This document shows, piece after piece, positions 1 through 64,000 of a stretch of DNA of 64,000 nucleotides (position 1 is the first letter of the stretch; each line of letters opens with the position of its first letter). The notes below the pieces were generated by a model, which was not told the DNA's origin, searched no databases, and saw only the letters and a list, made by a program, of their open reading frames with translations. The position numbers and the translations under genes are program-made. This DNA is from Okamejei kenojei (taxonomy: Eukaryota), in assembly GCA_035221665.1 (NCBI GenBank), contig CM069133.1, positions 35,340,001-35,404,000 of the forward strand, written 5' to 3'.

Positions 1-799
1 GTTTTATTCTCTCACGTCCCAGTTAGAACAATGAAATCCTTACTTGCAGCAGCACAACAGAATATGTAAACATAGTACTCTGTAAACAATGTTATAAACG
101 AGAAAACAAAACTCCATACAGACAGCAGCCATGTTCAGGATCAATTTCAGGTTTCTGTCAATTTTAGGCAGCAAATTTATGGCCAATGTACTGTCCCAAT
201 AGCCTTGGACTGAATTAAAACATACAGTAGCTATAAAGGGGGACATAGCGTCACTTAGAGATTTAAGACTGAAAATGGATAGTTTCTTTTTTTTTAGTAA
301 CCAAAGTTATCAACGTATAATTTTTTGTGTATTGGAAAATAAAATATAGTGGCACAACTGGTGGACTTGCTGCCTCATACGCCAGAGATCTGTGTTTGAT
401 CCTGTCCTCGGGCACTGTCTGTGTTGAATTTGCACGTTCTCCCTGCAAGCATGTGGGTTTCCTCCCACATCCCAAAGACACAATGGCTTTGTAGGTTAAC
501 TTGTCTGTGAAATTGCCCCTTACGTGCAGGGAGTGGGTGAGGAAAGTGGGATAACAGAACTTGTGCGAATGGGTAGACAAAAATGCTGGAGAAACTCAGC
601 AGATGAGGCAGCATCTATGGAGCGAAGGAAATAGGCGACATTTCGGGTCGAGACCCTTCTTCAGACTGATGTTGGGAGGGTTGGGGGGGCGGCGGGAAAA
701 AGAAAGGAAGAGGCGGAGACAGTCAGCTGTGGGAGAGCTGGGAATGGGAGGGGAAGGAGGGAGAAAGCAAGGACTACCTGAAATTGGAGAAGCCAATGT

Positions 800-1012
800 T
801 CATACAGCTGGGGTGTAAACTACCCAAGCAAAATATAAGGTGCTGTTCCTCCAATTTCCTGTGGGCCTCACTCTAGCCATGGAGGAAAGGTCGGATTCGG
901 AATGGGAGGGGGAGTTGAAGTGCTGAGCTACCGGGAGATCAGGTTGGTTATTGCGAACTGAGTGGAGGTGTTGTGCGAAGCGATTGCCAAGCCTGCGCTT
1001 GGTCTCACCGAG
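800..1012 (-). mobile_element. Penelope-like element GIY-YIG fragment
   Basis: GETKRRLGNRFAQHLHSVRNNQPDLPVAQHFNS. Confidence 0.75.
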
Positions 1013-1034
1013 GTTGATCATACACTGAATAACC

Positions 1035-1378
1035 ATATTTTTGTTTGGAAGTGGAAAGAGATAATATAAATTGCATTCATTGCAACACGTAAAAAGAGAT
1101 GAGATACTGTATTGTAATTTTGCTGCGTCATTGTGGTATTTATCATGTCTTGATTGGTGAATATGTTTAGTTTGTGACTTTATTTGAAGCAGAAATAATA
1201 TGTGAATGCTTCATAGACCATAATTCGGACTGGTAACTACGCACTTCGTCCGAGCACGTTATCGCACGCGTCATGCAAGCCATCTTAAATGACCACCTAA
1301 AATGTCATTTGGCAACCTAAAAAGCTGCCGAGGTTGCCCGGCTGGCAACAGGGAAAAAATGTTAAGCGAGAGCCCTGA
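1035..1378. mobile_element. DNA transposon terminal fragment (hAT-like end ...GCGAGAGCCCTG)
   Basis: Ends in CCCTG (CAGGG on the opposite strand) and interrupts a CR1 fragment. Confidence 0.4.
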
Positions 1379-2059
1379 GTCCTGATAGAAGTATATGAAA
1401 TTGTGAGAGTCATAGGTAGGGTAGACAGTCAGAACCTTTGCAGAAGGTATAGTTTTAAGGTGAAAGGGAGGAAGTTTAAAGGAGATGTATGGGGCAAGTT
1501 ACTTCATGAAAAGCGCAGTCAATGCATGGAACGTACTGCCACGGCTGGTGGTGGAGGCAGATACGATAGGCTTTCAGATAGATATTGATATGCTGGAAAT
1601 GGTGGGGTGTGGATCACGTGCAGGGGAGATTAGTTTAACTTGGCATCATGTTCGGCACGGAGACTATGGCTGAAGGGTCAGTTGCTGTGCTGTAATGTTC
1701 TATAAAAATATTCAAAGTGCTGGAGTAACTCAGCAGGTCAAGGCAGCATCAATGGAGAACATGGATACGTGATGTTTCAGGTTGAGACCCATCTTGTGAC
1801 GAAATATCGCATATCCATGTTCACCAGAAACGCTGCCTGACCTGCTGAGTTACTCCAGCACTTTGCGTCTTTTTTTTGTAAACCGGCATCTGCAATTCCT
1901 TGTTTCTACACTGTATCTTTCTAAGGTCCATGTGAGAAGTTCCAATCAGAGAGCGGTCCTGAACTACCATCTACCTTCCTCATTGGAGACCTTTGGTCAA
2001 TATTTAATCAGACTTTAGCTTGAGCTAAATGTTATTCTCCTCATGCTGAATCTGTACAC

Positions 2060-5000
2060 TGTGGTTTGATTGTGATCATCTACAGTCATTCCACTGTTTG
2101 GATAGCACGCAACAAAAAAAAACTTTTCACTGTACCTCAGTACACGTGACAATAATAACAAACTGACTAAGGATGTCTAAGCTCGATGGAGTGCAGAAAT
2201 TATTTCCGATGATGGTGCCAGGATTTGAGGGCCTGAGCTACAGGGAGAGGTTGGGCAGGTTACAACTTTATTCCTTGGAGCGCAGCAGCACGTTAGCTAC
2301 CTTATAGAGGTGTATAATATGATGAGGGGGATGGAGGGACTTACAATCGTTGCATTCTTTTACTTGCGTATGATTTGTACAGTATGTACAAAGCACGCCT
2401 TTGCCTATATCTCAGTACATGTGACAATAATAAAGTAAACTAAACATTCTCAGACACACACCTGATGCATGACTGGGGAAAAGCCAGCACCAAGCCTTGA
2501 GGACGAGTCGCAAAGTCACCTGTGCTCTCAAGAGAACGAACAAGATTACTGAGAATCAGATCCGCTGATACCAATAACCAGCTGCACAGAGGGACTGCAG
2601 ACGCTGGCTTACAGAAAAAGGCACAAGAGTGCTGGAGTAACTCAGCAGCTCACCCAGCATCTCTGGGAATGTGTATAGTTTCGTTTCGTTTTTTAGTTTA
2701 GAACTAGAGCGAGGAAACAGGCCCTTCGGCCCACCGAGCCTGCGTCAACCAGCGATCCCCGCACATTAACACTACCCTACACACACTATGGACAATTTAC
2801 ACTTATACCAAGCCAATTAACCTACAAACCTGTACGTCTTTGGAGGGTGGGAGGAAACCTGAGATCTCGGAGAAGACCCACACATTTCACGGGGAGAACG
2901 TACAAAAGCCGTACAGACAGCGCCCGTAGTCGGGATCGAACCCTGGTCTCCAACGCTGCAAGTGTTGTAAGGCAGCAACTCTACCACTGCGCTACCCCGC
3001 CGCCCTTAAGTGAAAAGCTTTTTATTGCGTGCTATGGTATCAGTGGAAAGACTATACATGAAGACAATCAGTTGGCGATGACAGGTCGAGATCCTTCTTC
3101 GGTCCACAGAAAGCAGAGAGGGAGGAGATTTAAAGGAGAAGTCAGTCAGTATATAGCACGCAGTGCCAGGAGAGGATGTGGAGGCATCATTTAAATTAGT
3201 CTAAATGTTGAAGACTATGGAACCGGAGTATGGAAATACGATTAGTGTGGTTTATGGGCACAATGGTTAGCCTGTATTAATGGGCCTGTTTCTGAGCTGT
3301 ATTCCCAAAACTGCATAAAAGCAGATTAACTGCTCACTATCACCTTTCTGTGAGTGGGAGAGTTGCCTTTGAATCAGTAGGTTATCTTTTTTCCAACAAA
3401 TTTGACTGAAGATTGATACAGCATGGAAACAGACCCTTTGTCCCACAGAGTCCACATCGACCATCGATCACCCGTTCACACCAGTTCTATGATGTCCCAC
3501 TTTGTCATCCACTCCCCGCACACTAGGGGGCAATTTACTGGGGCCAATTTACCTGTTACCCGCAACCCGCACGTCTTTGGGATGTCGGACGAAACCAGAG
3601 CACCCGGAGGTAACCCACGCGGTCACAGGCGAGAACGTGCAAACTCCACACACGGGGTCTCTGGTGCTGAGAGGCTGTGGCTCCACCAGCTGCACCCTAA
3701 CTTGTCCCATCTACTTTGGTCTTAGCATTACCATGATCCAGTTTACTAAGAATAACTGATATAATTTATCGCACATTTATTTTTGTTCTGGGCAGCTGCA
3801 GCAAATAAAAATTACATTGTTCCGTTTCATTGACAAACAAACACGCTTGACAATCCTGAAGAATTCAGTGTTACATTCTTGGGTTAAGCTCGTTTCTGTT
3901 TTTTTTTTACTTTATGAGTCCCGTGTGTTTTATTTATATGTAGACCAGGGAGTTTACAGTAAAGTTCATGTTAACTCTGTCTTGGGAGCAGGTTGTGTGA
4001 TGCATACCAGGAGTGAATGGTGTTCCTGTCGTCCATTCCTTCTACTGTCCAACCTTAGACCCTGCGGTGGTACATTATCTGGGTCAAGCAGTCAGTGGGA
4101 GGGCTTGTTTCAAGTGGGGCTACACTCCTATGAGCACGGCACAGCACGGCACAGGCCCTTCAGCCCACAATCTCCATGTCGAACACCAATGCCAAGTTCA
4201 ACGAATCTGCTCTGCCTGCACATAGAGTCATACAGCATGGAAACAGGCCCTTCAGCCTAACACCCACGCTGACCAATATGCTCCATCTACACTAGTCCCA
4301 CCTGACTGCTTTTGACCCAAATCCATTTAAACCTACTCTAATCAAGCATATGTCTAAATGTTTTTTAAATTGCGATCACACCTGCCTCAACTACCTCCTC
4401 CGACAGCTTGTTCCATACACCCACCACCCTTTGTGTCAAAACGTTACCCATCAGGTTCCCATTAAATTATTTGTCCCTCACCTTAAACCTAGGTCCACTG
4501 GTTCTCGATTCCCCTACTCTGGGCAAATGGCACATTTACCCGATCTATTCCTCGTGTGATTGTGTACACATTATCCATATTCTACCATTCCCGGCATATC
4601 ATTGTGCCTCTCTGTAAAAAAGACCCCAAGCATTTAGTTCAGTTTATCATTGTCACGTGTTCCGAGGTACAGTGAAATGCTTTTTTTGTTTAGTGCTGTC
4701 CAGTCAGCCGAAGACTATACATGATTACAATCAATCCGCCTGCAATGGACGGATTCATTGTGATCATGTGGTCGTTTCACTAACTGGATAGCAAGCAACA
4801 AAAAAACTGTCACTGCACCTCGGTACACATGACAATAATACCAAACTGACTAAGGATGTCATTAAGCTCGACGGAGTGCAGAAAGTATTTCCGATAATAG
4901 TGCCAGGATTCGAGGGACTGAGCGACAGGGAGAGGTTGGGCAGGTTATAGAACATAGAAACATAGAAATTAGGTGCTGGAGCCTGCACCGCCATTCAATA

Positions 5001-5510
5001 TGAGGCCCCGTACCTGCCTTAGCCCCTTAGCCACAAGGGCCACATTATAGCCAATGGGCCTGTGGCAGAGAGTTCCAATGTGTGACTTTCTCATCTCGAA
5101 AGAATGGCTGGACCCCTTGTCCTGGAGGGAACAATCTATCTAATTATAACGTTGCATTCTTTTACTTGCGTATGATGGTACGCATGTACTGTATGTACAA
5201 AGCACGCATTTGCCTATTTCGCAGTACATGTGACAATAATAAAGTAAACTAAACATTCTCAGACACACACCTGCTGCATGACGGGGGAAAAGCCAGCACC
5301 AAGCCTTGAGGACGAGACGCAAAGTCACCTGCGCTCTCAAGAGGATGAACAAGATTGCGTACTGAATCAGAGCCGCTGATACCAATAACCAGCTGCACAG
5401 AGGGAACTGCAGATGCTGGCTTACAGAAAAATGCACAAGAGTGCTGGAGTAACTCAGCAGCTCACCCAGCATCTCTGGGAACGTGGATAGTTTAGTTTGT
5501 TTTTTAGTTG
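2060..5510 (+). repeat. Direct duplication of ~650 bp (2060-2700 and 4755-5510) in TESK1 intron 1
   Basis: Shared unique core CTCAGACACACACCTG..GGGGAAAAGCCAGCACCAAGCCTTGAGGACGAG.. plus the same flanking TE junctions. Confidence 0.85.
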
Positions 5511-5664
5511 AGAGATACACTTGCAAGTTGGGTGGTTGGGACTGAAAGCAGAGAATATGGAACCCTACAGCACAGGAACGGGCCCTTCAGCCCACAATGC
5601 CTTTGCCGAACATGGTGCCATCACGTGATTCACATCCCTCCATTCCCTGCCTACCCATGTAAGG

Positions 5665-5982
5665 ACGACACGATGCACAACGGTAGAGCTGCTGCCTCTC
5701 AGCGCCAGAGACCCGGGTTCAATCCCGACTACGGGTGCTGTCTGTGCTGAGTTTTTTACGTTCTCCCCGTGACCGCATGGGTTCCCCCCGGATGCTCCGG
5801 TTTCCTCCCACACTCCGAAGACGTACAGGTTTGTAGGTTAATTGGCTTTGGTAAAAATTGTACGTAGTCCCGAGTGTGTCGGATAATGTTAGTGTGCGGG
5901 ATAATTGTTGGTCGACACGGACTGGATGGGCCAAAGTGCCTGTTTCCGCGCTGTAACTCTACACTAAATTTAACTAAACTAA
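5665..5982 (+). mobile_element. tRNA-derived V-SINE (HE1-like), representative of dozens of copies (e.g. 2700-3003 -, 6292-6562 +, 21835-22150 -, 32528-32825 +, 47565-47855 -, 55630-55920 -)
   Basis: tRNA-like head with B box (GGGTTCAATCC), V-domain GGTTTCCTCCCACACTCC, CR1-like tail and (TAAAC)n end. Confidence 0.8.
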
Positions 5983-8900
5983 AAATCCACGTGCCAATCT
6001 ATGTCTTTTGAACGCCACAATTATATCTGCCCTCACCACCACCCATTGACAGCCCGTTCCAGGCTCTGTGGGGTTAATTAGCTGCTGAAATTGCCCCGAG
6101 TGCGTGGGGACTGGAAGAACCAGGGGGGGTCAGTTGATAGGTAGGTATGGAAGACAGGCTTCAGAGAATAACAGTGATGGAGCAGTGATGAATCGAGTTT
6201 ACTCTGTAAACTAGACTCACAGAGGGACAGAGCATAGAAAAATGCCCTTCAGCCCATTGGGACTGTACTAACCATCAAACACCCATTTGATGGTGGCGCA
6301 GTGGCAGAGTTGCTAGAGGACTGGTTTTGATCCTGACTACGGGTGCTGTCTGTATGGAGTTTGTACGTTCTCCCTGTGACAGCTTGGGCTTACTCCGGGT
6401 GCTCAGGTTTCCTCCCACATTCCAAAGATGTCCAGGTTTGTGGGTTAATTGGCTTCTGTAAATCGTTCTTAACGTGTAGGGTACAACTAGTGTACAGCTG
6501 ATTGTGTATGGACTTTGCGGGCTGAAGAGGCTGCTTCCACGCTGTATCTCTAAACTAAACTAACACTACGATATTAATCTTATTTTAAAAATTATTCCTC
6601 ATGGAGCCTGAAACCGTGTCTTGTATCCACCTCTATAGTTTCTTCTGACACTTCATTCCGGATATGGAACACCCTCCAAGTGAAATAATTGTCCCTGAGT
6701 TCCCTCTTAAAACTCTCCACCCTCACCTAAAGCTCTGATCTCTAGTTTTAGAATCCACCACACTTTATCCACGCCCCTCATAATCATGTGTACCTTCACA
6801 AAGTCACCCCACAACCTTCTATGCTCCAAAATAACAAGTCCCATCCTATCCAAACTCCCCCTATAACTCAAGCTCCAGTTTGTAACATCCTGGCCAATCT
6901 CTTCTGCACCCTTTCCAACTTATTGACAAGCAAAGTGGCTAATTGGGCAGATTGGAACTGGGGACCAGAAACTGCAGATGCAAGAATCTTGAGGAACTCA
7001 CCCGGTCAGGCAGCATCTAGGGAGGAAAATAGACGCGCAGTGCTTCGGGTCATAGTCATAGAGTACTACAGTGTGGAAACAGGCATTTTGGTCCAATGTC
7101 CATGCTGACCAATATGTCCATATACACTAGTCTTACCCTGCCTGCTTTTGGCCCATCCCTCTACACCTATCCTATCCATGTACCTATCTAAATGTTTCTT
7201 AAACATTGCAATAGTACCTGCCTAAATTACCCCCTCTGGCAGCTTGTTCCAAACACCCACCACCCTTTGTGTGTAAAAGTTACCCATCAGGTTCGCATTA
7301 AATGTTTCCCCCCTCACCTCAAACCTATGTCCTCAGGTTCTCGCAAATGTCTGTCTGTGCGTCTACCCGATCTATTCCTCTCATGTTTTTATACACTTCT
7401 ATAAGATCGCCCCTTACCCTCCTGCTCTCCAGGGAATAGAACCCTCGCCTGCACAACCTCTCCCTGTAGCTCAAGTCCTGGCAACATCCCGGTAAACCTT
7501 CTCTGAACCCTTTCAAGCTTGACAACATCTTTCCTATAACATGGTGACCAAAACAGAACAAAATTCGTTAAATGCAGCCTGACCAAGGGTCGGGACCCTT
7601 CTCCATCTGAAGACGAGTCCTGAACTGAAATGTTGCCTGTCCATTCCCTCTATAGATGGTGCCTGACCCTCCGAGTTCCTCCAGCATTATGTTTTGAGTT
7701 GGGGACCTCTTGATCTACAGCCAGCTTCCCGACAAAGAGCATTGGGTGAATTATCTTCCTGGCCAACACACCAGAGAAAATCTGAAGAAGGGTCTCGAAC
7801 CGAAACGTCGCCTATCTCCTTCGCTGCACCCGCTGAGTTTCTCCAGCCTATTGTGTACCCATAATTGAGACACAGTTGATCTCAACTGACACGCACGAAT
7901 TGTCTATCCCATCAGAATCTTCACGCAGTTTGTTAGAGGTTCCTGTTGTTGCCTCATTTCCAGCACTTCAACAATTGTTTTAAAAAAAGCTCCCCCATTT
8001 ACGAGAGAGATAAAGGCGATTTTTTTTTCCTCAACATTTTTGGAACATTCTTCCACAAAAGGCTTGTGGAAGCAAAGCTTTTCAGTAATTGTCACGGCAA
8101 AGATAGATGGTTTTTGGATAAGCAGGAGGGAGAAAGGTTATTGCAGAGAAGACAGGAATGTAGAGTTGAGGTCACTCTGATCAAAGCAGCCATGAGCATA
8201 ATTCCCCTGCTTGCTCATATTTCCTTATTTGGTTGAGTATCAGGACTAGTCTAACAATACAGTTATACAGCATGGAAACAGACCCAGACCACTACCTCTG
8301 CAGATGCTGCCTGACCTGCTGAGTTGCTCCAGCACTCTGTGTGTTTTGTGCAAGATTCCGCGGACTCACCAGCAATTCCTTGTGGCTCCATTTCTTTGCT
8401 CCAATGCAGAATCTCCTCCTGGTATGCTAACTTTGAGGAAGCACGGTACAGCGCCGGAGACCCTGGTTCGATCCTGACTACGGCTGCTGTCTGTACGTTC
8501 TCCCCGTGAACTGCGTGGGTTTTCTCCGGGATCTCCGGTTTCCTCCCACACTCCCAAAGACGTGCAGATTTGTAGGCAAATTGGCTTGTGTCCCTAGTGT
8601 GTGTCAGATTGTGTAAGGTGTGGACTCGGTGGGCCGAAGGGCCCGTTTCCCCACTGAATCTCTAAATTAGAGTTTCAGCGTTTCTAAACTCTGAGCGCAG
8701 TAGCTCCATCCTGGGGATGGAGTTGGATTCCTGGGAGGTGGTCTTGGAGGGGAGGCCCCCTCAAACAGTGGAGCGTCCTGGACAATAAAGCTCACCCCCT
8801 CCATGACACACGAGGAGGACCATCAGCAACAGTCTGGTTCTAGCAAGTTGCAGTACAGAACGCCACAGGTGATCCTTCCTCCCTGTGGCTATCAAACTGT

Positions 8901-11900
8901 ACAACTCCTCCTCCTTCTGTCGTGGGGTAGACTGATTCCCCTCCCCCAATCTTTATACATCTTTTCACATTTCCAATCCTTTCCACTCATTACTTTAATT
9001 TCATGTTTGATGTATTGTGATTCCTGCTGCTCACCCGCTCTTCAACAATCTATCACTTGCCAGTCTTTGTCTCGCCCCCCCGCCTCTCTTTTGCAGCTTT
9101 CTCCCCCCCCCCCCCCCCCCCCCCCCCCAACCACACACAATCACTCTGAAGAAGGGACCCGACCTGAATCATCACATTCCTTCCAAAGATGCCACCTGAC
9201 CCGCTGTTCACCCAACACTTTGTTTTGCTTGAATTAAAAGGTATGTTAATTGAAGTCACATCAAAGTCCGCTAAATTTACCAGTGTAACATCAAGATGGA
9301 GGAAAAAGATGAAAGCAGTTCTCCGAGAGAATCTCTTCACTCAGAGGAAATCTGGGCTTGAGGAGTGATGGAGGCCTAGACTCTTAAAATGTATAAGAAG
9401 TGTTTATACACTTGAAACTACAAGTATGAAGAGGTGGAATCTCTTTAGCCAGAGGGTGGTGAATCTGTGGAATTCATTACTACAGATGGCTGTGGAGGCC
9501 AAGTCAATGGATTTATTTTACAGCAGAGATCGATAGGTTCTTGATTAGAGATAGACACAAAATGCTGGAGTAACTCAGTGGGACAGGCAGCATCTCTGGA
9601 GAGAAGGAATGGGTGACGTTTCGGGTTGAGACCCTTCTTTCTTGAGTAGTACGGGTTTCAGGGGTTGCAAGGAGAAGGCAGGACAATCGGGTTGAGAGGA
9701 AAGGATAGATCAGCCATGATTGAATGGCAAGGTAGGCTTGATGGGCCGAATGGCCTAATTCTGTTCTTATAACTTAAGAACATTAAGATAGAGCAGGTTA
9801 CAAAACATGTGCAGTGTAGATTAGTACTTGATGGCCAGTACGGGATGAGAAAAACATTTTTCACACAGAGAGTGGTTAATCTCTGGAATTCTCTGCCACA
9901 GAAGGTAGTTGAGGCCAGTTCATTAGCTATATTTAAGAGGGAGTTTAGATGTGGCCCTTGTGGCTAAAGGGATCAGGGGGTATGGAGACATGGCAGGTAC
10001 GGGATACTGAGTTGGAATGTCAGCCATGATCATATTGAATGGCGGTTCAGGCTCGAAGGGCCGAATGGCCTACTCCTGCACCTATTGTCTATGTTACTAT
10101 GTTTCTATGGTAGGCCGAGAAGCCCCGTTTCTGTGTGAGTGAAGGTAGATACAATGGTGACGTTTTTACAGGGCTTTTAATTAGGGAGATCGATATGCAG
10201 GGAATGGAAGGATATGGGGCACATTTAGCTTATCTTTGCATAATTCTCAGCGGGGATATCGTGGGCTGAAATGGCCTGATCCTGCGCTGAACTGTTTGAA
10301 GTTTTATGTTCTAAGTTCTGACCCGCTGAGTTACCGCAGCACTCTGTGTTCTTGCAAGAGAATAAAACAGCCCAGCTTTTCCCTGACAATAAATTGATGG
10401 AATTAGTGGCTGCACAGGACAATTTCTGAAACATGGCGCTAGAGGATAGAGTTCTAATCCTACTTTTGTTAATATCAGTAATGTCTATGTGAATGGATTC
10501 CATATCCAGGGGGCATTACATTCCAAGAAATCAGCTATTGAATAAATATCCATTCATGTTCGATAACTCTATTAGAACCGTGTGTGCTGGATTAACATAG
10601 ATTGACTACATGACATTTATCTTATTTACATTCTTTGATAAGAGTCATACAGCATGGCAATAGGCCCAACTTGCCCATGCCGACCAACATGCCCCATCTA
10701 CACTAGTCCCACCTGCCTGCGTTTGGCCCGTATTCCTTCAAACCATTTCAGGACTGGATTTGATCCTGACTATGGGTGCAGTCTGTATGGAGTTTGTACG
10801 TTCTCCCTGTGATCGTTTGGGTTTCCTCCGGGTGCTCCTGTTTCCTCCCACTGTCCACTGGCGGGACTGACAGATGAACAAAGGATATTGCATAAGGTGG
10901 TGAACACTGCCCGTTCCACCACAGGTACTGACCTCCCTACCATCGAAGGGATCTCTAGGAGATGCTGCCTTGGGGCAGCCAGCATCAAAAACCCACACCA
11001 GCCTGGCCGCACACTCATTTCACTTGGGAAGGAGATATAGGAGCCTGAAAATCACGACCAGCAGATTCAAATACAGCTTCTTCCACCAACCAAAGATAGA
11101 CACAAATTGCTGGAGTACTCTCAGCAGGTCAGGCAGCATCTCTGGAGAAAACAGATAGATGACGTTTCAAGTTGGGGACCTTATTCAGGCCCTTCCAACC
11201 ACCATCAGGCTCTTTAACACCACACAACACTATAAACCAGCTATGAAGAATAGACTGTCTTTGCTTGCTCTAATGACTTTAGGTTTTCTGCACCAGTAAT
11301 GGGGTTATTAATTTATTGAACTTTTGTTTACTACATTCTTATCTCTGTGTGTTGCGTTTACTGCTATATAGAGTCATGCAGATCGGAACCTGGCCCTTTG
11401 GCCCAACTTCCATGTTCACCAAGATGCCACATTTAAGCTACTCATTTGTCCCCGTTTGGCCCATATCCTTCTGAAGGGTCTCAACCTGAAACATCACCCA
11501 TTCCTTCTCTCCAGAGATGCTGCCAGTCCCGCTGAGTTACTCCAGCTTTTTGTCTATCTTCTAAATCGTATCTATGTACGTGTTCAAGTACTGTATGTTT
11601 TACAGTACTTGCCTCAACTACGTCCTTGTTCCATATACTCCCCCCTCCCCCCTCAGAGTGAAAACATTGCCTTCTTGTTCCTCTTACCTTAAAGCTACGT
11701 CCTTTGACTTTTGATTTCTACCCTGGGTAAAATACTCTGTACGTTCATCTGATCTATTCCCCTCATGATTTTACACACCTCTGTACGATCATCCCTCAGC
11801 CTACTGCACTCCAAGGAATAAAGTCCCAGCCTGCCAAAACTCTCCCTTGCAGCTCAGGCCCTCGAGTCCTGACAACATTCTCGTAAATCTTCTCTACACC

Positions 11901-12024
11901 CGTTGCAGCTTAACGACATCCTTCCTACAGATGCAGCTTCAGGTTCAGCAAGTAAAAATGTTATCTGAAATTCACCCCTTCCCCATTACTATCATCAGTC
12001 CGAAGAAGGATCCCGACCTGAAAC

Positions 12025-12265
12025 ATCACCCATTCACATTCTCCAGACATGCTGCCTGACCCGCTGAGTTACTCCAGCACTCTGTGAAACGTCACCTATC
12101 CATGTTCTCCACAGATGCTGCCTGACCCGCTGAGTTACTCCAGCACTCTGTGAAACGTCACCTATCCATGTTCTCCACAGATGCTGCCTGACCCGCTGAG
12201 TTTCTCCACCACTCTGTGTAACGTCACCTATCCATGTTCTCCACAGATGCTGCCTGACCCGCTCA
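12025..12265. repeat. 66-bp tandem repeat (~3.5 copies) derived from a retroelement tail
   Basis: ATGCTGCCTGACCCGCTGAGTTACTCCAGCACTCTGTGAAACGTCACCTATCCATGTTCTCCACAG repeated. Confidence 0.9.
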
Positions 12266-12356
12266 TTTTGTGCTTTTTTGTAAAGCAGCATCTGCAATTC
12301 CATGAGTCTACATTGAAGCACTCCTGACTCTTTAGACAAGATGGTCAGACCCTTAC

Positions 12357-12575
12357 CTTGAACACCTCCGAGAAGAATCCCGAACCGATCTTCTCGCAGT
12401 AGAAGTCGTCGATCCTGGCCAGGGTGGACACGGCGCTGCACAGAGCCCGGTATGAGGAGGGTCGCAGACAGTTGCAGCCGAGCATCGCGCCCGACACGGG
12501 GGCCGAGTAGGGCCCGCAGTCCGGCACCAGGACCTCGCTGGGCAAGTCCAATCTCAGGTTGGTTTCCCTCGCCAT
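12357..12575 (-). CDS. TESK1: TESK-family dual-specificity kinase, first coding exon (73 codons; N-terminus to kinase subdomain I)
   Basis: Translates MARETNL...[36 protein letters not shown]. This matches the TESK signature, with [15 protein letters not shown] closer to TESK1 than to TESK2 (SAFSRLTR). Good Kozak context (GAGATGG) and a phase-0 donor AAG|GTAAGG at 12356. Exon 2 was not found in 1-12356, so the intron runs off the window. Confidence 0.88.
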
Positions 12576-13267
12576 CTCTCTGCCTGCCCTCCTCCCCCTC
12601 CCACCGGACCTACCCCAACCTGATTTACATCTTGCCCGGGCTTGGGAGCGGAACGCGAGGGGAGACGGGGTGCTCCAGGAGTGTTCAGAGATGAAGCCTT
12701 CACACCTTTAACCCCGGCATTTCATCCACTTGGCCCACTCTTCGTATGATCAAACCCATGAAGAGGCGAGAAGCAACGAGCAACTAATGATAAACTAGGA
12801 CTCGCCTGGATCACTTTGCAAGTCATTTAGGTGTCCAATCACAATGAATCAATAAACCTTCGGCCATTCAACAACAGTCGACGGATAATCTTGCAATGTT
12901 GATCAATAACCTGGCTCTGCACAGCAACTAGTCATCAATAATCCAGCTTTGATAAATCAACAAATGAACTGATGAATTGACGATCCATTAATCAATGATC
13001 GGTATAATCCAGCAATGATAATTGATCTGGCAAAGATGAATGGATAAAGCGATGATAAGCAGTCAATATTCAGAGTTCAATCGCAAACTAAAAGAGCAAT
13101 AGATCTCCTGAACTTGGGGACTGGTCACTAATCACCATTGGGGTGTTTGTTGTTTGGGGAGGTGGCTGACGTCCCTTCACCCTGTGCATGGCTTGTATTG
13201 ATTCGGAGTGGGCAGAGTAGCAATACAACCTCTTCTCTGCTCAAAGCCGTCAATGCTGTTAATTGTT

Positions 13268-13830
13268 CCTGATTCCTGGTCTGATTCCAATCTATCAGCG
13301 CCCGGTTTGACCTGGTCTATCTAATCCTGGACTGATCTCGGTCTGATCCCAGTCTGTCTGATCCTGGCCTGACCCCGGTCTATCTGCTCCTGCTCTGATC
13401 CCAGTCTATCTGAACCTGGACTGATCCCAGTCTATCTGATCCTGTTTCTTAGTCTGATCCCAGTCTACCTGATCCTGAGTCCTGGTCCAATCCCAGGATA
13501 TCCGCTGATTCCTTGTCCGATCCCAGTCTTTCCAATCCTGGATTGATCCCAGTCCGATCCTGCTTTGATCCCTGTCTATCTGCAGCTGATTCCAGATCTG
13601 ATCCCAGTCTATCTGATCCTGGTTAGATCCCAGTCTGTCTGCTCCTGATCTGATCCTGGATTGATCCCAGTCTATCTGCTCCTGACCTGATCTTGGTTTG
13701 ATCCCGGTCTACGCGTCCCCGATCTGATCTCAGTTTAGTTGCTCCCGATTCCTAGCCTGTTCCCGGTTTGCTCTTCCCGCTCCCAGTCTGATCCCGGTGT
13801 AAGTGCTCCTCCACCTTTGATCCCGGTTTA
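13268..13830. repeat. Degenerate CTGATCCCAGTCTAT/CTGATCCTG minisatellite between the TESK1 CpG island and ATG
   Basis: Many imperfect copies of the GATCC-centred unit. Confidence 0.85.
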
Positions 13831-14125
13831 GCTGCTCCCGCTCCGGCTAGGCCTCCCGGGCTGCGCTCTCCGGCTCCGGCTCCGGCTCCGCCTGCGATCC
13901 CGACACTGGGGCTGACGGAGCTGCCGCCCTGCGCATAGCGCTGGCTCCGGCTCCAGCTCCGGCTCCTTATGTGGGAGCGCCGGGAGGGCGGGGAGGCTGG
14001 AGCGGGGCGGCGCTGCCCTGCCCTGCCCTGCCCGCCTGCCGCAGACACCGGGCGCCGCCTGCGGGCCACTGCCGAACCCAGCAAAGCCGCAACTCCGAGT
14101 GTCCCAGAGCCCGGGACATGAGGGT
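13750..14125 (-). promoter_or_regulatory. CpG island, probable TESK1 promoter/5'UTR start
   Basis: Very GC- and CpG-rich, with GC boxes (GGGCGG) and a TGCGCA core, ~1.2-1.5 kb upstream of the TESK1 ATG. Confidence 0.7.
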
Positions 14126-14127
14126 CA

Positions 14128-15246
14128 TCCTCTCTCCCTTCTCTCTCCCCTCCCGCTCTCCTCTCTCCTTCTCTCCTTCTTCCCACTACTCTCTCCCTCT
14201 CTTCTCTCCGTCGCTCCCCTCTCACCCTCTCCCTCTCTTCTTTCTCCCCTCTACCTCACTCCCTTCCCCCCTCGCTTTCTCTCCTTCTCTCCTTCTCTCC
14301 TTCTTCCCTCCACTCTCTCCCTCTCTTCTCTACCTCGTTCCCCTCTCCTCCTCTCCCCCTCTCCCTCTCTTCTTTCTCCCCTCTACCTCACTCGCTTCCC
14401 CCCTCGCTTTCTCTCCTCTCTCCTTCTTCCCTCCACTCTCTCCCTCTCTTCTCTACCTCGTTCCCCTCTCCTCCTCTCCCCCCTCTCCCTCTCTTCTTTC
14501 TCCCCTCTACCTGACTCCCTTCCCCCCTCGCTTTCTCTCCTCTCTCCTTCTTCCCTCCACTCTCTCCCTCTCTTCTCTACCTCGTTCCCCTCTCCTCCTC
14601 TCCCCCTCTCCCTCTCTTCTTTCTCCCCTCTACCTCACTCCCTCCCCCCTCGCTTTCTCTCCTTCTCTCCTTCTTCCCTCCACTCTCTCCCTCTTCCCTG
14701 TCCCCCTCACTTTCACTCTCCCCTCTCCCCCTCTTCCCTTTATCTCTCCCCCTCACCCTTTCCCTCCTCCTCTTCCCTCCTGACTCTCCCCTCTCCCTCT
14801 ATTCTTTCTCCTCTCTCCCTCACTCCCTCCCCCCTCCCCCTGAATCTTCCCTCGCCCCCTCCCCCTCAATCTTCCCTCTTCTCCATCACTCTTCTCTATT
14901 CGCCACCTTAACAATCTTTCCTCACCTCTCTCTTTCCCTCTCTCTCCCTTTTTTTCTCTCTCTCACTCCCTCCCGCTCCCTCTACTCCCCCTCCCCCTCT
15001 CCCCCTCTCCCCCTCTCCCCTCCTCTCTATCCACTCTTTCCCCTCTCCCTCCCCTCTCCCCTCTCTCCTCTCCACTCTTTCCTCTTTCTCCTCTCTCTCT
15101 CATCTCTTCCCTCTCGCTCCCCCTTCTCCCCTCTTTCCCCCTCTCCCCACTCTCCCCCTCTTTCCCATCTCCCGCTCCCCCCTTGCCCTCTCACCATCTC
15201 AACCCTCTTTACTCTTCATCTCCCCACCTTTCACCATCGCCCCTCC
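14128..15246. repeat. 1.1-kb polypyrimidine/polypurine tract with ~120-bp higher-order repeats
   Basis: Almost entirely C/T on the plus strand; unit ...CTCTACCTCACTCCCTTCCCCCCTCGCTTTCTCTCC... present about 4 times. Confidence 0.9.
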
Positions 15247-16365
15247 GTGGACCCCTATCACTTTGTTGTGTGCTTCTCTGAGTTAGTCACAGAGTCGTAC
15301 AGCATGGAAACAGGGCCTTCAGCCCAACAGCCAGACAGACCAACATGCCCCTGCACTAGTCCCACTTGCCTGCTTTTGGCCCAGATCCTTCTAAACCTAC
15401 CACATTCATGTCCCAATCTATCCCATGTCCCGGGACCCTTTTTCAACTAGGAGCTTGAAAGCCCGATATCCAGACTTAAAAGCAGCTTCCTCCCCGCCAC
15501 TATCTATGGCCAGCACAGAGGTGCAGTGGTAGAGTTGTTGCCTCACAGCGCCAGAGATCTGGGTTTGATCCTGAGTATGGGTGCTGTCTGTATGGAGTTT
15601 GTACGTTGGTTTTCTCCGGGTGCTCCAGTTTTCCCCTTTATTCTCAAGACGTGCAGGTTTGGCTTCTGTAAATTGCCCCTAGTGGCTAAGGGAATCAGGG
15701 GGTATGGAGCGAAGGCAGGCACGGGCTGCCATGATCATATTGAATGGCGGTGCAGGCTCGAAGGGCCGAATGGCCTACTCCTGCACCTACTTTCTATGTT
15801 TCTATGTCTACAGTGTGTAGGATAAAACTAGTGTACAGAATGATCGCTGGTCGTCATGCACTGTATGGCGGAAGGGCCTGTTTCCACACTGTATCTCTAA
15901 ACTATACTAAATTAAACACTTGAACCAACTATCTCATTCACACCCCATTGCCAGAGGTGCTCGCACAAACTCTACCTCATATGGTTATTATGTTTTTGTA
16001 ATTACCTGTGTAATTTTTTGTAATTACAGTGATGTGACCTGGGGTCATCGGGTGCTTCGGGTCTCACAACATCAGGCACCGTCGCCCAGGCGTCCCAGAC
16101 GGGGTTGATCAGGCCCTGACTTGCGACCCAGCAGCAATCGCCCACAGATCAGCCCACTTAATCCAAAGCCACCTAGTGGCTTTCTCTGGGGCTTCGCTTG
16201 CGGATTGAATGGCCCTCTTCTTTGTCAGCCCAACTGGTTGAGGACTTTGAAGAGTGAGCGTCCTGCAAAGCCTCCACTGCTCAACTCTATGGGCTCATAG
16301 TATGTCTTCCAGCCACTGGCCTGGCACATCTCCACCATTTCCTGGTATTTTGTGCTTTTCCTCAC

Positions 16366-16366
<1 letters not shown>

Positions 16367-16405
<39 letters not shown>

Positions 16406-16483
16406 ACACATGCACATATATATATACACATGGACATACATATATATCTACACATAGATACACATACACATACACCCACACAT

Positions 16484-16530
<47 letters not shown>

Positions 16531-16617
16531 TGCATACAACATGCTGGAGTAACTCAGCAGGTCAGTCATCATCTTTGGAGAAATGGTTCGAGATCCTTCA
16601 GATGCAGAGATCATCAA

Positions 16618-16670
<53 letters not shown>
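16367..16670. repeat. (TA)n/(CA)n/(GT)n microsatellite cluster
   Basis: Direct inspection. Confidence 0.95.
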
Positions 16671-16732
16671 ATATATGTTTATATATAAATATATATTTAT
16701 GATGAACTTTTTTCCATTTATTATATTGTTTA

Positions 16733-16869
16733 NNNNNNNNNNNNNNNNNNNNNNNNNNNNNNNNNNNNNNNNNNNNNNNNNNNNNNNNNNNNNNNNNNNN
16801 NNNNNNNNNNNNNNNNNNNNNNNNNNNNNNNNNNNNNNNNNNNNNNNNNNNNNNNNNNNNNNNNNNNNN
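16733..16869. other. Assembly gap (137 N)
   Basis: Run of N. Confidence 1.
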
Positions 16870-18584
16870 CGGCCCTAAATGTTGCCTATCTCCTTCGCTC
16901 CTTAGATGCTGCTGCACCCGCTGAGTTTCTCCAGCTTTTTGTGTACCCACGCATATATATATATTTATGTATTTATATATACACGTATATCTTTCTCCAT
17001 TCTGCTATTTTGCTCTTGTCGTTGAATGTCTTGCTGTATTTATCATTGCTATATGTTTACTGTTTACTCCATGCGTCTCAAGTGAACAAGCAATTTCATT
17101 GCGCCCTGTTGGAAATGACAATAAACTAATCTGATCTGTGACTTCCATTGCTGATCATGAGACTGCACTTCTCAGGGTCAATCAATTGGAAATGTGTTAT
17201 CCACAACAACTCTAACTAGGTGTAGTTTCCATGGATACTTTACCGATGGAAGCGGTCCCTATGGACACTCGTTCAATAGGTATTTTCCGGATAAGCTTTC
17301 TGGATACAGTATCTGTTCACATATACATTACTATTAGTAACGAACAAGGGATTGAAAACCCCTCTAGTGACAGATTTCAGAAATTGCACAAAATTGACGA
17401 ATTGCACTGATTTATTATCAGGAAGATTTTTTTACTAAAAATAAATGTGTTCAATTATTTACAATAAGCAAGCAACACCAAACACACCCACCACCAAATA
17501 CAAAAATGACCAATTACTCTTACTACTAAATATTAAATAACTATATTACAATCCGGTTCTACGATACATTCGGGAAAAAGATGGACTGTTTTATTCTTGA
17601 AGAAGTGCAAAAATATTTAAATTACAAAAACATAATAACCGTATGTTTTATTCTTTTGCAAAACACAACGAGCTGCGGTAAGTCAACAGGTCAGAACATA
17701 GAACATAAAACAGTACAGCACAGGAATAAGCCCTTCGGCCCACAATGTCTATGTTGAACATAATGCCAAGACTAACTCCTGCCTGCACTTAACACATATC
17801 ACTCCTTCCCTCGGGCCAGATGGCACAGCCTCAGAATAAAAGGACATACCTTTAGAAAGGAGATGAGGAGGAATTTCTTTAGCCTGAGGGTAGTGAGTTT
17901 GTGGAATTCATTGCCACAGAAGGTTGTGGAGGCCGTCAATTAATATTTTTAAGGCAGAGTTACAGCAGATAAATTCTTGATTAGTACAGGTGTCAGGGGT
18001 TATGGGGAGAAGGCAGGAGAATGGGCTTGAGAGGCAAAGATTAACTATCGGATCTGCCTCCACTACCATCCCTGGCAAAGCATTCCAGATACTCACCACC
18101 CTCTGTATTAAAAACTTGCCCTGCACATCTCCTTTAAACTTTATCACTCTCACCTGAAAGCTCTGTCTCCTAATATTTGATAAATCTATCCTGGGAAAAA
18201 GTTTTGATTCTTTCATTTCTACTCCTTTCATCTAAATTACTAAAAGTCTGATCTTGACCGCTATTGGCTTACTGTGGTTTGATTTCCGAGTGAATGCCGC
18301 CACCTACGGCCGTCATTTTTGGCCAGCTCGCTCAGAGCCCCCCTCCGCCTTCCTGGACCAGAGGATTTTTCCCATTGATGAAAAATCAGAGAGATGTTAA
18401 TGTTTTTTTTAAATTGCCATTCTCTCTGCTGCCCCTGCTGGAGGGAAGGGGAGGGGCTATAAAACCAGGAAGCGGTGTGCCTCACTCAGTCTCTGCAAGA
18501 TGGAGGAATCCAGAGGGTTCCGTCTCTCTGCGCTCTGAATAGCACTGAACGCATGTCTACTCAACTGTGAGTGCCCTTAATGTG

Positions 18585-19027
18585 GTTCTAAAATGCTTGC
18601 AAAACGTGTCTATTGGTTTTAAAATGCTTGCAAAAAGTGTCTCTCTTGCTTCTAAAATGCATGCAGAAAGTGTCTCTATTGGTTCTAAAATGCTTGCAGA
18701 AAGTGTCTATTGGTTCTAAAATGCTTGCAGAAAGTGTCTATTGGTTCTAACATGCTTGCAAAAAGTGTCTATTGGTTCTAAAATGCTTGCAAAAAATGTC
18801 TATTGGTTCTAAAATGCTTGCACAAAGTGTGTATTGGTTCTAAATGTTTGCAAAAAGTGCCTATTGGTTCTGAAATGGTTGCAAAAAGTGTCTCTATTGG
18901 TTCTAAAGTGATTGAAAAGTATTGGTTCTAAAATGGTTGCAGAAAGTGTCTCTATTGGTTCTAAAATGCTTGCAAAAAGTGTGTCTGTTGGTTCTAAAAT
19001 GCTTGCAAAAAGTGTCTCTATTGGTTC
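18585..19027. repeat. 31-33 bp minisatellite inside the Helitron (continues 21299-21380)
   Basis: About 14 copies of TATTGGTTCTAAAATGCTTGCAAAAAGTGTC(TC). Confidence 0.9.
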
Positions 19028-21298
19028 GTTTTTTATTAAATATTTTTATTAGACGTAAGTACATATTAATCGAATATACTTCTCACATACATTCGTAATT
19101 TTATTAATATTAACAATTATGTCTTATATATTTCTATACTTTTTTTGCAGGTAAGAAAAGATAGAGAAAAATTAAGTAAGAGTAGGAAATCAAAAATAAA
19201 GAAATGAATCGAGTTTTAAAAAAGTTATCCATCATTGGAGATATATCCATGATTTGTTCTATGTGATTCTTCATCTATTCCATTATTCAGGCTTCAGTCA
19301 GGCTCTCGTACCGAGTCATTTTGACTCTTTAGATATTCAACAAATGGAGACCATATTCCTCTGAAAAGATCCAACTTGTCCAATAGGACAAGCCTTAATC
19401 TTTCCAGATGAAGTGTCTCCGACATTCCTGTAATCCACATTTTGATTGTGGGGGATGTAGGACCTTTCCAGAATTTCAATATTAATTTTTTCCCAATTAT
19501 TAGACTATAATCAATAAAAAATATTTGATTTGTTGTTATTAATTGATCTGTTTCTAATATTCCCAGTATTATTAACTTTGAGTCAGGGATCAGATTCATA
19601 TTAACAACATTCGAAATTATCTTAAATATCTCTGTCCAAAATTTAGTAATTTTTACACAATTTGTAAATGAGTGCGTTAAGTTAGCTTCTCAGTGTTGAC
19701 ATTTATCACATATGGCAGATACATTTGAAAAAATACAATGTAGTTTAGATTTTGAATAATGTAGTCTATGTAATGTTTCAAATTGTATAATAGAGTGTCT
19801 AGCATTTAACGAGCAGTGGTGTATATGCTGTAGACTTTCATCCCATATTTCAGGTCTAATGATTTGACCTAATTCGTTTTCCCATGATTGCCTATATATT
19901 TCTGTCATTGGGACCTATTTTATCCAGTAAAATATTATAAATATATGATATCAATTTTTCTGTGTTCGGGTGTTTATTTAGGCATTCATCTAAAATTTCT
20001 GTCTTTCTATTTCTAATTTCCTGTGTATTTGCTTTTACATAGTCTCTAATTTGTAGATATCTAAAGTAATCTTTTGAATGTAATCCATAAATGTGTTGTA
20101 ATTCTTGAAATTGTCATTGTCGACTTCAGAAAGAACAGAGGGGGCAGACACACCCCCATCCATATAAACGGGACTGGGGTGGAGCGGGTCTCCAACTACA
20201 AATTCCTTGGGGTACACATCTCGGAGGATCTGTCCTGGTCGCTCAACACCTCCAAGCTGATCAAAAAGGCGCAGCAGGGCCTTTACTTCCTGAGGAGGCT
20301 CAAAAAAGCCCACCTGTCCCCCCAGATCCTGACCAACTTTTACCGCTGTACCATTGAAAGCATCCTGACCACCTGATTTACGGTATGGTACAGCAGTTGC
20401 ACCGTAGCAGACAGGAAGGCACTACAACGGGTGGTGAAAACCGCCCAGTACATCATCGGTGCCCCGCTCCCTGCCATGGATGCCCTCCACCGAAAACGGT
20501 GTCTGAAACGGGCTGGGAAGATCATCAAGGACCCCCTCCCACCCTAACCATCGACTGTTTGCCCTCCTACCATCGGGGAGGCGGTACAGGAGCCTCAGGT
20601 CCCGCACCAGCAGGATGAGGAGTAGCTTCTACAATAACACCATCGCACTGCTGAACTCGGAGACCCGCCGATAGATTTCCACATCTGTACTTACTTATCT
20701 GTATTTATCTATATATTGCTATCACTTCGTACTGTCACTAAACTGCATTTCGTTGTACCCATACTTGTATCTGTGCAATGACATTAAAGTTGAATTGAAT
20801 TGAAATGAAAGGAAAGAATTTTCCCTGTAGAGATCTCCCCTTATGAATTCCATAGTTTTTCCATTGTAAAAAACCTTTGTCCATCATTGAGGGTTTAAAT
20901 GTAACATTATTTACAATGGTAAGGGCTAGTGGTATACATTCCAATTTTAGTGTTTTCTTTATTTGTTTCCAGATACGTATTCCACTTTCTATTATAAGGT
21001 TTTCACTATAGGTTTTCTTACCTATTTTAATATTGGCGAATAAAATCGAACTAATTTCAAAAGACGAACAATCTTCTTTTTCCATTTTTAACCAGGTTGG
21101 TTGTTTATCTGTCTCTACAAACCAAAAATTCATATTTTTAATATTAACTGCCCAGTAGTAAAACATAAAGTTTGGTAGCGCTAGACCTTCATTTATTTTT
21201 GGTTTACATAAATGTTTTTTGTTTATTCTATGGCAATTATAATCCCAGATAAAGTTGGTGACTATAGAATCAACCTTCTTAAAAAAATGTTTAGGATT
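19028..21298 (-). mobile_element. 5'-truncated L1-clade LINE (ORF2 C-terminal part)
   Basis: YYWAVN, zinc-knuckle-region HHCSLNARHSIIQFETLHRLHYS..CDKC, KKLILKFWK..W..LERLR..IWSPF; A-rich tail at ~19030. Confidence 0.85.
20112..20803 (+). mobile_element. Rex1/Babar LINE 3' fragment nested in the L1
   Basis: IVDFRK..VERVSNYKFLGVHISEDLSWS..YFLRRLKK..FYRCTIESILT; (TTGAA)n tail; TTGAAAT duplicated at 20105 and 20800. Confidence 0.85.
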
Positions 21299-24200
21299 TA
21301 TCTATTGGTTCTAAAATGCTTGCAAAAAGTATCTCTGTTGGTTCTAAAATGCTTGCAAAAAGTGTCTCTATTGGTTCTAAGATGCTGCCTGGCCAGAGTG
21401 ACTGAGCTGCCTGGCCAGAGTGACTGAGCTGCCAGCCCAAGAATCCATTCGGCCCACAATGTCCATACTAGCCCTCTGGAAACCAGTCCCTTTGACCCAC
21501 AACACACATGCTAGTGCTCCAGAAAGTCCCCCCCCCCCCCCCCCCCCTACTGGCCAGCAATATTGGAATTGGTGGAGAGATGGAATATTGCATTGGGGGA
21601 CCAGCCCTCCCGTGTGAAGCTGGGACCCAACAGGTCCCACTTAGTCTAGTAATTTTATATAATTCGAACAGGTCTTTCTAGAGAAAATAATCAAAGTCTG
21701 TGCAACCTCTCTGTGCACTAATACCCCCTAATTCAGACATCATTCTGGTAAGCCTACTCTGCACCCTCTCCAAAGGCTTCCCATCCTTCCTGTAATGGGG
21801 TGACCAATACTCCAAATAAGGCCTAACCTTAGTCTAGTTTAGTTTAGTTTCGTTTAGTTTAGAGATACAGCGTGGAAACAGGCTCTTCGCCCCACCGAGC
21901 CACCCCGACTAGCTATCTCCGCACACTTACATTCTCCGACGCACACTAGGGACAATTTACATTTATACCGAGCCAATTAGCTTACAAACTTGTACGTCTT
22001 TGGAGTGTGGGAGGAAACCGAAGATCTCGGAGAAAACCCACACGGTTCACGGAGAGAACGTAAAAACTCCGTACAGACAAACAGCCACAATCAGGATCGA
22101 ACCTGGGTCCATGCCGTTGTAAGCAGTATCTCTACCGCTATGCCACCATGCTGCCTATGCCACCATGCGAGTCCTGTAAGGCTGCATCATGACTTCCTGA
22201 CTCTAATACTCAATAATCTGATCAATGAAGGCAAGCATACCATATGCCTTCTTTACCACTGTATCTACTTGTGTTGCCACTTTCAGGGACTTGGACCCAA
22301 AGATCCCTCTGTACATCAATGCTGATAAGGGTCATGCCAATAATTATATATTCTCTCCGGCCTGAATATTATCCTTCCACCACATCCCTCTGCCTTCTAT
22401 CAGTAATCCAGTTCGGAATCCATCTGATCAGGTCACTGTGAATCCTGTGTACCTTAATCTTCTGATGACAATGATACTTTATTGTCACTTGTACCTATGT
22501 ATTGAGACACAGTGCAAATCATGCTATAGATAAGCACAATCATAAATAAATGCAAAAGTGCAACAATTGTAGTGTAATGGTCGACTTCACCGAGACGGTA
22601 AACATAGGGTCGCCACATTTCTGCTGCCCACAAAGTTTCAAAGTTGTTAAGAGCACAGTCTTATCTCGGCCTTAAAGGCCCGTTGTCTTGGAGACACCGA
22701 TCCTCTCCCATGAACCGCCGCCATCTTGAAAACAGCCCTCTGACTAGCGTCCGCTATTGTTGCCGACACCCTCCCCCCCTCCTTTCCCGGTTCCTGGTCT
22801 TCGGAATTGAGCAGGAGACCAGCCTCGGACGACTCCAGTTGGGTTCCTGGTTCCGCAGCCGATAAGCCAGGCCTGCTGCGGCTCACCGGCAGCTTCTGCT
22901 GCCCCGCGCGGCTGATCGGGAGCTGATGGCCTGCCATGGGGGAGTTGCCTTATCAATTGCCTTATCAATATCCATGCCAGGAAGCACATGTGAAGAACTC
23001 AGGTCCAGAACATGTCAATTACCTGTTTTATAGTCCCACTTGGTATTAAGGCTAGGGATGAAGGTTAACTGTTGGAGACTGAGAACAAACTGAGATTGGA
23101 GAGTGATTGGAAATTTTATCAGTAATCAATGGTGGAGCAGCAGGTAGAGCTGCTGCCTCCAGCACCATAGACCAAGGTTAGTTCCTGACCTCGACTGCTG
23201 TCTGTAGGAGTTTGCACGTTCTCCCTGTGACAGCATGGCTTCCTCGTGGTGCTCCCACTCCCCAAAGACATGCAGGTTTTGTAGGTTAATTGGCCCTCTG
23301 CAAATTGACCCTCGTGTGTAGGAAGTGGATTCAGAAGTGAGATAACATACAATGAGTGTAAACGGGTGATCAATGGTCAACGTGGATTCAATAGACAACA
23401 GACAATAGGTGCAAGAGTAGGCCATACGGCCCTTCAAGCCAGCACCACCATTCAATGTGAACATGGCTGATCATCCACAATCAGTACCCAGTTCCTGCCT
23501 TCTCCCCATATCCCCTGACTCCGCTATCTGCAAGAGCCCTATCGTGCTCTCTCTTGAAAGTTTCCAGGGAAGTGGCATCTACCACCCTCTGAGGCAGAGA
23601 ATTCCACAGACTCACAACTCTCTGCGTGAAAAAGTGTTTCCTCATCTCTGTAATAATTAGATGGGCCGAAGGGCCTGTTTCCATGCTGGATCTTTCAAAC
23701 CATTAATGAAAAACAATGAGTTGGAGTTAAATCTGATTTGAAACACAAGCAACTTCCATTGCCGAAATCTGGAGCAAAATACAATCTGCAGGAGGAACTC
23801 AGCAGGTCAGGCAGCATCTGTGGAGTGGAAGGAGTTGATGATGTATCGGGACAGAGAAAGATGGATATCAAGAGGAGAGTGAGAGGGGTGAGAGAGAGGG
23901 CGGTAATCATTGGTGGATTGAGGAGGGGGGTGAAGTCTCTAACAAAAGGTTTTAGCATGAAATGACGACAGATCAATTCTCCTCCTCAGACGCTGCCTGA
24001 CTGGCTGAGTTGCTCCAACAGTTTTTTTTCTGAAATCAGATTTGAGTCCCACATTCCCTGAGGGGTTCCTCTTCGAGGATAACAATGGAAAGATCATGAG
24101 TTTGTTGTCATAGGGATGTAGGCTCTTCAGCCCATCAACCACTTGTTTACACTAATCCTAACATAACCCATTTTATTAGTCGTAGAGTCATACAGCACAG

Positions 24201-24859
24201 AAACAGGCTCTTCAACCAACCTATTCATGCCAACCAAAATGTCCCATCTTAGCTAGTCCTATTTATCCATGCCTGGCCCTTATCCCTCTACGCCTGTCCT
24301 ATCCATGCACCTGTCATTTAACTGCTCTTATGGTACCTGTACAACTACCTCCTTTAGATTAGTTTCGAGATACAGCTCAAAAGCAGGCCCTTCGGCCCAC
24401 CGAGTCCGTGCCGACCAGCAATCCCACGCACACTTGGGACAATCAGGGCCTGATTTAGATGAAGAGAGGCCCTAAGCTATTTCACTTGTGAGCCCTCCCC
24501 CCCCCCCCCCCCCTAAATCCCCCCCCCCGCCCCCAATCCCCCCCCCCCATCCCCCAACCCCACAAGGCTGATTCGGAAGTCCTATAGTTGGGAAATATTT
24601 CTTAAAGAATTGTTCCTTATTGACAATTATATTGCAAAACCCGAATCAAGTCTGAATCAAAAAGGCTAACTTATAACTAAACAAACAGGCTCACTACTTA
24701 ATAAACAAACAACTCACAAAGCAGTTTGGTAGACCAATTCAAAACTTTACTAATTATCGGCCGATGGAAGTGGCAAGGAAAACAAACTCCAGCGAAGTGA
24801 GCAACAGACAATTGGCCGTCCTCTCTCCACTTCCCTGAACACAGAATTACATAGTATTA

Positions 24860-25500
24860 TATACTGTTGAGGCAGCTGATGTCCTGCCGACAGTTTAAAA
24901 TAAAATGGTCTAAGGCCGGAAGATGGCCATGACGTGGGGTCCAAGAGGAGGGGGTCCGTTGGTCAAAAGGGATCATCAATGGGGGCGAGGACACTTTCCC
25001 ATGGAAGAATGGTGTGAGGCAGAAGCGACGGAAGAAGAGCTCCAAATCGCGGCGGGAACGGAACTCATTGAGGTGTGTATGGAGGGGGACAAAGGTGAGG
25101 CCTCTGCTGCAGACAAACCATTCGGTATCTGAGAGGGAGAGGTCAGGGGGGATGGTGAACACATGGCGGGGATGGGGGTTGGGGCTGGAGGAAGGCAGGT
25201 GAGTGGACTGAGGCCGAGGTGATATCTGGTGGGGGGGGGGGGGGGGAGGTAGTGGGTGGTCAGGGGATAGGGGGGTATGAGGACTGTAGTGTGGGTGGGG
25301 AAGTGCTGCGGTCACATGGTTTGGGGGGAATGGGGAAGATCCAGTGGAACAGCCACTGAGGTTACCAGAGTTGGGGGGACTAGCATTAGGACCCAGCGCA
25401 GTCAAACCCAGGGGAGTGGGAATCTGCAGCATGGAAACCAAAGATACTAGAGGAGCTCCATTGCTGAGTTCAGGCTTGCAGATAAGGCGACGGCTTCGGG
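24860..25500 (-). mobile_element. Penelope-like element 5' ORF fragment
   Basis: VFTIPPDLSLSDTEWFVCSRGLTFVPL..DLELFFRR resembles the Penelope N-terminal region. Confidence 0.6.
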
Positions 25501-25609
25501 CTGCTGGAGGGCGGTGGAGTGGCCAGGGTCGGCGGGCAAAGCGTGGGAGGTCCCAGTGGGCGGATGGTCGGTGGGGTGGTGAGGTTCGACGAGTCCGGTG
25601 TGGCGGCGA

Positions 25610-25790
25610 TGTGAGTCCGCCCCAGGTGCGGCAGCGAGGTGGGTCAGCCCCCAGTGTGCCGGCGAGGTGGGTAGGCCCCCAGTGCAGTGGCGAGGTGTGT
25701 AGGCCACCCGTGCGGCGGCGAGGTGTGTAGGCCCCCCGTGCGGTGGCGAGGAGGGTAGGCTCCTAATGCGCCGGCGAGGTTCGGCAGGGG
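25610..25790. repeat. ~28-bp GC-rich tandem repeat
   Basis: GGCGAGGTG(G/T)GTAGGCCCCC..TGCGG repeated about 6 times. Confidence 0.75.
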
Positions 25791-28419
25791 AAAAGGGTTA
25801 AATAAACTACATAACTTTTGCTTTGTCCTGCACTTCTAATGATCCAAGGATCTGTGGAGCAAATTCCTCTCCACAACGAATATAAGCCTCACCTGCATTT
25901 TAATATCTCCCCCCCCCCCCAAACCCCCCACACCACCAAAGCCTCCGGAATCGCAAGCACAGCGCCACTGATGGTAGGTTTTGTAACAACTCCACTATCG
26001 CACAGCGCCACTGATGGTAGGTTTTGTAACAACGCCACTATCTCAAAAGTGACAATTAACAGAATGGAGCTCGATCTCGATGACCTAAGCTTAAACTTGT
26101 CTAGCTTATACGTAAATCCGGCCCGGGAACAATTTATAATTAGACCAAAGCAATTAACCTACGAACCTGTACATCTTTGGAGTGTTGGAGAAAACTGGAG
26201 ATACCGGAGAAAATCCACGCAGGTCACGGGGAGAACGTACAATTCTAACGTTATACTGCCGTGCTGCCCTTTGGTCATAGAGTGGTAGAGTACGGAACAG
26301 GCCCTTCAGCCTAATCTGTCCATGCTAATCAAAATGCCCCTTCCAATGGACACGCAGCCTCCCTCGAGAACATGGATAGGTGACGTTTTGGAACGGGACA
26401 CTTCTTCAGACTGATTGTAGGTGGGAGAAGAAAGCTGGAAGAGAGGAAGGGCAGGACAAAGCTTGAGAGGTGATAGGTTGATACAGGGGGAGGGGGGAGG
26501 ACGGTTAGAGGCAGATGGTTAGACAAAGACCAGAGATGTAAAGACAGAAGGTGTGAGACAAAAGGACTGACGAGATACAAATTGTGAAGCTGGAGGATGG
26601 AAGATGTCTGACCTGCTGAGTTCCTCCAGCGCTGGTGTCTTTTTTTGGGCAAATTAAATGCTGGCCTTTTTGGCAATGGACAGATCTGATTAAATTAAAC
26701 GAAGTAGACATTGGAATAAAAAGGTAGTGATAATTTGTGAAATCCTGTCCAATTTGGGTGGCACAATGGCACAGTGGTACAGTTGCTGCCTTACAGCACC
26801 AAAGACCTGGGATCGATCCTGACTAAGGGTGTTTGTCTGTACAGAGTTTGTACATTCACTCTGTCCCTTCCTTCTTTGTTGTTTGTTTGTATGTGTTAAA
26901 TATATGTTTGTAATGTTCTTTTAGCTTGTTTTATGTGGGGGGGTGGGGGGGGGGGGGGGGGGGGGGGGTGGGGGGGGGGGGGGTGGGGGAAACTTTTTCT
27001 AATCTCTTACCTCAACGGAGATGCGATTTTTTCCAAAGATAGAGGAGTTGGCGGCCTTTGCTGGAGACTGACTTCGAGAACTCCACCGCGGGTGCCTGCG
27101 GAGTTTAACATCGTGGAGCTCACGGTCTCTGGTTAGAGACCCACTTCGGGAACACCAAGCTGCAGGAGCTTCGACCGCCCCGACGCCAAGGGCATAAATT
27201 GCCCCAAGTGTGGATGGTTTGACTGCCCCGATTGCAGGAGAATGAAAGAGGAAGAAGATTGGACTTTATTGCCTTCCCTCACAGTGAGGAACGTGGGGAA
27301 TCCCCTGTGGTGGATTTTTATGTTGACTTTTTTGTAGTTGTGTGTCCTGCTGCTTTTTTTTAGAGTGGCAGTATGGTAATTTGAATTTCACTGTACCTTA
27401 ATTGGTACATGTGACAATAAACTGACATTGAAACCTTTTCCACGTGGGGTTTCACCAGGTGCTCCGGTTTCCTCCCACATTCTAAAGACATCTGGGTTTG
27501 TAGGTTCATTGGTTTCTGTAAATTGTCCCTGGTATGAAAGATAGAACTATTGTGTGGGTGATTGCTGGTCGACGTGGGATCGGTGGGCCAATGGGCCTGT
27601 TTGCACACTGTATCTCTAAACTAAACTAATTGTACTAACGTCCTTTTGAGAAGCAAATCCAACATCGTTATTGTTTCAACATATAACAGCAGGCCCACAC
27701 CACCTTAGCCGAGTCTTAACTTCTCTCTGCAGTTCCCCAGCAAATCACTTAACTTAGATGGTCAATAAGTTCTGGGTTTACAGATGATCTTCTGACTGGA
27801 AAAGGATTTCACAACTATAGTGCATAATGCAACAGGAAGATTTGGAAACACATCAGGTTAGACATTCTGTGTGAAATGAGGAACTATACAGTGGTTTATT
27901 TTGGACTTTAGACTTGCGACATACAGCGCAGAAACAGGCCCCTAGGCCCACCGAGTCCGGCCAAACAGCATTCGCCCCATAGACTAACACCATCCTACAC
28001 ACACTAGGGACAAATTACAATTTACAGAAGCCAATTGACCTACAAACCTCACACGGCTTTGGAGGAAACCGGAGAATCTGGAGAAAACCTACGCGGTCAC
28101 GCTCAACGTAAAAATGCTTAGTTTGGTTTAGTTTGGAGATACAGAGCGGAAATGCTAACCTTCGGCCCACCAAGTCCGTACTGACTAGTGAACCCCATAT
28201 ACTATCCTACGCACTACGGACAATTTACAAATTTACCAACGCCAATTGGTAAACCACCCTACCGACCTGTATGCCTTTGGATTGTGGGGGGAAACCAAAG
28301 GAACCCCAGGCGGTCATGGGGAGAGCATAGAAACTCTGTATAGACCGCACCTGTGGTCAGGATCGCCACTGTGCCGCTCTCTTCTGTTAATTGCCACTGA
28401 ATTCACTGTTAGTTGAGCG

Positions 28420-28490
28420 TGTACCAGGAAGTGAAGAAACACTGACTTAAGCATCAGTTTTGTATTGTGTAGAGGCAGAAAGTCCCAGTG
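28420..28490 (+). promoter_or_regulatory. Putative leukocyte-type promoter of the Ig receptor
   Basis: ETS/PU.1-like CAGGAAGTG (28425-28433), AP-1-like TGACTTA (28443-28449) and NF-kB-like GGGACTTTCT on the minus strand (28477-28486), all just upstream of the ATG. No TATA box. Confidence 0.45.
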
Positions 28491-28521
28491 CGGAGAGCTG
28501 GACACCAGGAGATAGCCAGCG

Positions 28522-28582
28522 ATGATGCTCCTCTCCACTTGGCTGTCTACTGTTCTGCTGTTGGTCTCAGTACATGGAAACA
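28522..28582 (+). CDS. Siglec-15-like Ig receptor exon 1 (signal peptide MMLLSTWLSTVLLLVSVHGN)
   Basis: Hydrophobic leader ending VHG. Phase-1 donor A|GTAGGT at 28583 is in frame with the exon at 34441. An ETS site lies ~90 bp upstream. Confidence 0.75.
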
Positions 28583-29799
28583 GTAGGTGTTTTTTTATTT
28601 GTTACAATCGCCTTATTGGTACAGTGCAGGTTTATTACTGTTGTCTGTACCGAGTTACAGTGAAGAACGGTGTTTGTGTGTTTTTCAGTCAAACCATGGG
28701 ATATACTAATAATGGGATAGACACAAAGTGCTGGAGTAACTCGGCGGGTTAGGCTGCATTTCTGGTGAAGACACAAAATGCTGGAGTAACAACAGGCAGC
28801 ATTTCTGGAGAAAAGGCATAGGTGACGTCTTGAGTCAAGACCCTTCTTCAGACTGAGGAGACTTAGACCCATCTTTAGACTGAAGAACATGGATAGGTGA
28901 TGTTTGGTGTCAGGCCCTTGTCTTCAGAAACATCACCCAGTTTAGATTAGTTTAGTTTATTGCCAGGTGTACCAAGGTACAGTGTAACGTTTTTTTTTGT
29001 TGTGTGCCATCCACTCAGCAGAAAGACCGTACACATGATTACAATCCAACTGTCCACAGTGTACAGATCCAGGATAAAGGGGATAACGTTTAGTGCAAGA
29101 TAAAGTCCAGTAAAGTCCCATTAAAGATATTCCAAGAGGCTCGAATGTGACTTGGATCACGTCCAGGTCACACTGGTAGCTCAGGATAGCCCTCCAGTTG
29201 TTGATGGGATGGTTCAGCTGCGTGAAAACTATAGCTGGGAAGAAACTATCCCTGTATCTGGAGGTGTGCGTTTTCACACTTCTGTATCTCTTGCCTGATG
29301 CGAGAGGGGAGAAGAGGGAGTGTTCTCCAGAGATGCTGCCTGACCCACTGCGTTACTCCAGCATTTTGAATCTATCTTCGGTATAAACCACCATCAATTG
29401 TTCCTTTTTATTACACTAATATTGTTTTTGTGTAACTTTATTGATCTTTCGATTATTACGCTATCTAATGTGCCTACAGACTTGTTATGCTGTTGTAAAT
29501 AAGAATTTCATTGTTTGTTTCAGAACATATGATAATTAAGCACTGTTGATTCTTGACTTGCAATCATGCCATACGCATGCACAAAAGAAAAAAAAAATCC
29601 ATATTGGCTACGGTAGAGATGCTGCCTTGCAGCGCCAGAGGCCAGGTTTGCCCTGGCTATGGGTGCCCTCTGTATGGAGTTTGGACATTCTCCCTATGTG
29701 GGTTTACACTGGGTACTCCGGTTTCCTCCCACACTCCAAGGATGTACAGGTTTGTAGGTGAATTGGCTTTGGTAAGTTTTAAAATTGGGAATTGGAGGA

Positions 29800-30106
29800 G
29801 AGGATGAGGTCACGATCTCTACCAGACACAGATAGCCGTGACTGTCCTCCACCCTCAGCTGCTTTATCCTGGTTGAGGCGTTTCCCCGCTCTGGTTCCCC
29901 GACCAGCTCGAACCGAGTTGCTCCGTTCTCCGCCGCCCAGGATCCTTCAGCTTGGAGTCTGAATGTGACGATGTGTCGGTAGGGATCTTTCCTCATCCAC
30001 GTGACCGAGAGTGAGACATTGTTGAGTGGAGGCGGTGGGAACACACAGGGTAACGTGTCCGAATCCCCCTCAGTCCCAGTCACCACTGAGACATTCCCGC
30101 TGGGAG
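29800..30106 (-). pseudogene. Inverted, 3'-truncated paralogue of V-domain exon 3, lying in intron 1
   Basis: Acceptor ttcttccttcag|. 83/98 aa identical to exon 3 from GNVSV to EIVTS. Homology stops before the G strand and donor, at a SINE (~29600-29790). Confidence 0.85.
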
Positions 30107-30199
30107 CTGAAGGAAGAACTGACACCGGTCAAGAGAAGCAGGAGGAGAGAGCTGGAGATAATGTATGCTGGAAATAAGAACTGGATGCTGGACATGCTG

Positions 30200-31882
30200 A
30201 ATGAGCTTTAGATGTGTCATAAGTTCATAAATGATATGTTGAATTAGGCAGTTCGGCCCACCAAGCCTACCATTCAAACATGGCTGTTCTATCTTATCCT
30301 CTCAACCCCATATTCCCCTGCCTTTTTCCCCCCATCCCCCGACACCCGTCCTAATCAAGAATCTGGTAAATCTCTGCCTCAAAAATATCCATTGACTTGG
30401 CCTCCACACCCTTCGACGGATATGAATTCCACAGATTTACCACCCTCTGACTAAAGAAATTCCTCCTTATTTCCATTCTAAAGGTACATCCTTTTATGCT
30501 GATGCTGTGGCCTCTTATCCTTGACTATCCCACGAGAGGAAACATCCTCTCCACATGCACTCTATCCAGGCCTTTCACTATTCAGTAACTTTCTATTAAG
30601 TCCCCCGTCATCCTTCTATACTCCAGCCAGTACAGGCCCAGTGCAGTCAAACGCTCATCATATGTTAACCCACTCATTCCTGGGATAATTCTCGTAAACC
30701 TTCACTGGACACACACACGCACATACATACAACATACATACACACACGCATATACACACAACATTCACACAAACACACACGTGCTAACACATGTTAGAAC
30801 ACGTGCACACACACACACACACCTACACACACACCCATGCCTGCACAATAAAGGGATGCAGATGAACACGTACGGTCACAGATATATGCACACAGAAATG
30901 AGACGCACACACACAGTCACTGACATACACACAAAGTAGACACATAGACAGTACCACGTACACACTGCCGCATGTACACATGCACACAAATGAGATGTGC
31001 ACACATACAGGAATATAGACAGACACACAAATATACACCAGCAAGTGACACACGCACACACATACATATAGACACTCGCACGCACGAGACATACAAATGG
31101 ACACACATACACGCACTCACACATTCATACAAAAACATACACAATGACCCAATGACACACACAAACCAAGAGACATCGACGCATACGTGTATGCACGCAC
31201 CCGACAGAATCACACACACATAGATATACAACCCACATGCACACCCATACACAAACAGATACACACGCATAGCGATAGGCACACATTTACTCACACACAT
31301 GCACTCGCACAGACACACATGCAGCCACAAATGCAGCACCAGGCACACACAAATACACATTTTCTTACCTGCACTTTCTCTGTAGGTTTTCCTTGTGTGG
31401 TCTGGTTTCCTCCCACATTCCAAAGGCGTGCAAGTTTGTATGTTAATTGGCTTCTGTAAACTGCCCCTAATGCGTAGGATGCAGAACTGGGATCGCATTG
31501 AACTGGTGATCGCTGGTTGGCGGGGACTCAGTGGGCTAAAGGGTCTGTTTCCATGCTGCATCTCTAAACTAAACTGAATCTAGAACAGATTTGAACAGGT
31601 ACACGGATACGAAAGGTTTAGAGGAATATGGGCCAATGACGGGCAGGTAGCACTAGTGTAGAGCAGGCATCTTGCCATCTTGGGAAAGTTGGGCTGAAGT
31701 GCCTGTTTCCACACTGTATGACTATGATATGATTCCAACATAACGGGTGTCAGAGGTTATGGGGAGAAGGCAGGAGAATGGGGTTAGAAGGGAGAGATAG
31801 ATCAGCCATGATTGAATGGCGGAGCAGACTTGATGGGCCGAATGGCCTAATTCTACTCCTATTCCTTATGATCTTATGACTT
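30200..31882 (-). repeat. Inverted duplicate of intron-2 sequence (matches 36045-37500 and ~43947-45110)
   Basis: The same CR1 tail, SINE, CA/TG-rich block and unique pre-acceptor sequence appear in reverse complement and in the same order. Confidence 0.85.
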
Positions 31883-34440
31883 TCATCCCTCTCCTCTCCT
31901 GGCCACCTTTGACCTTCGTGCCCAGTGGGCGCCTCCCACAGCCGACCTTGAAGGCGTGGAAGACAAGACCCCCCTTCCCCCAGTTCTTCTTTGCAGCCTC
32001 CTTTATTCCTGCATGTTCGAGTTATTGAACCAGGCTGTGATTCAACCAGTCTATGCTCTCCACCGTATACCTGTACAAGTTGTGTAGAGTGTTCGGCGAC
32101 ATGCCGATACTCCTCAAACTTGTGAGGAAGTAGGGGTGTTGATAAGCATGTTCTTTGTGACTTCAAAATAGAAGATCTGGTAGATTTCTTGATATTGGGG
32201 GATGAAGACATAGCGCAGGGGATGGTGTGAAGATAAAAGACCAGCCATGGCCACATTGTTAGCTGACAAGGCTCGAGCAGCCAAATGGCTTACTCCTGTT
32301 CCTCTTTCTCTTGTTCTAATGCAACAATGTGGAAATTTGCTGCAAAAATGACAAAACGTTAACTTTCAGTAGAAAAGCAGGAAGCATTACCAGTGTAGTC
32401 ATTGATGTCCTGGAAAAATAGAATCAAGAACAGTACAATGTGTGGATTTGTAGGCGGATTGGCCCTCTGTAAATTGCCCCTAGTGTATAAAGAGTGGATG
32501 AGAAAGTGGGGGTAACATTGCACTCCGGTGGCAGAGTGGCGCAGCGGTATAGCTGCGGCCTGACAACACCAGATTCCCAGCTTCAATCTCGACTACGGTT
32601 GTCTGTAGGGAGTTTGCACGTTCTCCCCGTGACCCCGTGGGTTTCCTCCAGGTGTTCCAGTTTCCTCCCACATCCCAAACATGTGCAGGTTTGTAGATTA
32701 ATTAGCTGCTGAAAATTATCCCTGATGTGTAGGATAGAGCGAGTGTATAGGGATCGCTGGTCCGCGTGGACTCGGTAGGCCGAATTACCTGTTTCCACAC
32801 TGTATCTCTAAACTAAATTAAACTAAAGTTAAATTGTTATTGGATGGTCAGCACTGACTCAGCGGGCTGAAGGGCCTGTTTTCTCGCTGTTTCTTCAAAC
32901 TAATACTACACACGTAAAAGGGAGCTGAGGGGCAAGTATTTCACACAAAGGGTGGTGTGTGTGTGTGTTGAACGAGCTATCAGAAGAAGTGGCAGAGGCA
33001 GGTACAATTATAATGTTTATAAGACATTTGTACAGGTTTGTGGATTGGAAAGGTTGAGAGGGATATGGGTCAGGCAAAGGCAAATGGGACGGGCGAGGTC
33101 AGCACGGATGACTTGGGCCGAAGGGCCTGTTTCCACGCTGTATAACTCGATGACTGTGACAATGCACACGAGCCCAGGGGAGGCAGCAACTGTACCACTT
33201 AGCCCCGCTCGAGAGTGATGGACCAGGAGTCAGGAGTCTACGCACATGGAGTAAATCAATCTCTGGGTGACGTTTCAGGTCGAGACCTTTTTACATCACC
33301 ATGAGTAAATAACAGGCTCCAGGAACGTCACACCAGAAACCTCGACCGACAATCCATTATGGTCTCCACCCTTCCCGAGATCTTCTGTTGCTGGCCCTGT
33401 TTTGTTCTGGCATCCTCTATCTTTCAGCATGAAAAAGTGTTGCGGCCCGAGAGATGCTGCCTGGCCCGCTGACAGCATGATGTGCAAAACGTTAGTTTAT
33501 GTGCTTATCAGGGGAGGCCATTTGCAACCCTCATTTCTTGTTTCATTGACAACGGCGCATGTGATGCTCATTGTCCCAAGTTCATGAGATCATATGTTCT
33601 TGGAGCAGAGTTTGACAGTTTGCCCGATCAAGTCTACTCCTCCATTCAATCATGGCTGATCTATCATTCCCTCCCAACATCATTCTCCTGCCTTCTCCCC
33701 ATAACCCCTTGACACCCTTACGAATTAAGAATCTATCAATCCCCACCTTAAAAATATCAATGGACGGCCTCCACAGCCATCTGTGGCAATGACTTGCACA
33801 GATTCACCACCCTGCGACTAAAGAAATTCCTCCTCATCTCCTTTCTGAATGAACATCCTTTTAATCTCCTCATTTCCTCCTGAAGGGTTATTTCAAACCT
33901 CAGATCAATGTCTTCCAGGCCTTTGCTTACCCCCCCCCCCCCCCACCCCCTAGCTGAAAATCCACAATTTGAAATGTTGATTCCAAAATGTATTTGGTTA
34001 ATGACCTTTGTGAACCACAGTGGCTTCACAATGATTATTGTGTGGGGAAAAATAGGACAAAGTGCCGGGCAGCATCTGAGAAGGGGACAGGACGGACAAC
34101 ATTTAGAACGGCCTGACCTGAAATGCCCTCTGTATTTTTCCCTTTGGCTGGCACAGTGGCGCAGCGATAGAGTTGCTGACATATTATGCCACAGACTCAG
34201 GCTCAAAAGGGTAAAAAGTGTGAAAACGCACACCTCCAGTTTTAGGGACAGTTTCTTCCCGACTGCTATCAGGCAACTGAACCTTCCAACTGGAATTGGA
34301 GAGCGGTCCTGAACCACTATCTACCTCTTTGGAGACTTTTGGACTGTCTATGATCAAACTTTACTGGACTTTTATCTTGCACTAAATGTTATTCGCGATA
34401 TTACCGACGCGCTATTGATTACCGACCCTTTCTATTCCAG

Positions 34441-34821
34441 CAGCCACCCATACTTGGCATTTTCTAACTGCTGACGAAGTATATGCCGTGGAAGGAGGCT
34501 CGGCTTTGTTGCCGTGTACGTTCACCCGCCCGGCCACTGATCACACCATCAAACTCGAGCTGATCTGGTTCAACGGTGACCTGCGGGGTTTCGATGCCAT
34601 TATTACGTGTCAGTTCACTTCTCCCTTCCACTCCTTGTGCACTGAAGTGGGGCATGAGGCAGGAGGAGATCGGGTTAGGTTCATCGGGAACCTAGGTCGG
34701 GGGGATGCCTCGATAATGGTGGAGCGACTGGGACAGGAGGATGATGGTCTATATCAGTGCAATGTGAACAACATCGATGGACTACCTCTATTACAAAAGG
34801 TCGTTCACCTGACTGTGGGAG
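34441..34821 (+). CDS. Siglec-15-like Ig receptor exon 2 (V-set domain 1)
   Basis: Acceptor tttctattccag|, donor G|GTGAGG, phase 1/1, 381 nt open. Encodes WHFLTADEVYAVEGGSALLPCTFTRP..LIWFNG..IITCQFTSPFHSLCTE..RVRFIGNLGRGDASIMVERLGQEDDGLYQCNV..HLTV. It has the canonical Cys/Trp/DxGxYxC and an extra Cys pair as in Siglec-15. Confidence 0.9.
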
Positions 34822-35219
34822 GTGAGGAAGGCTCTAACTGTACCAATAACGGTGGAGCAATGGTAGAGCCGCTGCCTCTCAGCGGCAGGGACACGGGTTC
34901 GATCTCCCAATCCAACTTGTTGCAGCCTTTGCAAATTGTTTTTACATGCACTTTCTCTATCGCTGCAGCACATTCTACTGCATTCTGATAATGTTCTTTT
35001 TTGCGCCAGCTCGTATACTCAACCTCTCAACATTTCAACATAATAGCGGTAGAACTGCAGCTTCACAGCGCCAGTGAGCTGGCTTGGCTACGGATGCTGT
35101 CTGTACGCAGTTTGCATGTTATCCCTGTGACCCCGTGGGTTTTCTCCGGGTGCTCCAGTTTCCTCTCACATTTGAAATACACATGTTTGTCGGTTAATTG
35201 GATTCTGTAATTTGCCTTG

Positions 35220-35740
35220 AATGCACCGAGGTACAGTGAAAAGCTTTTGTTTGTATGCTGTCCAGTCGAAGAAAATGCTATACATGAATACAATCAAGCT
35301 GTCCACAATACACATAAAGAATAAAGGATGCAAAGATGCTCTTTTAGTGCAAGCATATAATACTGAAGTCTGATAAAGTCCCATTCAAGATAGTTCACAG
35401 GGTCTCCAATAAGGTGGATGGGAGGTCAGAACCGCACTCCAGCTGGTTAGAGGACATCAGTTGCCTGATAATAGCTGGGTAGAAACTGTCCCTGAATCTG
35501 AAGGTGTGCATTTTCACACTTCTGTATTTCTTGCCTAATGGGAGAGGGGAGAGGGGAGAAGAGGGGGTGACTGGGATGAGAGTCGTCCTTGATTATGCTG
35601 CTGGCCTTGTGTAAAGTGTACATGGGATCAATGGAAGGGAGGTTGTTTTGTGCGATGGGCTGAGTTATGTCCACAACTCTCTGCTATTTCTTGCAGCCTT
35701 GGATGGAGCTTTTCCCAAATCATGCTGTGATGAATCCCAA
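35220..35740 (-). mobile_element. Rex1-like LINE 3' fragment (related pieces at 28957-29320, 34215-34400, 10860-11100)
   Basis: KASSIIKDDSHPSHPLFSPLPS..; RFRDSFFP-type tail. Confidence 0.65.
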
Positions 35741-36044
35741 TACACCTGGCATTAAACTAAACTAGTAACTGGCTCTTCTAGTAACCAATATATCCCAACT
35801 AAGACAATTGGTTGGAAACACAAAAGACTCTAGATGCAATCCCAAGCAAAACAAGGTACTGGAGGAACCTAGTAATTCAGGCAGAATCGGTGGAGGGATT
35901 AGACAGACTGTCCATTCCCTTCACAGATGCGACATGACACACTGAGTTTCTCCCTAACTTTGATTTAATTGGGTATTAATTGGTTGATTGGTGCATTATT
36001 ATTAACGTTACCGAAATGGAGTCAAAATCCTTGTTTTGCATGCT

Positions 36045-37503
36045 AAGGTCATAAGGTCGTAAGGAATAGTAGAATTAAGGCATTCTTTCCACCAAATCTG
36101 CTCCGCCAGTCAATCATGGCTGATCTATCTCTCCTAACTCCATTCTCCTGCCTTCACCCCATAACGTCTGACACCCGTTATGTTGGAATCGTATCATAGT
36201 CATACAGTGTGGAAACAGGCACTTCAGCCCAACTTTCCCATGATGAGCAAGATGCCTGCTCTACACTAGTGCTACCTGCCCGTCTTTGGCCGATATTCCT
36301 CTAAACCTTTCGTATCCGTGTACCTGTCCAAATGTCTTCTAGATTCAGTTTAGTTTAGAGATACAGCTTGAAAACCGGCCCACTGAGTCCCCGCCAACCA
36401 GCGATCACCAGTTCAATGCGATCCCAGTTTTGCACCCTACGCATTAGGGCAGTTTACAGAAGCCAATTAACCAACAAACTTGCACGTCTTTGGAATGTGG
36501 GAGGAAACCAGACCACACAAGGAAAACCGGGATGGACCCGGGTCTCTAGTAGTGTTATTGCCGCCACTGTGCTGGCCTTATGTTGAAATGTTGGGAAGTT
36601 GAGTATACCAGGAAGTGCAGAAGAGAAAATTATCACAGTGCAGAATGTAGCACTACACCTACAGAGAAAGTGCAGGTAAGAAAATGTGTATTTGTGTGCG
36701 CCTGGTGCTGCATTTGTGGCTGCGTGTGTGTCTGTGTGAGTGCATGTGTGTGTGTGAGTAAATGTGTGCTTATCGCTATGCGTGTGTGTCTGTTTGTGTA
36801 TGAGTGTGTGCATGTGGGTTGTATATCTGTGTGTGTGTGATTCTGTCGGGTGCGTGCATGCACGTATGCGTCAATGTCTCTTGGTTTGTGTGTGTCATTG
36901 GGTCATTGTGTATGTTTTTGCATGAATGTGTGAGTGCGTGTATGTGTGTCCATTTGTATGTCTTGTGCGTGCGAGTGTCTTTATGTATGAGTGTGTGTGT
37001 GTCACTTGATGGTGTATATTTGTGTGTCTGTCTATATGCTTGTATGCGTGCACATCTCATTTGCGTGCGTGTGTATATGCGGCAGTGTATACGTGTCACT
37101 GTGATAGTGTCTCGTTTGTGTGTATATCAGTGACTGTGTGTGTGCGTCTCATTTCTGCGTGCATATATCTGTGAATGTATGTGTGCATCTGCAACCCTAT
37201 ATTGTGTAGGCATGGGTGTGTGTGTGGTGTGTAAGTGTGGGGGTGTGTGTATGGCTGTGTGTGTGTGTGTGTGCGTGTGTGGGTCTGTGTGTATGTAAGC
37301 GTGTGTATGTGTGTGTATGTGGGCATGTGTGTGTCTGTGCGTGCATGTGTTCGTACATGTGTGATAGCACGTGTTTGTGTGTGAGAGTGTACATGTGTAT
37401 GTGTGCATGTTTTGTGTATATGGGTGTGTGTGTGCGCAAGTGTATATGTGTGCATTCATGCATATGTGCTTGTGTTCGTGCCCATGTGCATATGTGTGTG
37501 TGT
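36045..37503 (+). repeat. Plus-strand arm of the inverted duplication (SINE plus degenerate TG-rich satellite)
   Basis: Reverse complement of ~30710-31882, e.g. AGAAAGTGCAGGTAAGAAAATGTGTATTTGTG; it carries ~130 bp absent from the minus arm. Confidence 0.85.
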
Positions 37504-37856
37504 AAGTGATGCATCGTAACGCTGGACACAAACTGTGATGGGGATTTGCTGGGAGGAGAATGAATGGAGGTGAGGAGGGTGGGGAGGGTGGGGAGGGGTG
37601 GGGAGGGGAGGGGAGGGGAGGGGACTGTGATGCCAACGATTGAAAGGTGGGATTCAATCAGACTTTCTCTGACTTTCACCACCTGTGTGAGACCTTCAAA
37701 GCTCATCATGACCGTGTCCATGAGCCCTGCATTGATCTGCGGGGAGACCTCTTCCCAGCACTACACTTGGAGTTCTCTCAGTCCCTGTACGTCAGGGCTG
37801 CCTCCTCTAATCCTTGCCCATTAAGAAGTCCACTGACATGTCCAGTGGAGGTTTCC

Positions 37857-40800
37857 TGGGAGTATAAAGATGGAATTAAAGGGGAAGTGAGTACAGGAAA
37901 AGTTACAGAATACTCCCGAATTATTGGGAAGGAAAGTTTGAGAAAGGATAAGAGAGTAAGGTCAGGGCCAATTGTGAGCGGTGTGCGAGGGGGTGAATAC
38001 AGAGGTCAAAGTGTTGTATATGAATGTGCCAAGTACAAGAAATAAAGTGGACGAGCTTGAGACTCAGTTAGAAATTGACAAGTATGATGTTGTGGGAATT
38101 ACAGAGACATGGCTGCAAGAGGGCCAGGGCTGGGAATTGAATATTCTTGTGTATACCTCCTATCGAAAATCCAGACAGGTGGGCAGAGGGGGTGGGGTAG
38201 CTCTGTTGGTGAGGAATGAAATTCAGTCCCTTGCATGGGGTATCATTGAAACAGGAGATGTGGAGTCAGTATGGATATAACTAAGGAATTGTAATGGTAA
38301 AAATACCCCAATGGGACTCATCTGCAGGCCCCAAAACAGTAGCCTGGATATTGGGTGCAAGTTGAATCAAGATTTAAAATTGGCATGTCGTAAAGGTAAT
38401 GCTACAGTTGTTATGGGAGATTTCAACATGCAAGTAGACTGGGAAAATCCGGTTGGTACTGGACCCCAAGAAAGGGAGTTTGTGGAGTGCCTCCGTGATG
38501 GATTCTTAGAGCAGCTTGTAGAGGAGCCTACCACGGAGAAGGCAATTCTGGATTTAGTGTTGTGTAATGAACCAGATTTGATAAGGGAACTTGAGGTTAA
38601 GGAGCCATTAGGAGGTAGTGACCATAATATGGTAAGTTTTAATCTACAATATGAGAGGGAGAAGAATAAATCGGAGGTGTCCATGTTACAGTTGAACAAA
38701 TGAGACGATGGAGCCATGAGGGAGGAGCTGGCCAAAGTTGGCTGGAAATATACCCTAGCAGGGATGACAGTGGAACAACAATGGCAGGTATTTCTGGGAA
38801 TAATACAGAAGGTGCAGGATCAGTTTATTCCAAAGAGGACGAAAGATTCCAAGGGGAGTAAGGGGTGAACGTGGCTGACAAGGAAAGTCAGGGACAGATT
38901 AAAATTAAAAGAGAAGTACAACATAGCAAAGATGAGCGGGAATTAAGCGGATTGGGTAATGTTTAATGAGCAACAGAAGATAACTAAAAATGCAATACGG
39001 GGAGAAAAGATGAGGTCCAAAGGTAAGCTAGCCAAGAATATAAATGAGGATAGTAAAAGTTTCTTTCGGTATGTGAAGAGGAAAAAAATAATTAAGATCA
39101 AAGTTGGACCCTTGAAGACCGAAAAAGGTGAATTTATTATGGGGAACAAGGAAGTGGCAGATGAGTTGAACAGGCACTTTGGATGCGTCTTCACTAAGGA
39201 GGACACAAACAATCTTCCTGATGTACGAGTGGCCAGAGGATCTGGGGTGACGGAGGAACTGAAGGAAATCCACATTAGGCAGAAATGGTGTTGGGTAGAC
39301 AGATGAGACTGAAGGCTGATAAATCTCCAGGGCCTGATGGTCTGCATCCCAGGGTACTTAAGGAAGTGGCTCTCGAAATTGTGGATGCATTGGTGATAAT
39401 TTTCCAATGTTCTATAGATTCAGGATCAGTTCCTGTGGATTGGAGGGTAGCTAAAGTTATCCCACTTTTTAAGAAAAGCAGGAGAGAAAATACAGGGAAT
39501 TAAAGACCAGTTAGCCTGACATCAGTGGTGGGGAAGATGCTGGAGTCAATCAAAAAAGTTGAAATAGCGGCACATTTGGATAGCAGTAACAGGATCGGTC
39601 TTAGTCAGCATGGATTTATGAAGGGGAAATCATGCTTGACTAATCTTCTGGAATTTTTTGAGGATGTAACTAGGTAAATGGACAAGGGAGAGCAAGTGGA
39701 TGTAGTGTACCTGGACTTTCAGAAAGCATTTGATTAGGTCCCACATAGGAGACTAGTGGGAAAAATTAGGACCCATGGTATTGGAGTAGAGTGCTGATAT
39801 GGATAGAATATTGGTTGGCAGACAGGCAACAAAGAGTAGGGATTGACGGGTCCCTTTCAGAATGGCAGGCAATGACTAATGGGGTACCGGAAGGCTCGGT
39901 GCTGGGACCGCAGCTATTTACAATATACATCAATGATTTGGATGAAGGACTTCAAAGTAACATTAACAAATTTGCAGATGACACAAAGCTGGGTGGCAGT
40001 GTGAACTGTGAGGAGGATGCTATGAGAATGCAGGGTGACTTGGACTGGTTGGGTGAGTGGGCAGATGCATGGCAGATGCAGTTTAATGTGGATACATTTG
40101 AGGTTATCCACTTTGGTAGCAAAAACAGGAAGGCAGATTATTATCTAAATGTATCAAGTTGGGTAAAGGGGAAGTACAACGGGATCTGGGGTCCATGTAC
40201 ATCAGTCTATGAAAGTAAGCATGCAGGTACAGCAGGCATGAAGAAAGCTAATGGCATGTGGGCCTTCATAACAAGAGGAGTTGAGTATAGGAGCAAAGAG
40301 GTCCTTCTGCAGTTGTACATGGCCATAGTGGGACCACACCTGGAGTATTGTGTGCAGTTTTGGTCTCCTAATTTGAGGAAGAACATTCTTGCTTTTGAGG
40401 GAATGCAGCGTAGGTTCACAAGGTTAATTCCCGGGATGGCGGGACTGTCATATTCTGAGAGAATGGAACGGCTGGGCTTGTACACTCTGGAATTTAGGAT
40501 GAGAGGGGATTCTATTGAAACATATAATATTATTAAGGGTTAGAATCATAGAATTATAGAAAATAGGTGCAGGGGTAGGCCATTTGGCCCTTCGAGCCTG
40601 CACCGCCATTCAATATGATCATGGCTGATCATCCAACTCTGATTCCTTTAGCCACAAGGGCCACATCTCCTCTTAAATATAACCAATGAACTGGCCTCAA
40701 CAACCTTCTGTGGCAGAGAATTCCACAGACTCACCACTCTCTGTGTGAAAAATGTTTTCCCCATCCCGGTCCTAAAAGACTTGCCCCTCATCCTTCAACT

Positions 40801-43800
40801 GTCCCCTTGTTTTGGACCCCAACATCGGGAACAATCTTCTGCCTGTCCAACCCCTTCCACACTCATCTCCTAAATTCCAGCAAGTACAAGCCGAGTCTAT
40901 CCAGTCTTTCTTCCTGGTGAACCTTCTCTGTACTCCCTCTATGGCAAGAATGTCTTTCCTCAGATTAGGAAACCAAAACTGTACGCAATACTCCAGGTGT
41001 GGCCTCACCAAGACCCTGTACAACTGCAGTATAACCTCCCTGCTCTTGTACTCAAATCCTTTTGCTATGAATGCCAACATACCATTCGTTTTCTTCACAG
41101 CCTGCTGCACCTGCATGCCTACTTTCAATGCATCGTTGCATCTCCCCTTTTCCCAATCGGCCACTGTTCAGATAATAGTCTACCCTCCTGTTTTTGCTGC
41201 CAAAGTGGATAAACCTCACATTGCAATGCATTTGCCCACTCACCAAGCTATCGAAGTCACCTTGCAGCTCCTAGCATCAATCCACAAACGTGGAGATGTT
41301 GCATTCAATTCCCTCATCCTGGGTCCCAGCACTGAGCCTTGCTGTCACCAAGACCGTTTACCCTACTCTTTATGAACCACCAATACCGTGTGCTTTAAGT
41401 TTGAATGCTAATCTCTTATGTGGGACCTTGTCGAAAGCCTTCTGAAAGTCCAGATATAACACATCCACAGGTTCTCCCTTATCCACTCTACTAGTTACAT
41501 CCTCGAAAAATTCTATAAGATTCGTCAGACATGATTTACCTTTCATAAATCCATGCTGACTTTGTCCAATGATTTCACCACTTTCCAAATGTGCTGCTAT
41601 CCCATCTTTAATAACTGACTAGCATTTTCCCCACTACCGATGTTAGAATAACTGGTCTGTAATTCCCCGTTTTCTCTCTCCCTCCCTTTTTAATAAGTGG
41701 GGTTACATTAGCTACCCTCCAATCCTCAGGAACTACTCCAGAATCTAAAGAGTTTTGAAAAGTTATCACTAATGCATCCACTATTTCTGGTGCTACTTCT
41801 TTAAGTACTCTGGGATGCAGCCTATCTGGCCCTGGGGATTTATCGGCCTTTATTCCATTCAATTTACATAACACCACTTCCCGGCTAACATGGATTTCAC
41901 TCAGTTCCTCCTTCTCATTTGACCCCCGGTCCCCTGCTATTTCCGGCAGATTATTTATGTCTTCCTTAGTGAAGACAGAACCAAAGTAGTTATTCAATTG
42001 GTCTGCCATGTCCTTGTTCCCCATGATCAATTCACCAGTTTCTGACTGCAAGGGACCTACATTTGTTTTAACTAACCTTTTTCTCTTCACATATCTATAA
42101 AAAACTTTTGCAGTCCGTTTTTATGTTCCGTGCCAGTTTTCTTTCATAATCTATTTTCCCTTTCCTAATTAAGCACTTTGTCCTCCTCTGCAGGACTCTG
42201 AATTTCTCCCAGTCCTCTGGTAGGCTGCTTTTTCTGGCCAATTTGTATGCTTCATCTTTAGTTTTGATACTATCCCTGATTTCCCTTGTTATCCACGGAT
42301 GCACTACCTTCCCTGATTTATTCTTTTGCCAAACTGGGATGAACAATTGTTGTAGTTCATCCATGCAGTCTTTAAATGCCTTCCATTGCATATCCACTGT
42401 CAACCCTTTAAGAATCACTTGCCAGTCTATCTTGGCCAATTCACGTCTCATACCCTCAAAGTTACCTTTTTTTAAGTTCAGAACCCTTGTTTCTGAATTA
42501 ACAATGTCACTCTCCATCCTATGAAGAATTCAACCATATTATGGTCACACAGAAAAGGCTGGAGAAACTCAGCGGGTGCAGCAGCATCTAAGGAGCGAAG
42601 GAGATAGGCGACGTTTCGGGTCGAGACCCTTCTTCAGACGGGTCCAGCCTTTTGTATATAATCAATTTTCCAGCATCTGCAGTTCCTTCTTTAACAAATT
42701 ATGGTCACTCTTGCCCAGGGGGCCACGCACAACAAGACTGCTAACTAACCCTTCCTCATTACTCAGTACCCAGTCTAGAATAGCCTGCTCTCTCGTTGGT
42801 TCCTCTACATGTTGGTTTAGAAAACTATTCCGCATACATTCCAAGAAATCCTCTTCCTCAGCACCCCTGCCAATTTGATTCACCCAATCTATATGTAGAT
42901 TGAAGTCACCCATTATAACTGTTTTACCCTTGTTGCACGCATTTCTAATTTCATGTTTGATGCCATCCCCAACTCCACTACTACTGTTAGGTGGCCTGTA
43001 CACAACTCCCACTAGCGTTTTCTGCCCCTTAGTATTTCGCAGCTCTACCCATATCGATTCCATATCCTCCAAGCTAATGTCATTCCTTTCTATTGCGATA
43101 ATCTCCTCTCTAACCAGCAACGCTACCCCACCTCCTTTTCCTTTCTGTCTATCCCTCCTGAATATTGAATATCCCTGGATGTTCATCTCCCAGCCTTGGT
43201 CACCCTGGAGTCATGTCTCCGTGATCCCAACTATATCATATTCATTAATAACTATCTGCACATTCAACTCATCCACCTTATTACGAATGCTCCTTGCATT
43301 GAGACACAAAGCCTTCAGGTTTGTTTTTACAGCACTCTTACCCCTTATACAATTATGTTGAAAAATTGCCCTTTTTGATTTTTGCCCCGGATTTTTCTGC
43401 CTGCCACTTTTACTTTTCACCTTGCTACCTATTGCTTCTACCCTCATTTTACATCCCTCTGTCTCTCTGCTCATGCTCCCATCCCCCTGCCACATTCGTT
43501 TAAATCCTCCCTGACAGCACTAGTAAACACTCCCCCAAGGACATTAGTTCCCTTCAAGCCCAGGTGCAGACCATCCTGTTTGTACTGGTCTGTACTGGTT
43601 TGGATGTGCTAGAGGCAGGAAACATGTTCCCGATGTTGGGGGAGATCAAGAACCAGGGGTCACAGTTTAAGATTAAGGGGTAAGGCATTTAGAACTTTAT
43701 CACACAGAGAGTTGTGAGTCTGTGGGATTCTCTGCCTCAGAGGGGGGTGGAGGCCAGTCCTCTGGATACTTTCAAGAGAGAGCTAAATAGGGCTCTTAAA

Positions 43801-43946
43801 GATAGCGGAGTCAGGGGATATGGGGAGAAGGCAGGAACCGGGTACTAATTGTGGATGATCAGCCATGATCACATTGAATGGTGGTGCTGGCTCAAAGGGC
43901 CAAATGGACTACTACTGCACCTATTGTCTATTGTCTCTTGTCTATT
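37857..43946 (+). mobile_element. CR1 LINE ORF2 (endonuclease + RT), decayed, split by a nested CR1
   Basis: YDVVGITETWL, VMGDFN, LGGSDHN, KSPGPDGLHPRVLKE, GVPEGSVLGPQLF, FADDTKL. The 3' end resumes at ~43600 and ends in TCTATTG-type tail repeats. Confidence 0.9.
40542..43590 (-). mobile_element. CR1 LINE ORF2 with internal deletions, nested in the plus-strand CR1
   Basis: LNARSIRNKVDEL, IMGDFN, NYRPVILTSVVGK, YLDFQKAFDKVPH, RPHLEYCVQFW on the minus strand; tail at ~40542. Confidence 0.9.
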
Positions 43947-44021
43947 ATGAGAATGGTCCCAGAAATTAGTGGGTTAACATATGATGAGCGTTTGAGGGCA
44001 CTGGGACTGCACTGGCTGGAG

Positions 44022-44599
44022 CAGGGGCAGAAATGGGGGGGACACAATTTCTTGGAGGCCGCTCACACACACACACACATGCGAGACTTTGGCCATGGGC
44101 CCTGTGGACGATAACATCGGGAGCTGATCTGGGTGGTGACCGACTCCGAACTCCAGCAACAGCAGCTTCGTCTGTCCTGTATCATGGTGCTTCAATCGGC
44201 CCGTTCACCGGGCCTTTCATCGTCCCGCATGGCTTAAAACCGGCCGCGGGATCTTCCATCACCCGGCGGTGCGATGAAAGGTCCCACGAACAGGCCAATC
44301 AAGCTCTGCTCTATGATCTTTGCTCCACCAGGACGTTTCCCTCCTCCAATCACCGCGCCCTATCCTTAGTCCCACCCCCCTTACTTCCGCCTCTGACCGA
44401 CACCTCCCTCCTCCAATCTGAATCATCATGTCTCACCCCCCCCTCCCCACTGCCTGCTGACCGACGTCTCTCTTGTCCAATCGGCGCCCATGATCATCGG
44501 TTCCACCCCCACTGTCTCGCGGAAAGCGGAGATTTTTACAGAATTTCATAAATCGGATTACAAAATATGGGGGGGGGGGATTGTCCCCAACTCTCCGTG
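44022..44599. mobile_element. Non-autonomous hAT-like DNA transposon
   Basis: Flanked by the 8-bp TSD GGCTGGAG (44014-44021 and 44600-44607), starts CAGGGG, and is absent from the duplicated copy at ~30630. Confidence 0.65.
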
Positions 44600-45114
44600 G
44601 GCTGGAGGATTGAAGGGTGAGAGGGACTTCATAGAAACGTACTGAATACTGAAAGGCCTGGATTGACTGGATGTGGAGAGGATGTTTCCACTAGTGGGAG
44701 AGTCAAGGACTAGAGGCCACAGCCTCAGAATAAAAGGATGTACCTTTAAAATGGAGATGAGGAGGAGATTATTTAGTCAGAAGGTGGTTGTGGAATGCAC
44801 TGCCACAGAAGGCTGTGGAGGTCAAGTCAATGGATATTTTTGAGGCAGAGATTTGCCAGATTCTTGATTAGTACGGGTGTCACGGGTTATGAGCAGAAGG
44901 CAGGAGAATGGGTTTGAGAGGGTAAGGTAGATCAGCCATGTCTGAATGGTAGACTTGATGGGCCGAATGGCCTAATTCATTTCATATCACTTATGAACAT
45001 GACACGTCTAACGCTCATTCAGCATGAGTCCAGCATCCAGTTCTTATTTCCAGCTTACAGTATCTGCAGCTCCCTCGTCCTGCTTCTCTTGACTGGTGTC
45101 TGTCCTTCCCTCAG

Positions 45115-45453
45115 GGAATGTCTCAGTGGTGACTGGGACTGAGGGGGCTTCGGCTACGTTACCCTGTGTGTTCTCACCGCCTCTGCTGAGCCACATGCCT
45201 CGCACGGTCACATGGATGAGGAAGGATCCCTACCGGCACATCGTCACGTTCAGAACCCAAACTGATGGATCCTGGGCGGCGGAGAACGGAGCAACTCGGT
45301 TCGAGCTGGTCGGGAAGCCAGAGCGGGGAAACACCTCAACCAGGATAAAGCAGCTGAGAGTGGAGGACAGTCACGGCTACCTGTGTCTGGTGGAGATTGT
45401 GACCTCGACCTACCATCTGTTCCAGTGTGAGATCCAACTGCAAATTGCAACAG
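45115..45453 (+). CDS. Siglec-15-like Ig receptor exon 3 (V-set domain 2)
   Basis: Acceptor ccttccctcag|, donor G|GTAAGA, phase 1/1, 339 nt open. Encodes NVSVVTGTEGASATLPCVF..VTWMRKDPY..RFELVGKPERGNTSTRIKQLRVEDSHGYLCLVE..IQLQIAT. Confidence 0.9.
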
Positions 45454-45529
45454 GTAAGAAACCCCACCAACTCATGCTGCAGTGTGCAGCGAAGGTATCT
45501 AGGGTTAGCTTCAGTGCTAGGTTTTTGTT

Positions 45530-46810
45530 TTGTTTACTTTTATTTTTTTAAATTTTATGTAAAAAACAAAAAAAGAGAAAGAAACGAAAGAGAAGAAAGA
45601 CAACAGAAAAAGCTGCCAGACGTAAAACTATTGGTGCAATCCACATGATGCTACACAGTCAGGCATTGCAAGAGCACAAGTAAAGTACACAGGACTACAT
45701 CGCTGCAGAAAATATTAAATTATTGGTCTTTGAGATGGTTGATAAATGGTCCCCAAACACTTAAAAAGTTGTTGGGTACCTTGGAGTTGTGGAAGCGTAT
45801 CCTTTCCATTTGTATGATTATTATCATTTCATTGAGCCATTTTTTGAAGCGGGGGTGTGGATGATTTCCAGTCTGTTAGGATCATTTTCTTGGCTGCCAC
45901 CATACCAAGCATCAGTGCTTGTTGTTCTTCAGACGTGAAGTTCAAAGCCATCTCTGAGCATCCAAAAAGCACCAGTTCTGGATCAGGGGGAATATCTTTT
46001 CCATAGTCCCCAGCGAACCACTTACATTTTTCAGACCAGTATCTTTGTATATGAGGACAGAGCCAGAAAATGTGTGTTAAAGAACCATCTGCACCTTTGC
46101 ATCTGTCACATAATGGAGAAATAGATGGATAGATTCAATGTAATTTGGTCTTTGAGTATTGGGGTCTATGGATGACTTTAAACTGAATCAATTTACACCT
46201 GACATTGTTCAAACAAGTTTGGATTCTGGTCAAACCTTCATCGCAAATGTCGTCAGACACCTCGAAATTCAGCACAGTAGACCAGGCTTCTTTCAGATGA
46301 TTAGTGGATACATAGGTGGTGAATAGATGCACAAAGCGAGATATTGGATGTTTGGAGTCCGGAGGCAGCTGCAGGAGCTCGTAGAGTGGGCAACTGTCAT
46401 GCATTGTTTGAAAATTTGGAATTTGGTGTTTAACGTAGTGCCTAATTTGGAGATAGCAAAAAAATGAGAGTTGGAAAGGTTCAATTTTAATTTCAGCTAA
46501 TTAAACGAAGCAAACTTTTTGTCTATATATAAATCTCTGGAGGTCCCAAGGCCTTTGTCCATCCAGACAGCAAACACCCCATCCGTCTGTGATGGCAAAA
46601 AGGAATGGTTGTGACATATGGAGGTGTAAATAGAGACATTTGACAATGTACTGAAACTTCTTATCTGATTTAATATTCGAATAGAATGTCTTAAAATAAA
46701 ATTCTCACCAACCAACTTGTGTGGGGATTCTGTTTAGGAAAAAAGCAAAGTACAGCGGGAGGAATTTTTCACTGCTGTGCTTTCAATGTTTAGCCACAAG
46801 GGGGCATTAT
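45530..46810 (-). mobile_element. L1-clade LINE 3' fragment in intron 3
   Basis: IQTCLNNVRCKLIQFKVIHRPQYSKTKLH; ICHNHSFLPS..W.DKG; A-rich tail near 45530. Confidence 0.8.
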
Positions 46811-49514
46811 TATTTTTTTGTTTTATATTGTCACAAAGGACAAAGGACATTTATTATCACACACACCAATTGGTGCAGTGAAATTTGACTTGCCAATGCA
46901 GCACATGAATAAAGATGTGTACACGTGTACCTAAGTATGGTTAAAAAGCTTTTGTTTGCAAGGCTATCTGATCAGGTCATATAATATTGTATGCGAATAC
47001 AATCAAACCAAACACAAGTACCACAGGAATCGATCGGGTAGACGCACACTCTTGCCCAGAGCAGGGAAATTGAGAACTGGAGGACAATGGTTTTAGGGGA
47101 AGGCTGGAAGGGCAAAAGATTTTATTGGAATCTGAGAGGTAACTTTTTTGCACAAAGGGTGATAGGTGTATGGAACAAGATGCAGCAGCAGGTAGCTGTG
47201 GCAGGTACTATCACAATGTTTTAGAAGCAATTGGACAGGTACATGGATAGGACAGGTTTAGAGGGATATGGGCCAAATGCAGACAAGTGGGATTAGCGTA
47301 GATGGTAGACACAAAACGCTGGAGTAAATCAGCGGGACAGGCAGCATCTCTGGAGAGAAGGAATGGGTGACGTTTCAGGTCGAGACCCTTCTTCAGGCAG
47401 ATCTACAGTTCTTTCCTACACATTAGTGTAGATGGGGCATGTTGGTCAGTGTGGGCAATTTGGGCTGAAGGGCCTGTTTCCACATTGTATGACTTGATGA
47501 CTCATTGATTCTATAATAGGTAGAGCAAAGAGAAAGAAATCAGATTGCAGAATATGGAGAATTACACCATGGAAACAGGCCCTTCGGTCCACCGAGTTGA
47601 TGCTGACCAACGATCACCCCATACACGAGCACAATCCTACACACTAGTCAAAAATTATAATCTTCCTAAAGCCAATTAACCTATCAACCTGTATGTCTTT
47701 AGATTGTGGGAGGAAACCAGAGCATTCAGAGAAAACCCACATAGTTTCAAGGAAAACGTACAAACTCTGTACAGACAGCACCCGTAGTCGGGATTGAATC
47801 CAGGTCTCTGGTACTGTAAGGCAGCAATTCTACTGCAGTGCTACCATGCCACCCACATTATAGAAAACTAGTTTCTTCATATTGTAGGGTTACATTTCCA
47901 GAGACCAATGTCTGCAATCAGGTAGGTTGGAAAATCGTAACTATGTCATAGCTTATGGAAGGACCATACAGCAGTCCATACAGAGTTTGTACATTCTCCC
48001 TGTGACCGTGTGGGTTTTCTCCAGGTGCCCCGGTTTCCTCCCACACTCCAAAGATTTTCCTCCCACACTCCAAACGGTTTGTACGCTACTTGGCCACTGT
48101 AAATTGTTCCAAGGTTTTAGGATAAGTAGTAATATAGAATTAAAAGGGTGGAACAGCAGTAGAGTTGCTGCCGCACAGCGCAGGAAACCCAGTTTCGATC
48201 CTGACTATGGGTGCTCTCTATACAAAATTGTCACATTCTCCCTCTGACCTTGTGGGTTTTCTCCGGGTGTTCCGGTTTGCTCCCACGTTTCAAAGGCACA
48301 CAGATTTGTAGTTTAATTGACTTCTGTAAATTGCCCCAAGTGTGTAGAAAGGTAGGACACCATAGAACTAGTGTACGTATGATCATTGGTTGGCGGGGAC
48401 GCTGTATCTATAAACACTATTCTAAGTTGGCTGCTTTGTCTTGGAAAGTTTTGAGCTTCTTAAAAGTTGTTAGTGAAGAATTGGAGAGTGCTGCATCACT
48501 CCTGACTTGTGCTTTGTAAATGATGTCATGTCTTTGGAGTGTTACAAGGTGGCTCCCTGAGACAGGATGTTATGATAGCTCTTGCGGTCACAATATTTTA
48601 GGTTTAGGGTTATATTTATCACGTGTGAAAAGTGAACTTTACAGCGTACAAAAGCTCTTCACAGTGAAAAGCTTTGTTTTGCATGCTTTAGACATTGCAC
48701 TTTAGAGATACATACTATAGATACAGTGCGGAAACAGGACTTTGGCCCACCGAGACTGCACTGACCAGTGATCACCTTATATACTAGCACTATTCCAAAC
48801 ACTGGGGGCAATTTATAATTTTATCAAAGCCAATTAACCTACAAACCTGTACATCTTTTGAGTGTATGAGGTGACTGGTGCAACTGGAGGAAAAACCCAA
48901 GCGGTCACAGGGGGATCGTTCAAACTCCACACACAGACAGCACCCGAGATTGGGATCAAACCAGGCTCTCTGGCGCTGTGAGGCAGCGGCCCTATCAGTG
49001 GGGTACAGTGCTGCACTTTGTTGGGGGATGGTCAGTTGATGGAGCAGCTGGAAATAGTTGGGGCTTGGGACTACAAAATGCTGGGTTGAGGTGATTAACC
49101 CAGAGCAAACACAATCACCTACCTCACACTGTGACTCCAGCCAACAGCGAGTTTGCTCCACAATCCCCATTATTATTAATCTTCCCCACTGTCTCAATGG
49201 CAAGGCAACCGTGTGACTAACGTAATCTGTATGCTCCATTTTGTTGGTCCTTGTTGGAGGGAATTGTGTGTTTGACCTGGACGGGCAGCACACAAAAAAC
49301 ATCTCGCAGAATGGTGACGAGTTTCTCAAACAAGTCATGTTATTCAAGGCCTTCACACTAAATACTGGGGAACACTCTGAGGGAACCCAAAGTGTTTCAA
49401 TGATTCACAGCATCAATGGGCTTTTCGTCACAATGACCACATATAGACTCTACATTTTGAAATAATTCAACAACGCTTCTCGGCAGCTTTCATCCGTGTT
49501 TTTTTCCGCGGCTG

Positions 49515-50187
49515 ATCAGCTAGGATTTGAGGGTGTCAAATGCTTTCTGGTGTTGCGGGAACCAGGCCCAGGCAGTGTCCATTTTCACCAGGTCCCCAAG
49601 AGGGGCGCTCAGTTCACTCAGGTCGAGGATGAACTTTCCCAGGGTTTTGGCGTCGGGAGAACAGTTTGAAATGCTCTAAGATGTGGTTAGTGGGAAGGAT
49701 CAGACATACCGGGTCCTGAACACTCTCGCCTGGTCCATAGATGAATGACTCCGACCGCTCAAGTGCTTCGGGACCAGCCAGGTTCAGCAGAAGGGAGGCT
49801 TTGACTGCGGGGGCCACAGCAGGGTGAGCAATTGTAACACAATGCTCAAAGTCACGTCAGAACACACTCCAGCTCATCAAAGACTAGGATGTCAGGTCTA
49901 CGACAGGCAGAAGCCATCACGGCACAGGGAGGGGGTACTGGGACTAAGAAAATAAAACTCGATAAACTGGAGAAGCAGGAAGAAAAACTTCTGATGCCAT
50001 GTAAAGAAGATACTCGGATACCATTGGATCTTTACTACTTTATTAATCATACATTATTGCCCTAGCTGTACGTGGTCTGTCACGATCACCAGAGAGAGTG
50101 CTAGGGGTGTGTAGGTTACAATTATACTAACTGATGGGGGAGTGTTTAGCATGGACATCGTCACCATCAATTAAAGGTGTATACACA
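49515..50187 (-). mobile_element. Internally deleted Gypsy LTR retrotransposon remnant (5' LTR, PBS, gag start, RT-thumb fragment)
   Basis: LTR ~50187-50000 (TG...AATAAA...CA), PBS TGGCATCAGAAG (49999-49988). gag reads MASACRRPDILVFD..KASLLLNLAGPEALERSESF..FSRRQNPG from 49917, followed by pol LGKFILDLSELSAPLGDLVKMDTAWAWFPQHQKAFDTLKS. Confidence 0.8.
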
Positions 50188-50382
50188 TACCATCTACACC
50201 TTCTATTCCTTGTTATTTAGAAAAACATTCCCCCATTTGTCTGACAGTGGGTGCAATAAAGGACATCTCTATTTTATGATCAGTTCTCTTGTTCTCAGCC
50301 TGGTTTTACAGCCTCTTATTTTTATCTTTACTACAGCAAGCTATGCCTTGTACTCCTAAATCTATTTATTGCCTCTCCTAGT

Positions 50383-50875
50383 GTGAGTATCTTCCCATCT
50401 CCACTCCTTTCTGCTTTCCGCAGAGACCGTTCCTTCTGTAACTCCATGGGCAACTCATCCTTTCCCACCCAAACCACCCCTCCCCAGGCACTCCCCTGCA
50501 ACCGCAGGAGATGCTACACCTGTCCCTTTACCCGCCCCCCCGACTGCATCCAAGAACCCCGACAGTCTTTCAAGGTGAGGCAGAGGTTCATATGCACCTT
50601 CTCCAACGTCATCTACTGCATCCGCTGTTCCAGGAGTCAACTTCTCTACATCGGCGAGACCAAGTGCAGGCTCGGCGACCATTTCGCTGAACACCTCTGC
50701 TCAGTCCGCATTAACCAAGCTGATCTCCCGGTGGCCCAGCACTTCAACTCCCCCCTTCCATTCACAGTTCCTCCATTGTCAGAGTGAGGCCCAGTGCAAA
50801 TTGGAGGAACAGCTTGTTTCACTTGGGTAGTTTACACCCCAGCGGTATGAACATTGACTTCTCCAACTTCAGGTA
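50383..50875 (+). mobile_element. Penelope-like element GIY-YIG fragment
   Basis: CNRRRCYTC..NVIYCIRCSRSQLLYIGETKCRLGDHFAEH. Confidence 0.8.
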
Positions 50876-51638
50876 GCCCTTACTTTCTCTCTCCATCTCC
50901 TCCCCCTTCCCAGTTCTCCCACTAGTCTTACTGTCTCTGCCTACATTCTTTCTCTGTCCTGCCCTCTCCACTAACATTAGTCTGATGAAGGTCTCAGGCC
51001 GAAACGTCGGCAATTCCTTTTCTCTAGAGATGCTGCCTCACTTGCTGAGTTACTCCAGCATTTTACAGCAGTGTCTACCTGAGTATTTACTAAGTTACCT
51101 TTAGTATGTTGGCCTCTTTTTGCATCATGCTTCCCCACAATGTAAGCTCTTGGTCACCTTCTCTTAAACACCAGTCCTTCACTGATATACTAAGAATGTC
51201 TCCCCCATAATGCCCATTTTAATGCCTATCGAGTCTTCTAGGTTTAGATTTAGGTTTATTATTGCCATGTGTAGCCAGGTACAGTGAAAAGCTTTATTTT
51301 GCACGCTATCCAAACAGATCAGATAATACTACACATAAACACAATCCAACCAAACTCGAGTACAATAGGTAGAGCATAGAAGATACAGGGTGCGGAATAT
51401 AGTTCTCAGCATTATAGCACACCAGTTCCACAGACAAAGTCCAATGTCCTCAATGAGGTAGAGGTGACAGTACCGTAGTATTTGGAAGGGCCATTCTGAA
51501 GCCTGCTAACAGAGGGGAAGGAGCTATTCCTGAGACTGGTGGTGCATACTTTCAAGCTTCTGTACCTTCTGCTGGAGATAGTAAAATGAATTGTCTCCAT
51601 GTTATTGATCGAGTCTGGTTTGACTTCTCTCTCTTCAG

Positions 51639-51738
51639 CCCCACAGTTTTCCTACACTCTGATACTATGTATTCCACTTGGAGTGAAAAGCCTTGTCCTT
51701 TTGGTGATGGGCTTCATTTTAATCAGGGACAAAACCAG
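51639..51738 (+). CDS. Siglec-15-like Ig receptor exon 4 (transmembrane helix with Lys)
   Basis: Acceptor tctctctcttcag|, donor AG|GTATGT, phase 1/2. Encodes (A)PQFSYTLILCIPLGVKSLVLLVMGFILIRDKT; Lys codon at 51686-51688. Confidence 0.85.
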
Positions 51739-53368
51739 GTATGTAATATTGCTGCGAGATACTTGTTTCCAATATCCGCAATGTGATTCATGGTCTTCTT
51801 CTGGTGATTCATCAAAAACATTAATTCCTTTTCTCTCCCTGTAGATGCTGCCTGACCAACTGAGTGTTCTTGGTGTTCTCTCCCCTCTCTCAATCTGTCT
51901 GTTTCTATCTCAGGGGACAGACTATCCATAGATATTTACGGCAGACACACTGACATCTTCCTTGACTACACCCAGCCCCACCCTGTCTCCTGCAAGATTG
52001 CCATTCCTTTCTCCCTCTGTTCTCACGATGCTTTCCCCTTTCGGACATCTGAGAAGTTATTTTTATTCATTCAGACTTATTCATTCAAACTTATTCGTTC
52101 AAATTTATTCATTCATTCACTCATTCATTCATTATTCAGGAAATGTGGATCTTGCACAGTCTGATATTATCCTTTCTTCCCAGGTTTTTCTGTTTTTCTC
52201 TGTGTCAAACCTTGTCGACCCATTTTAGCATCCAATTTGTCTATTACACAGCATGGAAACAGGCCCTTTGGCCCCATCTGATATAATCCCATGTGCCGGC
52301 ATTTGACATATCCCTCTAACCCTTTTGTGTCCATTGCGGACATTGGACATTGTCTCTGGAACTGATGCGCTACAATGCTGAGAACTATATTCTACACTCT
52401 GCACCTTCCCATTTGCTCTACCTATCGTACTTGTTTGACTTGATTGTATTTATGTGTAGCATCATCTGATCTGATTGTTTTTGCATGAAAAACAAAGCTT
52501 TTTACTGCACCTCAGTTCATGTGACAATTATAAAACTGAACCTAAAGGGGAAAAGAAATTCAGGGGGTGAAGGAGGGTCCTGACCCGAAATGTTCCCTGC
52601 CCATTCCCTCCACAGACGCTGCCTGACCTGATGAATTCCTCCAGCACTCTGCGTTTTGCTCACAATTCCAGCATCTGCAGTTCCTCGTGTCTCCCATGCT
52701 CTGCCCCGTCTCTCCCCATGGACGTTCACATTCTTTGCCTGAATAGCTCAGATGTGATGGTACTCAGTGAATGGAGCGCTGCAAGTCCAGGAGGGGGTGA
52801 GCGAGTGAGGTTTAGGATTAGGCTAATTATTGGCACAGCTATTGAGGTACAGTGAAAAGCTTTGCCTTGCATGCCATCCAATCAGATTAGATAATATGGT
52901 GGACATTTGCAATCAAGTGACACTCAAGTACAAAGGGGAAGATCCACCAGAGTTGCTCCAGGGTTCTCCTGAGATGCTGCCTGACCCACTGAGTTACTGC
53001 AGAACTGTGTGTCATAAGTTCATGTTCATAGGTTCAAGAAGCAGAATTAGGCCATTCGGCCCATCAAGTCTATGCCACCATTCAATCATGGATGATCTAT
53101 CTTCCCCTCTCAACCCCATTTTCCTGCCTTCTCCTCCGTAACCCGACACCCGTAATAATCAAGTGTCTTTCTTTGATAAACCAGTATCTGCAGTTCCTTG
53201 ACACATGGTAATGCCGTCCGTCCATTTCCCTCCACATTTGCTGCCTGACCTGCTGAGTGGTCACCGCCTACCCTGTAACCATTCCGTGATGCTACCAATC
53301 AATGGGTAAAAAAGATTTTCCAGTGGAATTACTGAAGCTCATTTTAACTGGTCTTGTTCTGTCCACAG

Positions 53369-53384
53369 AAGGAGTCGGGACTAA
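53369..53384 (+). CDS. Siglec-15-like Ig receptor exon 5 (short tail (R)RSRD-stop), followed by 3'UTR
   Basis: Branch point plus polypyrimidine acceptor ttttaactggtcttgttctgtccacag|. The phase-2 join with exon 4 gives AG+A AGG AGT CGG GAC TAA. Candidate AATAAA at 53917-53922. Confidence 0.65.
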
Positions 53385-56300
53385 TCCACCCCTGGAGGCT
53401 GAGACACCCATTTTCTTTGTCTACATGCACATCTGTCCCTCTTTCCACACTGCCTGCCTCCGCCGATCTCAGCTGCGCTTGTGAAGGCAATCATTCGATG
53501 CGTGATGCATAGGCCCCAAGTGCAAATTTCATCCTGCCTATGAGCTATCCATCACAGTTGTACACCACCCTGGCATTCCCACTGTGATTTATGTACAATC
53601 ATTCCCAATAATAATACTGGACACGAATATACCAGTAACTAAACTTCACAAACACCCATGGTGAGAAATTTGGGAACATCTATTTTGGGCTGAGTGCGGG
53701 GAAAGAGTAGCAAGGAGTAAGAAGGAGAGGTGATGATGAGTGTGGAGGGAATATGTCAGGGGAGTGGTGGGATATGGAGATTTAGATTAGAGATACAGCA
53801 TGGGACTACACCCTTCAGCCCACTGATCCACGTCAACCATCGATCACCCACGAATATTAGTTCTAGGCTATCCCACTTGCTCAACGGAAGTTGGGAATGT
53901 ACCTACAGGCAGGCATAATAAAAAGCATTCACGACCAAAATCAACCACAAGTGAAAATACAGTAGAAGGGTAAACACTTGCAAACATATGTGCCTTTCAC
54001 AAAGTTGCATACAAGTATAATTGTACAGAATTGCACACACATTTATTATCAGCATATAACACACAGATCATATAGATGCACAAACATGTATTTGCATACA
54101 CAGTCCATGTACCGCTGATGCACGCATTTACAAATAACACGTGCATAAGCATACAAGAGTGCATGTAGGAATGGTGCAGGATGGTACGATGATACAGCAA
54201 TGCATGTATTTGCACACACACAAACACATCATACTAGTTTACGTTATCTCACTTGCATATACACTCTTTACACACCAGCGGAAATTTACAGAGACCATTA
54301 ACCTACAAACCCTCATGACTTTGGGATGTGGCAGGAAACTAGAGCACCAGGAGGAAACCCAGAGGGCTACAGGGAGAAGGAACAAATCCCACACAGACAG
54401 CACCCAAGGTCAGGATTGAACCCGTGTCTCTGGCGCTGTGAGGTTGCAACTCTGCCCATTGCGCCACTGTGCCGCCCATCATCCGCACACAAGGTTACCG
54501 TAGAAATTCTAGATCGGAAAACAGGGTTAAGAGGGAGAGGTACCGTTTAATGTGGAGTTGGGATGAGCTCCTCTCTCCTTGTGACCCAGTCACGACGATT
54601 TTCAAAACCCAGTTGGTGGGCTACAGGCAGTCAAATTGATAGTTCCTTCCCCTTGGGTCTGTCTGTCTCAGGGTGACCAGACCCTTATTTCCCCATAAAG
54701 AGTTCCTAACCCTTGCTAATTTTACCTTTGCCAATATGGTGGACTGTACGTTCACAGTTGTAGGGACATAGGGCGCCAAGCAGACCCTTCAGTCCAACTC
54801 ATGCGTGCCGACCAAGGTGCCATATCCAAGCTAGTCTCGGAGTTTATGAAGGTATTTTGATGAAGCTACAATGACTTGAAATGCAACAAATAAACCTGTT
54901 TTGTACAAGGATGTTGGCTGTTCCTCAGTGATAATCTGTACTGCACTCAGTCAGAGCATTCAGCCCATCATCCCCGTTCTAGCCCATTTTTTGGGTCAGA
55001 ATCAGTGATTCAATGTTTGTCACTTGTTTTCCTTACAGACAGTCCAGTAAGGTTTTGAGTTTAGTTTATTGTCATGTGTACCGAGGTATAGTAAAAAAGC
55101 TTTTGTTGTGTGCTAACCAGTCAGTGGAAAGGCAATACATGATTACAATCGAGCCATCCACAGTGTACAGATACATGATAAAGGGAACAATGTGAATAGC
55201 GTTTAGTGCAAGAAAAAGTCCATTAAATCGAATCAAAGATAGTCCGAGGGTCTCTAATGCCATATTGCAATACCTAACCACAATCCACAATTAGCAAAGC
55301 GTACAGAAATAGTCCACTGAGACTGCATGCAAGAGGCATTGGGTTTTGGCGCCATTTAAAAGTCCAGTCTACACTCCAGGTCTTATGAGCGGTGCCCGAT
55401 CCAGGTGAGCACCAGGCTGCTGCAGGGCCTCCAGCATCATCTTCCTTGGATGTCTAGATTCCAGGGAACCTCCTGCAGCGGACCTTGAGGGGTGATCTTA
55501 TTGAGATGCACAAGATTACGAGGAGCATGGATAACGTGAACCCTCACAGACTTTTTCCGAGGGTAAAGGATTCAAAAACTAGTGGACATGGTCTTAAGGT
55601 GAGAGGGGAGAGATTTAAGGGGGATCTTTTAGTTTAGTTTAGAGATACAGCGTGGAAACAGGTCTTAAGGCCCACTGAGTCCACGTCGAACAAAGACCAC
55701 TCATGCACGAGTTCTATCTGACATACAAGGGACAAGTTACAGAAGCCAATTAACTTACAAACCTGTACGCCTTTGGAATGTCGGAGGACACCGGAGCACC
55801 CGGAGAAAACCCCACGCGGTCACAGAGTACAAACTCCTTACTGAGAACACCCATAGTTAGGATCGAACCCGGGTCTCTGCCGTTGTAAGGCAGCAACTCA
55901 ACCACTACGCCACTGTGCCACCCCCGATCGGCAATATTTTCACCCACCAGGATGGTCTGTATCCAGATTGAGCTGCCAGAGGAAACTATAGAAGTTGGTA
56001 CAATGATCACTTTCAAATTATATTTGGACATATATATGGATATGGACAGGAAGGGATTAGAGGATTATTGGCCAAATGTGGGCAGATAGGACAAGCCCAG
56101 AATGGCAACTTGGTCAGCATGGACAAGGTGCAACAGCTTTCCATTTATAGAAGAGTTTGATGACAATTGCCTACGAGTTTGCTGAGATACTGTACCTGAA
56201 ACAAAAGCTATAAATGTGTTTCTTTGTAAACACACAGCTAACATTACGCTTGTTCCAGGTGTACGTGATCTCCCGGTTGCCAAACACTTTAATTCCCCTT

Positions 56301-56516
56301 CCCATTACCACACTGACATTTCTGTCCTAGGCTTCCTCCATTGTGAGACCAAACGCAAATTGGAGGAACAGCACCTCACAATTCGCTTGGGCAGCTTACA
56401 ACTCAGTGGTATGAATAATGATTTCTCTAATTTCAAGTAACCTATGCATTCCGGTTCTCTCCTCCCTCCCCCATCCCAGTCGTTATAATAGCTTCAACGC
56501 TAGTCTTGTTGAGTGT

Positions 56517-56880
56517 AAAACCCCTGTCTCACAGTGCGAGTTGGCCCACGAGTGACCCCGAGTTTTCACTCGTGGTGGTCACGTACGATGAACGTAGCGG
56601 CAACGTCGGAACTCGCTCGTTCAACTTGTCCACTCGTGGCGCTAACGGCAGGTACTCGGGAAACTTGTTTACTCGTGAAAAAAATCAAACATGTTTGATT
56701 TTTTCCACGAGTCAAATTAACTGTTCAAGTTTAAAAACCCCTGTCTCACTGTGCGAGTTGGCCCACGAGTGACCCCGAGTTTTCACTCGTGGTGATCACG
56801 TAGCGGGAACGTCGGAACTCGGACGAGCAACTTATCGACTCGTGGCGCTAACGGCAGGTACTCGGGTAACTTGTTATCAC
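56517..56880. mobile_element. MITE-like DNA transposon remnant, tandemly duplicated (~218 bp period)
   Basis: CCCCTGTCTCAC.GTGCGAGTTGGCCCACGAG occurs at ~56521 and ~56738; palindrome AAAAAATCAAACATGTTTGATTTTTT. Confidence 0.55.
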
Positions 56881-56929
56881 CTTGAAATTAACCATGTTAA
56901 TTTCAGACAGTACTCCCCCGCTTTCCCAG

Positions 56930-57530
56930 GCGCAGGAGTAGGCCAGTCAGCTCTCCGAGTCAGCGCCGCCATTCAATGTGATCATGGCTGATCATCCCCA
57001 ATCAGTATCCCGTTCCTGCCTTCTCCCCATATGCCCTGACTCCGCTATTTTTAAGAGCCCTATCTAGTTCTCTCTTGAAATAATCCAGAAAACCTGCCTC
57101 CACCGCCCTCTGAGGCAGAGAATTCCACAGACTCACCACTCTCTGTGAGAAAAAGTGTTTCATTGTCTCTGTTCTAAATGGCTTACTCCTTATTCTTGAA
57201 CTGTGGCCCCTGGTTCTGGACTCCCCCAACATCGGGAACATGTTTCCTGCCTCTAGTGTGTCCAAGCCCTTAACAATATTTTATGTTTCAATGATATATC
57301 CTCTCATCCTTCTAAACTCCAGTGTGTACAAGGCCAGCTGCTCCATGCTCCACCATCCCGGGAATTAACCTTGTAAACCTACGCTGCATTCCCTCAATGG
57401 CAAGAATGTCCTTCCTCAAATTAGGGGACCAAAACTGCACACAATACTCCAGGTGTGGTCTCACTAGGGCTCTGCACAACAGCAGAAGGACCTTTTTGCT
57501 CCTATATTCGATTCATCTAATTATAATCTA
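56930..57530 (-). mobile_element. CR1 LINE 3' fragment (similar ones at 59625-60510 + and 61600-62120 -)
   Basis: FFSQRVVSLWNSLPQRAVEA / RPHLEYCVQFW motifs. Confidence 0.8.
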
Positions 57531-59121
57531 GAAGTGGCAAGCCTCCACTACTGGTGAACCTCGGTTGTCATTGGCAGAGTGGATGTTACGATTGGTGTTC
57601 AATCGCGCGGGCCGACAACGTAATGTATAATGCACTCTAAAACGAGCATCATTTTAATGTTAATTTATAACGCATCTGGAGAATTAGTAACAGCATGATA
57701 TTAGTGTAATTTTATAAACCCGTACCTTTCGTCAGCCAGATCATGGTCGAACTGACTGTTACATCAAATCCCAAATTCCTGTGTAATCAAACTTTCAAGA
57801 AGCGCCTCTGTTGGATTAACGCTTTCCATTGAAAAGGAAACTTTCTCTATTTCCATTACGTCCGCGAGCTTATTTTTTAATTTCCATGCTTGTATATTCC
57901 ATCACAATCCAAACAAAAATCCAACACAGCTGTAGTACTACTGACTACCTCCATGTTGAATTAGCACGCCAAAGATTTTCGCCCATTGATAGGAACAATG
58001 CCCTGTTGAATTCTCAGACCAGGAATCTCCAGTGCGAAAACAGATCTGCTTTCTGGGCATGATGTGAAAGCCCCTCCCATTTTCTTCTGAAGTTTAGTGG
58101 TTGGGATGAGTTGTCCCGTTAACTGATGCTGTCATTGTTGTTTGATTGTCAGCAAAGGCCCATAAAGGCCCATAAAGCATGTTTGCTGATGTAGATTCAA
58201 TGGCATTGTTGATCGTCGATATTTCCCCGAGGATCTTGAGAGAATCGCTCTACCCTTATTCCAATTATGACATCCTCTGTCATCTTATGACTTAGGACAT
58301 CCTCTGTTTTCGTCCGCCCTCCATTTCCACAACCCATGATAAACATACGTTCCAAGTAAAATGGCGTCGCAACTGTATTTCTCCCAGTCTAATTTACCGT
58401 GTTGGGTGTAAACAATGTGGTCTGCTCTACATTAAAGAAACCTAATTAGTTTGTTCTCGTCCGCCCTCGTAGACGGGCATTCGAATGGTGTATTCTTAAC
58501 TCTCAAACTGCGTGTCAGGAAATTAATCGCAGTATGATCATCACCCATTAGTCGTTTTGCCAGGTAAGCACAATGGCGCAGCGGTAGAGATGCTCCCTTA
58601 TGCCGCCAGAGACCCGGGTTCGATCCTAACTACGAATGCGGTGTGTATGGAGTTTGTGCGGTCTCCCCAGGCCTTGTCACATGTGACAATAAAGCATTCC
58701 ATTCCATCCCTTTCCATGCACACGCATCCCAAAGACGTAGAGCTTGGTACATGGATTGATTGCTGTAAATTTGACATTGTCCCTAGTGTGTGGGATAGTG
58801 TCGGTGTACGAGGTGATCGCCGAGTGCGATCTCGATGGGCCGAAGGGCCTGGTTCTACACTCTTTCTCTAATGTCTCTGTGCAGAAGGGCAGAGAGGACA
58901 TAATGGCACTGACTGAACTTGATCAGGTTGGCAAGCTACGATTGATGAGATGTCACAGAAATCAGAGTTTGGAGCCAGCTACTTCAACCATATTGGCCGA
59001 TATCTAGCGTTCCTGTGCACAAACAACGGAGGTGTTGGTATGTTGGTGGGGAGAAGGATATAGAGATTCTTCAGCGGCGCACAAAAGCTGAAATAGTGTG
59101 GATGGTTATTGGCGATTCAAG

Positions 59122-59171
<50 letters not shown>

Positions 59172-62100
59172 TTTTGATGTTATTCATTGTGGTGCAAAAA
59201 TAACACATTTGGAAGATGAAAAATTTGGTCATGTTAATGTTTAAAGGGGAATTGATGTTCCTGTCATTGAAAATAGCTCGCAACCGTGGTGAGCCGCATG
59301 TTGCATTGGGCTTTCTAACGCGAGGCCTTGACTACTGGGTAAAGATGATTAGCCTTTACTAATGTGTCTGCTGAGAAGTATCGTGGAGTGGTGTGCATTG
59401 TGTTGGTCGCCATGCGTTTTATTTTCAACCTAATGTCATAGTGAGGACCGAATATAGACACAGAAAAGCTTCCAGTAACTCAGCGGGTGAGACAGCATCT
59501 CTGGAGAAAAGGAATAGTTGACGTTTCGGGTCGTGTCCCTTTCTCAGACTGGAGAGTCAGGGGAAATGGAAACGAGCTATACAGACAGTGATGTAGGGAG
59601 ATATAGAATAGATGAATGAAAGAATGCAGTGACTAGTGGGGTGCCGCAAGATTCTGTGCTGGGACCCCAGTTATTTACAATATATATTAACGATTTGGAC
59701 GCGTAAATTAAATGTGACATCTCCAAGTTTGCGGATAACACTCAGCTGTATGGTAGTGCGAGATGCTTGATGAGGATGCTATGAGGCTGCAGGGTGACAT
59801 GGATAGGTTGGGTGAGTGGGCAGATGCATGGCAGTTGCAGTAAAATGAGGATATATGAGGTTATCCACTTTACTGGCAAGAACAGAAGGCATATTAATAT
59901 CCTAATGGTGTCAGTTTTGAAAAAGGAGGTGCACCGAGATCTGAGTGTGCTTGTCCATCAGTCACTAAAAGTGAAGATAGCTAATGGTATGTTGGTTGGC
60001 CTTCTTTGCGAGAGGATTTAAGTATTGGAGCAAGGAGGTCCTACTGCGGTTTTACGGGGCCCGGGTGTGACCGCTCCTAGAGCATAGTGTGCAATTTTGG
60101 CCTCCTAATTTGAGGAATAACGTTATTGCTATTGGGTGAGTGCAGCGTAGGTTACTTCACGGGATGGCTGAAATTTAGAAGGATTGGAAGGGGTCTTATA
60201 GAAACATATACATTTCTTAAAGGATTGGACAGGCTAGATGCAGGAAAAATGTTCCCGATGTTGATGAAGTCCAAAACCAGAGGTCACAATTTTAGAATAA
60301 GGGGAGCCCATTTATGACCGAGATGAGGAAAAATATTTTCACCCAGTTAGTTGTGAACCTGTGGGATTTTCTGTCACTCGATGTTTTCAAGAGTCAGTTT
60401 TTGCTTTTCGATCAAGAGGAATCTAGGGATAAGGGTAAAAATCAGGAACGGGTCTCTGATTTTAGATGATCAGCAGTCATCATATTGGCTGGCGGTGCTG
60501 GCTCGACGAGCCAGCCCTTCGCAGACCCACGCCATGTGCTTTAAAATGAACACCGCCCGTTTCCCTATCGCTCTATGGATAGGGCGGCCGTCTAGAACCT
60601 GATGTTCACTTCTACCGGAGCGGACCTCCAGTATCTCCGCATTTGAAAAATTCCGCAACATCTCTGATTTCCATTCAATCCAGCGGCCACGGTATTAGGC
60701 TATACTTGCCCAAACCTCTAAGTTCCCGACACGTTCCACGTCGTTCTCACTTTAATTCTTCGTAGCGCTCTGTGATTACTCATGTAGAGTGCGTCTCCAA
60801 CATTCCAGCTACAACATTTAGCTGAACGGGAGTTTCATTGTATTATTGGTGCCCCCTTTCAAGTGAATCGGTTATCCCATTTAGAGGCGCTTTCGCATTA
60901 CATTACACTAATTAACTAAACAGCGGATGGAAGTTACGAGAACTGCTGATGTTCATACAAGCCAGGGAAGCTACACAATCTATATTTTTATAGGAAGGAG
61001 ATATTGACAGTCTATGGATTTTACCGCGGTAATGTGCATGAGTACAATTGATATGCCGAGGATCTGACGGTCTGTACAACTAAATGGCCCATTTGTCAGA
61101 TAGAGATAGGCTCCACTGTCGCTTTTCTGTGGAATGGATACTGTATGCTTATATAACCCATTCTTCAAATATTTTACAATATTCCACGTCAAATCTGAGC
61201 ATTCAAATATAGGAACCAAATGTGGACCAGATTGACGAATCCTGACAGATCCTCATGACATTCCTATAACACCCGGAAGAAAGTGACGCGAAGTTCTTTG
61301 AGGTATTGTCAGCCTTTTGGCAAACGTCACAGGACGTTAACTTCCAAGAGTCAAGAGTGTTTTATTATCCTCTGTTCGAAAACGGAACAATGAAAAGCGT
61401 ACTCGCAGCACCACAACGGATAAGTAAACATCGTACACTTAAAAAAAACAGAATATAAAACAATACCGCCCCCTCCACACGCCTCCACCACCCCCAAATC
61501 AAACTGTTCTACTGAGTCCACAACTCAGTAGATTTCTCGTGCATATTTATCTGCAGCTGACTCAATTTCCTTACGTAAAATCTAATGAGACTTCGACCAG
61601 TAATAGACGATAGACAATAGGTACAGGAATAGGCCATTCGGCCCGTCGAGCCCGCACAGCTGTTCAATGTGATCACGGCTGATCATCCCCGTACCTGCCT
61701 TCTCCCCATATCCGCTGATTCCGCTATCTTTAAGAGCCGTATCTAGCTCTCTCTTGAAGGCATCGAGAGAACCGTCCTCCACCGCCCTCTGAGGCAGAGA
61801 ATTCCACAGACGTACAACTCCCTGTGTGAAAAAGTGTTCCCTCATCTTCGTTCTAAATGGCCTACCCATTATTCCTAAACCGCGGCCCCCTGGTTCTGGA
61901 CTCCCCCAACATCGGGGACATATTTCCGCCTCTGGCGTTTCCAAACCATTACTAACCTTATGTTTCAATAAGATCCCCTCTCATCTTTCTGAATTCAAGT
62001 ATACAAGCCCAGACGCTCCATTCTCTCAGCATATGACAGCCCCGCCATCCCGGGAATTAACCTTGTAAACTTACGCTGCACTACCTGAATAGCAAATGTC

Positions 62101-62821
62101 ATTCCTCAAATTAGGGGACTCCTGTAATGGAGTTATATTGTAATGTTATCTCCTGCTTCATTATCAATAGTTTTTCAAATGTGCTTCACGAGATGCCGAT
62201 TTACATTAAACTGTGATTTCGGGAAGGAAGCGGTCGCTCTCGCAGAATTTGCTCCAGATTAGTTGTTCGTTCTTTTTGTCATGCAGTCAGTCCCGTTAAG
62301 CAGCTCACATAACTCACATTACATAGGAATTAAAAGCCCATGAAAGACACATGACTTTTGCTCTTGTTATCAATTAAGCAAATATGTAATATGTACGGTT
62401 ATGTTTATATTGTGATCAATCTCTTTATCTCAGGATGTTGCAGGCAGTTCCTTGTGACATAAGAAAACGAATTTACAGCTCTTAATGGAAATTATGGAAT
62501 TTTCCCAGAATCGTTGACAAATGTTCATTTTATTATCGATTCAATTGACTTTTCGATGTTCCCTTTGACATTAAAGACGGAAGTCTGCTCAAAACCAAAT
62601 ATCTAACCTTGTTCTCCGAGTGATCCTTTCACTATTTTCTCGCAATGGAATCACGTTGATCAGTGTTCAGGATTGTATTGGTTGAATACATTTTAAGCGC
62701 TGATTGACGAATAACTAGCGGTATAAATCTGAATGAACCAGTCCCGTCACGTTGATTTGCCGCTTTGAATCGATAATAACAGCTGAGAGGGCGGAAGAGC
62801 TACGACTTGAAACATAGACGA

Positions 62822-63700
62822 CTGCTTCGGGGCTACCTCCCTCATCCACGGAGAACTGCCGGACTTCATTAACTTCACAACTAATTTTCATCCCGCACTC
62901 AAATTCACTTGGACCAAATCCGATATCTCCCTACCGTTTCCTAATCTCACCGTCTCCATCACAGGAGATAGACTATCGACCGGCATCTACTATAAACCTA
63001 CTGACTCTCACAGCTACCTTGACTACATTTCTTCCCAGACAGCCTCCTGTAAAGACTATATCGCCTACTCCCAATTCCTCCGTCCACGCCGCATCTGTGC
63101 CCACGATAAAATATTCCAACCAGGACATCAGAGATGTCCTTATTGTTCAGTCACCAGGGTTCACCTCTCACATTATAGATTAGTCCCTCACTAGGGTCTT
63201 CTCGATATCCCACAGCTCCGCTCTTGCTCCCCTCCCGCAACAGGGACAGTGTCCCCCAGTCCGCACATTTCACCCCATCAGCCATCGTATAAGCACATAA
63301 TCCTCCGTTATTTCCGCCACCAACGGGATCCTACCACGAGCCATATCTTTCCATCTTCAACCGTATCCGTTTTCCGCAGAGACCGGGTCCTCAGAAACTC
63401 GCTGGTTAACATGTCCTTCCCGTTACTAACTCCCCCACCCCTCTTCATAGGCACTTTCCGATGCAACCGAGGGAGCTACAACGCCTGTCCCTATACCTCC
63501 CTCCCTCGACTCCGTCCAAGGACCCGGACAGTCTTTTCGGGTGATGCAAATATTCACATGCATCTCCTCCAACCTCTTCTACTGTGTCCGCTGTTCCAGG
63601 TGTTGGCTCCTATTTATAGGCTTTTCGATCGTTTCGCTGAACACCTATCTCTGTCCGCCTGGAATTTCCCGTTCTCCCGCGTGCCAAAGACTTTAATTAC
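62822..63700 (+). mobile_element. Penelope-like RT/endonuclease fragment, decayed
   Basis: FINFTTNFHPALKFTW..SLPF..YYKPTDSHSYLDY; downstream GTFRCNR and RFAEHL. Confidence 0.8.
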
Positions 63701-64000
63701 CCTCTCCAATGAGGCTGCCAAAACTGCTTTACGCAGTAATGTTAGTGGACATTAGTGTTTTATCCGATTATGTGACATTTTTTGAAATGTTTTGGAAACA
63801 TAGGTCTGATTTTCGTTCAATGCTCCCTCTTCACCAGAGATTCATAAAGTCACACTCGGGAAGACGTGTTACGTGATGTCATTTTAAACATCATTTCATA
63901 AGTTTCAGTAACTTTCCAGTTAGCGCGACGGGACATTGAACTGCGTGAAGGAGCTGCTCTCTGAACTTCCCCTGGGTGACGGTGTAAATCAGTGTGTTGG

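What the first reader, a model, noticed from the sequence alone, without database searches (positions are those of the whole stretch)
28522..53384. Complete hidden gene: V-V Siglec-15-like activating immune receptor (298 aa) with TM lysine and almost no tail
Seen: five exons (28522-28582, 34441-34821, 45115-45453, 51639-51738, 53369-53384) with GT/AG sites and compatible phases (1,1,1,2) splice to an 897-nt ORF: signal peptide-V-V-TM(K)-RDKTRRSRD. Known: Siglec-15 is V+C2, with a TM Lys (LGFKALLLL) that binds DAP12. Here both domains resemble the Siglec-15 V domain (LPCTFT, W..GD/KDPY, RF.L.G....G..S....L...D...Y.C.V) and the TM reads LGVKSLVLL. Inference: a tandem-V, ITIM-less, adaptor-dependent receptor from a Siglec-15-derived family in cartilaginous fish, with an architecture different from canonical Siglec-15.
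Basis: partly seen in the sequence, partly recalled or inferred. Interest (0 to 1): 0.85.

Follow-up and report, generated by a model that had tools for sequence, protein, structure and literature searches.

The report
Siglec-15-like two-V activating receptor gene
An intact five-exon gene in a skate-like fish encodes a small immune receptor with two Siglec-15-related V domains and a lysine in its membrane anchor; it belongs to a large shark-and-ray receptor family that databases predict under wrong names and that I found described in no paper, so it is real and moderately interesting, not unprecedented.

Summary
All five exons sit at the stated coordinates with AG/GT sites and phases 1,1,1,2, and sum to 897 nt (298 codons plus stop). 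Translated exon by exon, they align collinearly with one annotated little-skate protein of identical architecture (P0001, 289 aa, misnamed 'HAVCR1-like'), at 90/73/84/91 % identity.

Both Ig exons are V-set. V1 is a Siglec-15-type V: human Siglec-15 (7ZOZ) is the best solved match, at E 2.5e-10 alone and 3e-23 with a family profile. V2 belongs to a separate, old V lineage of the same superfamily. Both lack the sialic-acid arginine (Asn in V1, Leu in V2). The window holds no C2 exon.

The gene belongs to an elasmobranch-wide paired-receptor family. Some members have a Lys-bearing membrane segment and a short tail; others have an uncharged segment and an ITIM tail. It sits in an Arg-less, activating-type subclade found in four batoid orders. 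Adaptor (DAP12-like) signalling and a non-sialic ligand are inferred, not shown.

The scan's first readers also flagged a similar V-V-TM(Lys) gene 173 kb beyond this window (untested). Verdict: a real gene, a new variant of a known kind, interest about 0.4.

The parts
28522..28582 (+). Exon 1: start codon and signal peptide (20 codons plus 1 nt), donor GTAGGT
   Evidence: It is the only credible leader exon between 26000 and 45114. It is 90 % identical to the leader of P0001.
34441..34821 (+). Exon 2: V1, a Siglec-15-type V-set domain with four Cys. The sialic-acid Arg position is Asn (QCNVN).
   Evidence: 7ZOZ, E 2.5e-10; N aligned to the R of FCRVE; pLDDT 81; V1 clade 100/99*.
34969..34988 (+). 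Candidate alternative terminal micro-exon. Joined in phase 1 to exon 2 it gives ...G-AHSTAF-stop, a soluble V1-only isoform.
   Evidence: acceptor ctgcAG at 34967-34968. Amblyraja radiata P0002 (146 aa) ends with the same AHSTAF. Inferred; no RNA evidence.
45115..45453 (+). Exon 3: V2, the family-specific V-set domain. The Arg position is Leu (YLCLVE).
   Evidence: L aligned to the R of Siglec-15; pLDDT 92.5, nine strands; V2 clade 100/99*.
51639..51738 (+). Exon 4: short stalk, membrane segment with Lys, and start of the tail
   Evidence: It is 91 % identical to P0001. The PLG-V/I-K-x-L-V/I-LLV motif is shared with bird Siglec-15.
53369..53384 (+). Exon 5, coding part: last four and a third codons (R-RSRD) and stop TAA. 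The 3' UTR follows; the first AATAAA is at 53917.
   Evidence: P0001 ends RRNRD.
29802..30095 (-). Truncated inverted copy of exon 3 inside intron 1. It is open for 98 codons but lacks the G strand and the donor, and it runs into a SINE-like repeat.
   Evidence: dN/dS 0.35. It has no leader, V1 or TM exon on the minus strand. Most likely a dead fragment.
29806..31883 (-). Inverted segmental duplication of 36045-37335 plus 44600-45406 (part of intron 2 plus most of exon 3), 85-91 % nt identity
39791..43186 (.). LINE remnants that inflate intron 2: reverse transcriptase at 39791-40543 (+) and endonuclease at 42662-43186 (-)
   Evidence: This stretch is absent from the inverted copy, where the two flanks lie about 80 nt apart.

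Best explanation
This is an intact five-exon gene for a 298-residue type I membrane protein: signal peptide, V1, V2, a membrane segment with one lysine, and a nine-residue tail. It is the counterpart of Leucoraja erinacea P0001. It belongs to a shark-and-ray multigene family derived from the Siglec-15 V lineage, in which a second, anciently diverged V domain stands where Siglec-15 has its C2 domain. The family is a paired-receptor system. Activating-type members have the Lys-bearing membrane segment and almost no tail. Inhibitory members have an uncharged membrane segment and a tail of about 110 residues ending in a VxYxxV ITIM. This gene is of the activating type. It lies in a subclade that lost the sialic-acid arginine before the batoid orders split. 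Inferred mechanism: the membrane lysine pairs with the aspartate of a DAP12-like ITAM adaptor, as in Siglec-15. The V1 face, lacking the arginine, binds something other than sialic acid in the canonical way. An alternative terminal micro-exon may yield a soluble V1-only form. Shown here: gene structure, domain types, family membership, Arg loss and absence of C2. Inferred: expression, adaptor, ligand and soluble isoform.
For: Exons, splice sites and phases were read directly. The exons are collinear with one annotated 289-aa skate protein of the same architecture at 90/73/84/91 % identity. No other leader exon lies upstream of either V exon. No further Ig or C2 exon was found in the window when C2-bearing relatives were used as queries. 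Siglec-15 7ZOZ is the top solved match for V1 (E 2.5e-10) and for the family profile (E 3e-23). In the careful domain tree, V1 and V2 are each 100/99* and each includes sharks; V1 joins bony-vertebrate Siglec-15 V domains at 94/89; the TIM-like outgroup is 100/100*. Arg is kept in 25 of 42 V1 domains and lost in all 9 scorable members of the window's 10-row subclade (97*), which spans four batoid orders. Paralogue tails carry VIYAAV or VTYAAV plus repeated CTYASI motifs. The TM motif resembles that of bird Siglec-15.
Against: There is no transcript evidence for this species. Three possibly-RNA runs of the species hold none of exon 2's words. Support for the V1-V2 junction therefore rests on the orthologue's automated model and on the absence of an alternative leader. 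Adaptor pairing and ligand are untested. V1 is only 73-78 % identical to the nearest skate proteins, so strict orthology is not proven.
Confidence: 0.7

Rival explanations
1. It is an unexpressed or decaying gene copy. The reading frame is still open, but the locus is no longer used: it has 6-10 kb introns filled with LINE pieces and an inverted partial duplicate of its own V2 exon in intron 1.
For: No RNA holder was found, and the possibly-RNA runs of the species hold none of exon 2's words. The locus is rearranged and carries many repeats. Both V domains lack the lectin arginine.
Against: All five exons are open with consensus splice sites. The Arg-less state is shared by a subclade across four batoid orders, so it is old and retained. 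Exon translations stay 73-91 % identical to skate proteins. Large repeat-rich introns are ordinary in such genomes.
Confidence: 0.1
2. V1 and V2 are not normally in one protein. The main product is the soluble V1-only form, as annotated in Amblyraja radiata. Exon 3 onward would then belong to another transcript or be used rarely.
For: P0002 (146 aa) is signal peptide plus V1 plus AHSTAF, and the same micro-exon with a good acceptor is present at 34969-34988. Ten kilobases separate the two V exons.
Against: Leucoraja P0001 and dozens of paralogues in sharks and rays join V1 to V2 to TM. No leader exon exists upstream of exon 3. The phases match (1/1). The two isoforms can coexist.
Confidence: 0.08
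3. It is the functional orthologue of Siglec-15 and still a sialic-acid lectin, binding through a non-canonical site.
For: V1 is most similar to tetrapod Siglec-15 V domains. The TM motif is shared. Many paralogues keep C-R-V-E.
Against: The residue aligned to the essential Arg is Asn in V1 and Leu in V2. There is no C2 domain. V-V-C2-TM(K) proteins that NCBI's pipeline names Siglec-15 exist separately in Mobula, and an unnamed one of the same build in Callorhinchus.
Confidence: 0.07
4. It is what the automated names of its relatives say: a TIM/HAVCR1-like or sodium-channel beta-2-like adhesion molecule.
For: P0001 and P0002 carry these names. Nav beta-2 is the second-best solved sequence match (E 8e-8) and tops the fold search.
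Against: TIM-like V domains form a separate 100/100* clade. The sequence read directly shows no mucin stalk. Siglec-15 scores better by sequence than Nav beta-2, and far better with the profile. The fold search does not discriminate among V domains.
Confidence: 0.03

Closest known systems
Siglec-15 (human structure 7ZOZ; bird P0191, frog P0128)
   Same: V1 shares the Siglec-15 V signature: W before strand A, AVLPCTFT-type B strand, a second Cys pair, RF.F.GN, VERL, and Y.C.V in strand F. Both have a membrane segment with a central Lys in a PLG-x-K-x-L-x-LL context. Siglec-15 is known to signal through DAP12 (established knowledge, not tested here).
   Different: The second domain is V-set, not C2. 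The essential Arg (R143 in human) is Asn here. The tail has 9 residues, against roughly 50 or more in the bird and frog Siglec-15 proteins seen here. The gene is one of a large paired activating/inhibitory family rather than a single conserved gene.
Leucoraja erinacea 'hepatitis A virus cellular receptor 1-like isoform X2' (P0001), Amblyraja radiata 'sodium channel subunit beta-2-like' (P0002) and Rhinoraja longicauda LOC144592307 (P0010)
   Same: Same leader, V1 with QCNVN, V2, IPLGVK membrane segment and RDKTRR-x-RD tail. P0002 shares the AHSTAF ending of the candidate soluble form.
   Different: V1 is 73-78 % identical and V2 75-84 %. The window keeps a longer V1 N-terminus that includes the conserved Trp. 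These are automated predictions with misleading names and no described function.
CD33-related Siglecs of mammals (paired receptors, Arg-mutated members)
   Same: By analogy: a lectin-derived Ig family with ITIM-bearing and Lys-TM/DAP12-type members, and with members that lost the binding Arg (established knowledge).
   Different: They come from a different Siglec lineage (V plus C2 domains) and arose independently. No close sequence relationship was seen here: CD33 scores E about 4e-8 against the family profile, while Siglec-15 scores 3e-23.
Skate MDIRs and CD300/pIgR/TREM-type receptors
   Same: Multigene activating/inhibitory Ig receptors in a skate, with modular domain use (recalled from Cannon et al. 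2006; not read here).
   Different: As I recall them, MDIR domains are I/C2-like with CD300/pIgR affinities. Here pIgR is a weaker profile match (1e-17, spanning two domains) than Siglec-15. No MDIR sequence could be retrieved for a direct comparison.

Membership tests
Siglec-15 (canonical) | N-terminal V-set domain of Siglec-15 sequence type, including the extra Cys pair | tested here: met
   7ZOZ is the best solved match for V1 (E 2.5e-10) and for the family profile (E 3e-23, 83 bits on V1). V1 has four Cys.
Siglec-15 (canonical) | Essential sialic-acid-binding Arg directly after the F-strand Cys (C-R-V-E) | tested here: not met
   HMMER alignments place Asn (V1) and Leu (V2) opposite that Arg.
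Siglec-15 (canonical) | Membrane-proximal C2-set domain (V + C2 architecture) | tested here: not met
   tblastn of the window with C2-bearing relatives finds no C2 exon at E < 0.01. Pfam shows V+V only in P0001, against V+C2 in bird and frog Siglec-15.
Siglec-15 (canonical) | Lysine in the membrane segment | tested here: met
   IPLGVKSLVLLVMG. The context is similar in bird Siglec-15.
Siglec-15 (canonical) | Association with DAP12, and sialoglycan binding | not testable with these tools
   Needs co-immunoprecipitation and glycan binding assays. No skate adaptor sequence was available by reference.
Elasmobranch V1-V2 Siglec-15-like paired-receptor family (database predictions only) | V1 in the family V1 clade and V2 in the family V2 clade | tested here: met
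   Both clades are 100/99* and each contains the window's domain. win_V1 groups with P0001 and P0002 at 100/100*, and win_V2 with P0001 at 99/92*.
Elasmobranch V1-V2 Siglec-15-like paired-receptor family (database predictions only) | Activating-type end: IPLG-x-K membrane motif and a tail of about 10 residues | tested here: met
TIM / HAVCR1 | TIM-type V domain (YCCRVE type) followed by a mucin stalk | tested here: not met
   TIM-like V domains form a separate 100/100* clade. Only about eight residues lie between V2 and the membrane segment.
MDIR / CD300-like | Domains grouping with MDIR or CD300/pIgR domains | tested here: inconclusive
   pIgR is a weaker profile match than Siglec-15. The attempt to reach MDIR sequences through a 'pIgR-like' stingray protein returned only TIM-family proteins, so no direct MDIR comparison was made.

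The most novel reading that the evidence does not exclude
Sharks and rays turned the single Siglec-15 gene into a large paired-receptor system. It has V1-V2 ectodomains, Lys-TM activating forms and ITIM inhibitory forms, and arose independently of, and long before, mammalian CD33-related Siglecs. Within that system this gene represents an ancient activating sub-lineage that gave up sialic acid for a different ligand, for example a pathogen or protein ligand, with a soluble V1 decoy isoform.
Probability: 0.3. Interest if true: 0.6.

Novelty: new variant of a known kind. Interest (0 to 1): 0.4.

Why it matters
Siglec-15 is usually presented as a single, conserved V+C2 lectin from fish to man. 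This locus and its relatives show something different in elasmobranchs. There the Siglec-15 V domain was coupled to a second V domain and expanded into activating and inhibitory forms, and an old sub-lineage lost the lectin arginine. That offers an independent, much older parallel to the paired, Arg-losing CD33-related Siglecs of mammals. It also gives a concrete set of genes for asking how ITAM-adaptor-coupled innate receptors worked in early jawed vertebrates. On the practical side, the current database names of the relatives (HAVCR1-like, sodium channel beta-2-like, sialoadhesin-like, pIgR-like) are misleading. I found no description of the family in eight full-text searches, but subscription journals are largely outside that library.

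Tried and rejected
RNA evidence:
- The look-up of sequencing runs gave one holder of unknown kind and three possibly-RNA runs with none of exon 2's words.

Joined model: the joined 298-aa model was not searched, folded or saved. All searches were done exon by exon, by reference.

Fold searches: searches with confident V1 and V2 models returned only generic V-set neighbours (Nav beta-2/4, MPZL1, nectin, CRIg, PD-1). 7ZOZ ranked 8th for V1, so structure does not discriminate here.

MDIR: a search from a stingray 'pIgR-like' protein yielded TIM-family proteins only.

Literature: searches for Siglec-15 in cartilaginous fish, sharks or skates, for MDIR, and for DAP12 in elasmobranchs found nothing relevant.

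Readings I considered and rejected:
- A separate gene starting at exon 3: there is no leader.
- A minus-strand gene using the inverted V2 copy: it has no leader, V1 or TM exon, and the copy is truncated.
- A hidden C2 exon in intron 3: none was found.

Complex prediction was not used, because no adaptor sequence was available by reference.
Full report
**Observation.**
- Exon 1 (28522-28582) starts with ATG-ATG, encodes a 20-residue hydrophobic leader and ends A|GTAGGT.
- Exons 2 (34441-34821), 3 (45115-45453), 4 (51639-51738) and 5 (53369-53384) each follow a pyrimidine tract and an AG.
- Exons 2 to 4 end at GTGAGG, GTAAGA and GTATGT. Exon 5 ends at TAA.
- The lengths 61, 381, 339, 100 and 16 sum to 897 nt and give phases 1,1,1,2.
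- Translated one by one in the implied frames, the exons give a leader, a 126-residue and a 112-residue Ig domain, a membrane segment containing a single Lys, and the end RSRD-stop.

Everything below was done exon by exon, by reference.

**Is it one gene?** Four results say it is.
- A word-indexed search with the exon 2 domain found a 289-residue Leucoraja erinacea protein (P0001, named 'hepatitis A virus cellular receptor 1-like isoform X2'). Its sequence runs leader, V1, V2, IALGVKSLVLLVMG, RDKTRRNRD.
- The window's four main exon translations align in order along that one protein at 90, 73, 84 and 91 % identity.
- A scan for ATG-initiated hydrophobic exons with a phase-1 donor between 26000 and 45114 found only the exon at 28522 as a credible leader. 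Exon 3 therefore has no start of its own.
- Local tblastn of the window, first with 50 and then with about 350 related proteins, hit only these exons, one inverted fragment and LINE pieces. The query set included proteins with C2 domains. No further Ig exon, and no C2 exon, exists in the 64 kb.

**Surroundings.** Intron 1 contains an inverted segmental copy (29806-31883). It matches 36045-37335 plus 44600-45406, which is part of intron 2 plus most of exon 3, at 85-91 % identity.
- The V2 copy (29802-30095, minus strand) is open for 98 codons.
- It loses the G strand and the donor where it runs into a SINE-like repeat.
- With no leader, V1 or TM exon on that strand, it is most likely a dead fragment.
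- dN/dS against exon 3 is 0.35, with half of the amino-acid changes at codons 20-30.

In the copy the two source pieces lie about 80 nt apart. In the gene they are 7.3 kb apart, and that interval holds LINE reverse-transcriptase and endonuclease remnants. This explains the size of intron 2.

**Domain identity.** Both Ig exons pass Pfam V-set. Both fold confidently as V domains: pLDDT 81 for V1 and 92.5 for V2, the latter with nine strands.
- By sequence, the best solved relative of V1 is human Siglec-15 (7ZOZ, E 2.5e-10). The match includes the second Cys pair and the VERL and Y.C.V motifs.
- A profile of 24 family proteins raises this to E 3e-23, ahead of pIgR at 1e-17.
- For V2, Siglec-15 is the best single-domain match (36.7 bits, against 21.5 per domain for CD276).
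- Fold searches returned only generic V-set neighbours and do not discriminate.
- The residue aligned to the essential Arg of Siglec-15 (the R of FCRVE) is Asn in V1 and Leu in V2.

**The family.**
- Searches with P0001 and with V2 found about 50 clusters in eight batoid species: Leucoraja, Amblyraja, Rhinoraja, Hemitrygon, Hypanus, two Mobula species, Pristis and Narcine.
- More relatives occur in sharks (Heptranchias, Heterodontus, Mustelus and others). More distant ones occur in Callorhinchus and other vertebrates.
- Their automated names vary widely: Siglec-15, sialoadhesin-like, HAVCR1-like, pIgR-like, or uncharacterized.
- Many members are V-V with an IPLG-L/V-K membrane motif and a tail of about 10 residues.
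- Others have an uncharged membrane segment and a tail of about 110 residues, with repeated CTYASI motifs and a terminal VIYAAV or VTYAAV ITIM. One of these is from a shark. This is the pattern of a paired activating/inhibitory receptor family.

**Domain tree.** I built a careful tree of 63 V domains, rooted on TIM-like V domains.
- The family's V1 domains form one clade (100/99*) and its V2 domains another (100/99*). Each includes sharks and rays, so the two domain types separated before elasmobranchs radiated.
- V1 joins a group containing bony-vertebrate Siglec-15 V domains at 94/89. V2 lies just outside that group.
- The whole set is separated from TIM-like domains at 100/100*.
- A local V1 profile scores mammalian and bird Siglec-15 V domains highest among non-family proteins (75-86 bits). 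A V2 profile scores them at about 60 bits, below several chondrichthyan V-C2 and V-V-C2 proteins.
- Pfam shows that bird and frog Siglec-15 are V+C2. Callorhinchus, Mobula and lungfish have V-V-C2-TM(K) proteins. The present family is V-V without C2.

**Arginine.** Of 42 V1-clade domains, 25 keep C-R-V/L-E/D as in Siglec-15.
- The window's V1 sits in a subclade with support 97* in the large tree and 98/95* in the careful tree.
- That subclade contains skates, stingrays and mantas, a sawfish and an electric ray.
- All 9 scorable members of its 10 rows carry N, H, S or Y at the Arg position.
- The loss is therefore old and has been retained. This argues for a change of ligand rather than for decay.

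**Mechanism (inferred).**
- The membrane segment closely resembles that of bird Siglec-15: LIL..PLG-V/I-K.L-V/I-LLV..GF.
- Siglec-15 is known to use this lysine to pair with DAP12 (established knowledge; not tested here).
- The nine-residue tail has no signalling motif.
- The most likely working model is an adaptor-coupled activating receptor whose ligand is not canonical sialic acid.

**Possible soluble form.**
- A micro-exon at 34969-34988 has a good acceptor and would join to exon 2 in phase, giving AHSTAF-stop.
- The Amblyraja protein P0002 (146 aa, 'sodium channel subunit beta-2-like') is exactly signal peptide, V1 and AHSTAF.
- This points to a conserved soluble V1-only isoform. It remains unconfirmed.

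**What is missing.** No transcript evidence could be obtained.
- The run search found one holder of unknown kind, and three possibly-RNA runs of the species that lack exon 2's words.
I sent nothing from those places to any search tool afterwards.
- MDIR sequences could not be retrieved.
- Seven full-text searches found no paper describing this family. Subscription journals are largely outside that library.

**Earlier notes of the scan (unchecked leads).**
- Both V domains lost the Arg (s1-880005). I confirmed this here.
- An antisense V paralogue lies in intron 1 (s1-880012). I confirmed it and characterised it as a truncated inverted duplicate.
- Another V-V-TM(Lys) gene lies 173 kb beyond the window (s1-880194). 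This was not tested. It is consistent with a gene cluster.

**Verdict.** It is a new variant of a known kind: a Siglec-15-derived, adaptor-type Ig receptor with a V-V ectodomain and no lectin arginine. Interest is about 0.4.

Noticed in passing
window 34822-34988: The 147-nt interval between the exon 2 donor and the candidate micro-exon is itself in frame and free of stops. Intron retention would therefore also end at the same AHSTAF-stop, with 49 extra residues.
   Followed up: partly
window 29802-30095 (-): The inverted V2 fragment keeps an open frame for 98 codons. Half of its 16 amino-acid differences from exon 3 lie at codons 20-30 (the BC loop). dN/dS is 0.35 on small counts.
   Followed up: partly
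window 36045-37335 and 44600-45406 versus 29806-31883: The two source pieces of the inverted duplication are 7.3 kb apart in the gene but about 80 nt apart in the copy. Either the LINE-rich 7.3 kb entered intron 2 after the duplication, or it was deleted from the copy.
   Followed up: partly
window 14128-15216 and 18583-19027: Two blocks of internally repeated (tandem-like) sequence showed up in the self-comparison. There is also a 137-base N run at 16733-16869, which I left untouched.
   Followed up: no
proteins P0003, P0005, P0020 (Hemitrygon akajei): In these paralogues the first domain groups inside the V2 clade, which gives a V2-V2 arrangement. Domain shuffling therefore occurs within the family.
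   Followed up: no
proteins P0074, P0058 (Protopterus), P0101 (Atractosteus), P0122 (Pleurodeles): Lungfish, gar and salamander also have proteins with two to seven Siglec-15-type V domains. There the V domains of one protein are each other's nearest relatives (recent tandem copies), unlike the old V1/V2 split of elasmobranchs.
   Followed up: partly
I did not examine it further or send it to any search tool.
   Followed up: no
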